From: Ilumatobacteraceae bacterium | GTDB taxonomy: Bacteria; Actinomycetota; Acidimicrobiia; Acidimicrobiales; Ilumatobacteraceae | Assembly: GCA_942492715.1 (NCBI GenBank) | Contig: CALOFW010000024.1 | Coordinates: forward strand, 587-64,586 | DNA length: 64,000 nt | Reading direction: 5' to 3' | Shown: one piece after another, positions 1 through 64,000 of the stretch | How the letters are laid out: the number at the start of each line of letters is the position of its first letter | Numbering within the stretch: position 1 is the stretch's first letter | The notes under the pieces: model-generated | The model's input: only the letters and a program-made list of their open reading frames with translations | Database searches by the model: none | Told to the model about the DNA's origin: nothing | Made by a program: the position numbers and the translations under genes

Positions 1-555
1 GCTGCAAGAGGTCGCCGTCGGGCAGACGGTTCACCATCGCTTCCCAGGTCGTCGCCGGCCACCCATGCGCGGATTGTCTCGGGGCGTCGGACCGGGCGAA
101 GGTCGAACACAGGCGCGAGATCTTCTCCTGGCAAGCCGAGAGCCGGCTCGGGCTCGATTGTTCTGGACCGTCGGTAGTGCGAGGTACCGACCGAGCAACC
201 GCATCCACGGTTCCCGCACGTTGGCATCGATCGAGGCGATGATGTGGGCGACCAGGTCAGGCCCCTGCCAGGCAGGCCACCGATTCCGACAGTTCGGGAA
301 CGGTGAGCAGGACGTCACGCACGAGGCGGTAGGGCGACGGGAAATCGACGTTGGCGCAGATGCTGTCGCCCTACCCTCTGGTGCAGCGAAGATCCGGACG
401 CGATCCGCTGCGTCAGCCACCCACCGATACCCCTCGTCTGGACGGGCTACGACTTCATGAGCGAACGGACTGGCTGGAGCGGCGTGCGCCAACTGCTCAC
501 ACAGCAACGAAACGAGCGGGTCGGGATGAAGCGTGACGGGGACCAGAAGCGTCAT
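1..555 (-). pseudogene. recC: recC-like (exodeoxyribonuclease V gamma chain) 5' portion; runs off the left edge; frame broken at least twice
   Basis: From ATG at 555: MTLLVPVTLHPDPLVSLLCEQLAHAAPASPFAHEVVARPDEGYRWV..RVRIFAAPEG. Only another frame then gives DSICANVDFPSPYRLVRDVLLTVPE. The first frame resumes with GPDLVAHIIASIDANVREPWMRLLGRYL. The DPFxxExxxV..G..RW and G(I/V)CANxxFPxP pattern is typical of RecC N-termini. Confidence 0.5.
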
Positions 556-684
556 CTCTGCCTTGCGACATCGATAGTGGCATTCGAGCATCGCCCGAAC
601 GACGCGGATGTCCATCACGCCCAAGGAGAAGGACGATGCCAATCGAGCCGCCGTCGCGCGCCCCGGCCTCGCTGACCAGTGACG

Positions 685-1823
685 TCATCTGAGTGTTGCT
701 CTACTGATTTCCTCTCGCCCGTTCACGGCACGATCGTGGATCTGGTTCATGAGGGGGTGCCACGGTTCGAGGACGGCCTCTGCATCTTCGAGGAGCGCGG
801 TGAGTTCGGTTTCGACCCGGTCACGGCGCCGATGACGACGAGCACATCGAGGTGGGCGAGACGAGCTGCAACGTGGTCGATCGCTGCCTGCGTTGCGCCG
901 AGGGTACGCACCACGACCTCGAGATGGTGCGGCCCAGCACGCATCACCCATCGAGACGAGCGTCGACGCGGATCATCCGGTGAGTAACGAGCACTTGCGA
1001 CGTCTACCGAGAACTCGGACTCGATCAGCGAGGAGCGCCTCGAGGACTTCGAGCCCCTCTTCGAACAGGCCCTCGGCCGAGTTGGCACCCGCGAGTCGCC
1101 ATTGAGCGGTCAGAGTCGCCGGATGATCGTCACCGAGACGCACCCGCATCGTGTCGACGTAGCCCCAGAGCTGTTCGACCTCGACCTGACCCGGCGGCGG
1201 GTGGTGCAACCAGGCTGGTCCAGCTCGGTGAGCACATCGGCAACTCGAGCCCGAGCACGCTTCGCGCCGCCGAGGAAGGCCTCGCGGAGTGCGATTGCCA
1301 TGTCTCCTCGCCCAGCCAGCGTGGAGCCGCGCTGGCGTGACCGCGTTGAAGTGTTCCCTGATGTTCGGGCTGGGCGTTCTCGATCGTCGAGCAGACGCTC
1401 CGCCATCAGCAGTGCGCTTCCTCCGGCAAGCCGCTCCTCGACCGGATCGACCGAGCAGATTCTGCGGCCGACGAAGGTCTTGTGGGTCATCCGGCCCCAG
1501 ACGATCGTTGCGTCTACGGGCCACCTCACGAAGCACCATTCATCAAGGCGGCCTGCGTCAGCGCACGTCCGAGCAGACCCCGGAAGCCGAGCGCACTTTC
1601 GCTGTCGGGCCCTTCGAACGTGACGTACACGTCCACCAGGGTTTCGAGTTGTGCGACGGCTCGAGCGGGATCGCCATCGTCGATTTCGAGCTGCGCCAGG
1701 TCTGCACGCAGCTCCAGCAACTCGAGGTCGTCCGCCGGACGAGACCCTTCGAACGACCGCACCTTGCTCACGCAACTCGTTCAGGGCCGGCGGGATGTCT
1801 GCTGCCACGTGCTCATCCTCCAT
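685..1823 (-). pseudogene. TPR-repeat protein (TPR_10/12 type), segments spread over three frames
   Basis: Minus-strand pieces are LELLELRADLAQLEIDDGDPARAVAQLETLVDVYVTFEGPDSESALGFRGLLGRAL, RLGPDDPQDLRRPQNLLG and RLGDDHPATLTAQWRLAGANSAEGLFEEGLEVLEALLADRVRVLG. They carry the LGxDHPxTLxxxxNLA signature. No single frame carries them all. Confidence 0.45.
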
Positions 1824-1973
1824 TCATCTCCATCGGCACGACCGACATCGGCCATGAGAGGTCCGCGAAAGTGCGCCGGTCGAGTATCCCACCCATGGTT
1901 CTCCGACGGTGGGACGGCCCGAGTTTGACGGCGTCGGCGGGTTGCGCCCCGCACACGGGGCGCAGCCGGCCAA

Positions 1974-2332
1974 TTCACCGGAGAGGTACCGTAGGCAGGG
2001 TCGTCTCGGCGTAGTCCTCCTGCTTCCAGCGCCACTGGTCCATGACGTACATCGCGAACTCGTCTTCGCTGAGTTGGATGGTGTCGTCGATCGACATCTC
2101 CGCCATGGTGATGACCCGGTCGTAGTCGGCGGTGTGGTCTTGGGGCTCGGGGAGACCGATGTACTGGTCGGTCCGCGGCCCCGGCCTTCAGATCACTGAT
2201 CCGTTGCTGCAGTTCTCGTTGGAGGAGGCGCCGGTAGGCCTCCAGTGCTTCTTCGAACACCTCGCGGTGCCCGTCCCGGTTGGCGATGACCTTCGCGAGG
2301 AAGTCGTCGCGGTCGACGGTGACGTTTCTCAT
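1974..2332 (-). pseudogene. hypothetical protein, one apparent frameshift near 2170-2180
   Basis: ATG at 2332 is preceded by AAGGAGA. It reads MRNVTVDRDDFLAKVIANRDGHREVFEEALEAYRRLLQRELQQRISDLKAG. A second frame then gives DQYIGLPEPQDHTADYDRVITMAEMSIDDTIQLSEDEFAMYVMDQWRWKQEDYAETTLPTVPLR, ending at the stop at 1974-1976. Confidence 0.5.
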
Positions 2333-2380
2333 GGTGGTTCTCCTTGTGGTGTTGATGTCTGGGGTGGTGTTGGGCAGAGG

Positions 2381-2407
2381 GGTGAGGGGCCACGAAGGCC
2401 CCTCACC
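2381..2407 (-). terminator. GC-rich hairpin (11-bp stem, 5-nt loop) at the phosphatase stop codon
   Basis: GGTGAGGGGCC-ACGAA-GGCCCCTCACC. The TGA of the 2403..2984 frame lies at its foot. There is no U-tract, as is common in high-GC actinobacteria. Confidence 0.4.
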
Positions 2408-2984
2408 GATGGTTGTCGCTTCGGCGAGGCGGATCTCCTTGATGATCCGCACGACGTCGATGGGGTTGGCGTCGTACCACTCGTCCATGCGACGCCAGTT
2501 CTCCACCTGAGCTGTTCGGGCCACCCGACGCCGACGGTGGTGCCAGTCGAGGGCGTCGTCGGCGTAGCCGATGGCGGCGATGGGACGGGACGTGCGGATC
2601 GCCGTCATCGCCTCGATGGGGTCCCAGCCGAGGGCGAGCAGCGCTGCGAAGGTGAGCGAGGGGCCCCGGTTGATGCCCATGTGGCAGTGAACGAGAACCT
2701 TGTTGTCCGGCTCGGGATCCTGAGGGCACCGCAGGACGAACTCGGAACGCCGATGTCGAACCACTCGTCCGGCAGCGGCTCGCCGTTGTCGTCCACACCG
2801 TGGTGGAGGTACTCGATCGTGGGGCTGGTGATTCGGCGACGAAGTCCCCGTCGCTCCACTCGAAGCGGTTGTCGACCACGTGGCGGATCCCGAGCGCCTG
2901 ACCGAAGCGAGGGTCCGCAGGGCGTCGGCCCGGTTGGTCGGTGGTCCGCCGGTGGCCAGGTCGGGGATAACCGAGGTTCGTCAT
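2403..2984 (-). pseudogene. Cys-based (dual-specificity/tyrosine) protein phosphatase, readable only across three frames
   Basis: PTP loop VLVHCHMGINRGPS (HCx5R). Flanking plausible segments are VIPDLATGGPPTNRADALRTL, FGQALGIRHVVDNRFEWSDGDFVAE, ITSPTIEYLHHGVDDNGEPLPDEWFDIGV and SEFVLRCPQDPEPDNK..WDPIEAMTAIRTSRPIAAIGYADDAL. They sit in different frames. The ATG at 2984 and TGA at 2403 share one frame. Confidence 0.6.
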
Positions 2985-3083
2985 GATGACCTCGGTTCAA
3001 TTGGTCTGTCATGAAGGGAGTCATCGACGGCACGATTTCCTCATTCGCGTTCTGCGTCTGCCCACTCACCTACGCTCCCGGGC

Positions 3084-3757
3084 ATGCTGGATCCCTCGTC
3101 GGAAGCGGAGTTGCGCGAGTTCCACGTCGTCGCCGAACAGTCACCGCAGCAGGTCTCCTGCATCCTGGAGGTCAAAGAGAAGCTGCCGACTTCGCCGTCG
3201 CCGAACTCGTCGACAAGCTGGATCACGTCTCGACCGACACGGGTTATCGACGCTCCTGGGTCGCAACCGTCGCACGGAACCATGCCCGTCAGGTCGGCAA
3301 GAAGCTCCACCGCGACCTGGCGATGGGACGGGCCGGCAGCCTCCCCCCGCCGATGCACGACGAACTCGAGGACGAGCGCGTCGAGTTGCTGATCGGCGAG
3401 ATGCGCTCCGGCGGCGGCGTGGTCAGCCTCGGCTCGCTCGTCGCCGCCAAGGTCGACTTCGACCGCGCCTGGGCGCTGATCTCCGAGCAGGATCAGCGAC
3501 TGCTCGACCTCAAGTACACCCAGGGCATGTCGTCCAAGGAGATCGCCGAGCTGCTCGGCAAGAAGCCGGGCACGATCGACAACCAACTCACCGCCGCCAA
3601 GAAGGCCGCCGTCCTGCTGTTCGCCGACCTCCAAGGTGTCTTCGATCAGGACGACTTCGGCGACACAACCAGCCGAAGGATCTGGAGGGCGACGACTTCC
3701 CCCTGCAGCCCCGAGCCTCGAACGACGCGGCAGTCGAATGCGCACGGCAGTACCTAG
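3084..3757 (+). CDS. ECF-type RNA polymerase sigma-70 family factor (probable frameshift near 3170-3185)
   Basis: Region 2-like EAADFAVAELVDKL..YRRSWVATVARNHARQVGKK. Region 4 HTH LLDLKYTQGMSSKEIAELLGKKPGTIDNQLTAAKKAAV. The likely N-terminus MLDPSSEAELREFHVVAEQ (ATG 3084) is in a different frame from the body (frame of ORF 3011..3757). Confidence 0.6.
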
Positions 3758-3981
3758 GTGCGTGCCACTCCGCCACGGGCTGATCGCGACATCAGAGGAC
3801 ACGAGCCTGGCGGATCGCGCGGTCGGACCGTCCTCGGAAAACTGGCTCGCCGGAGCCCGCGGTATCGTGGGAGTTCTCATCCAGAGGACTCGAGGGGCCT
3901 GGCCCGCTGACAGTCCGCCAACCTGCCGGAAGGCAAGGTGGCAACGCCAGGTGCGATGAAGAAGGACAGACATGTCGACCG

Positions 3982-4626
3982 ATGTTGACGTTTCCTAGCA
4001 TTACCGTGAGCACGCTCGAGGAGTGCAAGCTCCTGCTGCACTACGGGCACGTCATCCCGATCTGCCACGGCTACACAGCGACCTTCGTGGCGGAGAACTA
4101 CCCGGGGTGGACGTGGAACGAACTCGTGCAGGTGTTCGTCGCTGCCGGCATCTTCGTGAACCGCGGTGGAGCCCCGGCGACGTGCGACGACCGCGTCGTG
4201 ACATTCCACTTCTCCAGCCCGACCGAGTTCTACGTCGAGTGGATCGATCGGGGACGGCGCCTTCGTCGCGATTGGAGGAGTGGACGGATTTCGTCGCGAG
4301 GAGGGTTTGGGGGCAACGAGGTCACCTACGCTTCGATCATGGCGACGGTGAAGCAAGTCGAACGCCGGATCGAGAAGATCGAGGGATTCCGAGTCCAGAT
4401 CCTGCACGGACGCGACCGACGCGACGTACGCAGCGACAAGGGCGGCGTGACCCAGTACCCCTACGAACGGGCGCTCAAGGGATCGAACCATGTCAAAGCG
4501 TGGCGTGACCACCGATTCGCCAAGCACTACCCCGGCTTCGAGGTGCAGGTGCTCAACGCATCAGGTCACGTCGCACACGGCGGCACGCTGTTGACGACGG
4601 TTCGCGACACGTACCTCGACGACTGA
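3982..4626 (+). CDS. hypothetical protein (no family recognised)
   Basis: 214-aa ORF with ordered-looking N- and C-terminal halves. The central Arg/Gly-rich linker may hide compensating indels. The 5' end is locally GC-poorer. Confidence 0.5.
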   Translation: MLTFPSITVSTLEECKLLLHYGHVIPICHGYTATFVAENYPGWTWNELVQVFVAAGIFVNRGGAPATCDDRVVTFHFSSPTEFYVEWIDRGRRLRRDWRSGRISSRGGFGGNEVTYASIMATVKQVERRIEKIEGFRVQILHGRDRRDVRSDKGGVTQYPYERALKGSNHVKAWRDHRFAKHYPGFEVQVLNASGHVAHGGTLLTTVRDTYLDD

Positions 4627-4886
4627 TCTGCGACGTCCGTCCGTGTTGGCGGGTGCAGGACCTGACCCGTCCGCGAACTGTGTTGCACCGATGAGGCAGC
4701 ATGGGGAGATGACTTCGTCTGCGAGCCCCAAGGAGCGCCCGGAGCGGTCCCTGGCCGAATTCTTCGCGGACATCGAGGACGGCACCGGGCCGAGCCTGAC
4801 GCCCGACGACCATCGAGCGCTGGTCGCCGCAGTGAGGCCCGCCGGACGATGCAGGACGCACCGTTGCCCTCGTGGGGCGACGATGG

Positions 4887-4892
4887 CATGAT
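4887..4892 (+). promoter_or_regulatory. candidate -10 hexamer CATGAT 6 nt upstream of the antitoxin ATG (leaderless arrangement)
   Basis: TGGCATGATCGTGGCATGG: -10-like hexamer, no SD, ATG at 4899. TGGCATG is directly repeated at 4884-4890 and 4895-4901. Confidence 0.35.
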
Positions 4893-4898
4893 CGTGGC

Positions 4899-5135
4899 AT
4901 GGCTCGGGCACGGATCAGCACCACGGTCGACGCGGCGCTCCTCGACAACGCACGACGGTCACGCGCATCGATCACCGACGCAGAACTCATCGACGAGGCG
5001 CTGACCGCACTGCTCGCCCGCGATCGCGCCGCTGAGATCGATGCCGCCTACGCGACCGCCTATGCCGAGCATCCACTCGACGAACCCGACGAATGGGGAG
5101 ATCTGGCGTCGTTCCGCGAAGCCGCCGGCCGATGA
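4899..5135 (+). CDS. type II antitoxin, ribbon-helix-helix/MazE-like
   Basis: [39 protein letters not shown]. The stop overlaps the toxin start (ATGA at 5132-5135). Confidence 0.7.
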
Positions 5136-5458
5136 ATGATCTGCCCCTCCGAGGTGAGCTCTGGTGGTGCGAACCACCCGAGATCGGCCGTCGGCCTGTC
5201 GTGGTGCTCTCGCGTGATGCGGCCATTCCGCGGCTGCGCCGGGTGCTCATCGCACCGTGCACGACCACCATCCGCGGCTTGGCGAGCGAAGTCGTGCTCG
5301 AACCCGGAGACGACCCGGTGCCACGCCAGAGCGCCGTCAACCTCGACTCGGTCGAGTCCGTTTCGGTCGGCCTGCTCGTCGAACGCCTCGGTCGCCTCAG
5401 CGACGCACGCATGCGGGAGATCTGCGCTGCGCTCGCAGTCGCAGCCGACTGCCGATGA
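5132..5458 (+). CDS. mazF: type II toxin, PemK/MazF family endoribonuclease
   Basis: [44 protein letters not shown]. This is the typical MazF N-terminal G(D/E)(I/L/V)W(W/L) and RRPV motif. Confidence 0.85.
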
Positions 5459-5589
5459 GGTCTCGACCACGAGACGTTCCGTGAACCATCGCGTGTCGCT
5501 TGCCAGCGAGACGGCCGCGCTTCAGCGGGCCCGCAGGGTCCGCGCCACGACGACCGGCGTGGCCATCACCCCCATGTGAAGATGACGCC

Positions 5590-6606
5590 ATGGAGCGAGA
5601 GATCTGCGGGCCGGTCGATCTGTGTGATCAGCGTGGGCGCCTGAATCCCGACGCTCGCGGCTGGTCACGTCAGCCTGCACTCCGAGCGAATCTGAGCCGG
5701 GCGTACGGGCGCAAGAAGCGTTGGGACTACTGGTGTGTGATCGCCCCTGACGTCATCGTGTCGTTCGTGTACGCCGACATCGACTACGCCGGGCTGTCGA
5801 GCGTGTGGATCCTCGACCGCACCGACTGGGCGCAAGCCGACGCCGGGACGCTCGTGCCGTTCGGCCGGGGCTTCTCGCTTCCCGAGCAGGTGTGTACGGG
5901 GACGGTCGCCGCGTCTCGGAACGGGTTCGAGCTCGCGATCGAGGAGCGCTCCGACGCCACCCGGCTCAGGGCATCGGCGCCGTCATCTCGGCTCGGTGCG
6001 ATCGATGTCGACATCTCCGTGGCGAAGCCGCCGGGTCACGAGTCACTCAACGTCGTGATCCCGTGGAGCGACCGGCGCTTCCAGTTCACGTCGAAGCAGA
6101 ACACGCGGCCCGCGTCGGGATCGATCCGCGCGGGCGAGCGGAGCTGGGAGATCGGCGACACGCCGGCGTGGGGGGTCCAGGATCTGGGTCGCGGAGTCTG
6201 GCCGTACTCGAACCGGTGGAACTGGGCGGCGGCGTCGGGTGTGGCGGGCGACGGTCGAACGATCGGACTCCAGTTCGGTGGCAAGTGGACCGAAGGCACC
6301 GGCTACACGGAGAACGCGCTGTGCATCGACGGGCGGCTCACCAAGATCCACGAGGAACTCGAGTGGACGTACGACTGGGACGAGCCGATGCGACCCTGGC
6401 GGGTGCGCACTCCAGGGTCGACGCAGGTCGACGTCGAACTCACGCCGTTCTTCGACCGATACGACTCGACCGACCTCAAGGCGCTGAAGATGGAGGTGCA
6501 CCAGTGTTTCGGCACCTGGGCCGGCACCGTCTGCGGCGACGATGGTGTGCCTGCGACGCTCGAGGGGATCGACGGCTTCGCCGAGGAGGCCCGCAACCGC
6601 TGGTGA
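5590..6606 (+). CDS. DUF2804-family protein
   Basis: MEREICGPVDLCDQRGRLNPDARGWSRQP..GRKKRWDYWCV..PWSDRRFQFTSKQN..PYSNRWNWAAASG. Family assignment is from memory of the DUF2804 pattern. Confidence 0.7.
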   Translation: MEREICGPVDLCDQRGRLNPDARGWSRQPALRANLSRAYGRKKRWDYWCVIAPDVIVSFVYADIDYAGLSSVWILDRTDWAQADAGTLVPFGRGFSLPEQVCTGTVAASRNGFELAIEERSDATRLRASAPSSRLGAIDVDISVAKPPGHESLNVVIPWSDRRFQFTSKQNTRPASGSIRAGERSWEIGDTPAWGVQDLGRGVWPYSNRWNWAAASGVAGDGRTIGLQFGGKWTEGTGYTENALCIDGRLTKIHEELEWTYDWDEPMRPWRVRTPGSTQVDVELTPFFDRYDSTDLKALKMEVHQCFGTWAGTVCGDDGVPATLEGIDGFAEEARNRW

Positions 6607-6687
6607 CCGATGCGCGTCGCCGCGCCAAACGCCATCGGTGCGCGCTCGACCAGCCGGGCACACCGTGCCGTGCTGCAGACTGTCGTG

Positions 6688-7806
6688 ATGCCTGATGTCG
6701 TCGTGATCGGTGCGGGAATGGCCGGGGCGGCCACCACGTGGGCACTGGCTCGCAGAGGCAGGTCGGTGTTGCTCGTCGACCGCTTCACTCGCGGTCACGA
6801 TCGCGGCTCGTCGCACGGGGCCGAACGCATCTTCCGATTCGGGTACACCGACCCGGCCTACGTGACCCTGGCACAGGAATCCTTGGCCGGGTGGCATCGA
6901 CTGCAGGCGGGTGCCGGGCAACCCCTGCTCGACGCGAACGGGGTCGTCGATCACGGCGACGACGCCGAACTCGCTGCGGTGGAATCGGCGTGTGCTGCGG
7001 AGGGAGTGCGCACCGAGATGATGACCCCGCAGGAGGCAGCGGCGCGATGGCCAGGGTTGCGATTCGACGGGCCGGTGCTCCATCAGCCCGACGGCGGCCG
7101 GGTGCGCTCAGATCTCACACTCGAGGCCTGCTGGGACCAAGCGGTCGACGCCGGCGCGGAGATTCGCTTCGACGCACCGGTGCGCGCGGTCCGGCGGACG
7201 GGCTCCGGAGTGGCGGTGACCATCGGCGACGACGTCGTGACGGCCCGCGTCGCCGTGGTCGCCGCCGCAGGCTGGTCGAGCGAGCTGCTGGAACCGGACG
7301 TCGCTGCCACGTTGGTGCCGCCCATCACGGTGACCGCGGAGACGGTGGCGTTCTTCCAACCGACTCGCGGGCCGTGGCCGAGCTTCGTCCAGCGCGGTGA
7401 CATGTTGGCGTACGGGCTCGGCACCCCGGATGGGCTCGTCAAGGCCGGCCTGCACGGCGTCGGGCCGGAGATCGATCCGGACGATCGCCCGTCGCAGGTT
7501 CCAGGCGCCGTCGAGGCGCTCGAGGAGTACGCCCGCGAGTGGCTGCCCGGCGTCGAACCCACGGCGTTGCGGAGCACCGTGTGCCTGTACGCGTCGAGCG
7601 CCACCGACGACTTCGTGCTCGATCGCGACGGCCCCATCGTGGTCGGCGTCGGCTTCGGTGGTCACGGCTTCAAGTTCACCCCGGCGATCGGTGAACGTCT
7701 CGCCGACCTGGCAGACGAAGCGCTCGGCCTTCGCCCGGCCGGCCCGCGTCTCTTCACCGCCGCCCGCGCCGCTGGGACCACCGGACAGCCACACTCCTGG
7801 CGGTGA
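6688..7806 (+). CDS. FAD-dependent oxidoreductase, monomeric sarcosine oxidase / N-methyltryptophan oxidase-like
   Basis: MPDVVVIGAGMAGAATTWALARRG (GxGxxG). RGSSHGAERIFRFGY. C-terminal GFGGHGFKFTPAIGE. Confidence 0.8.
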   Translation: MPDVVVIGAGMAGAATTWALARRGRSVLLVDRFTRGHDRGSSHGAERIFRFGYTDPAYVTLAQESLAGWHRLQAGAGQPLLDANGVVDHGDDAELAAVESACAAEGVRTEMMTPQEAAARWPGLRFDGPVLHQPDGGRVRSDLTLEACWDQAVDAGAEIRFDAPVRAVRRTGSGVAVTIGDDVVTARVAVVAAAGWSSELLEPDVAATLVPPITVTAETVAFFQPTRGPWPSFVQRGDMLAYGLGTPDGLVKAGLHGVGPEIDPDDRPSQVPGAVEALEEYAREWLPGVEPTALRSTVCLYASSATDDFVLDRDGPIVVGVGFGGHGFKFTPAIGERLADLADEALGLRPAGPRLFTAARAAGTTGQPHSWR

Positions 7807-8007
7807 CATCGGCCTGACAAACGCGCGCTCGCCGGTTCCGTTCTCCAGCCACTCGATCAGTTGCGGTTCACCCGCGGCCGACGACGCCACACACTTCGCC
7901 GTCGTGCTCCGCCGGCCGGCGCTCGAACCCTGTGACACCCGCGTGCGCACACTCGCACGACCGACTCCCTCCTCGCACACCGTCACATCACGATCCGAGG
8001 AGTCACC

Positions 8008-8184
8008 ATGCGCCGCCATCACCGACCGATCCCCTTCCCCGGGCCGATCCCGCCCGGGATGATGCGCATCAGCGCCGACATCCCCATCGAGAAGTGGGAG
8101 GAACTCCAGCAGGCGAGTCGACGCCGCGGCGTCCACGTCGATCACCTCATCCTCGCCGCACTCGACTTCGCGGCCACGGCATGA
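8008..8184 (+). CDS. small ribbon-helix-helix-like protein (58 aa, below the ORF-track cutoff)
   Basis: GAGGAG lies 5 nt upstream of ATG 8008. Sequence: MRRHHRPIPFPGPIPPGMMRISADIPIEKWEELQQASRRRGVHVDHLILAALDFAATA. The strand-helix-helix pattern resembles MazE-like 25155..25361. Confidence 0.45.
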   Translation: MRRHHRPIPFPGPIPPGMMRISADIPIEKWEELQQASRRRGVHVDHLILAALDFAATA

Positions 8185-8246
8185 GCGCATCCCGAAGGCC
8201 ACCGATCGGACAGCCGCCGCCGTGCATCCCGTTCTGCATGACATCT

Positions 8247-8255
8247 TGTTATGCT
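8247..8255 (+). promoter_or_regulatory. extended -10 (TGTTATGCT) 6 nt upstream of the antitoxin GTG (leaderless arrangement)
   Basis: CTTGTTATGCTGATCTGGTG: no SD, in-frame GTG at 8262. Confidence 0.4.
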
Positions 8256-8261
8256 GATCTG

Positions 8262-8510
8262 GTGCCGCAGCTGGTGACCCGCATCGACGACGAGACCGCC
8301 GCAGCCATCGATGCGCTCGTCGACGCGGGCGACTTCGCATCTCGCTCCGACGTCGTGCGCGCCGGTGTGCTCCGGCTGATCGAGGAGCGACGACGACAGG
8401 CGATCGGCGACCAGATCGTCGCCGGCTACCAGCGGACCCCCGAGACCGCCGAGGAACTCGCCGCCGCCGAGGCGAACGCCCGAGCGATGATCGCCGACGA
8501 GCCGTGGTGA
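8262..8510 (+). CDS. type II antitoxin, ribbon-helix-helix (CopG-like)
   Basis: VPQLVTRIDDETAAAIDALVDAGDFASRSDVVRAGVLRLIEE. It overlaps the toxin start by 7 nt. Confidence 0.7.
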   Translation: MPQLVTRIDDETAAAIDALVDAGDFASRSDVVRAGVLRLIEERRRQAIGDQIVAGYQRTPETAEELAAAEANARAMIADEPW

Positions 8511-8821
8511 CCACTCGGCCCCGTCAGGGTGACATCTGGTGGGCCGAAGCCGAGGACAAGCGTCGGCCGGTGCTGATCGTCAGTCGCGACGTCGCCGCCG
8601 CACACCTCAACCGGGTCGTCGTCGCTCCGGTCACCCGCACCGTTCGGTCGATCCCCACCGAGATCGCGCTCGGCACGGATGAAGGTCTCGACGTCGAGTG
8701 CGCCGCATCGTTCGACAACCTCGGCCCCCAGCCCGTCTCGATGCTCACACGACGCATCGGACGTCTGCACGATGCGCGCAGCCGGATCTGCCACGCACTC
8801 GCCGCACTCGCCGACTGCTGA
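8504..8821 (+). CDS. mazF: type II toxin, PemK/MazF family
   Basis: VTTRPRQGDIWWAEAEDKRRPVLIVSRD..VAPVTRTVRSIPTEI. Confidence 0.85.
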   Translation: MVTTRPRQGDIWWAEAEDKRRPVLIVSRDVAAAHLNRVVVAPVTRTVRSIPTEIALGTDEGLDVECAASFDNLGPQPVSMLTRRIGRLHDARSRICHALAALADC

Positions 8822-8880
8822 CACAGCCTGGACAGCGATGTGATCTCCACAGAGGGGACAGGTCGACATCCTCGGCGATG

Positions 8881-8911
8881 TGGTCACATCACCGGCTACT
8901 GTGGTCACATG
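8881..8911 (+). promoter_or_regulatory. candidate operator/promoter: direct repeat TGGTCACAT x2 flanking a -10-like TACTGT, ending at the antitoxin ATG
   Basis: TGGTCACAT at 8881-8889 and 8902-8910. TACTGT at 8897-8902. ATG at 8909. No SD. Confidence 0.3.
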
Positions 8912-9163
8912 GAGGTCGGGATCAGAGAGCTCAAGGCGAAGTTGTCGGAGCACCTGCAACGAGTCGACGAGGGGGAGACGATCATCGTGACCGACCGCGG
9001 CCGGCCGGTGGCACGCCTCGTTCCGTACGACACGTCGTCGGCGGTCGAGCGCGGCATCGCGGAAGGATGGATCGAACCCGCTCGCCGAACCGGTCTCGGC
9101 CACGCCGAACGCCACCGTTCGACGCAGTCGGTCGTCGAGGTTCTGGACGCCGACCGGTCGTGA
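8909..9163 (+). CDS. type II antitoxin, Phd/YefM-type (partner of VapC)
   Basis: MEVGIRELKAKLSEHLQRVDEGETIIVTDRGRPVARLVPY. Confidence 0.75.
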   Translation: MEVGIRELKAKLSEHLQRVDEGETIIVTDRGRPVARLVPYDTSSAVERGIAEGWIEPARRTGLGHAERHRSTQSVVEVLDADRS

Positions 9164-9561
9164 CGCTCTACGTCGACTCGAGCGCGCTGCTCAAGCGATA
9201 CGTCGACGAGCACGACTCGGCGGCGGCCGTCGAACTGATGAGCACCGACCCTGTGCTCGTGACATCCCGGATCACCGAGATCGAGGTTCGCCGCAACCTC
9301 GCCCGGCTCCTCGACGGCGACGCCTGGACCGCGGGTCGCCGCCAGTTCGAAGTCGACCTCGACGCGTTCGCCCTCGTCGGACTGGACGCCACGACGTGCA
9401 ACGAAGCGGCGGCGATCGCCGAGCGCACGGGATGCCGATCACTCGATGCGCTCCACCTCGGCTCGGCAGTACGAGCCGGGGCGTCGACGACGTTGCTCAC
9501 GTTCGATGTCCGTCGAGCACAGGCAGGTCGAGCGATCGGTCTCACCGTCATCGGCGTCTGA
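9160..9561 (+). CDS. vapC: type II toxin VapC, PIN-domain ribonuclease
   Basis: GTGA overlap with the antitoxin. Sequence: VTLYVDSSALLKRYVDE..SRITEIEVRRNL..CRSLDALHLGSA. Conserved acidic PIN positions are present. Confidence 0.85.
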   Translation: MTLYVDSSALLKRYVDEHDSAAAVELMSTDPVLVTSRITEIEVRRNLARLLDGDAWTAGRRQFEVDLDAFALVGLDATTCNEAAAIAERTGCRSLDALHLGSAVRAGASTTLLTFDVRRAQAGRAIGLTVIGV

Positions 9562-9597
9562 GACGTCACCGCCCTCGCGCTCGGCGCCGCGGCGCCG

Positions 9598-10326
9598 TCA
9601 ACCGGCGTCGAAGGCCCAGTCGATGTCGGGTTCCAGGCCGAGCTCGGATCGCACGAGCGCGTCGTACCCGCGGGCGTGGGCGACCGCCTCGGTCCGGTTC
9701 CCCTCGGCGAGGTGGCTCCGGACGATCAGGGCGTGCGTCGTCTCCCTGAACGGCTCGGTTCGCAGCACGACCAGACACAGCTCGATCGCGCCGGCGAACT
9801 GGCCGGCCTCCAACAGATGGGTGGCGATCGCCTCCAACGCGTGAACCCGCAGGTTGTGGAACTCGCTGCGTTCGGCCTCGATCCACTCGTCGTACCAGTC
9901 GACCAGGACGTCCTCCAGGAACGGCTCCGGCGACCAGACCAACGGCTCCGGATCGGAGTCGGCGTGCAGCAGCCGGCGCGCCCGGTCACGGGCATCGTGG
10001 AGATCGACCCGGACCGCCCCCGAGAGCCCGATGTCGTCGCGACCACGCCGCAGGACCCCCGGCATCGAGTGGTGCAACCGGCTCATCGTCGAACGGAGAC
10101 GTCGCATCGCCGTGGAGGTCGACACGTCACCCCACAGTCGTCCCGCCAGCCACTCGCGCCCGATGTCGCCGCCGCGCAGGCACACCAGCGCGAGCAGCCG
10201 AGCCTCGGAATGGGTCAGCTCGTGCCGGTGCCCGTCCAGGACGACACCGAAGTGGCCCAGCACCCGCACCGCGACCTCATGGTCGCTCCGGGTGGCATCT
10301 CGCCTCGTCGACGTCGGCGGTGGCAT
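9598..10326 (-). CDS. SARP-family (AfsR/DnrI/RedD) transcriptional activator with BTAD domain
   Basis: VAVRVLGHFGVVLDGH..EARLLALVCL (winged helix). BTAD tail: HALIVRSHLAEGNRTEAVAHARGYDALVRSELGLEPD. Confidence 0.75.
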   Translation of the reverse strand: MPPPTSTRRDATRSDHEVAVRVLGHFGVVLDGHRHELTHSEARLLALVCLRGGDIGREWLAGRLWGDVSTSTAMRRLRSTMSRLHHSMPGVLRRGRDDIGLSGAVRVDLHDARDRARRLLHADSDPEPLVWSPEPFLEDVLVDWYDEWIEAERSEFHNLRVHALEAIATHLLEAGQFAGAIELCLVVLRTEPFRETTHALIVRSHLAEGNRTEAVAHARGYDALVRSELGLEPDIDWAFDAG

Positions 10327-10439
10327 TCGGTCCCCCGTCCTGCTTGCCCTGCACGCCCGCCCAACGTGGGCCTCCAGTATGCACGCGCGCTGCGTGGTTG
10401 TCGAGTGGACGCTCCGTGACGTTTCGGCGCGCGACCCGG

Positions 10440-10479
10440 CGACGCCCGTCGGACGCCCACCGAACGCCACCTGAACGCG
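10440..10479 (+). promoter_or_regulatory. four direct heptads (CGACGCC, GGACGCC, GAACGCC, GAACGCG) phased at exactly 11 nt; candidate SARP binding array
   Basis: Heptad starts are at 10440, 10451, 10462 and 10473. The array lies about 70 nt upstream of the peptidase ATG and 114 nt from the divergent SARP start. Confidence 0.45.
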
Positions 10480-10549
10480 AGGAGTGAAGACTCGACCACC
10501 GTCCGACAACCAGCGGACGTGACCCACACGACGACAACGAGGAGGAGCA

Positions 10550-11656
10550 ATGGCTCGGAAATCACTGGATCTCGAACAGCTCGAACGCGATCTCGAGTCC
10601 GCGGGGATGCCGTGGGCCCGGGCGGAGAACTCGATGACGGCGCTCACCGAGGACCAGCGCGTCCTCCGGCTCGGCGTCGCCCCACCCCCGGGCGAGATGA
10701 CCGTCGAGGCGGCCGCGCACGCCTTCGAGGAAGGACTGTCCGCCGTGGTCCCGCCGGGGACCGACATCGGCGCGCCGTCCAAGATCGACCATCGAGCGCT
10801 GAACGGCAACAACTACACGACACCCGTCAAGAACCAGGGGTCGTGCGGGTCGTGCGTCGCGTTCGCCACGGTGGCCGTGATGGAGACCACCTACAAACGC
10901 AAGTCGAACCAGCCGAGCCTGGCCTTCGACCTGTCCGAGGCGCAGATGTTCTACTGCCACGCCCGCTCCGAGGGCCGCACCTGCGCCAACGGCTGGTGGC
11001 CGGAGAACGCCTTCAAGAAGGCGCGGGACATCGGCATCACCCACGACGTCCACTACCCCTACACCCCCGGCGATCAGGACTGCAGCGGCCTCGACGCGAA
11101 CTGGCAGGCCGACATGGCCAAGGTCGTCGGCTACCAGAAGCTGACCTCACCGGCCGACATGAAGAACTGGCTGGCGACCCACGGGTCGATCAGCGGCTGC
11201 TTCGTCGTCTACCAGGACTTCTTCAGCTACAGCAGCGGCGTCTACCGCCACGTCAGCGGCGAGGCCGCCGGCGGCCACTGCGTCGAGATCATCGGCTACG
11301 ACGACGCGCTGGGCTGCTGGATCTGCAAGAACTCGTGGGGTCCGAACTGGGGAGACAGCGGCTACTTCAAGATCGCGTACGGCCAGTGCTCGATCGAGAC
11401 GTGGTCGGGGCCGTGGGGTCTCACCAACGTGTCGGCCCGGCAGTGGCGGACGAACGTCAAGGTCACCGGGCTGTGGGCCAACAGCGCCGACCTCAACTCC
11501 TGGGCGTACCTGAGCGGCGTCGGATGGCGCAAGGTCTGCGACGACTCGCGGACGGTGTCGGAGACGATGCTCGCCCAACTCGCCTTCGCGAAAGCCGCCG
11601 GGACGTCGATCAGCGCCCTCGACGACGCCAATGAACTCCGAGAGATCTACGCCTGA
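10550..11656 (+). CDS. papain-like cysteine peptidase (MEROPS family C1) with an extra C-terminal domain; no signal peptide seen
   Basis: GGAGGAG RBS. Catalytic Cys NQGSCGSCVAFA. His GGHCVEIIGYDD. Asn/Trp KNSWGPNWGDSGYFKI. C-terminal ~70 aa (11441-11653) are homologous to 11858-12076. Confidence 0.85.
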   Translation: MARKSLDLEQLERDLESAGMPWARAENSMTALTEDQRVLRLGVAPPPGEMTVEAAAHAFEEGLSAVVPPGTDIGAPSKIDHRALNGNNYTTPVKNQGSCGSCVAFATVAVMETTYKRKSNQPSLAFDLSEAQMFYCHARSEGRTCANGWWPENAFKKARDIGITHDVHYPYTPGDQDCSGLDANWQADMAKVVGYQKLTSPADMKNWLATHGSISGCFVVYQDFFSYSSGVYRHVSGEAAGGHCVEIIGYDDALGCWICKNSWGPNWGDSGYFKIAYGQCSIETWSGPWGLTNVSARQWRTNVKVTGLWANSADLNSWAYLSGVGWRKVCDDSRTVSETMLAQLAFAKAAGTSISALDDANELREIYA

Positions 11657-11671
11657 CTGGAGGTCAGCACC

Positions 11672-12079
11672 ATGACGAACACCAACGGCATCCCCACCCA
11701 GACCGATCCGCACCTCGGCGCGCTCGCCGCCGAGGCGACGGCGGGCAGCCCCTCCGAAGCGTTCAGCGACTCGATCGCCGGCAGCACGGCGGCGACGGCA
11801 CCGCCTCAGCTGATCCCACCCGAGGAGACCGCGGCGGCCGGCGACACCGGCATCACCGCGTGGCTGTCGAACAAGAAGATCGTGGGCGTCTGGTCGAACG
11901 CGTCGAACAAGAACTCCTGGATCAACGTCCAGGGCACCGGGTGGCGTCGCATCCACCCGGCGAGCGAGAACGCCGTCGTCGCGATGACGATCCTGGCATC
12001 CCACGCAAAGGCCGACAACCGCAACGCGTCGGTGCGGGTCGAGAGCGACAACCACGTCCACGAGATCTACGTCTGGTGA
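11672..12079 (+). CDS. small protein: Ala/Pro/Thr-rich N-terminus plus a copy of the peptidase C-terminal domain
   Basis: GGAGG RBS. KIVGVWSNASNKNSWINVQGTGWRRI..HAKADNRNASVRVESDNHVHEIYVW aligns with VTGLWANSADLNSWAYLSGVGWRKV..FAKAAGTSISALDDANELREIYA. Confidence 0.65.
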   Translation: MTNTNGIPTQTDPHLGALAAEATAGSPSEAFSDSIAGSTAATAPPQLIPPEETAAAGDTGITAWLSNKKIVGVWSNASNKNSWINVQGTGWRRIHPASENAVVAMTILASHAKADNRNASVRVESDNHVHEIYVW

Positions 12080-12099
12080 CGCGGGGACGGCGCCGGGCG

Positions 12100-12142
12100 G
12101 CGAGGAGCGACTCGACCGAGGGCCGGTCGGTTCACTCCTCGC
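12100..12142. terminator. nested hairpin between convergent genes (possible bidirectional terminator)
   Basis: Outer stem GCGAGGAG..CTCCTCGC. Inner stem CGACCG-AGGGC-CGGTCG. The right arm overlaps the last codons of the inhibitor gene. Confidence 0.35.
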
Positions 12143-12476
12143 GGCGCCCGCCGCCCGCGACCACGACGTCGAAGACGACCCGGTCGGCGGCCGGGCCCTC
12201 GGGCTCCCAGGGTTGACGCGACACGAACTCGAGTGCGCCCGTGCCGGGACGTTCGGCGCGCATCGTCCACACGCGTGCGCCGGCGGCGCCCGGGATCATC
12301 TGATCGGGTGCTCGCACGTGCTCGGCGACGACGACCACGACGTCGTCGGAGGTCAGGAGCCACCGGAACCCGGTCGTCGCGTTCTCGACGAGCTCGATCC
12401 CGAAGGAGTCGCCCACAGCGCACTCGATCACCCGATCGGTGTCTGATCGTCGGTACACCTCGTTCGGCGTGTCCAT
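12132..12476 (-). CDS. chagasin-family peptidase inhibitor (MEROPS I42), inhibitor of C1 cysteine peptidases
   Basis: The three chagasin loops are recognisable. They are VGDSFGIELVENATTGFRWLL (NPTTG-type), IPGAAGARVW (GxGG-type) and SRQPWEPEG (RPW-type). RBS GGAGGAGGG. Confidence 0.85.
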   Translation of the reverse strand: MDTPNEVYRRSDTDRVIECAVGDSFGIELVENATTGFRWLLTSDDVVVVVAEHVRAPDQMIPGAAGARVWTMRAERPGTGALEFVSRQPWEPEGPAADRVVFDVVVAGGGRREE

Positions 12477-12619
12477 GGGTCCCTCCTCCCCGGAACCCTA
12501 CGCCCGAACACCGAGGCGGTCACCCGTTTCTCGAGCATGCGCCGGTTCGCCCGAGACGATGACGAGCAGCATCGACCCTCGCCGCATGTTCACCCTCTGG
12601 ATGCCCGACGCCTGATCCC

Positions 12620-13363
12620 CTACCCGGTCGGTCGACGCCAGACGCTGACGTGCGACGGGCTGTCGCCGGTGAACGGCGAGCGGTCCCACCCCGCCCAACG
12701 GTGCTCCAGCGTCAACCCGGCGATGCGCGCCATCAAGTCGAGCTCGGACGGCCAGACGTAGCGGAACGGTGCCGTGAACTCCTCGAACCTGCCGTCGGCG
12801 CTACGGCGGAAGTGGCGCGACCGGGAGATCTGCAGATGCGTGCGATCCGTGAAGTCGTCGAGCCCGACGTAGTCGTCGTCGACGGCGAACGGCACCGCAG
12901 GCGCTCCCGGCGGCAGACGACGCAGCGCTGGCACCCCGTTCTCGATCACGAACCGCCCACCTGGCAGCAGGTGGCGGGCGGCGTTCTCGAAGCAGGCGAC
13001 CTGCTCGTCCTGGGTCGTCAGGTTCGTGATCGTGTTGAACACGAGGTACACGAGCGAGAACTCGCCCTCGACCCGAGTCGTCGCCATGTCGCCCTCGACC
13101 GCACGGATCGCCGTGCCACCCGGCGCCCGACGCAGCTCGGCGAGCATGTCGGCCGACAGCTCGATGCCCGACACGTCGATCCCGCGGGCGGCCAACGGCA
13201 ACGCCACCCGACCGGTTCCGACCGCGAACTCCAGCACCGGACCGCCGCCGGCCAACGACGCGAGGCAGTCCACCGTCGGCTCGAGGACCTCGGGCGCGAA
13301 CATCGCCGCGACCGTGCGGTCGTAGGTGCGGGCGACGTCGCCGACGAAGCGGTTCTCGGGCAT
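12620..13363 (-). CDS. class I SAM-dependent methyltransferase
   Basis: VLEFAVGTGRVALPLAARG (motif I). GEFSLVYLVFNTITNL. LLPGGRFVIE. Start chosen at MPENRF; an upstream ATG at 13399 is possible. Confidence 0.8.
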   Translation of the reverse strand: MPENRFVGDVARTYDRTVAAMFAPEVLEPTVDCLASLAGGGPVLEFAVGTGRVALPLAARGIDVSGIELSADMLAELRRAPGGTAIRAVEGDMATTRVEGEFSLVYLVFNTITNLTTQDEQVACFENAARHLLPGGRFVIENGVPALRRLPPGAPAVPFAVDDDYVGLDDFTDRTHLQISRSRHFRRSADGRFEEFTAPFRYVWPSELDLMARIAGLTLEHRWAGWDRSPFTGDSPSHVSVWRRPTG

Positions 13364-13561
13364 CGCTGCAGCCTCGTGCACCGGCCGATCGACAGGCAAG
13401 CAGGTTTGCGGTGCTCAGGGTTCGGTGTTCGGTTCAGCGGGCGCCGTCTCAGTACTGCTGCCCGTTGCGCGATTGCTGTGCCCAGCAGAGGCGAGGCAGC
13501 CATAAGGTGCCTTGCGATCGTTTCGCCAGCAAGTTCACCTCGAACCAGAATGTGACGCCTC

Positions 13562-14476
13562 ATGACCGACCAGCCGCCACCGTCGGACGCAAGTCTGAAC
13601 CCGCAACCACCGACCAGTTCAAGCCCGAGCACGGTGCAGGTCGTGGCCATGGTCGTGGTGGTCATGGTGCTCATCTTCGTCCTCGTGTACTTCCTCTTTC
13701 TTCGGGACACCGACAGCGGCACTGGCTCGGAGTCGTCCACAACAGCAGCGGTGACAACAGCGGCGCCCGAAACCACAGCAGCGCCAGCAACAACAGCGGC
13801 GCCCGAAACCACAGCAGCGCCAGCAACAACAGCCGCGCCCGAAACCACAGCGGCGCCACCGACAACAGCAGCGTTGGTGCCGGCTCCGTGCATGAAGTGG
13901 CCCGGAGAGAAAATGAGCTCGGACACTCAGGGTCGTCGGGACGAAATCGCGCGCTTCCAGCAGACCTTGAAAGATCTGGGGTACGACCCGGGCGAGATCG
14001 ACGGTTACTTCGGGCCCAACACTTGGACCGCTGCAAGCGAGCAGATGCTCGACAGCGTGGGACCCGTCGGCCTTGCCGTGGACGTACTCGACGATTCCCA
14101 GGAGGTCCTGTCACCCTTCTTCCAGAGACTCGGAATTGTCTGCCCGCCGAGTGGGTACTCGGACAACGAACAGCCCTCCCCAGCGCTCGCACTTTCCGTC
14201 TTCAACACAGCGAGGGATCACTGCAACGACGCGGCGGCAGCGCTTGGTGCAGACGCACCGTTCGATGGTGGCCCCGATGATCCGACGGTCGATGCTCAGC
14301 CGTTCGACCAGGTGGCCGATGGAGTCTTCGAACTCTTCGACGGGGACGATCGGTTGCTGTTGGTCGACGTGACCAACTTCAGGGTGACGGGGCCGGACGG
14401 CGCCTATGGAGGGCTGCCTTCGCCGTACTACGAAAGCTGCTCGTTCTCGGGTTCGTTCGTGGGAACGAGCGGATAA
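13562..14476 (+). CDS. membrane-anchored protein with Thr/Ala/Pro repeat linker and peptidoglycan-binding (PG_binding_1-like) domain
   Basis: TM helix VVAMVVVVMVLIFVLVYFLFL. Repeats TTAAPETTAAPA. EIARFQQTLKDLGYDPGEIDGYFGPNTWTAASEQM. Confidence 0.7.
   Translation: MTDQPPPSDASLNPQPPTSSSPSTVQVVAMVVVVMVLIFVLVYFLFLRDTDSGTGSESSTTAAVTTAAPETTAAPATTAAPETTAAPATTAAPETTAAPPTTAALVPAPCMKWPGEKMSSDTQGRRDEIARFQQTLKDLGYDPGEIDGYFGPNTWTAASEQMLDSVGPVGLAVDVLDDSQEVLSPFFQRLGIVCPPSGYSDNEQPSPALALSVFNTARDHCNDAAAALGADAPFDGGPDDPTVDAQPFDQVADGVFELFDGDDRLLLVDVTNFRVTGPDGAYGGLPSPYYESCSFSGSFVGTSG
13754..13873. repeat. 36-bp tandem repeat, about 3.3 copies (encodes TTAAPETTAAPA)
   Basis: ACAACAGCGGCGCCCGAAACCACAGCAGCGCCAGCA repeated at 13754, 13790 and 13826. 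The third copy has diverged. Confidence 0.7.
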
Positions 14477-14813
14477 CCAGCTCGGGCTCTACGTGACAGA
14501 TGCCGCGGACGGCTCGGAGGCCTTCGTCGATGTCGTCAATCAGTACCTCGGGCAGCCTGCCGGCCGGTTTTCCGAGGAGTGACCGGTCGATCAACTCGAG
14601 CCCGAGCGGAACAGCGACCGAGTCTTTCGGCAGCCCGCTTGCCTTGGCGGGAAGCAACACGTTCCCGGCGATGCCCGCTCGGCCGACATTCGAAGTGATC
14701 GGCACGACGTGGGGCAGCCAGACGTCCACACTGAGCACGTCGTCGGAGGACACCACCACACACGGCCGGCGTTTGTCGAGGTCGATCCCGTACACCGCGC
14801 CGCTCGCTACCAC
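14379..14813 (-). CDS. mazF: PemK/MazF-family toxin with an unusually long C-terminal tail overlapping the convergent gene
   Basis: VYGIDLDKRRPCVVVSSDDVL..VVPITSNVGRAGIAGNVLLP. The last ~40 aa overlap 13562..14476 by 98 nt. An alternative frame has TAG near 14490. Confidence 0.7.
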   Translation of the reverse strand: MVASGAVYGIDLDKRRPCVVVSSDDVLSVDVWLPHVVPITSNVGRAGIAGNVLLPAKASGLPKDSVAVPLGLELIDRSLLGKPAGRLPEVLIDDIDEGLRAVRGICHVEPELVIRSFPRTNPRTSSFRSTAKAALHRRRPAPSP

Positions 14814-15004
14814 GGTGCGGAACGCTCCATCCGCTCCAGCGCTGCCAACGACTCCGCCACTGTTGGGGGCTCCGCGTTCGCGAGCTCGGCGTCAGCCAGC
14901 AGCTGCTGGGCGAAGCCCAACGCGGAGTGGGTAGCGGCGTGATGCCGGAGCTGATCGGCAACCCGAGTAGAGAACGGGACACCGAGCCCGTCGATGATCG
15001 GCAT
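14807..15004 (-). CDS. putative antitoxin of the adjacent MazF-like toxin
   Basis: MPIIDGLGVPFSTRVADQLRHHAATHSALGFAQQLLADAELANAE. 7-nt overlap with the toxin start. The ORF track extends to a TTG at 15010. Confidence 0.5.
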   Translation of the reverse strand: MPIIDGLGVPFSTRVADQLRHHAATHSALGFAQQLLADAELANAEPPTVAESLAALERMERSAPW

Positions 15005-15146
15005 GAGCAAGGATCGCGTCGGCTACCGGCAGGTTCCACTCTGGCTCACCGACGAAGAGTTCGATGCACTCGCCGAGAGCATGACGAGCGCGGTCCCGAG
15101 TCGACGGACCCATCCGGGCGACACGATCGGATCTACCATCACACGG

Positions 15147-15494
15147 ATGATCCGGCACTGCGTTCTCCTCAGATTCGCGGCGGAGGTCAGCAACAGCGAC
15201 AAGGACGCGATCTATCAGAGGCTCGCATCCCTGCAGAGCGTGGTGCCAGGCTTCGAACGGATCGTGTGCGGCGTCAACTCGAGCGCCGAACGCCTTTCAC
15301 AGGGCTTCGACGACGGCTTCGTGATCGAGTTCGTCGACGCGTCGGCACGAGACACCTATCTCGCGCATCCCGACCACCAGCGCGCAGGAGCAGCCTTGAC
15401 CGCCATGCTCGACGGTGGACCCGAGGGACTCGTTGTCTTCGACCTCGACGACGGTGTACGCCGAGTACCACCCGCCGCCACTACAGGCCGATGA
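15147..15494 (+). CDS. Dabb (stress-responsive dimeric alpha/beta barrel) domain protein
   Basis: MIRHCVLLRFAAEVSNSDKDAIYQRLASL..GFDDGFVIEFVDASARDTYLAHPDHQ. Confidence 0.75.
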   Translation: MIRHCVLLRFAAEVSNSDKDAIYQRLASLQSVVPGFERIVCGVNSSAERLSQGFDDGFVIEFVDASARDTYLAHPDHQRAGAALTAMLDGGPEGLVVFDLDDGVRRVPPAATTGR

Positions 15495-15726
15495 GGGCGA
15501 CGCGGCCGTTCGAGTAGCCGATGATCGGCACGCCGTATGGCCTGGAAGCCCGGAGGCTCGGCAGTCGCCCTCTGGCGCCTCACCCGGCGGTGGGTGACGC
15601 TCGGACCGACAGCGATCGGTAGGACCGGCTGCGCTCCAACCCGTCACACGGAACGAGGTGCGGTGTCGTTCGGACAGCCGTGTCGGTGTTGACGATGGCG
15701 GCCGCTACCGAGATCACACCGTGGGG

Positions 15727-16701
15727 CTACCAGGCGTACGCTTCGGGTGCCGTACCGCCGGGGCCAGGGAAGATGGCATCGATCGATGTCAGCGTGTCTG
15801 GAGCGAGGGTGATCTCGAGCGAGCGCAGCGAGGCGCCGTCGAGCTGGCCAAGAGTGCGCGGGCCGATGATCGGGCAGGTGACGCCATCCTGTGCGAGCAA
15901 CCACGCCAACGCCATCGCAGCAGGCTCCTCACCGAGATCAGCGCACAGCTGCTCCCATTGCTCCAGCTGCGGGCGCAGCTTGTCGATCCGCTTCAGCGAT
16001 TGTGGGGACCGGCGACGGGCGCGGTCGGAGTCACCGAGTACGCCGCCGAGCAGCCCGCCCGACAGCGGGCTCCACGGGATCACGCCGACGCCGTACTCCC
16101 GGCATGCCGGAAGTACCTCGAGTTCGACGGTGCGCACCAAGAGGTTGTAGTGGCTCTGCTCGCTGACGAGGCCGAGTGTGTTCCGGCGGGCGGCGGCTTC
16201 GTTCGCTCGAGCGATGTGCCATCCGGCGAAGTTGCTGCTGCCGACGTAGGTGATCTTGCCCTGCTGGACCAGGGTGTCCATCGCCTGCCAGACCTCGTCC
16301 CAGGGCGCGGTGCGGTCGATGTGGTGCATCTGGTAGAGGTCGATGTGGTCGGTCTGCATCCGCCGAAGGCTGTCCTCACACGCCATCCGGATGTGACGTG
16401 CCGACAACCGGCCATCATTCGGCCACTCCGACATCGCTCCGAAGAGCTTCGTCGCCAGGACGATCTTGTCCCGCCTGCCGCCGCCCTGGGCGAACCAGCG
16501 TCCGATGATCGATTCGGTGGCGCCAGCGCCCTTGTCGCCGCCGTAGCGGTTCGCTGTGTCGAAGAAGTTGATCCCGAGCTCGACCGCGCGGTCCATGATC
16601 GCGAACGACTCGTCCTCGGGCGTCTGCGGTCCGAAGTTCATCGTGCCGAGACACAGCTCGCTGACCTGGAGAGCGGTTCGGCCCAGTCTTCGATAGCGCA
16701 T
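15727..16701 (-). CDS. aldo/keto reductase
   Basis: MRYRRLGRTALQVSELCLGTMNFG..INFFDTANRYG..HIDLYQMHHID..GVIPWSPLSGGLL. Confidence 0.9.
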   Translation of the reverse strand: MRYRRLGRTALQVSELCLGTMNFGPQTPEDESFAIMDRAVELGINFFDTANRYGGDKGAGATESIIGRWFAQGGGRRDKIVLATKLFGAMSEWPNDGRLSARHIRMACEDSLRRMQTDHIDLYQMHHIDRTAPWDEVWQAMDTLVQQGKITYVGSSNFAGWHIARANEAAARRNTLGLVSEQSHYNLLVRTVELEVLPACREYGVGVIPWSPLSGGLLGGVLGDSDRARRRSPQSLKRIDKLRPQLEQWEQLCADLGEEPAAMALAWLLAQDGVTCPIIGPRTLGQLDGASLRSLEITLAPDTLTSIDAIFPGPGGTAPEAYAW

Positions 16702-17000
16702 TGGCCCAGCCTCGCAGACCCACCTGCCTACGCCCGACGCCGAGCGATCCGCGACCAGTCCGCCCTCGACTCCCTCGTCGCTCGGACCTGTTCGTCAGAT
16801 GTCGCAGCAGGCGGAGGAACCACGGACGGTCTTTCACGCCTCGAAGGTCCGGGTGTGGCTCGACGAGGGTCGTCTCGGTAGAGGTTCCTCAACCGGACAG
16901 TCATGGGTCCGCGGCAACGCGTCCGGAGGAGCGTGATCACGTGCGGCGTCGAGTCGTGCCGAGCCCGCACACTTCGCCGGTCTCCGGGTTGGCTTCGGAG

Positions 17001-18668
17001 TCAGTCGCAGGTTGACGGATCGCCTGCCCACATTGATGCGACCAGTGCGTCGTCGGGTGGGAGTTCGAGGAGCCAGAAGACCTCGAGCACTTCGGTTGAC
17101 AGCTCGATGCTGTCCCATGCGGGTTCGATGCTGAATCCTTCGATGCCTTGCTGCGTGGCGAAATCGGTGAGTGCCTGGGTGGTTTCGGGCCCGACGATGC
17201 CATCGACGGCCAGGTTCGCGCCGTGGCGGTTGAGTGCCTTCTGGAGTTCGATGGCGAACGGTTCGTCAATGAAGTAGTAGGGAAGGTTGATCGACCAGTC
17301 GAACGCGCCGGAGACCGATCCGGACTGTTCGGTGATCTGGAAGCCCCACTGGGTGACATCGGGGATCATCGGCGACGAGTTGGGCAGCGAGCGGACTTGG
17401 CGGGCACTCGAGTCGATTCCGATGCCGTCGGCCGTGGTGAGCGACACCCGAGGTGGCGCAGTCGGTTCCAGGGTCCACGACGCGAAGTGCAAGGGTGCCG
17501 GTGGGAGTTCAGAGCTACCGGGCCAGTCGGTGAACAGGACGCGCAGGCCCGTTGAGCTCCAGGAGATCGCTCTGGTCTCCTCGACTGCGAGGACACACTC
17601 CGGCTCCGTCGAGGTCGTGTCGCTGTCGGGCGGGCCGAGCCATTCGACGAGCACAGCGAGTGCGGCCTCGGCTGGGGTTCCGAAGCCGATGGGGCCCAGA
17701 CCGCCGGCGCGGAGTATCTCGGTCGAGCCGGGTGAGTCGACGTGCGTGATCGCGGGTCGGGGCTGGAGGGTGGCGATGATGACGTCGTCTGGCGGGAGGC
17801 CGAGCTGCTGACCGATCTCGGGGGTGAGCCACAACTGCGGAGTGAACGGTTCGATGCCGTGTGCCGTCAGGAAGTCTTTCCAGACGGCCTGCGTACGGGG
17901 TCCCCATTCGCCATCGACGACGAGGTCGGCGCCGTCGTCGTTGAGCGCTTCCTGCACTGCTGCGACGTCAGACCCGTCCATGGCGGTCGTCGCAGGAACC
18001 CAATCCAATCGACCCCAGTACCCGCCTCCCGCACCGACGGTGACGTAGAAGCTGTCGAGCAGCCCTTCGTTGTAGGTGAACTCGACCGACGGCACAGCCG
18101 CTCGGAGTTCGCCAACGGTCATACCGGGATACAAACCGCCGTCGGTGACGAGGCGAGTATCGCCCGGCGCGACGGTTGCATGCCAGTCCCCGAAGTGCAG
18201 CGCCGTCTGCTCCTGTGGCCAGACATCACGAGTCGTGTCGACCAACGCGACCTCGAGGCCGTAGCCGTCCCAGACTGCCAGCCGCCCGCTGTCGACGATG
18301 CGTAGTTCTCGAAGGCACTCGAGCCAGTCCGCCCCTTCGACGCACTCGCCGCCTGGTCCGATCGGCTCGACACGATCAGGAGCACCAAGAACCTCAGTGA
18401 ACTCTGCGATCGTTTCCTCGGCCGGAGCGCCGAAGTCAACCGGACCCAGGCCGTTGGAGCGCAGCACGGCCAGCTCCATCGCCGGTGACTCAACCATCGT
18501 GTCGACCGTCGGGGCTGACGTCGTTTCCGGAGTGGCCGGTTCGGTCGTCGTCGACGTCGAAGGTGGAGTGGTCGGGTCGGCACCAGGCGGCGAAGATCCC
18601 CCGTCACCTCCACAACCGGCAGCCAGCAACAACACCACTGCCACAACAGGGACACCGTGGCCCCGCAT
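17001..18668 (-). CDS. lipoprotein with internal duplication; each half ends in a peptidoglycan-binding-like motif
   Basis: Lipobox VVLLLAAGC. Halves LRSNGLGPVDFGAPAEETIAEF.. and LRAGGLGPIGFGTPAEAALAVL... Motifs AVQEALNDDGADLVVDGEWGPRTQAVWKDF and ELQKALNRHGANLAVDGIVGPETTQALTDF. Confidence 0.75.
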   Translation of the reverse strand: MRGHGVPVVAVVLLLAAGCGGDGGSSPPGADPTTPPSTSTTTEPATPETTSAPTVDTMVESPAMELAVLRSNGLGPVDFGAPAEETIAEFTEVLGAPDRVEPIGPGGECVEGADWLECLRELRIVDSGRLAVWDGYGLEVALVDTTRDVWPQEQTALHFGDWHATVAPGDTRLVTDGGLYPGMTVGELRAAVPSVEFTYNEGLLDSFYVTVGAGGGYWGRLDWVPATTAMDGSDVAAVQEALNDDGADLVVDGEWGPRTQAVWKDFLTAHGIEPFTPQLWLTPEIGQQLGLPPDDVIIATLQPRPAITHVDSPGSTEILRAGGLGPIGFGTPAEAALAVLVEWLGPPDSDTTSTEPECVLAVEETRAISWSSTGLRVLFTDWPGSSELPPAPLHFASWTLEPTAPPRVSLTTADGIGIDSSARQVRSLPNSSPMIPDVTQWGFQITEQSGSVSGAFDWSINLPYYFIDEPFAIELQKALNRHGANLAVDGIVGPETTQALTDFATQQGIEGFSIEPAWDSIELSTEVLEVFWLLELPPDDALVASMWAGDPSTCD

Positions 18669-19106
18669 CCGTCACTCACCTCCGGCCTCACCGTCCACCT
18701 CGAGCCGCGCAACCACCAGAGGCCAACGACAGTTCGGCACGGCACACGACATCGGCGCCTACCGAGCACCCCAGATTCACTGGTCGCAACGTGTCTCGGT
18801 TGGGGGACCGCAATCGGACACTCTCACGTACGGATCGGGGAGCTCGCGTGGCCCCACCCGGGAAGTCTCACTTGCGTGGTCGAATCGATTCTCAACGACG
18901 GCCCACCATTCGTCACACCAACACTGTTGCGGTGATGCCGTGCCCTCGCCACTCCGATCGTCGCCTCGCGCCCGGAGGCGTCGCGTCATCCTGCAGTCGT
19001 CGATGTCCCAGCCGGAGTGGACGATCGCGGACCAAACCGTGCCCAGAAGATGGAGGTCTGTCCGACCCTCTTCCCGTCGCCGTTCAGCTCCGACCAGAAA
19101 GCGTGG

Positions 19107-20045
19107 TCAGCCGGATTCGCCGTACGACAGCAAGGCAACGATGTTGCCGTTCCGATCGCGGAGGAACACGGTGTCGCCGCTGTTGTTCCACACGGCGCTA
19201 CCCGACACGCACCAGTAGCGGGCGGTCTCGTCGCCCGGACCACAGCCGCTGAACAGGGTGACCTCGGCGCCAGGTTCCAGCCGCAGGTCCGTGAACGTGT
19301 AGCGGTGCGACGCCGATTCGTCGGCGACCTCCCAACCGTCGAGATCGATCACCTCGGCGCCGGCGTTGCTGAACCGGACCCACTCACCGTTCAGGTTCAC
19401 CCCGTCGTCGCCGGGCGCATCAGCGTTGACGTCGATGACGATCTCCACGCCATCGAGATCGCTCGCGCCACACGCATCCGGCGACCAGAGGCCGCGACCC
19501 TCTCGCTGCGCAGTCCGCTGCAGCTCGGCGTAGGTGTCGGCGCGGGCATCGTCGGGCGGATAACGCCGCGCGATCGCGAACCCGTTCGCGACGAGCTCGG
19601 CACCGACATCGACACCATCGGCCGTCTCGACGTAGCGCAACGCGCGTCCGAACTGATCGACGTCGGACCGGTCGACCACGAGCACCAGGTCGTTCCCGGT
19701 CACCAACTCGGCGAGGGCATCGGTCGCCTCGTCGCTGAAGCACTCGCCCGACTCGGGCGTGTTGACGCCGATGATCCGAACCTCCAGCTCCCCAGTCGGA
19801 CCCGACACGTACAGCGTGTCGCCGTCGACGATCTCGGTGCTCCGCCAGGCGTCCGTCCCCTCGGTTGCGCTCGCCGGTGGAGGGTTCGAGGTGCGGGTCT
19901 CGACCGAGGATCCGCCGGCGGCTCCGTCCGAGCTCGCCGAGGTGCAACCTGCCAGCAGGGCCGCGGCGACCAGTCCGACCAGTGCGGCGCGGCGCCGTTC
20001 GTGTCGTCGCAACCCGATCGCACCCGGCCGCTGGAGTCGTGGCAT
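19107..20045 (-). CDS. secreted lipoprotein: thermonuclease (SNase) domain plus C-terminal lamin-tail-like domain
   Basis: Lipobox AALLAGC. SNase motifs IVDGDTLYV..VRIIGVNTPE..GRALRYV. LTD-like NGEWVRFSNAGAEVIDLDGWEVADES..LEPGAEVTLFSG. Confidence 0.8.
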   Translation of the reverse strand: MPRLQRPGAIGLRRHERRRAALVGLVAAALLAGCTSASSDGAAGGSSVETRTSNPPPASATEGTDAWRSTEIVDGDTLYVSGPTGELEVRIIGVNTPESGECFSDEATDALAELVTGNDLVLVVDRSDVDQFGRALRYVETADGVDVGAELVANGFAIARRYPPDDARADTYAELQRTAQREGRGLWSPDACGASDLDGVEIVIDVNADAPGDDGVNLNGEWVRFSNAGAEVIDLDGWEVADESASHRYTFTDLRLEPGAEVTLFSGCGPGDETARYWCVSGSAVWNNSGDTVFLRDRNGNIVALLSYGESG

Positions 20046-20504
20046 CGCCGACACCTTCGCACCGGTCGAGTTCGAGTCACAACACACCGGGACGGAGACT
20101 CCCCCGGGCCAATGCTGGCCCGCCAACTGTGACACACCCCTTGTTCATACTGATCATGTGGACACCGACACGATCACCGAACCGTCCGGCACCTGCCGCT
20201 GCGCCGTCGAGGTCACTGAGAAGAAGCAGCGCTCGCCTCCCTCGGGTTCCGGCATCCGGACGAGCTCGGCTCCTGTCGACCACCCTGCAGAGGGTGATGG
20301 GGTTCGACGAGCGCTGGCCCGTCTCGATCGACGTGTTCGGCGCCGACTCGCCGTGCGAGGCCTGCTTCTGGGAGGCGTGAATGAATGCACCGGGCTCGGT
20401 CGACAGGCACAGCGCACTCGACCGCACCGGTTCCCCACGTGTCCGCGAGCTGCTCGCGTCACGGACGGTCGCGACGAGCTGACGCGTCCGCCAGTGATCT
20501 CGGC

Positions 20505-20945
20505 TCAGGGTTCCGGTTCGTCCGTTGCGCCCAGCTCGGGCGTGACCTCGTCGGCGGGTACGGTGCCGAACTGCTGGACGAGCTCACGGCTGATCTCGAT
20601 GTGTCGAAGCAGGAAGGCACTCTCAGCGAGCCGCTTCCGGCGGAGCCAGCCGGTGACTTCGTCGTTGCACTTGCTCGCATTGCACGAGCCACACGCAGGC
20701 ACCACGTTCTCGAGCGTGTATCGACCGCCGCGCGACAGCGGCAGCACACAGTCGCGTTGCATCGGCGACCCCGACTCGCCGCAGTAGGCGCAGCCACCCC
20801 ACGCGCCCTTCAGAGCTGCCCACTGATCGTCGGAGAGATCGTTCTCGGCGCGTTTCATGCGCCGCTGACGCCTCGTTGCGGCTCGCTTCCGGCGAGTCCG
20901 GTTGGCGGCCATCGTCCAAGGGTAAGTCCTGACATCCTCGGGCAT
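20505..20945 (-). CDS. HNH endonuclease
   Basis: CAYCGES..QRDCVLPLSRGGRYTLENVVPACGSCNASK. The start may be the internal MAANRTRRK (20912). Confidence 0.75.
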   Translation of the reverse strand: MPEDVRTYPWTMAANRTRRKRAATRRQRRMKRAENDLSDDQWAALKGAWGGCAYCGESGSPMQRDCVLPLSRGGRYTLENVVPACGSCNASKCNDEVTGWLRRKRLAESAFLLRHIEISRELVQQFGTVPADEVTPELGATDEPEP

Positions 20946-21061
20946 CGGGCATCTGCAGTCGAACCCGGCATTCGCGGGCGATCCGCCCCTCGTCGAAACG
21001 TCGGCGAGTCGCTTCGGGAACGATCGCTACGTTCTGGGCATGATGATGACGGTGATGGCCC

Positions 21062-21502
21062 GTGTCCGGGCGACTCCCAACCGAGCGCGACACGAGGCGT
21101 CGGGAACTCGGTCAGAACTTTCTCGTTGATCGACACGTCATCGAACGGTTCATTCGTTCGCTCGACCTGCGCGCCGGCGAACTCGTCGTCGATCTCGGCG
21201 CCGGCACGGGTTCTCTGACGCTTCCGCTGCTCGCCGCCGGCGTCGATGTCTGGGCGGTGGAGCGCGATCCCGTCTGGTCGACGCGCCTGCGGCAGAGCAT
21301 CGAGACTCGCGGCGCACACGGCAATTCCCGCGTCATCGACGCAGACCTCCGTCGGCTGCTGCAGCTTCATCGAGCGGCTTCGTCGGGCTGCTCGATTGCG
21401 GGCCGATCGAGGGTCAGGTCTCGACCGTCGCACCGAACAAGTAGCCGTCCAGAACCTGTTGGAGTTCGGAGGAGGCCTGGTCGTCGCTTTCGCCGAGAGT
21501 GA
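21062..21502 (+). pseudogene. 5' remnant of an Erm/KsgA-family rRNA adenine N6-methyltransferase
   Basis: LGQNFLVDRHVIERFIRSLDLRAGELVVDLGAGTGSLTLPLL..VWAVERDP..RVIDADLRRL. Family similarity then stops. The rest of the ORF is Arg/Ser-rich and overlaps the 3' end of the convergent acyl-CoA synthetase. Confidence 0.6.
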
Positions 21503-23267
21503 CCCGCACCGTCATACCTCGCGGGCCGCCGGCGGTCACCTCGACGTCGCCCTGCAACCCCCGCTCGTCGAGGAGTTCCTGCACGACCTGCTCGACCGCG
21601 TCTTGACGCAGGATCGGCTTGAAGATCTTGCCGACGGCGGTCATCGGAACGGCATCGACGATGCGAATGTGTTTGGGCCATGCCGGCCGTTCGCTGATCT
21701 CGGCTTCCGCGAACTCGCGGAGTTCGTCCTCGGTGACGCTGGAGTCGGGGAGGAGCTCGACGTAACAGACCGGCAGTTCTCCGGCGTACGAATCGGGCAT
21801 TCCGACTGCTGCGGCGAGGGCAACGGCCGGGTGACGCTGAAGGGTGTTCTCGATCATCAGGGGGTCGATGTTGTGACCGCTGCGGATGATGAGGTCCTTC
21901 GACCGGCCCGCGATGTAGATCCTGCCGTCGTCGTCGGTGAACGCGAGGTCCCCGCTGTTGAGCTCCCCGTCGACGAACGTCCCGACGTTCTGCTCGGGGT
22001 CGAGATAGCCGGGCGACACCGTCGGTCCCGCGACCGTCAGCACGCCGACCTCTCCCGCGTCGCACTCCTCGCCGAGCGACCCGTCGTCGGTGAGCCGACG
22101 AACCGTGACCGTCGTGTAAGGGAGGCGGAGTCCGACCGAACCTGCGCCGCCGTCGCCTTCGAACGGATTGCAGGCGATGAGTCCCGATGCCTCGGTCATC
22201 CCGTAGATCTCGTTGAGCTTCTTACCCGTGACCGCCTCGAACTTCTCGCGCACGGCAACGGGAAGCGACGAGGCGCCCGTCAAGCCGCCCCGGACCGAAC
22301 TGATGTCGGCACCGTCGAGCGGTACTTCGGCAATCGCACCGATCGACGTCGGAACCCCGCCGGCAAGCGTGACGCCGTGGCGCTCGCAGATGCGCCAGAA
22401 ATTCGAGACCATCGCCGGGTTCCTGAGTCCCGACGGAGACATCAGCACGACTTCGGACCCGCTCAGGAACGTGCTGATGCCGAGCAGGATCGTGCCCGCG
22501 ACATGGAACATCGGCAAGGTGCCGGTCACGACGTCGTCGGGCCCGAGGTTCATCAGAGCAGCACACCCGAAGGCTGCAGCCAGCTGGCCCTCGTGGCTGT
22601 GCGCAGCGAGCTTCGGGACGCCCGTCGTCCCGCCGGTGTGGAAGTAGGCGGCGACATCGTCGCCGCTCCGAGGGGCAGCGAAGGACAGCCGGTCCGGCGG
22701 ATGATCACCCACGGCATCGACGAGATCGACGACCCCAGCGACCGGAGGGGTCCCTGGAGGAGCCACCCGCACCAACTCGAGATCGGGCATCTGGCGCTTC
22801 AACTCGAGCGACTTCTCCCAGATGTCGAGCTGCGGATGCGGTCCGAACGTGACGAGCACGTTCGCACCCGACGCTTCCAGGAGATGACCGATGTGCTCGG
22901 GCTTCAGCAGGAAGTTGATCGGTACCGCGTAGCCGGCGGTTTCGGCCGCCCACAACACGGCATGGGTCTCGATGAGCGTCGGGAGCATGAAGGCCACCCC
23001 CGGTCGCGCGCCGCCGAGGTCGGAGAACATGTTCGCGGTTCGAGTGACCAGCCCCAGCAACTCCGCGTACGTCACACTCCGGGCCTGCTCGTCGTCATCC
23101 CCCGTCATCACCATCGTCAGCGCCGTGCGATCGCCGTGCACATCTGCGGCTCGCACGAAGACGTCGTACACGCTGTTGCCCGGCAAGCGGTCTCCGAGTG
23201 GCATCTCCGACTCGAACCGCTCGACGTCGGACAACGTCCTCAACGGACTCTCGAGCCAACTCGTCAT
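21414..23267 (-). CDS. AMP-forming acyl-CoA synthetase/ligase
   Basis: AMP-binding motif AAYFHTGGTTGVPKLAAHSH. EIYGMTEA. GDLAFTDDDGRIYIAGRSKDLIIRSGHNI. GKIFK. Confidence 0.9.
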   Translation of the reverse strand: MTSWLESPLRTLSDVERFESEMPLGDRLPGNSVYDVFVRAADVHGDRTALTMVMTGDDDEQARSVTYAELLGLVTRTANMFSDLGGARPGVAFMLPTLIETHAVLWAAETAGYAVPINFLLKPEHIGHLLEASGANVLVTFGPHPQLDIWEKSLELKRQMPDLELVRVAPPGTPPVAGVVDLVDAVGDHPPDRLSFAAPRSGDDVAAYFHTGGTTGVPKLAAHSHEGQLAAAFGCAALMNLGPDDVVTGTLPMFHVAGTILLGISTFLSGSEVVLMSPSGLRNPAMVSNFWRICERHGVTLAGGVPTSIGAIAEVPLDGADISSVRGGLTGASSLPVAVREKFEAVTGKKLNEIYGMTEASGLIACNPFEGDGGAGSVGLRLPYTTVTVRRLTDDGSLGEECDAGEVGVLTVAGPTVSPGYLDPEQNVGTFVDGELNSGDLAFTDDDGRIYIAGRSKDLIIRSGHNIDPLMIENTLQRHPAVALAAAVGMPDSYAGELPVCYVELLPDSSVTEDELREFAEAEISERPAWPKHIRIVDAVPMTAVGKIFKPILRQDAVEQVVQELLDERGLQGDVEVTAGGPRGMTVRVTLGESDDQASSELQQVLDGYLFGATVET

Positions 23268-23455
23268 CGTCGATCCCCCGATCGCATCGGCCCACTGTGG
23301 CCCCGTTGCTGTCAGTCGCGCACCATAGTGGGTTCGAGGAAGTGTCGTGACCCGAGACTCCGCTCGTCGGCCGAGGGCCGGACGGCCCTGCGACGGCCGT
23401 TGGGTGTCGGTACGGTCGTGGTGAGACAGCATCGAGCCACAACGAGGAGACCGCC

Positions 23456-24925
23456 ATGTCGTCAGATCCGATACCGGCCGGATACAACACACCGGTCCCG
23501 TCGAAGATCCTCACCCCCGACCGTGTCGACTCACGCCTGGGGGCCCTCGAGTTCACCGACGGCATACCGACCGCCGAGACGGCCGATCGGCTGTTCGACA
23601 ACCTCGACCACATGCGCGCGGTCGAGGTGTTCCTCAACTGCATTCCCGCGGCCTCGATGGAGGCGATGCGCCTCGGCTACGCCGGCGTCGGCGCGGATGC
23701 CTGCCACAAGATGCTGATCATGGACGGGCTGTTGAACTCCGATGCGTTCTTCCTGACCGGCAACACCGACACGGTGTACTGCGGCGGTTTCCTCGACCTC
23801 GAGCAGGACGGGCCCACGGTGGTGGAGATCCCGCCAGGATGCGGGCCGGGCACGGTCAACGATGCGTGGTTCCGGTTCGTGATCGACATGGGCGGCCCCG
23901 GTCCCGACCGCGGCCAGGGCGGCAAGTACCTGATCCTGCCGCCCGGCTACGACGGCGACGTCCCCGACGGCTACTTCGTTGCCACGTCGTCCTCGTACAG
24001 CAACTGGATCATCCTGCGCGGGTTCCTCGTCGACGGCAAGCCCGACGCATCGACGAAGATGTTCGAGGACGGGTTGAAGATCTATCCACTCTCCCGAGCG
24101 GCCAACCCGCCGGCGATGGAGTTCCTGTCGGAGATCGGAGACCTGTTCAACACGGTCCACGCCAACGACGTGCAGTTCTACGACGAGCTCGCCCCGGTGA
24201 TCCAACGCGAACCGATCGAGATGATCGACGTGGAGACACGCGGGCTGCTCGCCTCGATCGGCATCCACAAGGACCGTCCGTTCGCGCCCGACGAGCGGAT
24301 GCGGAGCATCCTCGTCGACGCCGCCGCGGTCGCCAATGCAACCGCCCGTGCCATCGCGTTCCGTTGGCGCACCGATGAAGCACGGATCTACGACGACCGC
24401 AAGTGGCACACCTACTTCGTCGGCGGCGACTACCAGTGGCTCCGCGACGAAGGTCGTGGAGGTCGCTACCTCGATGCACGGACGTTCTTCTTCTACGTGG
24501 CGACGGTCAACACGCCGGCCATGGCGCTCGAGATCGTCGGTGCCGGATCGCAGTACGCGGGCGTCGATGTCGACGCCGACGGCAACTTCTTCGACGGGTC
24601 GAAGCACTACCGGTTGCGCCTACCCGCCGACGTGCCCGCCAGGAACTTCTGGTCGATCTGTGTGTACGACCCCCAGACGCGGTCGGAACTCCAGACCGGC
24701 CAACCGTTTCCGAGCCTCAACGATCTCCGTGGCTCCCTGCAGACCAACGGCGACGGTTCGGTCGACATCCTGTTCGGTCCCGAGGAGCCAGCCGAGCTGG
24801 CCACGAACTGGATCCAGACAGTGCCGGGCAAGGGCTGGTTCGCGGCGCTGCGCCTCTACGGCCCGCTCGACGCCTGGTTCGACCAGACCTGGCGTCCCGG
24901 CGACATCGAACTCGTCGACGACTGA
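23456..24925 (+). CDS. DUF1254/DUF1214 domain protein
   Basis: FLTGNTDTVYCGGFLDL..GKYLILPPGYDG (DUF1254-like). WSICVYD..NWIQTVPGKGWFAALRLYGP (DUF1214-like). Confidence 0.8.
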   Translation: MSSDPIPAGYNTPVPSKILTPDRVDSRLGALEFTDGIPTAETADRLFDNLDHMRAVEVFLNCIPAASMEAMRLGYAGVGADACHKMLIMDGLLNSDAFFLTGNTDTVYCGGFLDLEQDGPTVVEIPPGCGPGTVNDAWFRFVIDMGGPGPDRGQGGKYLILPPGYDGDVPDGYFVATSSSYSNWIILRGFLVDGKPDASTKMFEDGLKIYPLSRAANPPAMEFLSEIGDLFNTVHANDVQFYDELAPVIQREPIEMIDVETRGLLASIGIHKDRPFAPDERMRSILVDAAAVANATARAIAFRWRTDEARIYDDRKWHTYFVGGDYQWLRDEGRGGRYLDARTFFFYVATVNTPAMALEIVGAGSQYAGVDVDADGNFFDGSKHYRLRLPADVPARNFWSICVYDPQTRSELQTGQPFPSLNDLRGSLQTNGDGSVDILFGPEEPAELATNWIQTVPGKGWFAALRLYGPLDAWFDQTWRPGDIELVDD

Positions 24926-25137
24926 TCTCTTCGGACTCGACCGGAAGTTCGCAAGGACATGGGATCGCCACCCTGCGACCAACCCTGCGACACGGCTGTG
25001 CGCACACTGGCGCGACACCGACTCCCTCCTCAGCCCGGCCATGCGAGCCCTCACGAGGAGCGATCATGCACCACGGCGTTCGCCGCCGGCACGACTGCCG
25101 GATCCACCCAGTGCCAGCTCCTGGTGGTGGCTGCCAA

Positions 25138-25146
25138 TGCTAGCAT
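25138..25146 (+). promoter_or_regulatory. extended -10 (TGCTAGCAT) 8 nt upstream of the antitoxin ATG (leaderless arrangement)
   Basis: AATGCTAGCATCTGATGCCATG: no SD before ATG 25155. Confidence 0.4.
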
Positions 25147-25154
25147 CTGATGCC

Positions 25155-25361
25155 ATGACGACTCGGACGACGTTCACGATGGACGAGTCGCTCGCCGAGC
25201 AGGCACGACGCCTCGGCGTCAACGTCTCCGCCGCTGCGCGCGATGGCGTCGCCGCCGCCGTCCTGGCCGCCCAACTCGAACAGGACCGAGCCGCCTACCT
25301 CGCGAAGCCCGAACGCATCGACGAGTTCTGGACCGGCGTCGAGGCCTGGGGCGACGAGTGA
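25155..25361 (+). CDS. type II antitoxin, ribbon-helix-helix/MazE-like
   Basis: MTTRTTFTMDESLAEQARRLGVNVSAAARDGVAAAVLAAQL. GTGA overlap with the toxin. Confidence 0.7.
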   Translation: MTTRTTFTMDESLAEQARRLGVNVSAAARDGVAAAVLAAQLEQDRAAYLAKPERIDEFWTGVEAWGDE

Positions 25362-25666
25362 ACCGCGGCGACGTCTGGCTCGCCGAGGTCGGACGCAAGC
25401 GCCGTCCCGTGGTGGTCATCACTCGCACCGAAGTGCTCGACGTCCGCTCGCTCGTCACCGTCGCCGAGATCTCCACCTCGAGCCGAGGGCTCGCCGCCGA
25501 GGTCGCGATCGATCACGTCGCGGCCGGCCTCGACCGGGACTGCGTCGTCAACGCCGACGGGCTCCACACCGTCGCCCAGTCGACACTCACCACCCGGGTC
25601 GGCCAGCTCGACGACCCCACGCTCTCGCGTGTGTGCGCTGCGGTGAAGTACGCGCTCGGCTGCTGA
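25358..25666 (+). CDS. mazF: type II toxin, PemK/MazF family
   Basis: VNRGDVWLAEVGRKRRPVVVITRTEVL..VAEISTSSRGLAAEV. Confidence 0.85.
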   Translation: MNRGDVWLAEVGRKRRPVVVITRTEVLDVRSLVTVAEISTSSRGLAAEVAIDHVAAGLDRDCVVNADGLHTVAQSTLTTRVGQLDDPTLSRVCAAVKYALGC

Positions 25667-25689
25667 GCGCACAGCGGACGCATCACCAC

Positions 25690-25739
25690 ATTTGCGTTGC
25701 GTTCCGGGTGAGCCGCCCCACCCGAATCCTCACGCAAAC
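25690..25739 (+). repeat. 50-nt palindromic intergenic element, copy A
   Basis: ATTTGCGTTGCGTTCCGGGTGAGCCGCCCCACCCGAATCCTCACGCAAAC. Lies between convergent stops 25666 and 25755. Confidence 0.65.
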
Positions 25740-25754
25740 GTGGAGGGGCGGGGG

Positions 25755-26739
25755 TCACGTCGGGCAGGTGACGACGGCGGTTCCCTCGGCTTCCTCACTC
25801 AGGTCGGGATCACTGTCGGATGTGTGCTCGAAGGTGCCCGTGTACGTCACGGTGGAGCCGTCGAACGAGAGCCCGTCGGCGCTGCCGCTCGCCGTCGAGA
25901 TCACACTGGACCATCGGTCGTCACCATCGATCACGTACACGCCGCCGATGACACCGTCGCCGTCGGGTCGCACGTCGAACTGCAGCTGGCGATTCTCGGT
26001 GGCGAGGTAGTTGATCGTGATGTCGATCGAGTCGGGCGCAGCCACCTGGCAGGTCGTGCTGTCGGCCGCGAACAGCGGGAACGTGAACGCCTCGCCCGCG
26101 ACCTCGAAGCTGGCCGGTTCGATGCCGCAGTTGACCGCGACGGTGACCTCCACCGTCGGAGTGTCCATCTCGCCTTCCGACATCGCGATCCGGTCCTGGC
26201 GCACGCCTGTGCCCACGTAGCTGAGCGTGTTGGCGTCGTTGTCGATACCGAGCTCGCCATCGAACGGCTGGGCGCTGTACTGGATCCAGCTGTCGGCGTC
26301 GCCCTCGTCGGAGTCGGCGGTGAACCGGCCGATCCAGCCGTCGTCGACCCGGTCGGCGTTGAGGGTCATCGAGCCGAACTCGCTGGTGACCGCGAGCGCG
26401 ATCACGTCGTCGGAGAAGGTGCAGTTGAACGAGCCGCCGGCTTCGTTGGCGGTGTGGTCGATCGTGCGCCCGTCGACCGTGACCACGGCGTGGCCCGGTT
26501 CGGCCGACACGGTGACCGGTCCTGCAGCGAGCGCTCCGGGGACGGCCTCCATGCCACCCGAGTCGTCACCCGTGGCGTCGTCACCGCCGGTCGCGTCGCC
26601 GACTGCGGCGTCGTCCGTCGACCTGGTCGAACGGCGAACCGTCACCGACGTCGAGTCCGCCGCCACCACATCCGGCCTGCAGTGCGGCCGAGCCCACGAT
26701 GGCGAGTACCGCCCATGTGCCTGCGCGAGTGCGTTGCAT
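25755..26739 (-). pseudogene. lipoprotein; signal peptide and mature part are in different frames
   Basis: MQRTRAGTWAVLAIVGSAALQAGCGGGG (ATG 26739, lipobox) ends at a TGA at 26581. The body STDDAAVGDATGGDDATGDDSGGMEAV..VVTCPT is in another frame. The shift lies between about 26590 and 26640. Confidence 0.55.
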
Positions 26740-26899
26740 CGGCGCCCCCTTTCCCCTCGTCGGAGCGTGCCCCGCCTGCGACCGTACCGAACACGCCATG
26801 CAGGGTCAACGGCCGATCGACGAGCGGGATCCCCGACGCCGTCACGTTCGGCGTCGCCGTCTCGTCCCGCCTCGGCCGACGATCCCATAGCCTCGCCCC

Positions 26900-27865
26900 A
26901 TGCGGATCATCGTCGTCGGAGCCGGAGCGGTCGGCGGGGTCGTCGCTGCCAACCTCGCACTGGCGGGTATGCCGGTGGTCGCCGTCGCCCGCGGCGAGCA
27001 CGCCCGGGTGATGCGCGAGTCCGGGCTGCGCTACGAGTCGCCCACCGGCACCCGGATCGTCGACCTGCCCGTCGCCACGTCGGTCGGCGAGATCGACGTC
27101 ACCGACGACGACGTGTTCATGCTCGGCGTCAAGAGCCAGGACACCGTCGGCGTGCTGAACGACCTCCGCGCCGCCGGCGTCACCGACCAGCCGATCGTGT
27201 GCATGCAGAACGGCGTCGCCAACGAACGCCAGGCGCTGCGCCTGTTCCCGAACGTGTACGGCATGGTCGTCATGCTCCCCGCCGACCACCTCGCCCCCGG
27301 CGTCGTGCGGGTCTGGACCGCACCGAGCTCCGGGCTCCTCGACGTCGGCCGCTACCCGCACGGCGTCGACGACCTGAGCGTGCAGCTCGCCGCCACGCTC
27401 GAAGCGGCGACGTTCGGCTCGATCCCGCGCGCCGACATCATGAGCTGGAAGTACCGCAAGCTGCTGATGAACCTCGGCAACGCCGTCGAAGCGGTGTGCG
27501 GCCGGGACGCACGCCTCGGCGAGATGGTGCGGGCCGAAGGCGAGGCGGTGCTCGCCGCGGCAGGGATCACGGTGGTCAGCACCGAGGAGGACCTGGCCCG
27601 CCGCGGCGACGCGTTGAAGATCCAGCCCGTCGGCGACGAACCACACCGCGCCGGAGGATCGTCGTGGCAGAGCCTGCAACGCGGCACCGGCACGATCGAG
27701 ACCGACTACCTCACCGGCGAGATCGTGCTGCTCGGCCGACTCCACGGCGTCCCGACCCCCGCCAATCAGGCGCTGCAGCAGGCCGCCGCCGAGATGGCCC
27801 GCACCGGCGAAGCCCCGGCCTCACGCACCGTCGACGACGTGTTCAGATCGATCGACGCGGCCTGA
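26900..27865 (+). CDS. panE: 2-dehydropantoate 2-reductase (ketopantoate reductase) family
   Basis: MRIIVVGAGAVGGVVAANLALAG..SWKYRKLLMNLGNAVEA..SSWQSLQRG..TEIDYL-type motif TIETDYLTGEIV. Confidence 0.8.
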   Translation: MRIIVVGAGAVGGVVAANLALAGMPVVAVARGEHARVMRESGLRYESPTGTRIVDLPVATSVGEIDVTDDDVFMLGVKSQDTVGVLNDLRAAGVTDQPIVCMQNGVANERQALRLFPNVYGMVVMLPADHLAPGVVRVWTAPSSGLLDVGRYPHGVDDLSVQLAATLEAATFGSIPRADIMSWKYRKLLMNLGNAVEAVCGRDARLGEMVRAEGEAVLAAAGITVVSTEEDLARRGDALKIQPVGDEPHRAGGSSWQSLQRGTGTIETDYLTGEIVLLGRLHGVPTPANQALQQAAAEMARTGEAPASRTVDDVFRSIDAA

Positions 27866-27878
27866 CACCCGTTCGGCG

Positions 27879-28343
27879 ATGAGCGAGACTGACTCGGTGC
27901 TCGCCCGCTCCGCCATCGTGTTCGTCATCGTCGGGGCGACGGCCGTCGCAGCGTGCGGCGACGACGCTGCGTCAGGACCGACCCCGTCATCCGCATCCGC
28001 CCCGCCCTCGACGAGCCTCGGGACCAGCGCCGACGAGCAGGCATTTCCCGACATCCTCGACGTCGCCGTCTCCGCCGAGGACGACGCGTTCCGGTTCGAC
28101 GTCACCGTTTCGTCGCCGTACGACACGCCCGAGCGCTACGCCGACGCGTGGCGGATCGTCGCCCCGGACGGCACCGAGCTCGGCGTGCGCGAACTCACCC
28201 ACGACCACGCCGCGGAGCAGCCGTTCACCCGGTCGCTCACCGACGTCGCGATCCCGCCCGACGTGACGGAGGTGACCATCGAGGGACGCGATCTGGTCAA
28301 CGGCTGGGGCGGCGCCACGATGACCGTGACGATCGAACGCTGA
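27879..28343 (+). CDS. lipoprotein, function unknown
   Basis: Signal/lipobox IVFVIVGATAVAACGDD, then a Ser/Pro linker and a ~100-aa domain. Confidence 0.6.
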   Translation: MSETDSVLARSAIVFVIVGATAVAACGDDAASGPTPSSASAPPSTSLGTSADEQAFPDILDVAVSAEDDAFRFDVTVSSPYDTPERYADAWRIVAPDGTELGVRELTHDHAAEQPFTRSLTDVAIPPDVTEVTIEGRDLVNGWGGATMTVTIER

Positions 28344-28377
28344 CGATCGAACGCTCGAACGCTGACGATCGAACGCT
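28328..28377. repeat. 14-bp tandem repeat GACGATCGAACGCT (3 copies plus an 8-bp partial) spanning the stop codon
   Basis: Copies at 28328, 28342 and 28364. Partial CGAACGCT at 28356. Confidence 0.6.
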
Positions 28378-28385
28378 GAGGTCGG

Positions 28386-29234
28386 CTACCGCGCGTCGGC
28401 GAGGGGCGTCGCGTCGGGCGGGATGCGCAGCGCGGTCATCTGCGTCGACTGCATCACGAGACGATCCTCGCTGTCCCACGCTTCGCAGATCTCGTCGGCG
28501 TAGCCATCGTGGATCACCTGCACACGGAACCGCAGCCGCAACGGCCCCGGCACCGGGATCGCACGGTTGTAGACCGTGATCGCCAGCGTCGGCACCCACC
28601 CCGTCTGCACCACCCCGAACGTCGCCGGCGGCATCACGTCCGACGCGTAGAGCAACCCGACGGTGTCGAACACGTCGTCGACCTCGTCACGCAGATACGA
28701 CCGGAACTCGCCACCGCCGACCGCCGTCGGCCCGTCGGGCGTCATCTTGAAGCCCGCGTCGGGGTCGAACCGCAACGAGATGCCGCGCTCGTCGGACATC
28801 GGCGACTGCGCCAGGCCCTCGAGCGCGGGGAACGGGCACGGGGCGATCTCGCCCCAGAACGGCGCGGTCGCCTCGTGCAGCGTCCCGAGCGTGAACTGCG
28901 CACGCACCCCACGGACGCCGTCGACACCGATCGTCGCGTTGACCTGGCTGGCGGTCTTGCCGACCCGGTCGACCTCGGTGACGATCTGCGCCGGGCCGAG
29001 GTCGGGCGACGACAGGAACTGCGCCGACGCGGAGATGACGTGCTCGTGCGTCGAGCCGGCCTCCCGCGCAGCGTCGAGCGCCGCCCGACCGAGACAGGCG
29101 AGCATGTAGCCGCCGTTCGGCTTCGAGCCCATGATCGCGTACTCGTCGACGAGCTCGACGTCGTAGTGCCGGCGCCCGACATCGTCGTGGCCGCGTGGAA
29201 CGATCGAGGTCGCCGCTTCGAAGGTGGTGGGCAT
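28386..29234 (-). CDS. acyl-CoA thioesterase (TesB-like double hotdog) family protein
   Basis: MPTTFEAATSIVP..MGSKPNGGYMLACLGRAALDA..TGWVPTLAITVY. About 282 aa. Confidence 0.7.
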   Translation of the reverse strand: MPTTFEAATSIVPRGHDDVGRRHYDVELVDEYAIMGSKPNGGYMLACLGRAALDAAREAGSTHEHVISASAQFLSSPDLGPAQIVTEVDRVGKTASQVNATIGVDGVRGVRAQFTLGTLHEATAPFWGEIAPCPFPALEGLAQSPMSDERGISLRFDPDAGFKMTPDGPTAVGGGEFRSYLRDEVDDVFDTVGLLYASDVMPPATFGVVQTGWVPTLAITVYNRAIPVPGPLRLRFRVQVIHDGYADEICEAWDSEDRLVMQSTQMTALRIPPDATPLADAR

Positions 29235-29391
29235 CGGAATCCTTGGAAGGTGGGGGTCGGGATCGTGCGCCGCCGCGCCACGATCGCACGAGGGTAGCGA
29301 CGAGACGCCGCGCCGGTCAGATCGCACGACCGCTCGGGGCGACACTGCGCCGGGGCCGCCAGCGGGCGCGTTGCGAGCACCGAATTCCGGT

Positions 29392-30573
29392 TCAGCGGAG
29401 CTGGTCGGCGATCGCGTCGGCCACGGTGTGGGCGTCACGGTCGATCGCCCAGAGCGTTCCCGTCAGCGGGACACGGAAGCCCACGAACCCGAGGCCCGGC
29501 CGGGGCACGGCGTCGGTCGGACGACCGTCGTCGTCGAGCACGCCGAGGTGACCCACGAGCGACTCCAGCGCGGTCCGATAGCCGGTCGCAGCGATCACGT
29601 GGTCGACCTCCACGTGGCTTCCGTCGACCAGTCGTGCGCCCGCCGCGTCGAGGTCGGCAACGGCGTCGACCACCCGCACTCGACCGGACCGGATCAACTC
29701 GACGATGCCGTCCGCCGTCATCGGCTCCTTGCACTCGCCGAGCAACTGCATCATCGGCCGTTCCGGCTCCGGGAGATAGTCGCGCGGGCCGTAGATCCCG
29801 CGCTCGAGCCACGGCACGATCCGATCCAACCACGCGTCCGGTAGCACCTCACCGGCCGGCGCGAACGGAGTGGAGGGCACGCCCACGACCTCGCGGGGCA
29901 GCACCTGCGGAGCGCTCCGCACCGCCCACGTGACGTCGACGCCGGCGCCGGCGAGGTCGACGCAGATCTCACCACCGGAACTGCCGGCGCCGACCACGAG
30001 CACCCGTGCGTCCATGTGGTCGTCGGGACTGCGGTAGTCCGCTGCGTGCAGGAACCTGCCCGAGAACCGTTCGACTCCCGGCCACGACGGCATCTTCGGC
30101 GCACGGGAAGCCCCGGTCGCCACGACGACGGCATCGACGCGCCGATCTCCCGACGGACCGGCCACCTCCCACCTCCGTCCGGTGGGCTCGATCGTCGACA
30201 CCTCCGCGTCAGCACCCAATTGGCACTCCAGTCGGTGATGAGCTGCGTACCGTTCGAGGTAGGTCACGATGTCGTCGCGCCCGACCCAACGGCCCAGCGA
30301 CCGTTCCATCCGATACCCCGGCAGGTCGGACATCCACCGCACCGTGTTCAAGCGCAGCGAGTCGTAGCGGTCGGCCCAGGACGAACCGATGCGCTCGTCG
30401 CGATCGAGCACGATCGCCCTCACCTGCGCCCGGCGGAGCAGCGCCGCCGTCGCCAGACCGGCCGGCCCGGCGCCGATCACCGCCACCGTCGACGCATCGT
30501 CCGCCGGTAGCGGCGCGGCCCACGGCCGCACCCGCTCGACGAAACGTCTCGCCACGAGATCCGGTCGGTCCAC
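29392..30573 (-). CDS. flavin-containing monooxygenase-type NAD(P)/FAD-dependent oxidoreductase
   Basis: VAVIGAGPAGLATAALL. WADRYDSLRLNT. Second dinucleotide site VLVVGAGSSGGEI. ATGYR. The GTG start at 30573 is tentative. Confidence 0.8.
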   Translation of the reverse strand: MDRPDLVARRFVERVRPWAAPLPADDASTVAVIGAGPAGLATAALLRRAQVRAIVLDRDERIGSSWADRYDSLRLNTVRWMSDLPGYRMERSLGRWVGRDDIVTYLERYAAHHRLECQLGADAEVSTIEPTGRRWEVAGPSGDRRVDAVVVATGASRAPKMPSWPGVERFSGRFLHAADYRSPDDHMDARVLVVGAGSSGGEICVDLAGAGVDVTWAVRSAPQVLPREVVGVPSTPFAPAGEVLPDAWLDRIVPWLERGIYGPRDYLPEPERPMMQLLGECKEPMTADGIVELIRSGRVRVVDAVADLDAAGARLVDGSHVEVDHVIAATGYRTALESLVGHLGVLDDDGRPTDAVPRPGLGFVGFRVPLTGTLWAIDRDAHTVADAIADQLR

Positions 30574-30693
30574 GATGTCTCCGGACCCTACCTTCGCCCC
30601 GGTCCGTTGGTTCCGGGTGGATGCCGAGGGCTGCTGACGCCGAGTATCGCTGGACGACAGGCACGACCGGGCCCGGGGCGCGAGACTGAGACG

Positions 30694-31038
30694 ATGGCCT
30701 TCGGACAAGCATCGGGTCCGCCCGCGTCACACAGCCAGATGCGTGAGCTGACCGAGTTGCTGCACGCAGCAGGCCACTCGGACTTCAGAGACGCTCGCGG
30801 CCCGATGGGCTTCACGCAGCGCCAGGCCAGTGGCAAGTTCACCCGTGACGAGGCCGACGAGTTCATCGCTGCGCTCCAGGAAGCGGCGGAGGGGGCTCCC
30901 GAGACCGAGACCGCACCCGTGTCGGCCAGGCCGAAGCCGGCTCAGCGTGACCGTTCGCAAGCACAGCTGGAGAAGTTCTCCGACGAACAACTCGCCGCGG
31001 AGCTCCAACGCCGCGGCTGGGTGGTGATGGAACCCTGA
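30694..31038 (+). CDS. hypothetical protein
   Basis: MAFGQASGPPASHSQMRELTELLHAAGHSDFRDARGPMGFTQRQASGKFTRDEADEFIAAL..EQLAAELQRRGWVVMEP. Confidence 0.55.
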   Translation: MAFGQASGPPASHSQMRELTELLHAAGHSDFRDARGPMGFTQRQASGKFTRDEADEFIAALQEAAEGAPETETAPVSARPKPAQRDRSQAQLEKFSDEQLAAELQRRGWVVMEP

Positions 31039-31135
31039 CGGCCGGCGGCGCGATGGCGTCGCACACATGACCCCCCGGCAGCGAGATCTCGTTGCGTGCG
31101 CAACTCTGTCACACCCCCTACGTACCGTTGGAGGC

Positions 31136-32656
31136 ATGAACACCGAGCTCCTCGACGAGGTCACCGGCCGGGTCGACCGGCCGATCGATCAGGTCGCCGA
31201 CGAGCTGATCGATGCCACCGAGGCCGAGCTCGACGAGCGGATCCGCAGCCTCGAACTCCTGCGCCGTCGCGTCGACGCCGAGCTGGCGGTGACCGTTGCG
31301 GCGGCCGAACGGCGACGGGTGTTCCTCGCCGACGGGCACCGCACGATGAAGGGCTACCTGCGCGCCACGTGCAACTGGTCGAACGCCGACATCGCCGGCG
31401 AGCGGCGCCTCGCGAAGGCCACCGACCACGTGCCCGGCCTCGCCGAGGCGCTCCACAGCGGCCGGGTCGGCACGGCGCAGGCGGCGGCGATCGCCCGGGT
31501 CGATCGCAACCCGAGGGTCCGTGACCGGCTCGTCGAGTTCGCACCCACCCTGCTCGAGCTCGCCGAACACCTCTGCCACGACGACTTCGTGCTCGCCCTG
31601 CAGCGCTTCGAGCTGCTCGCCGACACCGACGGCGCCCACCGCGACCGCGACGAACAACACGACCGTCGCAACGTCCACGTCACCACCGTCGGCGGGGCCC
31701 TCCACCTCGACGCCGCCGGGGGCGACGCGCTGGTCAACGACGAACTCGAAGCGATCTTCAACCGGTTCTGCGAGCACGAGTTCCGCCACGACACCGCAGC
31801 CCGGCGCGCCGAACACGGCGACGACGCGGCAGGCAAGCCGCTCGCCCGCACCCACCGGCAACGCAGCTACGACGCGTTCGTCAACCTGATGCGCCGCGCC
31901 AACGCCCACCTCGACACCGTCGACGGCGCACCCGACGCATCCGGAACAGTCGTCGATGTCGTCACCGACGCCCGCACGTTCGGCCTGATCCTCGCCGACG
32001 CCGGGCTCGCACCCACCGAGAACCTCACCGGAGCGCCGATCGACCCGTTCACCGGCCTTCCCGCCGGTGCTGAACGCGACCTCCTGCGCGACCTGCTCGC
32101 CGACCTCGACGCATTCGCGTCGATGCGCTGCGAGACCAGCCGCGGCACACTGCTCCACCCGCACGACGTGCTGCGCGCCACGCTCGCCGGACACGTCCGC
32201 CGGGTCGTCGTCGACGCACGCAGCGTCCCCATCGACATGGGCCGCAAACAACGACTCTTCACCGGCGCCGCCCGCGAGGCCGCCAAACTCCTCGCACGAC
32301 GCTGCGACCACGCCGGCTGCGACCTCCCCGACGACTTCTGCGACGTCGACCACGTCACCGAATGGAACGATGGCGGACCCACCGACCAGGACAACGCCGG
32401 CATCGAATGCCAGCACCACAACCACCTCAAACACCGACGACGCACCACCACCCGCCGCGGCGTCCACGGCCAGCGCTACACGATCCGACCCGACGGCAGC
32501 ATCATCCTCCCCGTCGGCGCCCGGCCACCCACGTTCCCCACCGAAGCCGACGACGGAGACGACCCATCCGCCACCGCTGCCCGAGAAGCCATCGAGACCG
32601 CCGAATCGACACGAATCGCCCGTGCACGCCTGCGGCGCCTCCGGCGCGCGGCATGA
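31136..32656 (+). CDS. DUF222 + HNH endonuclease protein (actinobacterial 13E12-repeat family type)
   Basis: N-terminal DUF222-like ELDERIRSLELLRRRVDAELAVTVAAAERRRVFLADGHRTMKGYL. HNH motif DVDHVTEWNDGGPTDQDNAGIECQHHNHLKH. Confidence 0.8.
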   Translation: MNTELLDEVTGRVDRPIDQVADELIDATEAELDERIRSLELLRRRVDAELAVTVAAAERRRVFLADGHRTMKGYLRATCNWSNADIAGERRLAKATDHVPGLAEALHSGRVGTAQAAAIARVDRNPRVRDRLVEFAPTLLELAEHLCHDDFVLALQRFELLADTDGAHRDRDEQHDRRNVHVTTVGGALHLDAAGGDALVNDELEAIFNRFCEHEFRHDTAARRAEHGDDAAGKPLARTHRQRSYDAFVNLMRRANAHLDTVDGAPDASGTVVDVVTDARTFGLILADAGLAPTENLTGAPIDPFTGLPAGAERDLLRDLLADLDAFASMRCETSRGTLLHPHDVLRATLAGHVRRVVVDARSVPIDMGRKQRLFTGAAREAAKLLARRCDHAGCDLPDDFCDVDHVTEWNDGGPTDQDNAGIECQHHNHLKHRRRTTTRRGVHGQRYTIRPDGSIILPVGARPPTFPTEADDGDDPSATAAREAIETAESTRIARARLRRLRRAA

Positions 32657-32763
32657 ACGAGCCGCTCGGCTGTTGAGTTCCCCACCCGAAGCTCGGCCCA
32701 CCTCGCGCGCGGAATGGATCGGCTGCGTCGTTTGTTGACCCCTCCGCCTCACCCGCGAGGATC

Positions 32764-33168
32764 ATGGCGATGCCCCACCCCACTCCCCCCAGCCGACGCG
32801 CGCGGCCCGGTGCTCCTGACCGGATCATCGTCAACGGGCTCGTCGTCGACGCCCACATCGGGGTGCACGACTTCGAGCGGGAGGCCACACAGCGCGTCCG
32901 GTTCGACATCGAGATCGACACCGTCGACGACTACGCCGACCGCATGCGGGCCACCGGCGCCTACGTCTCCTACGCCGACGTCGTCGAGTTCGTCGAGGAG
33001 CGGGCCGCGTCCGGCGACCACGTCGAACTCGTCGAGACGTGGGCCGAGGACGTGGCGGCCTTCGCCCTGACCAACGAGCTCGCCCAGGCGGTGCGGGTCA
33101 CGGTCCAGAAGCTCGACATCTTCGACGCCGCCGACGGCGTCGGCATCTCGATCGAGCGGTCGCGATGA
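32764..33168 (+). CDS. folB: dihydroneopterin aldolase
   Basis: RIIVNGLVVDAHIGVHDFEREATQRVRFDIEID..YADVVEFV. Confidence 0.8.
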   Translation: MAMPHPTPPSRRARPGAPDRIIVNGLVVDAHIGVHDFEREATQRVRFDIEIDTVDDYADRMRATGAYVSYADVVEFVEERAASGDHVELVETWAEDVAAFALTNELAQAVRVTVQKLDIFDAADGVGISIERSR

Positions 33169-33710
33169 GCCAACCACCGACGCCGACGACCCGCTGCCTG
33201 ATCGCGCTCGGCTCCAACCTCGGCGAGCGGCTGCAGAACCTGCGCGCGGGCGTGGCCGGGATCGAGGACGCCGACGGCATCGACGTCGTCGCCGTCTCGC
33301 CCCTCTACGAGACCGCGCCGGTCGGCGGGCCCGACGACCAGGGCCCGTACCTCAACGCCGCGCTCGTCGCCGACACGACCCTCGACGCCGCCGACGTCCT
33401 GGCGCTCCTGCACCGCATCGAAGCCGGGCAAGAGCGCCAGCGAACCGTGCACTGGGGACCGCGCACCCTCGACCTCGACCTGCTCGTGCACGGCGACTTC
33501 ATCTCCGACACAGCCACGCTGGAGGTTCCCCACCCGCGGATGCACGAGCGCCGGTTCGTGATGGTCCCCGTGTGCGACGTCGCGCCGGACCTCGTCCACC
33601 CCCGCCTCGGCCGCACGATGGGCGACCTCCTCGCCGACCTCCCCGTCGAGCCCGGCGACCTCACCGAACTCGACGACACCTGGCACACCGTGTCGGAAGG
33701 CAGCTCATGA
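33165..33710 (+). CDS. folK: 2-amino-4-hydroxy-6-hydroxymethyldihydropteridine diphosphokinase
   Basis: ATGA overlap with folB. CLIALGSNLGERL..SPLYETAPVGGP..GPRTLDLDLLVHG..EVPHPRMHERRFV. Confidence 0.85.
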   Translation: MSQPPTPTTRCLIALGSNLGERLQNLRAGVAGIEDADGIDVVAVSPLYETAPVGGPDDQGPYLNAALVADTTLDAADVLALLHRIEAGQERQRTVHWGPRTLDLDLLVHGDFISDTATLEVPHPRMHERRFVMVPVCDVAPDLVHPRLGRTMGDLLADLPVEPGDLTELDDTWHTVSEGSS

Positions 33711-34609
33711 TCACCCCCGACGTCCTGCTCCCCCTCTGGGAAGCCCACCGCGCCGCGCTCGACCATCCGGTCCGCACGATCGAGCTCCCGGGACGGGTCT
33801 TCGACGATCGCCCGTACCAGCTCGGCGTGATCAACCTGTCACGCGACTCGTCGTACCGCGAGAGCATCGTCCACGACGTCCCCGCGGCGCTGTACCGCGC
33901 CCGCCGGATGACGATCGAGGGTGCAGCGATGATCGACATCGGCGCCGAGTCGACCGGCACCGACGCCGAAGTCGTCGACATCGACGGCCAGCTCGCCTCC
34001 CTGCTCCCGGTGGTCGATGCGCTCATCGCCGACGGGCTCCTGGTGTCGGTCGAGACGTACCACACCGATGTCGCCGTGGCCGCCCTCGAGGCCGGCGCAC
34101 AGGTCATCAACCTCACCGGCAGGGTCGACGACCCGGCCCTGTACGAGGCGATCGCCCGCCACGACGCCGGCCTCATCCTCTGCTACACGCCGGGCGACAC
34201 GGCGCGGTCCGACGCCGACGTGCCGCCGGTCGACACGATGATCGACGAGCAGATGACGTTCTTCCGCGAACGGCTCGGCCTCGTGACCGGCTGTGGCGTC
34301 GACAAGCTCTGGATCGACCCCGGGTTCGGATTCGCGCTCAACCTGCCCGACGGCCCCGAGCGGGTGCGCTACCAGACCGACAACCTGCTGCAGTCGTTCC
34401 GCTTCCGTGAACTCGGCTGGCCGGTCTGCGTGACGATGGCATCGTCGGTCTACCTGTTCCACGACGAGGCCCGGTCGGCCGAGACCGGCATGGCGGTGCT
34501 CGCCCTGCTCGCCAAGGCCAACCTCCTGCGCAGCCACGAGGTCGCCCGCGTCCAGCCGATCCTCGACCTGCTCGAGATCTGCGCCGACGTGCCGACGCGC
34601 CGCACCTGA
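33707..34609 (+). CDS. dihydropteroate synthase-like (pterin-binding) protein, divergent
   Basis: ATGA overlap with folK. QLGVINLSRDSSYRES replaces the canonical GIxNxTPDSFSDGG. MIDIGAEST..VSVETYH..INLTG..LWIDPGFGF. Confidence 0.7.
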   Translation: MITPDVLLPLWEAHRAALDHPVRTIELPGRVFDDRPYQLGVINLSRDSSYRESIVHDVPAALYRARRMTIEGAAMIDIGAESTGTDAEVVDIDGQLASLLPVVDALIADGLLVSVETYHTDVAVAALEAGAQVINLTGRVDDPALYEAIARHDAGLILCYTPGDTARSDADVPPVDTMIDEQMTFFRERLGLVTGCGVDKLWIDPGFGFALNLPDGPERVRYQTDNLLQSFRFRELGWPVCVTMASSVYLFHDEARSAETGMAVLALLAKANLLRSHEVARVQPILDLLEICADVPTRRT

Positions 34610-34640
34610 CAACGGCCGGCCCGGCGAGCGATCTCGCGTC

Positions 34641-37600
34641 TCAGCCGGCGCGCTCGACGAACGAACACAGCGCGGAGATCAACTCCATCTCGTCGACGTC
34701 GCGGGCGCGGGTGTCGAGCAGCTCGTCGGTGCACACCAGGTAGGCGAGACATCTCGCCCGGCTGATCGCCACGTTGAGGCGGTTCTTGGAGAAGAGGAAG
34801 TCGGCGGTACGGGGCATGAAGTCCGACGACGAGGTCGTCATCGAGAACAGCACCACCGCGGCCTCCTGGCCCTGGAACTTGTCGACGGTGCCGACCTCGA
34901 CACCCCTCGTCGCCCGGTTCGCGCGCATCGCCGCCTCGATGCAGCGGCGCTGGTCGTTGTACGGGGCGACCACCATGAAGTCGGCGACCGTCAACGGCCG
35001 GGTCACGCCGTGCTGATCGGTCCACGGCTCGCCGAGCAGCTCCTCGACCTTCGCGACGACGATCGCCGACTCCTCGGGTGACTCGGTCGAGCAGCCCTTG
35101 TGCTCGGCGCGCAGCCAGCGCAGGCCGGTCTGGCCGGCGGCCGTCTGGCCGACGCACGAGTCGTGGCTGTGGAGCTTGCCGCCGTAGATCACGTCGGAGA
35201 TGAACCCGCACACGTCGGGGTGCATCCGCCAGGTCGTCTCCAGCAGCACGCCCCGATCGGGCGGCACCGTCAACTCGTCGCCGAGCAGATGCTCCAGCGC
35301 GCTCACCCCGGAACCGCCAGGATGGCTCGCCTGGGCCACCTGCGGCAACTGCTGCGGATCGCCGAGCAGGATCACGTTGGTCGCCGAGATCGTCGCCGCC
35401 AGCGTGTCGGCCAGGCCGAGCTGACCCGCCTCGTCGACCACCAGCACGTCGACCGGGTTCTCACGCATCGGCTTGCTGGCGAACAGCCAGGTCGTGCCGG
35501 CGACCACGTTGAAGTCGCCCCGCGCCACGTTGGCGTTGTCGTCGACGTAGCGAACACCGCGAACCGACCCCTCCTTCGCCTTGCGGACCGCCCGCAGGTT
35601 CTCGGAGTCGCCCTCCTCCTCGAAGCGGTCGACGACGGCCTGCATCAGGTTGTCGATCGCCGCATGGCTCATCGCCGTCACGCCGACGCGCAGGCCGGCG
35701 TCCACGAGCGTGCGGATCATGTGCGCACCGGTGTACGTCTTGCCGGTGCCCGGCGGCCCCTGGATCGGCACGTAGCTCCGATCGAGCCCGGTCGCCCACC
35801 CGCAGATCGCGGGCACGTCGCCGACGAACACGCCACCGGCGGGGCCACGGCCCGGCTCGAACAGGGGGAGGTCACGGCGCAACATCGCGTGGCCGACCCG
35901 ATCGGCGCGACCCGCCAACAGCTCGTCGGCCAGCTCCTCCAGCGCGGTCAGCTTCGCCCCCTCCTGGAACCAGTTGTAGTGGACGAGCGACGACGGGTGC
36001 ACGCCCGCCTCCTCGGCGTTGTCGTCCCACGTCACCGACAGCTCACCGGCCTCGGCGTCGATCTGCTCGAGCTTGAAGAACACCCACTCCTGCTCGTTGA
36101 TCGCGACGATCAACTTCGAGCCCTTGGCGATGTCGACATCGATCGGTTGCGGCGGGAACGTGAAGCGCGCCCACGGCCACTTCAACGGCCTGCCGGTCTT
36201 CGCGCTGACCTGCGGCTCCAGACCCTGGAACGTCAACCGAGCGATCGCCGACAGCGACTCGAACTGATCGGCCTCGTCGGCGATCGACAGGCGGTAGGCG
36301 TCGGCGTTGACCACCTGGCGCTCACGACGCCAGTAGCCGAGCAGGTCACCCATCAGGTGCTCGACCGTGCCCGGGCCGAACGCGTGCAGCGCCTCGATGC
36401 GGGTGTCGAGCTCGGCGTCGGGCTCCTCCCGGCCGAGCACCGCATCGCGCCACGGCACGTCGGCCGGACGTTGCGTCACCAGCCAGTCGCGCAACGCCCG
36501 GGTGGCGCGCACGTCGTCCTCGTTGTAGGCGGCGATCCGATCGAGCATCGCCCGATCGCGCGACCTCATCCACCGCTCGTACTCGACGACCGCGCCCGCT
36601 CCCTGGTCGATCTCGTGGCCGCGCTCGTAGCCGGTGAGCAGCTCGATGTACTTGAGGCCGTAGCCCTCGACACCGACCTGCATCGCACCCTTCACGATCG
36701 GCAGGAGGTCGACGAACTGGCCGGTGGAGATCAGCTGTTCGAGCGCGAGTTCGGCGACGCCGTGCTCCTTCACCAGCCGTTCGAGCGACGAGCGCTCGGT
36801 GTGGTTGTAGTGGTACACGTGCATGTCGGGGAACTGCACCCGGCGGGCGGCGAGGTGATCGACGAGCGCCTTGGTGGCGACGGCCTCCTCGGGCTTGTCG
36901 TGCGCCCAGAACGCCCTGAACTCCCAGTCGCCGGTGGGCGACTTCTCGATCAGGCCGAACAGGAAGAACAGCTCGGCGTCGGCATGCCAGAACGGGTGAC
37001 CCTCGAAGTCGAGGAACACGTCACCGTCGTCGGGCGCCGGGAGCGCTGCGAACCCGATCGGGTCGGGTGCGTCGAGGTCGACGTCCAGCGCGCCGTGATC
37101 GACCGCCGACGGCGCGGCGAGCAGCTCGAACGGTGGCTTCTCGCCCGGAGCATTGCGCGCCTGCACCTGGAGGCGCGCCTGGCGGACGAACGTCGCTCGG
37201 CGCGCCGGATCGAGACCGGCCACCTCGCGGTCGAGCACTGCGAGCGCGGCGATCGTGGTGACGCCGTCCTGCTGGAGCGTCAGGCGATCGGCGGTGCGGA
37301 CACCGGCAACGTGCACGAGCGAATCGGCGGCCCGCCACGCAGCGTCGCACACCATCTCGAAGTCGCAGAACTGGCAGTGATCGCACGGCTTGGGCCGGGT
37401 GTCGGCCGGCGCATCGTCGGTCAGCAGCCTCGCGAGCTGGCCGCGCAGGCGCCGCCAGTACGCGAGCACGTCGGCCACCCGGATCGTCTCGCTCCGGCCC
37501 GAGCCCAACTCGATGTGCATCCGCTCGGGCAGCACCCCCGTGGTCGCCTCGATCGCCTCAGCGTAGAAGCACAGCTGCAGCACGTGGCCGGGCTTGGCCT

Positions 37601-38021
37601 CCTTGCGGGCCAGCTTGGCGTCGATCGGCTCGTACGTGAACGTGCCCGTGTCGGGATCGTCGACCCGGCGCAGGAAGTCGGCGATGCCCCGGATGCCCTC
37701 GTGCACGAACGGCATCTGGAACACGACGTCGTGCCCCTCGGCCAACACGTCGCCCACCCGGTCGACCCACTGCTGGAACGACTCGTTGGCCGCGAGATCC
37801 CGCTCGGGCACCTCGAACACCGACAGCCCCTCGGTCCGGTACCGCTCGAGGACGGCGGTCTCGTGTTCGAGGCCCTTGTCGAGCAGCATCTGCGCCATCT
37901 CGCCGAACGGGCTCGACGGCTTCGGGCGCGTGCCCGCCTCGACCTCGTGCTGCAAGGTGAGGAAGTGCGCGCAGTCGAGCCACGCCGTGATCTTCGAGGG
38001 GGTGAGGAGCCGTTCCGCCAT
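34641..38021 (-). CDS. fusion of Cas4/RecB-like PD-(D/E)XK Fe-S nuclease, RNase H-like (TM0106-type) domain and SF1B DNA2/Upf1-like helicase
   Basis: WLDCAHF..YEPIDAKLARKEAKPGHVLQLCFYAEAI..CDHCQFCDFEMVC. DVFLDFEGHPFW. Helicase motifs GPPGTGKTYT, VLVVDEAGQL, ILLGDPQQLPQV, TVDKFQGQEAAVVLFS and RLNVAISRAR. Confidence 0.85.
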   Translation of the reverse strand: MAERLLTPSKITAWLDCAHFLTLQHEVEAGTRPKPSSPFGEMAQMLLDKGLEHETAVLERYRTEGLSVFEVPERDLAANESFQQWVDRVGDVLAEGHDVVFQMPFVHEGIRGIADFLRRVDDPDTGTFTYEPIDAKLARKEAKPGHVLQLCFYAEAIEATTGVLPERMHIELGSGRSETIRVADVLAYWRRLRGQLARLLTDDAPADTRPKPCDHCQFCDFEMVCDAAWRAADSLVHVAGVRTADRLTLQQDGVTTIAALAVLDREVAGLDPARRATFVRQARLQVQARNAPGEKPPFELLAAPSAVDHGALDVDLDAPDPIGFAALPAPDDGDVFLDFEGHPFWHADAELFFLFGLIEKSPTGDWEFRAFWAHDKPEEAVATKALVDHLAARRVQFPDMHVYHYNHTERSSLERLVKEHGVAELALEQLISTGQFVDLLPIVKGAMQVGVEGYGLKYIELLTGYERGHEIDQGAGAVVEYERWMRSRDRAMLDRIAAYNEDDVRATRALRDWLVTQRPADVPWRDAVLGREEPDAELDTRIEALHAFGPGTVEHLMGDLLGYWRRERQVVNADAYRLSIADEADQFESLSAIARLTFQGLEPQVSAKTGRPLKWPWARFTFPPQPIDVDIAKGSKLIVAINEQEWVFFKLEQIDAEAGELSVTWDDNAEEAGVHPSSLVHYNWFQEGAKLTALEELADELLAGRADRVGHAMLRRDLPLFEPGRGPAGGVFVGDVPAICGWATGLDRSYVPIQGPPGTGKTYTGAHMIRTLVDAGLRVGVTAMSHAAIDNLMQAVVDRFEEEGDSENLRAVRKAKEGSVRGVRYVDDNANVARGDFNVVAGTTWLFASKPMRENPVDVLVVDEAGQLGLADTLAATISATNVILLGDPQQLPQVAQASHPGGSGVSALEHLLGDELTVPPDRGVLLETTWRMHPDVCGFISDVIYGGKLHSHDSCVGQTAAGQTGLRWLRAEHKGCSTESPEESAIVVAKVEELLGEPWTDQHGVTRPLTVADFMVVAPYNDQRRCIEAAMRANRATRGVEVGTVDKFQGQEAAVVLFSMTTSSSDFMPRTADFLFSKNRLNVAISRARCLAYLVCTDELLDTRARDVDEMELISALCSFVERAG

Positions 38022-38079
38022 CACCCCATCATGACCGACGGGTGTGACACTGCCGCCGTGCCGAACGGAACGCCTGCGC

Positions 38080-38895
38080 TCAGGTGAAGATCGGCATCGG
38101 ATCCCAGCCGATCTCGTCGCTCGCTCGTCGGCTGTGCATGTCGATGTGGCGGGGGCGCACGAGGTCCGGCGGGGTCGGCTCCGCAACGATCGAGCTCCCG
38201 TCGAGCCCCAGGGCGTCGGCGGCACGGAACGCGATCTCCGAGCGGCTCAACAGCTCGGGCCCACCGAGGTGCCACACACCCGAACGCTGCTCGGTCGGCA
38301 GCGACGCAATCCGCCAGAGCCCGTCGGCGATGTCGGCGGCCATCGCCGGCCGCCGGAACTCGTCGGAGAACCAGCTGGTGGGCCGACCCTCGAGCGCCCC
38401 TGCTCGGAGCCGTTCGGTCGACTGATCGGTTGGATCGAGCGACAGCACCAGCGGCAGCCGCACCACGCACGACGGCACGCGTGCGCCCTCGACGATCACC
38501 TCGGCCCGCGCCTTCCACCGTCCGTGATCGGACACCGGTTCGGGCTGCGAGCGCTCGTCGACCGGACGCCCGTCGCCCGAGAAGACGACGTCGGTGGAGA
38601 GGTGGACGAGCTCGGCGCCCACGGCCGACGCACCGCCGACGACGTGCTGCGTTGCGTCGACGATCGACGGCTCGTCCAACTTCCACGCCGCGTGGATCAC
38701 CATCGACGGCCGGACACGATCGACGGCCTCCCCCACCGCCTGCGGGTCGCGAAGGTCGGCCGTGACGAACGCGGAGTCCGGAACCGACGTGCGGTGGGTG
38801 AGCGAGACGAGTTCGACGCCGCGGGGAACCGTCCGTCGCAGCCAGGTCCCGACCAGGCCCGACGCACCCGTCAGCAGCACGACCGGTGTCGACAT
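38080..38895 (-). CDS. NAD(P)-dependent SDR, RmlD/dTDP-4-dehydrorhamnose reductase-like
   Basis: VVLLTGASGLVGTWL..VIHAAW..LVHLSTDVVFSG. Confidence 0.75.
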   Translation of the reverse strand: MSTPVVLLTGASGLVGTWLRRTVPRGVELVSLTHRTSVPDSAFVTADLRDPQAVGEAVDRVRPSMVIHAAWKLDEPSIVDATQHVVGGASAVGAELVHLSTDVVFSGDGRPVDERSQPEPVSDHGRWKARAEVIVEGARVPSCVVRLPLVLSLDPTDQSTERLRAGALEGRPTSWFSDEFRRPAMAADIADGLWRIASLPTEQRSGVWHLGGPELLSRSEIAFRAADALGLDGSSIVAEPTPPDLVRPRHIDMHSRRASDEIGWDPMPIFT

Positions 38896-38983
38896 GAGCC
38901 GAACCTACCCGGCTGCGTGCACGCCGATGGCCGGGTACCAGTGTTCGTCCAGCGCGCCGGCGGCGACCGGCCATGATGACCCC

Positions 38984-40360
38984 ATGGAGTTCTCGACGAT
39001 CATCGAACCGTTCCGAGTCCATTCCGTCGCGCCGCTCGTGATGACCACGCCGCAACAACGGCGGACGGCGCTCGACGAAGCAGGCAACAACCTCTTCTCG
39101 CTGCGGTCCGACGACGTGCTGATCGACCTGCTCACCGACTCGGGCACCGGGGCGATGTCGCGCGACCAGTGGGCCGCGCTCCAACGAGGCGACGAGAGCT
39201 ACGCCGGATCGCCCTCGTGGTTCCGCTTCCTCGAGAGCGTGCAGGACCTGTTCCCGTTCGAGCACGTGATCCCCACCCACCAGGGTCGGGCGGCGGAGAA
39301 GATCCTGTTCACGGCGATCGGCGGTGAGGGCAAGATCGTGCCGAACAACACCCATTTCGACACGACCCGGGCCAACGTCGAGTACAGCGGCGCCACGGCC
39401 GTCGACCTGGTGATCGCCGAGGGCCGCGACCCGACCTCGCTGCACCCGTTCAAGGGCAACATGGATCTCGACGCGCTCGACGCGCTGCTGCGCGAGCACG
39501 GACCCGACGTGATCCCGGTGGTGTTCGTCACGATCACCAACAACTCCGGCGGGGGCCAGCCCGTCTCGCTGGAGAACCTGCGCGGGGTGCGGGCCCTGTG
39601 CGACCAGTACGGGGTCCCGCTGTTCCTCGACGCCTGCCGATTCGCCGAGAACGCGTGGTTCATCCGCGAGCGCGAACCCGGCCACGGTGACCGCGAGGTA
39701 CGCGACATCGTGCGCGAGATCGCCTCGCTCGCCGACGGCATGACGATGAGCGCCAAGAAGGACCCGCTCGGCAACATCGGCGGCTGGCTGGCGATGAACG
39801 ACGACGCCCTCGCCGAGGAGTGCCGCACCCTGCTGGTGCTCACCGAGGGCTTCCCCACCTACGGCGGCCTCGCCGGTCGCGATCTCGACGCGCTCGCTCA
39901 GGGACTCCGCGAGTCGGTGCAGCACGACTACCTCCGCTACCGGATCCGCTCGACCGCCTACCTCGGCGACGCACTCGCCGCCGGCGGTGTGCCGGTCGTG
40001 CAGCCGATCGGCGGGCACGCCGTCTATCTCGACGCCGGACGACTGCTGCCGCACATCGATCCGCTCGCGTATCCCGGGCAGGCGCTCGCGATCGCGCTCT
40101 ACGAGACCGGCGGCGTGCGCGGCTGCGAGATCGGCTCGGTGATGTTCGGCTTGCAGCCCGACGGCAGCGAGCGACCCGCCGCGATGGAACTCGTGCGTCT
40201 CGCGATCCCGCGCCGCACCTACACCCAGAGCCACATCGACTACGTGATCGAGGTGTGCCTGGCGGTGGCGGCGAACGCGCAGCAACTCGGGGGCTACCGG
40301 ATCACGAGCCCGCCGCGCCCATTGCGCCACTTCACGGCCACCTTCCAGCCGCTCGACTGA
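38984..40360 (+). CDS. beta-eliminating lyase family: tryptophanase / tyrosine phenol-lyase
   Basis: MEFSTIIEPFRVHSV..DLLTDSGTGAMS..HQGRAAE..NTHFDTTRAN..PLP-lysine context MSAKKDPLGNIGGWL..RRTYTQSHIDYV. Confidence 0.85.
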   Translation: MEFSTIIEPFRVHSVAPLVMTTPQQRRTALDEAGNNLFSLRSDDVLIDLLTDSGTGAMSRDQWAALQRGDESYAGSPSWFRFLESVQDLFPFEHVIPTHQGRAAEKILFTAIGGEGKIVPNNTHFDTTRANVEYSGATAVDLVIAEGRDPTSLHPFKGNMDLDALDALLREHGPDVIPVVFVTITNNSGGGQPVSLENLRGVRALCDQYGVPLFLDACRFAENAWFIREREPGHGDREVRDIVREIASLADGMTMSAKKDPLGNIGGWLAMNDDALAEECRTLLVLTEGFPTYGGLAGRDLDALAQGLRESVQHDYLRYRIRSTAYLGDALAAGGVPVVQPIGGHAVYLDAGRLLPHIDPLAYPGQALAIALYETGGVRGCEIGSVMFGLQPDGSERPAAMELVRLAIPRRTYTQSHIDYVIEVCLAVAANAQQLGGYRITSPPRPLRHFTATFQPLD

Positions 40361-40398
40361 GCTCGGCCGACATCGAGGTGAACCGTCCGAACCCGGTC

Positions 40399-40438
40399 GT
40401 ACACCAACAGTACACCTTACGTGTATGATCGGTGTATG
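40399..40438 (+). promoter_or_regulatory. vapB promoter/operator: four TACAC(C) half-sites phased at 11 nt overlapping a -10-like TATGAT and the ATG
   Basis: GTACACCaacaGTACACCttacGTGTATgatcgGTGTATG. Half-site starts at 40399, 40410, 40421 and 40432. TATGAT at 40424-40429. ATG at 40436. No SD. Confidence 0.45.
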
Positions 40439-40645
40439 AGCAGGACTCGAACCAACATCGAGATCGACGACCACTACGTCGAAGCGATCATGGATCGGTT
40501 CGGGGTGCGCACCAAGACCGACGCCGTCGACCTCGCGCTGCGGCATCTCGCCGGCCAGCCGATGACGCGCGAGGAGGCGATGGCAATGCGCGGAAGCCAT
40601 GCGATCGCAAGCGCCCCCGCCGACACCGGACCCGAACGCGCATGA
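40436..40645 (+). CDS. vapB: type II antitoxin VapB
   Basis: MSRTRTNIEIDDHYVEAIMDRFGVRTKTDAVDLALRHL. ATGA overlap with vapC. Confidence 0.75.
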   Translation: MSRTRTNIEIDDHYVEAIMDRFGVRTKTDAVDLALRHLAGQPMTREEAMAMRGSHAIASAPADTGPERA

Positions 40646-41040
40646 TCCTGGTCGACACCTCGGCGTGGGTGGAGTTCGATCGGGCAACCGCAAGCCCCAT
40701 CGACAGCCGCTTGACCCAACTGATCGCGACCACCGACGATGTCGCCGTGAGCGAGCCAATCATCATGGAGGTGCTCGCCGGGGCGCGAGACGACCGTCGC
40801 GAGTGGGATCTGCGTCGCCTCATGGACCGCTTCACCCTGTTGCGGTTCGACGCGCCGGTCGACTTCGGCGGGGCGACGAGGATCTACCGCACGTGCCGAC
40901 GTGCCGGCGTGACCCCGAGGGGCATGGTCGACTGCATGATCGCAGCGGTGGCGTTGCGGTCCGGGGCCGGCCTGCTGGCCGCCGACACCGATCTCGAACA
41001 GGTCGCCCGAGTGATGGGGATCGAACTGGACACCGCCTGA
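40642..41040 (+). CDS. vapC: type II toxin VapC, PIN-domain ribonuclease
   Basis: MILVDTSAWVEFDR..EPIIMEVLAGA..GMVDCMIAAVALRSGAGLLAADTD. Confidence 0.85.
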   Translation: MILVDTSAWVEFDRATASPIDSRLTQLIATTDDVAVSEPIIMEVLAGARDDRREWDLRRLMDRFTLLRFDAPVDFGGATRIYRTCRRAGVTPRGMVDCMIAAVALRSGAGLLAADTDLEQVARVMGIELDTA

Positions 41041-41051
41041 GCTGCAGGACG

Positions 41052-42473
41052 TCAGTCGTCGTACAGCTCGCGGACCACGTCGAGCCAGCGGAGCAGGTGG
41101 GTGTCGCCGAGGTGGGTCTCGATCGCTCGGGCCCTCGCTCCCTCACCCAGCTGTCGCCGGAACTCGTCGTCGTCGAGAATCCGACAGACCGCCGCGCCGA
41201 ACTCCTCGAGGTCGGTCGGATCCTGCACCAGCAGACCCGACTCGCCATCGATGACCTGATCGACGAGACCACCGACCGCACTCGCGATGACGGGTGTCCC
41301 CTTCAGCATCGCCTCGGCAGCGGTGAGGCCGAACCCCTCGGCGAGGCTCTTCTGCGCCACGATGTGGGCGTGACGCTGGAGCGCGTTGACGATCACCGCG
41401 TTCTCCTCGAGGTCGTGCATCGGCAGGCACACCAACTGGATGCGGGAGCGGACAGCATGAGGCAGCTGACGCCACTGGTTCCAGCAGTCCTGCAACACCT
41501 GACCACCCTCGGGGTCGTCGGCCACCGCCGACACGACCGGCCCCGCCAGAACCAGCTGGGCGGTCCGGCCCGAGTCGACGTACTCCGCGAACGCCTGCAT
41601 CACCCCGCCCATGTCCTTCATCGCGTCCCACCGCGAGATCTGCACCACCAGCGGCACCTCCGGCCCCGGCGACGGGCCGGTGCGCACGACGTCGCACATC
41701 CGCTCCACCCGGCCCGGCGAACCATCGCTGCGCTCGAACACGGTCTCGCCCCGCGTCCCGTCGATCAGGCCGACATGCGTGAGGATCGCCTCGACCGTCG
41801 CATCGTCGAGCACTTGGTTCTTCGGCGCGAACGGATCGATCGACGGCCAGATCACCGACAGACGATCCGGCGACACCCAGTCGGGCGGGAACCGTCGATC
41901 GGAGAACACGTAGTGGTCGACGAACGGTTCGAGGTACGGCCGCAGGAACTCCCAGCCGATCCGGCTGTACTCGTTCTGCTCGTCGAGACCGACGTGACAC
42001 CGCCACACCACCTTGCACCCGAGTCGCTTCGCGTGCTCCGCCAGCCCAGCGACCTGCGGGTCGTGCAAGATGACGATGTCGTCCTCGCGAGCATGCGCCG
42101 AGAGGTCGTCCTTCTCCGGCTGCAGCGCGTCGACGTAGACGCGATGCTCCACGTCGCCGAGCTCTCCGCCGTCGCCGGCCGTGCCGTACAGATGATTGTG
42201 CAACCGTTTGGTGACCTCGAAGAACTCCTGGTTCCCCTCGATCACCAACCATCGAGCGTCGACCCCGGCACCACGGATCAGGCCCAGCAACACGTGCAGC
42301 ATCTCGGCGACACCACCACCCGCAGCGGTCGAGTTCACGTTGATCACGCTGCGCCCGTGCAATCGATCGAGCGCCTCCTGCGCCGCCTCGACGGCGAACT
42401 GATCGGTCCGCTCCTGCCCGACGACCGTGGAGAATCGGAAGGGATCCAGCGGGGTGATCGCAACGTGCTCCAT
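41052..42473 (-). CDS. GT4-family glycosyltransferase, trehalose-synthase (TreT)-like
   Basis: NVNSTAAGGGVAEML..VILHDPQVAGL..EGFGLTAAEAMLKGTPVIASAVGG. Confidence 0.75.
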   Translation of the reverse strand: MEHVAITPLDPFRFSTVVGQERTDQFAVEAAQEALDRLHGRSVINVNSTAAGGGVAEMLHVLLGLIRGAGVDARWLVIEGNQEFFEVTKRLHNHLYGTAGDGGELGDVEHRVYVDALQPEKDDLSAHAREDDIVILHDPQVAGLAEHAKRLGCKVVWRCHVGLDEQNEYSRIGWEFLRPYLEPFVDHYVFSDRRFPPDWVSPDRLSVIWPSIDPFAPKNQVLDDATVEAILTHVGLIDGTRGETVFERSDGSPGRVERMCDVVRTGPSPGPEVPLVVQISRWDAMKDMGGVMQAFAEYVDSGRTAQLVLAGPVVSAVADDPEGGQVLQDCWNQWRQLPHAVRSRIQLVCLPMHDLEENAVIVNALQRHAHIVAQKSLAEGFGLTAAEAMLKGTPVIASAVGGLVDQVIDGESGLLVQDPTDLEEFGAAVCRILDDDEFRRQLGEGARARAIETHLGDTHLLRWLDVVRELYDD

Positions 42474-42603
42474 GTCCCGACAGTCTGGCCAACTCGCACG
42501 GCAGCGGCGTACATGGTCGGCCGTGAGTACCGGTGTTGACCTTTGCCTCTTGCCGGGAAGGGAACCCCGCGGGACGGTGAGGATGAGAGCAAGGAGGTTC
42601 GCG

Positions 42604-44520
42604 ATGCGATCGATTCGACGATCTCGTGCAGCTGTCGGCCTGTTGACAGCTGCGTTCCTGGTTGCAGCGTCCGGTTGTGCGGCCGATCGACCCGACCGGC
42701 TCGTGTCTTCCCCTGCAACGGACACGACGGAGGCCATCAGTTCGCCGGAGTCGACGACCCCGTCGACCGCCGCGGCCGACACCCTCGAATCGGCACCGGT
42801 GATGCAGTCGGCTGCCGTTGCGGTCAACGCGCCCTTCGGCGCATCGGCCGTCGACACCGACTTCGTCCCCGTCCAGTGGCTCGTCCCCTGGGACGACGGC
42901 TTCCTCGCCGTCGGCGTCCGACATGCACCACAGCCGCTGCCCGATCAGCTGCCTCCCGAGGTCGCCGATCTCTTCCCACCCGAGGTCAACGCACTCTTCC
43001 CCGATGGGCTGCCACCCACCCAGCAGGAGGCGATCGAGATCCTGGAGGAAGCGGATCTCTTCGATGAGGTGATGGACGTCGTGAACGAGTACCCGGAAGC
43101 CATGGACGCGCTCCAGTCGGCGCCGCGGCCCGCCGCATCGCTCGTGGCGACCTGGTCGGCGGACGGTGACACCTGGACGCCGACCGAGATGACGGCACCC
43201 GACGGCCTCGGCGACCTCCAACAGCTCGCGGTGTCCGGTGACCGTCTCACGATCGCGGGCACGTCCCCACCCGGTGAGGATCGCGTGCCGTGGACCGTGA
43301 CGGTCGCATCCACCACCGACCTCGAGACCTGGACCACCGAGAGCTTCGAGATCCGTCCGCCCGAGGGCGTGCCCGACGACGTTCAGGTCTGGGTCTCTCC
43401 CATCGGGGTTGCTGCAAACGATGAGCACTGGGTGGTCCGGACCATGGTCGATGCCTCGATCGATCCGTTCGAATACCTTCCCGACGAGGTGCAGGAACGT
43501 CTCATGACAGGGGGCTACGGCATCGGCATCGAGCCCGACGGAGTCATGGTGGAATTCGACGGCGAGAGCGACGAGGGGATCGAGGTCCAGCGATACACCT
43601 GGGCCGAGCTGGGCGTGCCGGACGCCGTGGTTCCGTTTCTGCAGGGTTCCCAGTCGCGAGTCGAGTTGTGGTCGGGAACATGGGGCGGGGAGCCGTCGGT
43701 GACCGTCGGCGACGAGCCGTTCGGAACGTTGCTCGCCACCAGCGCCGGATTCCTCGACTTCGGTGATGGCGTCGCCTTCTCACCCGATGGCACGACGTGG
43801 ACGCAGGTGAGGACCCCGCAACCGAACCTCTGGTTCCAGGCCGCGGCACCGCTCGGCGACGACGTCGTCGCGATCGCGGGAACCCCGTACGGCGAAACGT
43901 CGATCCGCATCGTCGACGCGACGGGCACGAACTGGACCGACGTCGAGGTCGCCGGCCTCGACGAGACGTTCTCGGCGTGGAACTCGGCGTCCAGCCCGGC
44001 CTTCATCCTGGCGAACGAGCCATCCGCTCCGGAACCGGAGACGCTGGTCGTCGAACACGATGGGTTCGAACTCACCCGGGTGTTCGGCGGTGTGGTCTCC
44101 TACGAGCTCGTCGACCTCTCCACCGGCGCCGTCGTTGCGGAGGAGTCCGTCGACCTGAGGACCACGCAGACGGCCTCCGACGGCCCGTTCGAGCACCTGA
44201 CCGAAGACATGCTCGGCGTCACCATCACCGATCCGGCGACAGGTGCGATGATCGTGCAGATCCCACAGTCGGCGATGAGCGAGGCCTGGAGCGAGGCGAC
44301 AGGCGGCGGCGACGAGGCCTTCGAGTACGACCAACCCGACCTGTGGCTGCTCGCGACTGCCGACGGCGAGTCGTGGCTCCTCGAAGACCTCGACGACCCT
44401 GATCCCGCCGAACCGAACCCACCTCAGCACGTCACCGTCAACGGCACGACGCTGCTGGTCGGGACGTACGGATGGGAACCGGGTACCGACATCTGGCAAC
44501 GCTTCACGCTGACCGAGTGA
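42604..44520 (+). CDS. large lipoprotein, function unknown
   Basis: AAGGAGG lies 6 nt upstream of ATG 42604. MRSIRRSRAAVGLLTAAFLVAASGCAAD (lipobox). Repeated ..DG.TWT.. segments suggest a beta-propeller-like fold. Confidence 0.7.
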   Translation: MRSIRRSRAAVGLLTAAFLVAASGCAADRPDRLVSSPATDTTEAISSPESTTPSTAAADTLESAPVMQSAAVAVNAPFGASAVDTDFVPVQWLVPWDDGFLAVGVRHAPQPLPDQLPPEVADLFPPEVNALFPDGLPPTQQEAIEILEEADLFDEVMDVVNEYPEAMDALQSAPRPAASLVATWSADGDTWTPTEMTAPDGLGDLQQLAVSGDRLTIAGTSPPGEDRVPWTVTVASTTDLETWTTESFEIRPPEGVPDDVQVWVSPIGVAANDEHWVVRTMVDASIDPFEYLPDEVQERLMTGGYGIGIEPDGVMVEFDGESDEGIEVQRYTWAELGVPDAVVPFLQGSQSRVELWSGTWGGEPSVTVGDEPFGTLLATSAGFLDFGDGVAFSPDGTTWTQVRTPQPNLWFQAAAPLGDDVVAIAGTPYGETSIRIVDATGTNWTDVEVAGLDETFSAWNSASSPAFILANEPSAPEPETLVVEHDGFELTRVFGGVVSYELVDLSTGAVVAEESVDLRTTQTASDGPFEHLTEDMLGVTITDPATGAMIVQIPQSAMSEAWSEATGGGDEAFEYDQPDLWLLATADGESWLLEDLDDPDPAEPNPPQHVTVNGTTLLVGTYGWEPGTDIWQRFTLTE

Positions 44521-44542
44521 CGACCCGCCCTGGATCCCCGAT

Positions 44543-44986
44543 TCAGTCGTCGCCGAGAGCGCCCCACGACCCGGTGATCGTGGGTGAGACCGCCGTCGCG
44601 ACGATCAGCTCGTCGACTCGGAGCGTGACCCGCGCCACCAGGTGGTCGACGAACTCGGCCATCGGCTCGAACCCGCCTCCCTCGTTGATCCGCCACCAGT
44701 CCTTCTCGACGTCGAGATCGGCCCGGTGGACGTCGGTGGTCAGCTCCCTCGGCGTCGCGCCGGGCTGGGCCACCACCTCGTCGCGGAGATGCACCTCGAG
44801 ATCCGCCGGCAGAACGGGCGCGTCGTGCTCGTCGGCAGCGGTCACGAGGACGTCTTCGCGAAGGGTTGCGCCGAGGTCGGGATCGAAGGGCGGCACGTGA
44901 ATCGAATAGCTCACGACGAGCCTGCGTTCGCCTGGGTGCCCTTCGAGGGTCTCGACGCGCAGCTGAGGATCGGTGATCGTCACCAT
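44543..44986 (-). CDS. hypothetical protein
   Basis: MVTITDPQLRVETLEGHPGERRLVVSYSIHVPPFDPDLGATLREDVLVTAADEHD... No family recognised. Confidence 0.5.
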   Translation of the reverse strand: MVTITDPQLRVETLEGHPGERRLVVSYSIHVPPFDPDLGATLREDVLVTAADEHDAPVLPADLEVHLRDEVVAQPGATPRELTTDVHRADLDVEKDWWRINEGGGFEPMAEFVDHLVARVTLRVDELIVATAVSPTITGSWGALGDD

Positions 44987-45107
44987 GTCTCGATGATGAG
45001 CGATCCCGCGCGGGTGCGCCAGAGACGATCGGCCCCAACCGAGACCAGCGCGGGCGAGATGACCTCTGGCCCTGTCCGCCCCCATCGAGCAGGCGGACAC
45101 TGCATGC

Positions 45108-45524
45108 ATGGATCACGACACGTTGGGGGTGATCCTCGACGTCACCCCGGGGGACCACGAGGGCTTCGAACGGCACCTGCTCGAAGGCATGGGCCACACG
45201 GTCACGGTGTGTCACGGGCCGGGTGACGACCCGTTCTGCCCGCTGCTCGAAGAGGGCGAATGCGAGTCGGTCAACCAGGCACACGGCGTCGTCTTCAAGC
45301 TCGACCTCGGTCGTGACTACCACCGCCGAATCCTCGAGCAGTACAAGCAGACCCTCCCCGCCGGCATGCCGATCGCCGTCGCGGTACAGCCGGGACAGGA
45401 GACGACCTACGCCGACCTCCTCGACGGGTTGTACGTCTGGAGCCACTCCCCGACGGCAGCGGAACTCGACGGCTTCGCCGCCCTCGTCGAAGCCGCCGAC
45501 GACACCGGCACGAGCGACAGGTAG
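45108..45524 (+). CDS. hypothetical protein with a Cys cluster
   Basis: MDHDTLGVILDVTPGDHEGFERHLLEGMGHTVTVCHGPGDDPFCPLLEEGECESVNQAHGVVFKLDL. The alternating strand/helix pattern is reminiscent of a receiver-like fold. Confidence 0.55.
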   Translation: MDHDTLGVILDVTPGDHEGFERHLLEGMGHTVTVCHGPGDDPFCPLLEEGECESVNQAHGVVFKLDLGRDYHRRILEQYKQTLPAGMPIAVAVQPGQETTYADLLDGLYVWSHSPTAAELDGFAALVEAADDTGTSDR

Positions 45525-45556
45525 GTCCGAGCGTCGCCCGAGACTTCTGCCGTGGC

Positions 45557-46489
45557 TCAGCGGTAGAGATCGCCACTCAGGTACTTGAGGCCGCTGTCGG
45601 GTTGCACCGTGACCACGGTGTGTCCCGGACCGAGGTCGCGAGCGAGGCGGATCGCACCGAGGATGCTCGCACCGCCGCTCGGGCCGGTCCACACACCCTC
45701 GACACGCGCCAGCTGTCGCGCCGACTCGAAGGCGTCCTCGGTCGACACCGTCTCGATCCGGTCGTAGGAGTCGTCGGTGATCAGCGGCGGGACGAACCCG
45801 ACGCCGCCACCCTCGATGCGGTGCGTCCCCGCCGGGTGGCCGGAGATGACGGCCGACTCCTCCGGCTCGACCACCGTGCGCACGACGTCGGGCCAGCGCT
45901 CGCGGATCGGACGCGACGTTCCGGTGAACGCCCCACCGACCCCCACGTAGAGCGACAGCCCGTGGATCGCGCCGTCGATCTGTTCGACCAGCTCGCGGCC
46001 GATGCCGAGATACCCGTCGAGCAGGTCGAGGTTGTTGAACTGATCGGTCGGATGCGCACCCTCGGCCTCGACGATCTCGTCGACGCGGGCGATCAACTGC
46101 TGGATCAGCTCGGGGTGGATGCCGTCGTCGCTGTGGATCAGCTCGACGTCGGCGCCGAGAGCGCGCATCGTGGCGATCTTCTCCTCGGCGAACGCATCCG
46201 ACGACACGATCTTCAGCGGGTAGCCCTTGATGCTGCACACGAGGGCCAGCGAGCTGCCGGTCGAGCCGCCGGTGTACTCCACCACCGTCTGCCCCGGTTG
46301 CAGCGCGCCGCTGCGCTCGGCACCCTCGATCATCGCCAGCGCCATGCGGTCCTTGTACGAGCCGGTCGGGTTGGCCGCCTCCAACTTGACCCACACGTCG
46401 GCGCTCTCGGGTCCGGGCAACGTCGACAGGCGGACGACCGGCGTGTTGCCGATCGCTGCCAGTGCACCCGGCCGTTCGAGCTGTGCCAT
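45557..46489 (-). CDS. cysteine synthase (O-acetylserine sulfhydrylase) family, PLP-dependent
   Basis: IGNTPVVRL..KLEAANPTGSYKDRMALAMI..EYTGGSTGSSLA..GVGGAFTG. Confidence 0.85.
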   Translation of the reverse strand: MAQLERPGALAAIGNTPVVRLSTLPGPESADVWVKLEAANPTGSYKDRMALAMIEGAERSGALQPGQTVVEYTGGSTGSSLALVCSIKGYPLKIVSSDAFAEEKIATMRALGADVELIHSDDGIHPELIQQLIARVDEIVEAEGAHPTDQFNNLDLLDGYLGIGRELVEQIDGAIHGLSLYVGVGGAFTGTSRPIRERWPDVVRTVVEPEESAVISGHPAGTHRIEGGGVGFVPPLITDDSYDRIETVSTEDAFESARQLARVEGVWTGPSGGASILGAIRLARDLGPGHTVVTVQPDSGLKYLSGDLYR

Positions 46490-46535
46490 CTCGCGAGTCT
46501 CGCACGGCCGACGATCGCCATCGTACGGCGGTGGC

Positions 46536-47306
46536 TCAGGGTGATGCGTCGCGGCCGGGCGCTGCGGTGCGGGAGGCGTCGTGTCCCTCCAGGATTCGCT
46601 GTTCCAGCAGTGTCAGTTCGTCGCTCGGCTGGACACCGACCTCGGCGAGGATCCCGCGGAGGCGGGCGCACGCCCGGAGCGCCTCCACCCGTCGGTAGCC
46701 GGCGTCGAGCGCCTCGATGAGCAGGAACCACAGATGCTCGCGGTACGGGTTCTCCTCCACCGCCGCCTCGAGTTCGCCGACGATCAGCTCGTGATTCCCG
46801 AGTGCGAGATCGGCCTCCAGGCAGATCTCCATCGCGGCGAGCCGCATCTCGTCGAGCCGGTAGCTGTCCAGCCTGAACGCTTCGTCGTCGGCCAGGTCGC
46901 CGAACGGCCGCCCGCGCCAGAGGGCGAGGGCCCTGCGCCCGCGGTCGCGGCGCTCGACGTCATCCTTCGATGCAGCCGCCTCCGCCAGCAGCGTCTCGAA
47001 CTCGACGGCGTCGATGTTCGCCGGCGCGATCGTCAGTTCGTACGAGCCGTCGACGCGCACGATCGCTCCCGGGCCCAGCACGTGGCGGAGATGGGACACG
47101 ATCGACTGCAACGTGTTGTCTGCCGACTCGGGTGGGTCCCGAGCCCAGATCACCTCGCGAAGGTGATCGATGCGAACGGCGTGGCCCACTCCGACGACGA
47201 GTGCTCCGAGGAGTGCCCGCGCATGTCGACCACCGACCGCGATGCTTCCCGAAGGCGCGAGCACATCGATCGGGCCGAGTATGCGGATCCGGCGGTCGTC
47301 CGACAT
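46536..47306 (-). CDS. SARP-family (AfsR/DnrI/RedD) transcriptional activator with BTAD domain
   Basis: IRILGPIDVLAPSG..HARALLGALVV..NTLQSIVSHLRHVLG. BTAD tail: LWFLLIEALDAGYRRVEALRACARLRGILAEVGVQPSDEL. Confidence 0.75.
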   Translation of the reverse strand: MSDDRRIRILGPIDVLAPSGSIAVGGRHARALLGALVVGVGHAVRIDHLREVIWARDPPESADNTLQSIVSHLRHVLGPGAIVRVDGSYELTIAPANIDAVEFETLLAEAAASKDDVERRDRGRRALALWRGRPFGDLADDEAFRLDSYRLDEMRLAAMEICLEADLALGNHELIVGELEAAVEENPYREHLWFLLIEALDAGYRRVEALRACARLRGILAEVGVQPSDELTLLEQRILEGHDASRTAAPGRDASP

Positions 47307-47500
47307 GGCATCCCATCTCCTTGCGCTTTCCAGTGTCCTACATGTGCACTGCATGTCCAGTGGCAGAAGTCCCACAGCGCCAGAACCGCCGACGTTCAGC
47401 ATCGCGCAGTGACCCGGGGGGACAATGAAATCGAAGAAAGAGGAGATCCGGAGACACGGATCCCCAGGAAAGGAGAACTCAGGAAAGAAGGGAGAGAGCG

Positions 47501-48175
47501 ATGATGAAGCTGTTCGAACACCCGACAACACACGAGACCAAGGAGCTTCCGAAGCTGCCCCCCGGTGTCGTCGTTCCCGATGACATCAGCGGCTTGGAGA
47601 CTTCCGAGTCCGAACAACCGGGTCGTCCTGGAAGCCAGGTCCGCTGGCTGCGGTGGATGGTCGTGGTCGTGCTGCTGGCGGTCGGTGCCCTCGTGATCGG
47701 CACCCTGGTCCGCGATGACAGCACTACGACGGTCGAAACCCCCAACGCCCAACAGCTGATCCAGGAATCGATCGACCAAGCACTGCTGGACAACCAGACC
47801 GCAACGGTCGAAACCCCCAACGCCCAACAGCTGATCCAAGAATCGATCGACCAAGCACTGCTGGACAACCAGACCGCAACGGTCGAAACCCCCAACGCCC
47901 AACAGCTGATCCAAGAATCGATCGACCAAGCACTGCTGGACAACCAGACCGCAACGGTCGAAACCCCCAACGCCCAACAGCTGATCCAAGAATCGATCGA
48001 CCAAGCACTGCTGGACAACCAGACCGCAACGGTCGAAACCCCCAACGCCCAACAGCTGATCCAAGAATCGATCGACCAAGCACTGCTGGACAACCAGACC
48101 GCAACGGTCGAAACCCCCAACGCCCAACAGCTGATCCAAGAATCGATCGACCAAGCACTGCTGGACAACAAGTGA
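47501..48175 (+). CDS. single-pass membrane protein with 25-aa tandem repeats
   Basis: Purine-rich leader with GGGAGAGAG before ATGATG. TM WLRWMVVVVLLAVGALVIGTLV. Then TVETPNAQQLIQESIDQALLDNQTA x5 plus a truncated sixth copy. Confidence 0.7.
   Translation: MMKLFEHPTTHETKELPKLPPGVVVPDDISGLETSESEQPGRPGSQVRWLRWMVVVVLLAVGALVIGTLVRDDSTTTVETPNAQQLIQESIDQALLDNQTATVETPNAQQLIQESIDQALLDNQTATVETPNAQQLIQESIDQALLDNQTATVETPNAQQLIQESIDQALLDNQTATVETPNAQQLIQESIDQALLDNQTATVETPNAQQLIQESIDQALLDNK
47729..48172. repeat. 75-bp tandem repeat, about 5.9 copies, near-perfect
   Basis: Units start at 47729, 47804, 47879, 47954, 48029 and 48104. Units 2-5 read as identical. Unit 1 differs by one synonymous G/A at 47764. 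The last unit is truncated (AAC AAG TGA). Confidence 0.95.
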
Positions 48176-48317
48176 CGCCAGCGGAGCCGAACCGTTCGGC
48201 CCGACGAGAACAGGAGGTGATCGGCCTTGACACCGAGATCATCCGATCAGAAGGAAGTGCGGCACCCGAGCCGCTCGGGTGCCGCATCGCCGCGTCTGGC
48301 GACGACCTCGGTCGGAG

Positions 48318-49163
48318 TCAGCCGGCCGGCTCGACGCGCCACACGTCGCCATGCGACTTGACGTGCCCGGCGCACGGCTCCCAGTGAGTGCCGAACACCA
48401 GCTCGTCGGTGTCGGCGCGCCCGGCGAAGAACCCCCGGCGGGTCGCTTCGGCTCCGGCGGGGTCGACGTCGAACGAACTCCCCCACTCCGGATGCGTCGC
48501 CTGGCACACCATGTGCGACAGATCGCCGGTGATCACCGCCCGCTCGCCGCCGCTCTCGATCAGCACGCTCACGTGGCCGGGCGTGTGACCCGGTGTCGGC
48601 GCCAGCGACACGTGCGAGGTGAGCCGGGCATCGGTGGCCACCAGGTCGACCAGCCCCGCGTCGATCACCGGCTGGATCGAGTCGGCGCGCAGCACCTGAT
48701 CCATCCCCGAGTCGTCGCGCTGCCAGTGCTCCCACTCGACGTCGGCGAAGAGATAGCGGGCGTTGGGGAACGTCGGCACCCACTCGCCGTCGACGAGGCG
48801 GGTGTTCCACCCGACGTGGTCGACATGGAGGTGCGTGCACAACACCGTGTCGATCGACTCGGGTGGGAACCCGGCGGCGGCCAGGTCGTCGAGGAACGGA
48901 CCCGACCGCATGCTCCACGACTCGACCGGCCGCTCCTTGTCGTTGCCGAGACACGTGTCGACCAGGATGCGTCGCCCGTCGCTCTCCACCACCAGCGCCC
49001 GGATCGTCATGTGCACCTTGCCGTCGGGCGTTGCGTAGTGGGGCACCATCCACTCGATCTCACGGATCCGATCGGCCGTTGCTTCGGGCAGCAGCCAGTG
49101 CGCAGCCGACGTCGTGGTCAACTCCGCGATCTCGGTGACCCGTACCTCTCCGATCGTCCACAT
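48318..49163 (-). CDS. MBL-fold metallo-hydrolase (lactonase-like)
   Basis: MWTIGEVRVTEIAEL..VLCTHLHVDHVGWN (HxHxDH)..TPGHTPGHVSVLIE. Confidence 0.8.
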   Translation of the reverse strand: MWTIGEVRVTEIAELTTTSAAHWLLPEATADRIREIEWMVPHYATPDGKVHMTIRALVVESDGRRILVDTCLGNDKERPVESWSMRSGPFLDDLAAAGFPPESIDTVLCTHLHVDHVGWNTRLVDGEWVPTFPNARYLFADVEWEHWQRDDSGMDQVLRADSIQPVIDAGLVDLVATDARLTSHVSLAPTPGHTPGHVSVLIESGGERAVITGDLSHMVCQATHPEWGSSFDVDPAGAEATRRGFFAGRADTDELVFGTHWEPCAGHVKSHGDVWRVEPAG

Positions 49164-49194
49164 GGACGCGAGCTTGCCAGGTGAGCCCCAGACC

Positions 49195-49244
49195 GTTTGC
49201 GTTGCACTTCGGGTGACCCGTCCCTCCCGAAGTTGCACACGAAC
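49195..49244 (+). repeat. 50-nt palindromic intergenic element, copy B (most diverged)
   Basis: GTTTGCGTTGCACTTCGGGTGACCCGTCCCTCCCGAAGTTGCACACGAAC. Lies 25 nt below stop 49269 and 32 nt above start 49163 of minus-strand genes. Confidence 0.55.
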
Positions 49245-49268
49245 GTCGAAGTCGGGTGCAGGCGACGA

Positions 49269-50240
49269 TCAGTCGGATGTCGCTGGTCGCACCCCCGCAT
49301 CCCGGCGGCGAGCGGCGATGTCGGGATCGACACCCGCCCGGCGCCAGGCATCGGCATCGACGGGCGAGAAGCCGGTGGCCGACCAGTCGGCCGCCTCACG
49401 TGGGCGAACACCGAGTTCGAGCCACTGCGCCGCATCGTGTGGGCGAACGCCCGAGGCGACCCACTTGGCGAGCTTGCGGTCGGGAACCGATGTGGCCGCC
49501 CACTCGTCGGCCGACTCCTCGGTCGCGCCGGCATCGAGAGCGACGCGGCGGCGAACCACGTGCGCGGTCCAGCCACCCTCCGGCCGCTGCTCGCGGGCGG
49601 TCTCGACGTCGAAGCCCACCGACTCCAACAGCCGGGCGACGTCGGGATCGTCGACCACGTCGATCCACGCCGATGCGCTCGTCGCCGAGAATCCGGCCGA
49701 CGACCACTGCGCGGCCGTCGACGCGGACACTCCGGTGTCGATCCACGCGAGCGCCTTCTTCATCTTGAGGCCGGCCGCGGCGGCGTAGGCGATCTCGTCC
49801 GCGGTGCGTCCTGCGCGCAGGTGGGCCAGCGCCTTGGCCGGCCCGACGTCGCCCGACGCCACGTCGGCGAGCTGCTCGACCTCGGTGACGTCGGCATCGG
49901 TCGATGCCCACGGGGCGAACTGCGCGCCCGAGGTGAAGCCCCGGTCGATCGCCTCGAGGATCCGCTCCGCCGTGAAGCCCTCCCAGGTCTCGATGAAGGT
50001 CGGGTCGGTGGGCAGTCCGCGCGCTTCGAGGGACGCGGCGAACGCGAGGTCCGGAGCCTGGCGGCCCGCCCGGCGGAACTCGGTGATCTCCTCGGTCGTG
50101 AGCGACGAGTCGTACCAGCGAGCAGCGTGGGGCGGCGGCAGGGTGCCGTCACGGAACATGATCGTCACGACGGCGTCGGGCAGCCCCGACGCGATCCAAC
50201 GTTCCCGGTCGTGGCGATCGGCGTGGGTCATGCCGACCAT
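49269..50240 (-). CDS. repeat protein built from a 13-residue xxAxxWxxxGxxP unit; function unknown
   Basis: C-terminal run: RKLAKWVASGVRP HDAAQWLELGVRP REAADWSATGFSP VDADAWRRAGVDP DIAARRRDAGVRP. Degenerate copies run throughout (KKALAWIDTGVSA, STAAQWSSAGFSA, DRERWIASGLPDA). Confidence 0.6.
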   Translation of the reverse strand: MVGMTHADRHDRERWIASGLPDAVVTIMFRDGTLPPPHAARWYDSSLTTEEITEFRRAGRQAPDLAFAASLEARGLPTDPTFIETWEGFTAERILEAIDRGFTSGAQFAPWASTDADVTEVEQLADVASGDVGPAKALAHLRAGRTADEIAYAAAAGLKMKKALAWIDTGVSASTAAQWSSAGFSATSASAWIDVVDDPDVARLLESVGFDVETAREQRPEGGWTAHVVRRRVALDAGATEESADEWAATSVPDRKLAKWVASGVRPHDAAQWLELGVRPREAADWSATGFSPVDADAWRRAGVDPDIAARRRDAGVRPATSD

Positions 50241-50390
50241 GTTCCCCGCTCGACGGGCCCGCCCGCAATCCCGATGGTGACCGCGCCCGCCGGGAGCGTT
50301 CCAGTCTCAGCGGATCTGGTCGCGACACCCGCGACCGATTCCGCCGAGAGATGTCAGCGTCGGTGATGGTGGCCGTCGGCGGCGGGAGCG

Positions 50391-51167
50391 TCAGCGGAGG
50401 TGGCGTCCGCAGTGCGGCCAGGGGCGGGCGCCGCGTTCGCTGAAGAGGGCCTGGGCCATGGCGTCCTGATCGGCGGGCGTCGCGGCGGCGGGATCGGCCC
50501 CGACGAGGCGAGGGGCGTGGCGCTCGGCGACCGAGTTCCAGGTCGACCGATCGAACTGGTACGCCCCGCGGTACTTCCCGGACGGGTTGGTGATCGAGTA
50601 GTCGCCACCGGCTTCACACTGACGGAGGGCCGCCCACTGCTCGGCCGACGGACCGGGCGGGAGGGGCGCAACGGGCAGCAGGTCGGTCGGCAGCCCTGCG
50701 AACTCGAGGGCGCTCCGGTGCGCCGAGAGCGTTGCGGCCGAGTACCAGCCGTCGACGTCGATCCCGAGCACGGCCTGCAACACCTCGACACGCGGGCCGC
50801 GTTCGTCCCACGTGTACGTCTCGGTCATCACGCGGGTGGCGAGCTCGAACGGCGACTCCGGCCGGTTCGCGAGCTCGCGTTCGGCTTCGACCGGTGTCTC
50901 GGCCCGTGTCTTGACGCCCAGGTCCGGGACCGACGAGATCCTCGGGGCGACACGCGGCTGCGCCGGGTTGCCCGGGGGCCGAGCCTCGGGCGACGCGCTC
51001 GGCGAGTCGATCGCGCTGGCCGCCGGGACGGGGTCGTCACCGAGGGCACGGGCAACCAGTGGGGCACCGCCGATCACGATCGCCGCGGCGAGCGCAGCGG
51101 CCGACCGCCGGATGGCGAGTCGGTGTCGGTGGATGGCAGAGCCGTGGTGGGGGGAAGAGGGGATCAT
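50391..51167 (-). CDS. resuscitation-promoting-factor (Rpf)-like transglycosylase domain protein
   Basis: AAGGAG RBS. N-terminal anchor AALAAAIVIGGAPLVARA. C-terminal WAALRQCEAGGDYSITNPSGKYRGAYQFDRSTWNSV. Confidence 0.75.
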   Translation of the reverse strand: MIPSSPHHGSAIHRHRLAIRRSAAALAAAIVIGGAPLVARALGDDPVPAASAIDSPSASPEARPPGNPAQPRVAPRISSVPDLGVKTRAETPVEAERELANRPESPFELATRVMTETYTWDERGPRVEVLQAVLGIDVDGWYSAATLSAHRSALEFAGLPTDLLPVAPLPPGPSAEQWAALRQCEAGGDYSITNPSGKYRGAYQFDRSTWNSVAERHAPRLVGADPAAATPADQDAMAQALFSERGARPWPHCGRHLR

Positions 51168-51395
51168 GACGCTCCTTGGGAGGTGCACCGGCGCATCGAC
51201 ACACGCGGGTTTCCGCGGTGGACACAAGTGCTGGTCGACTGCAAATGTTACGGACGCGTGACGAAAAGGGGTCAGCGGGCCGAGGAGTCATCGGTCACAC
51301 CCGCACCGCCACGCTCGGTCCGAACGTCGGGACATTGGTCCGTTGCGGCCGATGACCGCCGAGGTGAAGACTGGCCGAGCACGAAAGGGGTCCCC

Positions 51396-53459
51396 ATGCG
51401 GTCGACCGAACAGATCAGGAACGTGGTACTCGTCGGCCACAACTCGAGCGGCAAGACGAGCCTCGCGGAGGCGCTGCTCTTCCGAGCCGACGTGATCGCC
51501 CGACCGGGCGCGATCGAGAAGGGGTCCACCGTGATGGACCACGACCCCGAAGAACGCGCCCGTCAGCAGTCGATCTCGCTGTCGGTGGCGTCGTTCGACT
51601 GGAACGACCATCGCATCAACCTCATCGACACCCCCGGCTACGCCGATTTCCGCGGCGAAGCCCTGCTCGGCCTCGCCGCCGCCGACCTCGCCGTGTTCGT
51701 GATCGACGGCGTGGCGGGTGTGCAGTCGCAGGACGTGGTGCTGTGGCGACACGCCGCCGACATGGGCACCCCGCGAATCGTGTTCGTCAACAAGCTCGAC
51801 CGCGAACGCTCGTCGTTCGACCGCACCCTCGCCCAGGTGCGCGAGGTGTTCGGCTCGCACGCCGACCCGACCGAGCTGCCGATCGGCGAGGAGTCGAGCT
51901 TCCACGGCGTCACCGACGTGCTCACCCATCACGCCTTCGTCTACGACTCGGGCCGCGCCGAGCCGGCCGATGTCCCCGCCGACCTCGCCGAGGTCGAACG
52001 CGCCGAACACGAACACCTCGTGGAGGACGTGATCGAGCTCGACGACGACCTCCTCGAGCAGTACCTCTCCGGCGACGAACCCTCCGCCGAGCAGCTCGAA
52101 CATCTGCTGCACGATGCCGTCGACCGCGCCCTCGCGTTCCCCGTGCTGTGCGGATCGGCGACCGCACCGATCGGCGCCGACCAGCTCGCTGACTTCATCT
52201 GCCGCGTCGGCCCCGCTCCCGGCGACGCCGGCCCCGCAGTGGTCGAGGCCGCGGGCGACACGATCGAGATCGCGCCCGACCCCGACGGCCAGCCGCTCGT
52301 GCTCGTGTTCAAGACCACGATCGACGAGTTCCTCGGCCAGATCTCGTTCCTCAAGGTGCTCTCCGGCACGATCCGCTCCGACGACGTCCTCGTCAACCCA
52401 CGGTCCGGCGCGAAGGAGCGGCTGCACAACCTGATCTCGATGACCGGTGGCTCCCAGACCCACGTCGACACGATCGGTGCCGGCGACATCGTCGCGGTCA
52501 CCAAGCTCGCCGACACCCGCACCGGCGACACGCTCGCCCCCGAGGGCACGCCGGTGACCGCCATGCTCCCGAGGTTGCCGCGGCCGGTGTACGGCGTTGC
52601 GATCGCCGCCGCCAAGCAGTCCGACGAGGACCGGCTCGCCACCACGCTGCACCGGCTCGTGATCGAGGACCCGACGCTCGCGGTCCACCACGAGGACTCG
52701 ACCGGCCAGACCGTGCTCAGCGGGGGCGGCGAGACGCACGTCCGCGTGGCCCTGTCACGCATCGAGCGTGCCGGGGTCGAACTCGACGTCGACGACGTCC
52801 GCGTCGCCTACCGCGCCACCCTCGCCGCACCGGTCGAGGTGGAGGGCAAGTACAAGAAGCAGAGCGGCGGCCACGGGCAGTTCGGTGTGGCCACGGTTCG
52901 TTTCGAACCGCTCCCCTCCGGTGCAGGTTTCGAGTTCGTCAGCGAGGTGACCGGCGGCGTGATCCCGAAGAACCTGGTGCCGGCGGTGGGCGCCGGCGTC
53001 GAAGAGGCGATGGCCCGAGGTGGACGCGACGGCTTCCCGATCGTCGACGTTCGAGCGGTGTGCACCGGCGGCAAGTACCACTCGGTCGACTCGTCGGAGA
53101 TGAGCTTCAAGATGGCCGGCTCACTGGCGCTGCGCGAAGCGGTCGACCAGGTCGGCGTCGACGTGCTCGAACCGGTGAGCGAGATGATCGTCAAGGTGCC
53201 GGCCGTCCATCACGGCGACGTGCTCGGCGACCTCAACTCACGGCGCGCCCAGGTGCTCGGCACCGACACCGACGAATCCGGTGTGACCACCGTGCACGCG
53301 CTCGTCCCCACGGCGGAGATCCTGCGCTACGCGATCGACCTGCGCTCGCTCAGCGGCGGCAGCGGCTCGTTCGGCATCGATCACCACGGCTATCAGCCGC
53401 TCCCCGCCAACCTCGTCGACAAGGTCCGCCGAGCCGCCGTCGACGCCGCCGACACCTGA
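51396..53459 (+). CDS. elongation factor G paralogue (EF-G2-like GTPase)
   Basis: G1 VGHNSSGKTSL. G3 DTPGYADF. G4 NKLD. Domain IV/V segments KKQSGGHGQFG and EPVSEMIVKVP. Confidence 0.9.
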   Translation: MRSTEQIRNVVLVGHNSSGKTSLAEALLFRADVIARPGAIEKGSTVMDHDPEERARQQSISLSVASFDWNDHRINLIDTPGYADFRGEALLGLAAADLAVFVIDGVAGVQSQDVVLWRHAADMGTPRIVFVNKLDRERSSFDRTLAQVREVFGSHADPTELPIGEESSFHGVTDVLTHHAFVYDSGRAEPADVPADLAEVERAEHEHLVEDVIELDDDLLEQYLSGDEPSAEQLEHLLHDAVDRALAFPVLCGSATAPIGADQLADFICRVGPAPGDAGPAVVEAAGDTIEIAPDPDGQPLVLVFKTTIDEFLGQISFLKVLSGTIRSDDVLVNPRSGAKERLHNLISMTGGSQTHVDTIGAGDIVAVTKLADTRTGDTLAPEGTPVTAMLPRLPRPVYGVAIAAAKQSDEDRLATTLHRLVIEDPTLAVHHEDSTGQTVLSGGGETHVRVALSRIERAGVELDVDDVRVAYRATLAAPVEVEGKYKKQSGGHGQFGVATVRFEPLPSGAGFEFVSEVTGGVIPKNLVPAVGAGVEEAMARGGRDGFPIVDVRAVCTGGKYHSVDSSEMSFKMAGSLALREAVDQVGVDVLEPVSEMIVKVPAVHHGDVLGDLNSRRAQVLGTDTDESGVTTVHALVPTAEILRYAIDLRSLSGGSGSFGIDHHGYQPLPANLVDKVRRAAVDAADT

Positions 53460-53461
53460 CG

Positions 53462-53533
53462 GCCACCCACCACCCACCACGGCGCCACCCACCACCCGCC
53501 ACGGCGCCACCCACCACCCACCACCCGCCCCGG
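53462..53533. repeat. C-rich (CCACC-type) tandem repeat, about 3 units of 20-29 nt, directly after the EF-G2 stop
   Basis: GCCACCCACCACCCACCACG / GCGCCACCCACCACCCGCCACG / GCGCCACCCACCACCCACCACCCGCCCCG. Confidence 0.6.
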
Positions 53534-53534
53534 C

Positions 53535-53584
53535 GTTTGCGTCGAGATTCCGGTGACCCGCCCCACCCGAAACGCAACGCAAAC
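53535..53584 (+). repeat. 50-nt palindromic intergenic element, copy C
   Basis: GTTTGCGTCGAGATTCCGGTGACCCGCCCCACCCGAAACGCAACGCAAAC. Confidence 0.7.
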
Positions 53585-53605
53585 GGGAACCGCCCAACCC
53601 ACCAC

Positions 53606-53655
53606 GTTTGCGTCGAGGTTTCGGTGACCCGGCCCACCCGAAACGCTACGCAAAC
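53606..53655 (+). repeat. 50-nt palindromic intergenic element, copy D
   Basis: GTTTGCGTCGAGGTTTCGGTGACCCGGCCCACCCGAAACGCTACGCAAAC. Ends 22 nt from the acyP stop. Confidence 0.7.
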
Positions 53656-53676
53656 GGTGGGGGAAGGCGGGGCGGG

Positions 53677-53952
53677 TCAGTACTCGATGCGGAAGCTGCG
53701 TTCGGCGCGGAGCGGTTCGTCGGTGACGGCGATCCCCGTGACCTGTGCACGAGGAGGACCGTGCCGGCACCAGTCGAGGAACTGATCGATCACGTCGCGC
53801 CGGCCCTCGGCGACGACCTCGACGGTGCGATCCGATCGGTTGCGCACCCAGCCGCGCACGCCGAGTCGTTGCGCCTCGGCCCGGCAGCTGTCACGGAAGA
53901 ACACGCCCTGCACCCGACCCGACACGATCGCCCGGCACCGCACCTCGCTCAT
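53677..53952 (-). CDS. acyP: acylphosphatase
   Basis: MSEVRCRAIVSGRVQGVFFRDSCRAEAQRLGVRGWVRNRSDRTVEVVAEG. Motifs VxGxVQGVxFR and GWVRN. Confidence 0.85.
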   Translation of the reverse strand: MSEVRCRAIVSGRVQGVFFRDSCRAEAQRLGVRGWVRNRSDRTVEVVAEGRRDVIDQFLDWCRHGPPRAQVTGIAVTDEPLRAERSFRIEY

Positions 53953-54045
53953 CGTCACCCAGTCTCGCAGCCCCTGACCACCGTCGCCTCCACCCGCCCG
54001 CGCCGCACCGCACCGCACCGCACCGCCGCGGCCCGCATCCGACCG

Positions 54046-54095
54046 GTTTGCGCCGAGATTCGGGTGACCCGTCCCACCCAGAGTGCAACGCAAAC
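54046..54095 (+). repeat. 50-nt palindromic intergenic element, copy E
   Basis: GTTTGCGCCGAGATTCGGGTGACCCGTCCCACCCAGAGTGCAACGCAAAC, followed by GGAGAGGGGG. Confidence 0.7.
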
Positions 54096-54141
54096 GGAGA
54101 GGGGGACCTCGAACCGGTTTGGCCCGACCTCTCTGCGGAAC

Positions 54142-54191
54142 GTTTGTGTTGCAGTCTGGGTGACCCGTCCCACCCGAAGTGCAACGCAAAC
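54142..54191 (+). repeat. 50-nt palindromic intergenic element, copy F
   Basis: GTTTGTGTTGCAGTCTGGGTGACCCGTCCCACCCGAAGTGCAACGCAAAC, followed by GGAGAGGGGG. Lies 23 nt from the regulator stop at 54214. Confidence 0.7.
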
Positions 54192-54213
54192 GGAGAGGGG
54201 GCGCGAGAGTGGG

Positions 54214-56754
54214 TCAGGGGGCGAGGCCGCGGAGGGCGAGGCGGGTGCGCTCGACCGTGGTGGCGACCGGGAGCACGGCGCCGGCGGCGCGGCAGGCGGC
54301 GGCCTGATCGGCGCCGAGCTGCTGCTCGATCGAATCGCGGGTGTCGAGCACCAGGTCGCGCAGCGTCACCATGAGCGGCGGCGCCCCGACCGCGCTGTGG
54401 GCCTCGATCGAACCGAGCACTTCCGCGGCCACCGCAGGCTGGCCGATCCGATCGAGTGCGATCACGCAGCGCATCAGGGTGTGCCACTGCTGTGCCCACT
54501 CACCGGTGCGATACCAGACGTCGACCTGTTCCGCGAGCTCCTCGCAGCCGGGCCCGAGGTCGCCGTGCGACACCCGCAACGCGCCGATCTCGGTCCGAGC
54601 GAACGCGCTCAGCCACCGGTTGCCGACCGATCGGGCCAGACGGTCGCCGTGCGAGAACGCACTCAGCGCGTGCGCGTCGTCGCCGTGGATCGAGAACCCC
54701 TCGGCCACCCACGAGCACGCCAGGTCGGTGACGCCACCGGTGAGTTCGGCGGCGCGTCGGGAGAGCTGACTGAGCCGATGCCCCTCGTCGTAGTCGCCGC
54801 ACGAACTCGCCGCCACCGACGCCATGTAGAAGGCGTGCGCTCGCCGCGAATCGTTCCCCGAGGCGTTGGCCAGTTCGATCAGGTGGGCATTCTCGGCGAT
54901 TCCCCGCTCCAACTCGTCGATCGCGTAGTACACGTTCGCCCGCACCCGCTCCACGAGCCCGACCGGCGCCACCCCGAGCGTCTGCTCGGCGCGCTCAGCA
55001 GCGGCGGCCAGTTCCAGCGACCGACCGAACTCGCCGCGGCAGAAGGCGCCGTAGGCCCGCACGCCGAGCACCACCGGATACGCCGGATGTTCCGAGCCGC
55101 CCGGCATCTCCGACATCGCGTCGGCCCAGGTGAACACCTCGTAGTGGAGCGTGCGCATCCCGTACTCGCGCATGGCGCACGCGAGACCGAACGCCGTGTC
55201 GACGTCACCGATCTCCACCGAGAATCGCTGTGCGGCGCGGAGATCGGCGAACGACGCGTCCGCCCGAGCCACCGCGGCTCCCTCGTCGGTCGAGTTCAGG
55301 CCCGCCTCGATCGCCGCGGCGGCACCGGCGAACTGCCGTGCGTGTGTGGCGTACAGCGTCACGCTCCGCTCGTCGTCGAGGCGACTCCGGCCGTACTCCC
55401 GCAGCGTCTCGAGCATCTCGTACCGCGTCCCGCCGCCGGGTGAACGCCTCACCGCCAGCATCGACCGCTCGGTGAGCCGCGTGAGCACGTCGAGCACGTC
55501 GTCGTCCCCATCGGAGATCGATTCGGCGGCCGCCAGATCGAACTGTCCGGCGAACACCGCCAGCGACGCGAAGACCCGCTTCTCGTCGTCGTCGAGCAGC
55601 TCGTACGACCACCCGATCGCATCCTGCAACGTGCGATGCCGCGGGTCGGCGCCCCGCCGGACCCCCTTGAGGAGACGGAAGCGTTCGTCGAGCCGACTGG
55701 CGATCTCGGCCACGTCGATCGCTCGCGCCCGCGAGGCCGCCAGTTCCAGTGCGAGCGGGATGCCGTCGAGCCGCCGGCAGATCTCCACCACGGCGGGTGC
55801 GTTCTGCTCCGTCAGCTCGAAACCCGGGTCGGCCGCTTGCGCCCGCTCGAGGAACAACGCCACCGCCGGAACGCTCGCGAGGTCGGCGAACGGCGTCGCT
55901 TCGAGATCGTCGACCGACAGCGGCGCCACCGGACGTACGTGTTCACCCATCACCGCCAACGGTTCGCGACTGGTGGCCACGATCGAGACGCGAGGCGCCG
56001 CGCGAAGGATCCGCTCGACCAGCTCGGCGACCGGCTCCACCAGGTGCTCGCAGTTGTCGAGCAGCAACAGGGTGCTGCGGGCGCGGAGCACGTCGACGAT
56101 CGCATCCTCGATCGACAGGCCGAGGCCGGTGTTGACGCCCAACGCTCCCGCGATCGATGCGTAGGCCGCATCGCGGTCGTCGACCGTCACCAGCTCGACG
56201 ACGAAGACGCCATCGGCGTAGTGCGACGCGACCGCCCTGGCCAGCTCCATCCCGAGCGACGTCTTGCCCACACCGGCGCTCCCCACGAGTGTGATCAGCC
56301 GGCTCTCACCGAGTTCTTCGATCAATGCCGCCAGGAACTCGTCACGGCCGATCAGCCGTTGCAGGGCGATCGGCAGTTCGCGCGCCGGCTCGCCGAAGGC
56401 GTTGCCCCGATCGTCGTCGCCGTCACGCACGTCGGCCCGCCCGCCGACGATCCGGACCTCGGCGACGAACTCGTACCCCTTGCCGTGCACGGTGCGGATG
56501 ACGGCCTGGCGGGTGCCGTCGTCACCGACCGCTCGACGCGCCGACTTCATCCGTGACGTGAGCGCCGACTCGCTCACGAAACGATCGCCCCAGATCTCGT
56601 CGAGGAGCTCCTCCTTGCGCACCACCTCGCCGTGGCGCTCGGCGAGGAACTGCAGGACATCGAACACCTGCGGCTCCACCGGCACATCGCTCCCGCCACG
56701 CCGCAACACGACCCGGTCGAGGTCGAGTTCGCAGTCGTTGAATTCGATGATCAT
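54214..56754 (-). CDS. STAND-type regulator: OmpR/PhoB-type winged-helix DNA-binding domain + NB-ARC/AAA ATPase + TPR-like C-terminus
   Basis: MIIEFNDCELDLDRVVLRRGG..FDVLQFLAERHGEVV..IRTVHGKGYEF. Walker A LVGSAGVGKTSL. LLLLDNCEH. GIPLALELAA. Confidence 0.8.
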   Translation of the reverse strand: MIIEFNDCELDLDRVVLRRGGSDVPVEPQVFDVLQFLAERHGEVVRKEELLDEIWGDRFVSESALTSRMKSARRAVGDDGTRQAVIRTVHGKGYEFVAEVRIVGGRADVRDGDDDRGNAFGEPARELPIALQRLIGRDEFLAALIEELGESRLITLVGSAGVGKTSLGMELARAVASHYADGVFVVELVTVDDRDAAYASIAGALGVNTGLGLSIEDAIVDVLRARSTLLLLDNCEHLVEPVAELVERILRAAPRVSIVATSREPLAVMGEHVRPVAPLSVDDLEATPFADLASVPAVALFLERAQAADPGFELTEQNAPAVVEICRRLDGIPLALELAASRARAIDVAEIASRLDERFRLLKGVRRGADPRHRTLQDAIGWSYELLDDDEKRVFASLAVFAGQFDLAAAESISDGDDDVLDVLTRLTERSMLAVRRSPGGGTRYEMLETLREYGRSRLDDERSVTLYATHARQFAGAAAAIEAGLNSTDEGAAVARADASFADLRAAQRFSVEIGDVDTAFGLACAMREYGMRTLHYEVFTWADAMSEMPGGSEHPAYPVVLGVRAYGAFCRGEFGRSLELAAAAERAEQTLGVAPVGLVERVRANVYYAIDELERGIAENAHLIELANASGNDSRRAHAFYMASVAASSCGDYDEGHRLSQLSRRAAELTGGVTDLACSWVAEGFSIHGDDAHALSAFSHGDRLARSVGNRWLSAFARTEIGALRVSHGDLGPGCEELAEQVDVWYRTGEWAQQWHTLMRCVIALDRIGQPAVAAEVLGSIEAHSAVGAPPLMVTLRDLVLDTRDSIEQQLGADQAAACRAAGAVLPVATTVERTRLALRGLAP

Positions 56755-56843
56755 CCGCACGCCCCCCGCCGGTGAACGGCATCCGCTCACCAGCCTGTCG
56801 GACGAGCTTGCCACGTTCTGGTGTGGTGGCGCGTCGGTGCCGG

Positions 56844-58091
56844 TCACACCCGGCTGGCGGTGGTCGCGAGATGGCCGACCAGATGCGTCGCGAGGTCGTC
56901 GGCGTCGGGGCCGACCCCGTCGAGGAAACTCGACTTGCGACGTCGCAGGAACGGCAGCCCCAGCACGTACATACCCGGCACGGGAAGCACGCCGCCGTCG
57001 TGCACGAGTCGCCCCTTCCGGTCCAGCAGCCGCGGATCGAGCCACGGGTAGGTCGGCCGGAACCCGGTGGCCCACACAACGGTGCCGATCGAGCGCAGGT
57101 CGGCCTCCAACACCGGCGGCCCCACCGCGGTGGGGGCGGGGCGCGACGGCTCGCGGAGTTCGCCGTCGAGGCCGTGGGCAGTGGCGTACTCGTCGCACAG
57201 GTCGAGCAACCGGCCCTGCTTGAGGTCGGCCGACGCGCACATGTTGGCGAACGAACCGGAGAACTGCGCCCGGTGTCCGCTGCACCCCACGAGGCGTCCG
57301 ACGAGCCGAGCCCCGTTGGCGGCCACGGCGTTCAGGTCGAGGTCGCGCCGTTCCGGTGTGCCGACCAGCTGCAGTGACGGCAGACGCCGGGCGCGGCCGA
57401 TGTCGGGCACCTCGTCGTAGCGCTCGTCGAGCTGACCGACGGCGTCCATCCACCAGTGGATGTCCATGCCCCGATAGGTGCGGGGCAGGCGGACGTGGTC
57501 GCCGACGGCCAGCGTCACCTCGCGACCCGCTCGGCTGAGTTCGTCGGCGATCTGCAGCCCGGACGCCGACGCCCCGACGACCAGCACGCCGCCGTCGGCG
57601 AGCCGATCGGGAGCGCGGTAGCGGATCGGCGACACGTGGTCGAGATGATCCGGCATGCCGTTCGCGATCGGCGGGATGTGCGGATCGCTGCAGGCACCGG
57701 TGGCGAGCACCACCGCCCGCGCACGCCACTCGCCGTCATCGGTGGCGACGACGTGCGACGTGTCGGACGACTCGATGTCAGTCACGCCGGTGCCGTGCCG
57801 GACCGGCGCGTCGAACGAGCGCCGGTAGTCGTCCAGGTGGGCGGCCACCTCGACGGCGGTCATGTAGCCGTCGGGGTCGTCGCCCCGGTAGGCCCAACCG
57901 GGGAGGCGGCTCAGCCAGTTGGGCGTGAGCAACCGGAGCGAGTCCCAACGTTGCGTCCTCCACGAGTTGGCGGTGTCGCCGCGTTCGAGCACGATGTGAT
58001 CGACGGATCGACGGGTCAGGCAGTGGCTCATCGCCAAGCCCGCCTGCCCGCCGCCGATCACGACGACATCGGTGGTTCGTGGTGCAGTCAT
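56844..58091 (-). CDS. flavin-containing monooxygenase-type NAD(P)/FAD-dependent oxidoreductase (paralogue of 29392..30573)
   Basis: DVVVIGGGQAGLAMSHCL. WRTQRWDSLRLLTPN. VLVVGASASGLQIA. WATGFRP. Confidence 0.8.
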   Translation of the reverse strand: MTAPRTTDVVVIGGGQAGLAMSHCLTRRSVDHIVLERGDTANSWRTQRWDSLRLLTPNWLSRLPGWAYRGDDPDGYMTAVEVAAHLDDYRRSFDAPVRHGTGVTDIESSDTSHVVATDDGEWRARAVVLATGACSDPHIPPIANGMPDHLDHVSPIRYRAPDRLADGGVLVVGASASGLQIADELSRAGREVTLAVGDHVRLPRTYRGMDIHWWMDAVGQLDERYDEVPDIGRARRLPSLQLVGTPERRDLDLNAVAANGARLVGRLVGCSGHRAQFSGSFANMCASADLKQGRLLDLCDEYATAHGLDGELREPSRPAPTAVGPPVLEADLRSIGTVVWATGFRPTYPWLDPRLLDRKGRLVHDGGVLPVPGMYVLGLPFLRRRKSSFLDGVGPDADDLATHLVGHLATTASRV

Positions 58092-58134
58092 CGGACTCAC
58101 TCCGGTACTCGCCGCCAGCCGCTCGGTCGACGGT

Positions 58135-58710
58135 TCAGTTGACCGAGACGACGATCGACGTCGGGTTGGCGATGACGTCGAACGATGCCGATCGCTTCTG
58201 AGACTGGGCGACGATGCCCTCGAGCTCGGCCTCGGTGGCGTCGGCATCGATGTCGTAGTGCACCCGGATCGCGGAGAACCCGTTGCGGACGTCGCTGTCG
58301 ATGCCCAGGATCCCGGCGAGGTCCATGTTCGCCTCCACGGTCGCCTTCACCGAGCGGAGCTGCACCCCGCGGTGGGTCGCCACCGACGCGACACCGGCGG
58401 TCAGGCAGCCGGCAAGGCCGATCAGCAACATCTCCGGCGGCGTCGGGCCGTTGTCGGCAGAGGCGAAGAGCTCCGGGTGGTCGGTGTCGGCCGAGTACGG
58501 CTGGCGGTGGGTCTGCTCGCCGCCGGCCCCGCTGAACTTCTCGACGGTCGTGCGGCTGTGGGTGCCGTTGACCCACTCGCAGTCGGCGCGCCACGTGAAC
58601 TGCGCCAGCTCCGGCATCTCGGTCATGTGATCCCGGGCGCCGAGCAGGGCTTCGACGTTGACGCCGTTGTCGACGGCGGGGGTTTCGGTGCTGGTTTGGG
58701 TGATGGTCAT
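58135..58710 (-). CDS. OsmC-family protein (peroxiredoxin-like)
   Basis: GGAG RBS. PPEMLLIGLAGCLTAGVASVA..IRVHYDIDADATEAELEGIV..SASFDVI. Confidence 0.8.
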   Translation of the reverse strand: MTITQTSTETPAVDNGVNVEALLGARDHMTEMPELAQFTWRADCEWVNGTHSRTTVEKFSGAGGEQTHRQPYSADTDHPELFASADNGPTPPEMLLIGLAGCLTAGVASVATHRGVQLRSVKATVEANMDLAGILGIDSDVRNGFSAIRVHYDIDADATEAELEGIVAQSQKRSASFDVIANPTSIVVSVN

Positions 58711-58879
58711 GGTGGTTGCTCCTTCGGGTCCGGACGGGATCGGTGTCCCGTACCGGGTCGGTGGTTGTCGAGCACCACCGTGACGGAACGCCCGAGCCGA
58801 TGCTTGGAGACGAGGTGGAGATGACCCGAAGATGCATCTCCATCCGGTCTCCAAGACCTGACGGGCCGACATCGTCACG

Positions 58880-59734
58880 ATGGAACCCATGACCACGAAC
58901 GACACAACCCACGAAACGACGGGCAAGGATCATCCGGCCGACAGACCGGAGGGCCACGACTGGGAGGTGGCCGGCTCTGCCTGGGGGCGGTGCTCACGCG
59001 ACTGGGCGTGCCTGTTCGAGCACTACGCGGTCGACGTGATCCAGGCGATCTTCCGCCGCGTCGGCGTCGACGAGGGCACGTCGATGCTCGACATCGCGTG
59101 CGGGTCGGGGCTGGCCGTCCGCTATGCGGACGAGATGGGCGCCGACGCCGCCGGGATCGACGCGGCGGCACCACTGGTCGAGATCGCCCGCGACCGCGCC
59201 CCCGATGCCGACCTTCGTATCGGCAACATGTTCGAGCTGCCGTGGGCCGACGAGTCCTTCGACGCGGTCACGTCGATCAACGGGGTGTGGGGCGGCTGCG
59301 AGGGCGCGCTCGTCGAGGCCCATCGAGTGCTGAAGCCCGGTGGCCGCATCGGGATCAGCTTCTGGGGCAAGGGGCACCTCGACCTGCGCGCCTGCTTCAT
59401 CGCCTTCGCACTGAACGCGCCGGAGACGCACATGGACGGGATGCGGCGCACCAACGACATCGCCCGTCCCGGCGTCGCCGAGGCGATGCTGGAGTCGACC
59501 GGCTTCGAGGTGCTCGAACGAGGCGGCCGCACCTCGACCGTCGAGTGGCCGGACGCCGACACGGCCTGGCGAGCGATCTCGAGCGTCGGGCCCGCTGTGC
59601 CCGCACTGGAGAAGGTGGGCGCCGACGTGCTGCGCCCGCAGGTGATGGAGTCCGTCGAGACCCTGAAGGACCGCCACGGCATCTACCGGTTCTGCAACGA
59701 CCAACAGTTCGTCATCGCCCGCAAGCCCGCCTGA
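58880..59734 (+). CDS. class I SAM-dependent methyltransferase
   Basis: MLDIACGSGLAVRYA (motif I). FDAVTSINGVW. LKPGGRIGISFWG. Confidence 0.8.
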   Translation: MEPMTTNDTTHETTGKDHPADRPEGHDWEVAGSAWGRCSRDWACLFEHYAVDVIQAIFRRVGVDEGTSMLDIACGSGLAVRYADEMGADAAGIDAAAPLVEIARDRAPDADLRIGNMFELPWADESFDAVTSINGVWGGCEGALVEAHRVLKPGGRIGISFWGKGHLDLRACFIAFALNAPETHMDGMRRTNDIARPGVAEAMLESTGFEVLERGGRTSTVEWPDADTAWRAISSVGPAVPALEKVGADVLRPQVMESVETLKDRHGIYRFCNDQQFVIARKPA

Positions 59735-59749
59735 CTCGCACCCTGCTTC

Positions 59750-59799
59750 GTTTGCGACGAGATCTCGGTGACCCGCCCCACCCGGAATGCAGCGCAAAC
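59750..59799 (+). repeat. 50-nt palindromic intergenic element, copy G
   Basis: GTTTGCGACGAGATCTCGGTGACCCGCCCCACCCGGAATGCAGCGCAAAC. Starts 16 nt after stop 59734. Confidence 0.7.
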
Positions 59800-59828
59800 G
59801 ACGAATCGGGGATCGGTACCGTGGCGGC

Positions 59829-60356
59829 GTGGATCCGCGTGTGGCCGAGCTGATCGAGCAGTACGGGTTCGAGCCGCTGCCCGTGGAGGGCACGCTGTTC
59901 GTGAGCACCTACCGGTCGACCGACGACACGCCGGACGGCGGGCCGGTCGGCACGGCGATGATCGGCATGTACGCCCACGAGCCGATCAGCCGCTCGCTGT
60001 TCCATCGGCTCCCCACCGACGAGATCTGGCACTTCTACGGCGGCGACCCGATCCGCCTGGTGCTCCTCCACCCCGACGGCACGTCGGCCGACGTCTGGCT
60101 CGGGACCGACGTCGGTGCCGGGCAACGGGTGCAGTTCGTGATCCCCGCGGGGACCTGGCAGGCCGGTGAGCTGCTTCCCGACGGCGTCCACGGGCTGTTC
60201 GGCTGCACGATGGCACCCGGGTTCACCGGCGCCGGATTCGAGGCCGGCACCCGCGCCGCGCTCCTCGCCTCCCACCCCGATCGGGCAGCCGACATCGAAC
60301 GCCTCACCGTCGCCGATGGCAGCCACACCTCCATGCCCGACGGCTTCGCCACCTGA
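59829..60356 (+). CDS. cupin-fold protein, DUF985-like
   Basis: VDPRVAELIEQYGFEPLPVEGTLFVSTYRS..IWHFYGGDPIRLVLL..VIPAGTWQAG..GCTMAPGF. The ORF-track ATG at 59787 lies inside repeat copy G, so the GTG at 59829 is preferred. Confidence 0.7.
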   Translation: MDPRVAELIEQYGFEPLPVEGTLFVSTYRSTDDTPDGGPVGTAMIGMYAHEPISRSLFHRLPTDEIWHFYGGDPIRLVLLHPDGTSADVWLGTDVGAGQRVQFVIPAGTWQAGELLPDGVHGLFGCTMAPGFTGAGFEAGTRAALLASHPDRAADIERLTVADGSHTSMPDGFAT

Positions 60357-60386
60357 CCCGCTCACCACCCCGCCACCGATCACCCC

Positions 60387-60436
60387 GTTTGCGCGACACA
60401 TCGAGTGACCCGGTCCACCCGGAATGCAACGCAAAC
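60387..60436 (+). repeat. 50-nt palindromic intergenic element, copy H
   Basis: GTTTGCGCGACACATCGAGTGACCCGGTCCACCCGGAATGCAACGCAAAC. Lies between convergent stops 60356 and 60479. Confidence 0.7.
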
Positions 60437-60478
60437 GTCGGGGGTGCGCAACACGAGGGATGAGCGGGCGGCGACCGG

Positions 60479-61471
60479 TTACAGGCGGACCATCACCTTG
60501 CCCTGGTTGGCGCCGGTGAACAGGCGGTCGAGCGCGACCGGCGCATTGTCGAGCCCGTCGACCACGTCGACCGCGAACTTCAGCTCTCCGCCCATCACCC
60601 AGCCCGCGAGCTCACCGATCGCCTCGTTGGCGCGGTTCATGTAGTCGAGGATGATGAAGCCCTCCATCCGTCCGCGCTTCGAGATGAGCACCGACAGGTT
60701 GTTCGGCCCGGGCCGGGGCGTGTCGTCGTTGTAGGTGGCGATCGCACCACACAGCACGATGCGGCCGCGCAGCGCGAGGTTGGCGATGCCCGCTTCGAGG
60801 ATGTCGCCGCCGACGTTGTCGAAGAACACGTCGACGCCCTTGGGGCACGCCGCTCGGATCGCCTTGCCGACGTGCTCGGTCCTGTAGTTGATCGCAGCGT
60901 CGAAGCCGAGTTCGTCGACCAGCCAGGCGCACTTCTCGTCGGAGCCGGCAATGCCGACCACCCGGCACCCCTTGATCCGGGCGATCTGGCCGACGACCGA
61001 CCCGGTCGCCCCCGCTGCACCCGACACGAGCACCGTCTCCCCCGCCAGCGGCTGGCCGACGTCGAGCAGGCCGAAGTACGCGGTGAGCCCGGTCACGCCG
61101 AACACGCTCAGCGCTGCGGTCGGATCGATGCCGTCGGGGATCAGGTTGCTCCCGGCGCCCATGATCGCGTACTCCTGCCAACCGGTCATCCCGAACAGCG
61201 TCGAGCCGACCGGGTAGGCGTCGTTGTTCGACTCGATCACCTCGCCGAGGCCACCGCTGCGGATCGGGGCGCCGATCTCGATCGCGGGGAGGTAGGTGTC
61301 CATCGCCATCCATCCGCGGATCGTCGGATCGATCGACAGCCACCCCACCTTCACGAGGGCCTCTCCCTGGCCGGGCGTCGGGATCTCGACCTCGTCGCTG
61401 GCGAAACAGTCGGGCGCCACCTGCCCGACCGGGCGCTTGGCGAGTGTGATGCGGCGGTTGAGTTCGCTCAT
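60479..61471 (-). CDS. NADP-dependent oxidoreductase, medium-chain dehydrogenase/reductase (YncB/CurA, alkenal reductase-like)
   Basis: ITLAKRPVGQV..VGWLSIDPTIRGWM..VLVSGAAGATGSVVGQIARIKGCRVVGIAGS..VFFDNVGG. Confidence 0.85.
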   Translation of the reverse strand: MSELNRRITLAKRPVGQVAPDCFASDEVEIPTPGQGEALVKVGWLSIDPTIRGWMAMDTYLPAIEIGAPIRSGGLGEVIESNNDAYPVGSTLFGMTGWQEYAIMGAGSNLIPDGIDPTAALSVFGVTGLTAYFGLLDVGQPLAGETVLVSGAAGATGSVVGQIARIKGCRVVGIAGSDEKCAWLVDELGFDAAINYRTEHVGKAIRAACPKGVDVFFDNVGGDILEAGIANLALRGRIVLCGAIATYNDDTPRPGPNNLSVLISKRGRMEGFIILDYMNRANEAIGELAGWVMGGELKFAVDVVDGLDNAPVALDRLFTGANQGKVMVRL

Positions 61472-61524
61472 GGCCGCACCCTACGAAGTCACCGCCTGGT
61501 GACGAGACGCAGAGCCCACATCGG

Positions 61525-61671
61525 TCAGTCGTGCGGCATCTCGTGGGGCTCGATCGTCTCCACCACGGCAGCGTGTTCGGGATGGTCGTGGAGGATGTGG
61601 TCCTTCACCTCGTTGTGGTAGCTGAAGATCAGCTCGCAGTACGGGCAGGCGTGTGTGGTCGATCCGCTCAT
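61525..61671 (-). CDS. 48-aa protein with a classical C2H2 zinc-finger spacing
   Basis: MSGSTTHACPYCELIFSYHNEVKDHILHDHPEHAAVVETIEPHEMPHD. Spacing is C-x2-C-x12-H-x4-H with hydrophobic F and V at the canonical positions. Confidence 0.55.
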   Translation of the reverse strand: MSGSTTHACPYCELIFSYHNEVKDHILHDHPEHAAVVETIEPHEMPHD

Positions 61672-61743
61672 GTCACGATCGTCCGCCCGAATCGGTCGCG
61701 CGACCAGGGTCGTTCGGTCCGTCCACGAAGTACGGTCGACGAC

Positions 61744-62124
61744 ATGGACCCCGTGATCGAGGACGTGCTCGCGGCGAACCGTGCGTTCTACGACGCCCAC
61801 GAGTCCCGCGACCTCGACGCGATGCGCTCCGTCTGGGAGCACAGCCAACGCACCGTGTGCGTGCATCCGGGCTGGCCGATCCTGCGCACCTGGCCGATCA
61901 TCGAGGAGTCGTGGCGACGGATCCTCGAGGGCCCCGGGCGCAACCAGTTCATCCTCACCAACGAGGCGGTGGCGATCGATGGCGACATCGCGTGGGTGAC
62001 CCTCGACGAGAACCTGGTCGACGCCGGCGGCACCGGCACGGTCGCAGCAACCAACCTCTACGCCCGCAGCGACGACACCTGGCTGCTCGTCGCCCACCAC
62101 GGCTCCCCCGTCATCTCCCGCTGA
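61744..62124 (+). CDS. SnoaL-like / NTF2-fold protein (DUF4440-type)
   Basis: MDPVIEDVLAANRAFYDAHESRDLDAMRSVWEHSQRTVCVHPGWPILRTWPIIEESW..WLLVAHHGS. Confidence 0.7.
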   Translation: MDPVIEDVLAANRAFYDAHESRDLDAMRSVWEHSQRTVCVHPGWPILRTWPIIEESWRRILEGPGRNQFILTNEAVAIDGDIAWVTLDENLVDAGGTGTVAATNLYARSDDTWLLVAHHGSPVISR

Positions 62125-62126
62125 TC

Positions 62127-62157
62127 GTTACATCTGGGGTCTGACCCCAGATGTAAC
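62127..62157. terminator. near-perfect 31-nt palindrome between convergent genes (possible bidirectional terminator or protein site)
   Basis: GTTACATCTGGGGT-CTG-ACCCCAGATGTAAC: 14-bp stem with a 3-nt loop. The arms are conspicuously AT-richer than the surroundings. Lies 3 nt after stop 62124 and 15 nt before stop 62172. Confidence 0.5.
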
Positions 62158-62171
62158 ACCCGGGGTGACGG

Positions 62172-63140
62172 TCACCGGCGCCAGGGGCGGTCGGGGTCGA
62201 ACAGGTGCATGTCGAAGCGCTGCGAGAGCTCCTCGAACACGCGCAGCCCGCGCACGCTGTTGCCGATCCCGTCGAGCCGCGGTGAGAACGTGGCCATCCC
62301 GCCCACGCCGGGCAACATCCCGAGGATGCCGCCGCCGACACCACTCTTCGCGGGGATTCCGACCGAGTAGGCCCACTCGCCGGCGTAGTTGTACATCCCG
62401 CACGTCAGCGCCACGGTCAGCATGTCTCGCGTCACCTCCCGGGGCACCACCTGTTCGCCGGTGATCGGGTGGACACCGTGGTTCGCGATCGTGGTGCCGA
62501 TGACGGCGAGGTCGCGTGCGGTGACGAGTACCGAGCACTGCCCGAAGTAGAGGTCGAGGGTGACCTCGACGGCATCGCCGATGATGCCTCGGCTCAGCAT
62601 CAGGTAGGCGATTGCACGGTTGCGGTTGCCCGTGCGTCGTTCCGACGCCCAGACCTCCCGATCGATCTCCGGACGGTGGCCGAGGTACCGCTCGAACATC
62701 GACCGCATCTCCTCGACGCCCTCCTCGACCGATCCGCCGACCACCAGGTCGGTGATCGCGATCGCGCCGGCGTTGACCATCGGATTCGGCGCGCGGTTCG
62801 TGGCGTCGTCGAGCTCGATCGCATTGAAGGCGTCGCCGGTCGGGGCCACTCCGACACGTTCGAGCACGCGGTCGCGGCCGTGCATCTCGAGCGCGAGGCC
62901 GTACATCAGGAGCTTGGAGATCGACTGGATCGTGAAGGTCTGGTCGACATCGCCCACTCCGATGTGCTCGCCATCGGTCGTCATCGCGGCGATCGCGAAC
63001 CGGTCGGGATCGACGTCGGCGAGCTCCGGGATGTACGACGCCGGCTCGCCCTCGGTCAGCGGCCCGAACCGTTCGTGCAGCTCGAGACACGCCTGCTCGA
63101 ACCACGCCCGCCGGATCTCACGATCGTCCACATCGGTCAT
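62172..63140 (-). CDS. glsA: glutaminase A
   Basis: YIPELADVD..FTIQSISKLLMYGLAL..NPMVNAGAI..IPAKSGVGGGILG. Confidence 0.9.
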   Translation of the reverse strand: MTDVDDREIRRAWFEQACLELHERFGPLTEGEPASYIPELADVDPDRFAIAAMTTDGEHIGVGDVDQTFTIQSISKLLMYGLALEMHGRDRVLERVGVAPTGDAFNAIELDDATNRAPNPMVNAGAIAITDLVVGGSVEEGVEEMRSMFERYLGHRPEIDREVWASERRTGNRNRAIAYLMLSRGIIGDAVEVTLDLYFGQCSVLVTARDLAVIGTTIANHGVHPITGEQVVPREVTRDMLTVALTCGMYNYAGEWAYSVGIPAKSGVGGGILGMLPGVGGMATFSPRLDGIGNSVRGLRVFEELSQRFDMHLFDPDRPWRR

Positions 63141-63248
63141 GGGCCGCAGCGTAGGACCCGGGCACGGCGACCTCACCCGCACGTCTCGGCGGAACGTGTT
63201 TCGGCCGTTGCGGCCAGATCCGCCGAGAGTTGAACGGTGAGTTGGACG

Positions 63249-63545
63249 TCAGGCGGGGAGCAGCGTGCGGCGGGTCGGCCAGACGATGTCGGCGAGCGTC
63301 GGTGCGGTCGCAACACGATCACCGCGACCGACGACCTGGATCGACAGCTTGCAGAACGCACGCTCGCGGACGACGGCCGGCTCGGTCGGGTCGGCGAGCA
63401 CGCCGATCGCAACGGGGCTGGCGTCGACCGAGCGGGCGACCTCGACGAACGAGATCATCACGTCGGCGGGTACGGCTTCGATCCCCTCGGCCTCGATGGC
63501 GTCGGAGAACCGGTCGAGAAGTCGGCGAGTGGGGTTCGTTTCCAT
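63249..63545 (-). CDS. hypothetical protein
   Basis: METNPTRRLLDRFSDAIEAEGIEAVPADVMISFVEVARSVDASPVAIGVLADP... Divergent from the LysR gene. Confidence 0.45.
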   Translation of the reverse strand: METNPTRRLLDRFSDAIEAEGIEAVPADVMISFVEVARSVDASPVAIGVLADPTEPAVVRERAFCKLSIQVVGRGDRVATAPTLADIVWPTRRTLLPA

Positions 63546-63601
63546 GACTCCAACCTACGAACCGGCGAGGTCAATCACTAGCGATGCTTTCTGCTCATAT
63601 A

Positions 63602-63618
63602 CATCAGTTATGCTGATG
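63602..63618 (+). promoter_or_regulatory. inverted repeat CATCAG-N5-CTGATG overlapping a -10-like TATGCT; candidate LysR autoregulatory box and leaderless promoter
   Basis: CATCAGTTATGCTGATG. TATGCT at 63609-63614. ATG at 63623. No SD. Confidence 0.35.
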
Positions 63619-63622
63619 CTCA

Positions 63623-64000
63623 ATGCCCTCGCTCCGCGACCTCGACATGCGCCTGATCGTCACGTTCGACGCGGTCGCGCTCGAGGGAACGTTCGGGCGC
63701 GCCGCGGAGCGGCTCGGATACACGCAGTCGGCGGTCAGCCAGCAGATCGCATCGCTCGAGCGGGTCATCGGCGCCAAGGTCTTCGACCGTCCCGGCGGGC
63801 CGAGGCCGGTGGAACTGACACCGCTCGGGGCGCGCCTCCTCGAACACGGCCGGTCGCTGCTGGAACAGCTCGACCGGATCGCCGACGACCTCGACCGGTT
63901 CGAGGCGGGCGATGCAGGCCGGTTGCGCGTCGGCACGTTCCAGAGCATCTCCAACACCGTGCTCCCGCAGCTGATCGGGGCGATGCGGCGTGAGCTTCCG
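63623..64000 (+). CDS. LysR-family transcriptional regulator, 5' part (continues beyond the window)
   Basis: My translation from ATG 63623: MPSLRDLDMRLIVTFDAVALEGTFGRAAERLGYTQSAVSQQIASLERVIGAKVFDRPGGPRPVELTPLG. This is the typical LysR HTH. The frame is open to the window end. Confidence 0.8.
   Translation, partial: MPSLRDLDMRLIVTFDAVALEGTFGRAAERLGYTQSAVSQQIASLERVIGAKVFDRPGGPRPVELTPLGARLLEHGRSLLEQLDRIADDLDRFEAGDAGRLRVGTFQSISNTVLPQLIGAMRRELP

Follow-up and report, generated by a model that had tools for sequence, protein, structure and literature searches.

The REP elements of Proteobacteria are defined by a tetranucleotide of the GTAG type where the hairpin begins on its 5' side, and their effects include protection of mRNA 3' ends in E. 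coli and termination. They are mobilised by a RAYT (Y1/HUH) transposase, whose single-copy gene is present in the genome concerned and usually has REPs on its flanks. REPINs have been described as inverted doublets of REPs (PMC3337134). In M. tuberculosis, the TRIT motif comprises 147 palindromic copies, mostly bidirectional, that lie at gene ends and for which its authors suggested a binding factor; it is reported only in Mycobacterium, and its centre falls within the coding sequence, ~8 nt before the stop (PMC3152330).

The DNA analysed here (the window, 64,000 nt in full) comes from an uncultured soil lineage of Ilumatobacteraceae (Acidimicrobiia) with a genome of 69% GC and carries a family of 50-nt repeats that can be set beside these systems. 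Like REP/BIME and REPIN elements, the repeats are short imperfect intergenic palindromes, often just past stop codons and between convergent genes, single or clustered, with species-specific sequence variants, long vertical persistence, turnover within genomes and no target-site duplication; the known effects of REPs are compatible with their positions. They differ from REPs in lacking the GTAG, the 5' end being CGTTTGCG, and clustered copies are direct tandem repeats rather than inverted doublets or an alternating layout. Further differences are the C-rich and G-rich flanks, the strictly fixed length, an actinobacterial instead of a proteobacterial host, and the lack of a RAYT in the window, ~10 kb beyond it or the related loci examined. 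With TRIT they share sequence-conserved, lineage-restricted palindromic hairpins at gene ends, a suspected binding factor and a high-GC actinobacterial lineage poor in canonical terminators, and both types are bidirectional because they are palindromic. The Acidimicrobiia host and the position of the copies, 15-75 nt past stops or in divergent spacers, nevertheless set them apart from TRIT, and membership was rejected on these two grounds. Similarities to MITEs and to Correia, RUP, BOX, ERIC and SMAG elements include a non-coding, intergenic and foldable nature, terminal inverted repeats, presence/absence polymorphism among relatives and the possible composite mobilisation of an enclosed gene. 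In contrast to MITEs, no target-site duplication accompanies the 50-nt repeats, their flanks are complementary in composition instead of being direct repeats, and the entire unit is a single hairpin shorter than most MITEs; inverted ends are present, but trivially so.

All eight copies listed by the first-pass annotation were recovered at the same starts and at exactly 50 nt each (Table 1). Their ends read (G/A)TTTG(C/T)G on the 5' side and CGCAAAC, or the variant CACGAAC, on the 3' side. Allowing up to two mismatches, the loop motif GTGACCCGNCCCACCC has nine matches in the window compared with 0.78 expected, and the observed motif counts were reached in none of 100 shuffles. The ninth match, at 44625, lies inside a coding sequence and was discarded as a chance match that does not belong to the family. 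Against the family model the window copies have E-values of 1e-13 to 1e-19, and nhmmer and a covariance model run with filters off found no further clear copy in the window. A doubtful ninth member is an imperfect palindrome in the divergent spacer between an OsmC and a methyltransferase gene, which contains GATGACCCG, common to some family variants.

Table 1. Positions of the repeat copies and associated features in the window, with their neighbouring genes.
Feature	Position	Strand	Description	Neighbouring genes
Copy A	25690..25739	+	loop AGCCGCCC; 59.4 bits plus strand, 47.9 minus	PemK/MazF-type toxin gene (stop 25666), convergent with minus-strand gene (stop 25755)
Copy B	49195..49244	+	63.1 bits	two minus-strand genes: 24 nt past stop of 323-aa gene; start of metallo-beta-lactamase-fold gene 31 nt away
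C-rich 5' flank of copy C	53462..53534	.	22-nt unit x2.9; also CCACCCA x8.9	
Copy C	53535..53584	+	74 bits; first of tandem pair	with copy D between convergent EF-G-like GTPase and acylphosphatase (acyP) genes
Copy D	53606..53655	+	68.1 bits; second of tandem pair, period 71 nt; stem lengthened by flanks CCCACCAC and GGTGGGGG	21 nt from copy end to acyP stop
Copy E	54046..54095	+	66.7 bits	one minus-strand gene on each side
Copy F	54142..54191	+	71.7 bits; best hairpin among the eight, -34.9 kcal/mol, z -3.6	22 nt from copy end to stop of SARP/STAND-type regulator gene (minus strand)
Doubtful ninth member	58803..58855	+	53-nt imperfect palindrome CTTGGAGAC...GTCTCCAAG; 23 bits, E 3.5e-4	
Copy G	59750..59799	+	68.1 bits; left end of E-Cupin_5-E block	15 nt 3' of methyltransferase stop, upstream of Cupin_5 (both genes plus strand)
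Copy H	60387..60436	+	55.3 bits; right end of E-Cupin_5-E block; stem most degenerate among the eight	convergent Cupin_5 (stop 60356) and zinc-ADH (stop 60479)

A covariance model built from the copies, as had been proposed, and searched against relatives returned 54 sites in loci of the window clade and related Ilumatobacteraceae, every one exactly 50 nt long and scoring 34-74 bits. The family is present, at constant length, in loci of at least 20 related species. Its density is 8-9 copies in ~74 kb of the window genome, and the 22-kb loci of relatives contain 0-8 copies each; no copy was present across 41 kb in two related loci that carry Cupin_5, and the density of the element is therefore patchy. 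The suggestion that this is not a recognised family agrees with a literature search that found no description and with Rfam 15, whose sole match over the window at the gathering threshold is a SAM riboswitch (3874-3962) away from the repeats. At E values up to 10, Rfam returned only chance miRNA and lncRNA matches of 11-16 bits over 53440-54260. The eight palindromes are a genuine repeat family situated between genes in the Ilumatobacteraceae host and its relatives. Hairpins do form easily in high-GC intergenic DNA, and three of the eight window copies fold no better than shuffles when taken as 71-nt segments (z -0.5 to -1.1), as would be expected if the copies were GC-rich hairpins without common origin, or similar by chance in a genome of 69% GC. 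The shuffles, the model E-values, the identical 50-nt length and the recurrence in many species nonetheless rule out this explanation for practical purposes, and we give it almost no weight.

Each repeat is an imperfect hairpin of fixed length, 52 nt when the flanking C/G pair is counted. The 8-bp base of the stem (CGTTTGCG/CGCAAACG, with the core GTTTGCG/CGCAAAC) is conserved and the 5' end (C)GTTTGCG occurs in 52 of 55 unique copies, while the middle of the stem is variable and frequently mismatched and the inner stem measures 5-8 bp. The 8-nt loop has the conserved form RCCCGNCC. As the first-pass annotation had noticed, conservation is concentrated there: among the 55 unique copies C25 and the stem-closing C30 are invariant and G26 is kept in 95% (in all of 51 aligned copies), so that loop and stem base are both better conserved than the variable mid-stem. 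Stem cells are paired in 81.7% of cases, a share that falls to 28-44% if the 3' partner is displaced by 1-3 columns, and the covariation score of 0.182 (0.144 +/- 0.009 in shuffles) was matched in none of 500 shuffles. These values point to selection on the hairpin. Pair 19:32, for example, is GC in 35 copies, TA in 12, AT in three and CG in one, with only four mismatches. Compensatory changes include GGGTG/CACCC to GGTTG/CAACC in the stem and, at positions 8-11/40-43, TTGC/GCAA to GGAG/CTCC in four copies of the related locus L038. RNAalifold returned no consensus structure for the family because the mid-stem is often mismatched. Mismatches of the G.T and A.C types are similarly frequent in the stem (85 vs 69, p=0.23) and leave no strand-specific signature.

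The C-rich sequence before and G-rich sequence after the copies, already seen in the window, extend to the family as a whole: over 55 copies, the 30 nt before the element are 52% C and the 30 nt after it 49% G, with 15% T; element-free spacers have a C-G bias near zero. The C-rich tract next to copy C varies in length among strains, and an empty acyP/regulator spacer of 42 nt in the related locus L010 lacks the C- and G-rich flanks as well. Such a flank pattern is symmetric under reverse complement and therefore does not mark orientation.

The orientation of the copies had been taken as a sign of something more specific than a generic hairpin. All eight window copies are indeed plus-oriented, the plus strand scoring higher by 8 to 32 bits. 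The chance of 1 in 128 attached to this agreement is, however, overstated, since C/D and E/F are local tandem duplicates and only six window sites are independent. The next copy, ~3 kb past the right end of the window on same-species contigs (L091 6293-6342), has the opposite orientation at a place where the GC skew keeps its sign, which gives six sites against one within the species (two-sided p ~0.13), and in related species 16 copies are plus and 9 minus although the GC skew has one sign throughout their loci. Orientation, mixed in relatives and just outside the window in the same genome, does not track GC skew or the direction in which the flanking genes are transcribed. The idea of a strand-fixed element is consequently not supported: uniform orientation is a local pattern and no rule.

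The distances to neighbouring genes given by the first-pass annotation hold. For copies A, B, D, F, G and H a stop codon is 15-30 nt away, copy C lies 75 nt past the EF-G-like stop, and 93 nt separate copy E from the acyP start downstream of it. Elements occupy 17 of 66 convergent spacers and 22 of 320 other spacers, a figure inflated by one orthologous site. Once orthologous sites are collapsed, ~6 sites in convergent, 8 in co-directional and 7 in divergent spacers are left, approximately the expectation from spacer numbers, so a preference for 3' ends is not established beyond the window clade. Divergent spacers, on the promoter side of genes, account for about a third of the non-redundant sites. 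Spacers free of elements are more structured when convergent than when divergent (median fold z -0.98 vs -0.11) and 3'-end hairpins are therefore a general habit of these genomes. One convergent site, at 62127-62157, has a perfect hairpin that is unrelated to the family.

A terminator was one of the identities first suggested, and the many copies just past stop codons keep such a role plausible. Mycobacterial RNA polymerase has been reported to require a U-tract (PMC3993855). No T-run follows the hairpins, and a terminator scan of 48000-62000 reported none of the element hairpins; its only match near them (53596-53580, minus strand) corresponds to a small hairpin of the spacer with a tail that reaches into copy C. 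A canonical intrinsic (Rho-independent) terminator was thus rejected, the U/T-rich tract directly after the hairpin being missing. Alternatively, the repeats could be dedicated sequence-specific terminators in the manner of TRIT, ending transcription in both directions through a lineage-specific factor that binds the hairpin with its conserved loop and stem base, or together with Rho that loads on the C-rich tract, in which case their repetition would reflect selection at many gene ends and not mobility. The precedent in M. tuberculosis (PMC3152330) favours this, as do the conserved loop and stem base, the proximity of six of the eight window copies to stop codons, and the EF-G-like site, which at least 10 related species have filled, including those with another gene downstream (L018, L023). 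The C-rich, G-poor upstream tract found on either strand may also resemble a Rho loading region. Copies are found, however, in divergent spacers and directly upstream of starts as well (copy E before acyP; L009 19419, 22 nt from the ADH start), no U-tract is present, and homogenisation within genomes would not be expected of independently selected signals. Close relatives moreover have arrays of 2-4 copies at some places and orthologous spacers with none, so any one gene end can do without them. We consider a dedicated terminator unlikely overall.

Copy number is variable at orthologous places. The acyP/regulator spacer that holds copies E and F has no copy in L010, one in L007, two in the window and in L009, and four in L008, and the spacer orthologous to that of copy B is empty in L007 and L008. 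Neighbouring copies form direct repeats whose period is 70-72 or 96 nt, and 20-22 nt of mutually related sequence separate the members of tandem pairs. No target-site duplication was seen between filled and empty sites, whose junctions are not clean. Copies resemble others of their own genome more than those at orthologous sites in other clades: copy C shares 72-92% identity with the other copies in the window but only 62-70% with orthologous-site copies of the GGTTG clade. The tandem pair C/D is 92% identical, and the copy at the EF-G site of L008 is 84% identical to copy C. The REP- or MITE-like option is therefore borne out by interspersion across species, variable copy number at orthologous spacers, tandem arrays and concerted evolution within genomes.

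Based on these comparisons, the repeats are probably lineage-specific, REP/MITE-like interspersed intergenic palindromes of Ilumatobacteraceae that turn over within genomes and act as bidirectional transcript-end structures. The data directly show the family, its hairpin and covariation, the composition of its flanks, the changes in copy number and the mixed orientation; we infer the mode of spread and the RNA-level effect as follows. The family may persist by local tandem duplication (with the period of 70-72 nt), loss and homogenisation, and would occasionally gain new intergenic sites. Through homogenisation, new stem variants would sweep all copies of a genome with pairing kept, and the repeats would be tolerated chiefly just outside coding regions. 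Whichever strand is transcribed, the transcript would present the same order of C-rich tract, long hairpin and G-rich tract, so that the most likely effect is that of a bidirectional transcript-end structure without a U-tract. It could aid pausing or termination, in which Rho might act on the C-rich tract, and/or protect mRNA 3' ends, comparable to the REPs of E. coli.

Perhaps the repeats instead work as DNA, as a cruciform, single-stranded hairpin or inverted pair of double-stranded half-sites targeted by a recombinase, HUH enzyme or nucleoid protein, with pairs of copies mobilising the DNA enclosed in the way of a cassette or a composite MITE. This bears on the block in which copies G and H enclose a Cupin_5 gene (E-Cupin_5-E). 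Window positions 59748-60440 are homologous to L009 19417-20096, and this homology extends to no more than 2-4 nt from where either copy ends on its outer side. In L009 the block is located on the opposite side of the ADH gene, with a decayed Cupin remnant at the former place, where L008 and L010 have neither Cupin nor elements. The acyP gene likewise has copies on both sides, and the strict 50-nt length and the conserved loop also favour such a site. The lack of a strand-specific wobble signature would follow if the DNA counts on both strands or as a duplex. On the other hand, no element lies within 10 kb of the Cupin_5 homologues found in two further genomic settings and this gene therefore moves without elements. 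Intervals between copies range from 0.07 to 24 kb, and most, at 4-24 kb, are unremarkable stretches of several genes. The presence of elements at breakpoints of synteny may also be a consequence and not a cause. Pfam detected no transposase, RAYT or integrase in the window and ~10 kb past its right end, tblastn with two Y1 transposases (approximate queries and hence a weak test) had no match in 1.6 Mb of loci, and the related loci examined showed no IS that could be a parent with the same ends. A DNA-level site accordingly appears rather improbable.

Integron attC sites and CRISPR arrays were rejected as well. The attC sites of integrons and CALINs are also imperfect palindromes of similar size that are locally co-oriented, with small genes beside or between copies (here Cupin_5, acyP and a toxin-antitoxin pair), one of which, bracketed by copies, relocates. 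The attC consensus has R'' RYYYAAC on the 5' side and R' GTTRRRY on the 3' side, unlike the ends GTTTGCG...CGCAAAC with their reversed GTT/AAC polarity; in addition, the Pfam tables hold no integrase, intervals are multi-gene and core-like, an inverted copy is nearby and Cupin_5 moves without elements. CRISPR arrays have near-identical direct repeats and unique spacers of ~26-72 nt, whereas the tandem copies here differ, their 20-22-nt spacers are related to each other and copies are dispersed.

Compared with the preferred reading of REP/MITE-like palindromes at transcript ends, it is a long shot that the repeats are end sites of a putative hairpin-recognising DNA enzyme of Acidimicrobiia, such as an HUH/Y1-type transposase or a recombinase. 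Recognition and cleavage would then be determined by the conserved loop and stem base, and two co-oriented copies could carry the gene enclosed between them to a new place, as the E-Cupin_5-E block appears to have done between the window lineage and L009. If true, the repeats would belong to a REP/RAYT-like or cassette-like mobilisation system, which to our knowledge would be the first in Actinomycetota.

The 50-nt repeat of the window is a real, structured, lineage-specific family of intergenic hairpins of a REP-like kind. A search with the end motifs (GTTTGCG-N36-CGCAAAC, up to two mismatches) returned exactly eight sites in the window where 0.25 would be expected. All lie on the plus strand, precisely at the positions listed in the first-pass annotation. 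The loop motif GTGACCCGNCCCACCC recovered the same eight sites and one chance match within coding sequence, rejected as a ninth member. An HMM built from the eight copies and the covariance model run without filters gave no further clear copy within the 64 kb. The proximity to stop codons described earlier was likewise borne out: a stop lies 15-30 nt away from copies A, B, D, F, G and H. The divergent OsmC/methyltransferase spacer holds an imperfect palindrome of 53 nt with a weak likeness to the family (23 bits), possibly a distant member or one that has decayed.

Repeat copies and neighbouring features, with coordinates in the window unless a locus is named
Feature	Coordinates	Strand	Context
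Copy A	25690 (start)	+	Convergent; CcdA-like/PemK toxin-antitoxin pair (plus) versus minus-strand gene
Copy B	49195 (start)	+	Spacer of two minus-strand genes
Copies C/D	53535, 53606 (starts)	+	Convergent; EF-G-like gene (plus) versus acylphosphatase (minus)
Copies E/F	54046, 54142 (starts)	+	Acylphosphatase start to SARP/STAND regulator stop, both genes minus
Copy G	59750 (start)	+	Methyltransferase to Cupin_5 gene, both plus
Copy H	60387 (start)	+	Convergent; Cupin_5 (plus) versus zinc-ADH (minus)
Inverted copy	L091 6293-6342		Past the right end of the window
Subfamily-rich stretch	L038 13680-19831		Related species
Cupin_5 block with copies	59748-60440		Homologous to L009 19417-20096
Relocated Cupin_5 region	L009 18261-20096		Relocated block, with decayed remnant at old place
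Stretch lacking Cupin and elements	L008 18340-18470; L010 17950-18050
Imperfect palindrome	58803-58855	+	Divergent spacer
Perfect palindrome	62127-62157		Convergent spacer
Loop-motif chance match	44625		Coding sequence
EF-G-like gene	51396-53459	+
C-rich array	53462-53526		3' of EF-G-like stop
Second C-rich array	53994-54026		Upstream of copy E
Spurious ORF (611 codons)	53608-55443	+	Crosses elements
Spurious ORF	53677-54189	-	Crosses elements
SAM riboswitch RF00162	3874-3962	+	Upstream of gene 4006-4626
Papain-family cysteine protease gene	10550-11656	+	Near the inhibitor gene
Chagasin-type (I42) inhibitor gene	12132-12476	-	Near the protease gene
Toxin-antitoxin, PIN	9160-9561
Toxin-antitoxin, CcdA-like+PemK	25179-25666	+	Copy A directly 3'
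Toxin-antitoxin, another PemK	L088 924-1340
Toxin-antitoxin, PIN+PSK_trans_fac	L091 4812-5509

RNA folding of 71-nt stretches gave -24 to -35 kcal/mol; five of the eight copies clearly beat their shuffles (z -2.2 to -3.6), and the other three did not. DNA folding of the 50-mers of copies D and F gave -12.6 to -15.3 kcal/mol on both strands (z -2.8 to -4.6). When a 21-pair hairpin was imposed on the family, standard pairs filled 81.7% of cells, compared with 28-44% when the 3' partner was slid by 1-3 columns. The covariance model and the check for compensatory changes proposed at first pass were both run, and stem covariation is present, with a score above all 500 of 500 column shuffles. Pairs 1-8 with 43-50 hardly vary, and many copies have mismatches at pairs 9, 11, 13 and 17. 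Covariation is clean in the inner stem, as at pair 19:32 (GC 35, TA 12, AT 3 and CG 1 among 55 unique copies). Conservation of the loop RCCCGNCC exceeds that of the mid-stem, with C25 invariant, G26 at 95% and position 27 free. RNAalifold returned no consensus structure, presumably because of the mid-stem mismatches, and explicit pair counts were used instead. Four copies in L038, a related-species locus, carry GGAG/CTCC instead of TTGC/GCAA at positions 8-11/40-43. This locus holds five copies in 6 kb, four of them in this private subfamily, suggesting that copies have recently proliferated locally in this species.

All eight window copies do lie on the plus strand, as first noted, and the plus-strand score of the covariance model exceeds the minus-strand score by 8-32 bits in each. 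As C/D and E/F are tandem duplicates, the eight copies represent six independent sites. The further claim, that a strand-fixed orientation is a sign of something specific, did not hold, as orientation is mixed outside the window. On same-species contigs reaching 10 kb beyond the right end, the next copy is inverted (56 versus 39 bits); it sits about 3.4-3.7 kb past the window end by coordinate mapping, and the sign of GC skew is unchanged there. Other species carry 16 plus versus 9 minus copies on loci all of one GC-skew sign, and the minus copies include two inverted at the EF-G-like site itself. Orientation by replication strand, as for IS200/IS605, was rejected as a rule on account of the inverted copy without a skew change and the 16/9 split. 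A tie to transcription was rejected as well, as G runs sense to the genes beside it and B and E/F run antisense to theirs. Selection on the RNA of one strand left no signal in the stem mismatches, where G.T (G.U in RNA) and A.C numbered 85 versus 69 (p=0.23). Recombination between the arms would flip the loop and could so account for copies that are inverted at a single site.

Occupancy differs between orthologous sites of close relatives. The spacer between acyP (the acylphosphatase gene) and the regulator holds no copy in L010, one in L007, two in the window and L009, and four, with a period of 70-72 nt, in L008. The EF-G-like/acyP spacer contains one or two copies, and site B is unoccupied in L007 and L008. 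Filled and empty sites revealed no target-site duplication and lack clean junctions. The other window copies share 72-92% identity with copy C, versus 62-70% for same-site copies of the GGTTG type, a clade of related species with the inner stem GGTTG/CAACC in place of GGGTG/CACCC. Copies from different sites of different GGTTG-type genomes share 84-90% identity. The same double substitution at many sites of one clade therefore points to homogenisation or replacement within genomes rather than to independent vertical decay.

The copies carry characteristic flanks: the 30 nt 5' of them are 52% C and 19% G, and the 30 nt 3' of them are 49% G and 23% C (55 copies). As this bias is nearly absent from element-free spacers of the same loci and the empty orthologous spacer in L010 lacks the C-rich and G-rich tracts, these tracts go with the element. 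Reverse-complementing the arrangement leaves it unchanged, and both strands therefore read C-rich tract, hairpin, G-rich tract. Insertion into pre-existing hairpins, which would give the flanks a site-specific complementarity, was rejected because chimeric flanks pair equally well in register (4.0 of 10 positions, the same as true flanks); the complementarity is thus compositional only. The two C-rich arrays beside the elements are microsatellite-like. The one behind the EF-G-like stop, which is the C-rich tract preceding copy C, has 2.9 repeats of a 22-nt unit (also CCACCCA x8.9), and the second consists of (CCGCA) x6.8. The EF-G-like/acyP spacer measures 217 nt in the window and 195 and 188 nt in the same-species strains L001 and L005, indicating that array length varies within the species.

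With nhmmer and a covariance model derived from 51 unique copies, 54 sites, every one exactly 50 nt, were found in the window and the related-species loci L007-L042 and L082, and none in distant Acidimicrobiales or non-actinobacterial loci. Density peaks in the window clade, where L007-L010 carry 2-8 copies per 22 kb, and is about one copy per 16 kb among species whose EF-G-like identity is 82-90%; species at 69-78% gave one weak match only, and two further related loci have zero copies in 41 kb. A pattern search with N9 spacing found no match in viral contigs, and blastn of the C/D region found none in plasmids. A pattern match in L087 was rejected as a chance match within a CRP-like coding region. 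In agreement with the initial impression that this is not a described family, Rfam 15 contains no match and no description of it was found in the literature. Identities as MITE, attC or CRISPR were rejected on their definitions. The nearest evolutionary analogy is REP/REPIN, repeats linked to RAYT transposases, although the present family has neither their GTAG motif nor their inverted doublets. The nearest functional analogy is TRIT, a conserved terminator-like palindrome family of Mycobacterium, from which it differs in host range and position.

Copies G and H bracket the Cupin_5 gene as a discrete block, and comparison with the counterpart in L009 hints that a pair of copies can move the DNA between them. 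The blocks are 84.7% identical, with homology stopping 2-4 nt outside both copies. In L009 the block stands on the other side of the ADH gene, and the old place keeps copy G and a decayed Cupin 3' remnant; Cupin and both elements are absent there from L008 and L010. As Cupin_5 homologues in two other contexts (L096, L097) have no elements within 10 kb, the evidence for movement by copy pairs is thin, and the idea of a cassette was rejected. The window and about 10 kb past its right end contain no transposase or recombinase, and tblastn with two Y1 transposase queries, a weak test, gave no match better than E 0.9 in 1.6 Mb of loci.

No T-run follows the element hairpins, which are therefore not canonical intrinsic terminators. 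Elements occur in 17 of 66 convergent versus 22 of 320 other spacers, about 10 of the 17 being one orthologous site; with orthologues collapsed, about 6 convergent, 8 co-directional and 7 divergent sites are left, which is near expectation. Among spacers free of elements, the convergent are more structured than the divergent, and the convergent SnoaL-like/glutaminase spacer holds a perfect 14-bp palindrome (TTACATCTGGGGTC TGA GACCCCAGATGTAA), also without a T-run, that is unrelated to the family. Thus, these genomes seem to make general use of 3' hairpins, which the repeat family can supply. For copies at gene ends, a bidirectional role at transcript ends is likely, secondary to their nature as a repeat family. 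Such copies might aid pausing or termination, perhaps with Rho acting on the C-rich tract, or might protect 3' ends.

The window has a GC content of 65-71%, and its exact EF-G-like protein is present on metagenome contigs and MAGs. At 95-96% protein identity, the closest GTDB species are uncultured Ilumatobacteraceae (Acidimicrobiia), represented by MAGs that come mostly from the Microflora Danica soil survey. Genes were called with a codon-usage model, in concordance with the gene tables of contigs matching the EF-G-like protein. Long spurious ORFs, including others beyond those tabulated, cross the elements in this high-GC DNA and could be mis-annotated by gene callers. Only one of the toxin-antitoxin modules of the region is directly followed by an element. 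The SAM riboswitch (56.9 bits) precedes a gene without a Pfam match.

REP-type repeats are well studied in Proteobacteria. To our knowledge, there is little comparable work in Actinomycetota, and none was found in the literature for uncultured soil Acidimicrobiia. The finding overturns nothing, and the apparent special feature, a strand-fixed orientation, fails. With a covariance model of the family, annotators can mask a recurrent source of spurious ORFs, and since copy number differs between close relatives, the model also provides strain- and species-level markers; it can further flag likely assembly or rearrangement breakpoints. As these genomes lack U-tract terminators, the recurring C-rich tract, hairpin and G-rich tract at gene ends form a concrete candidate module for ending or stabilising transcripts, testable with metatranscriptomes.
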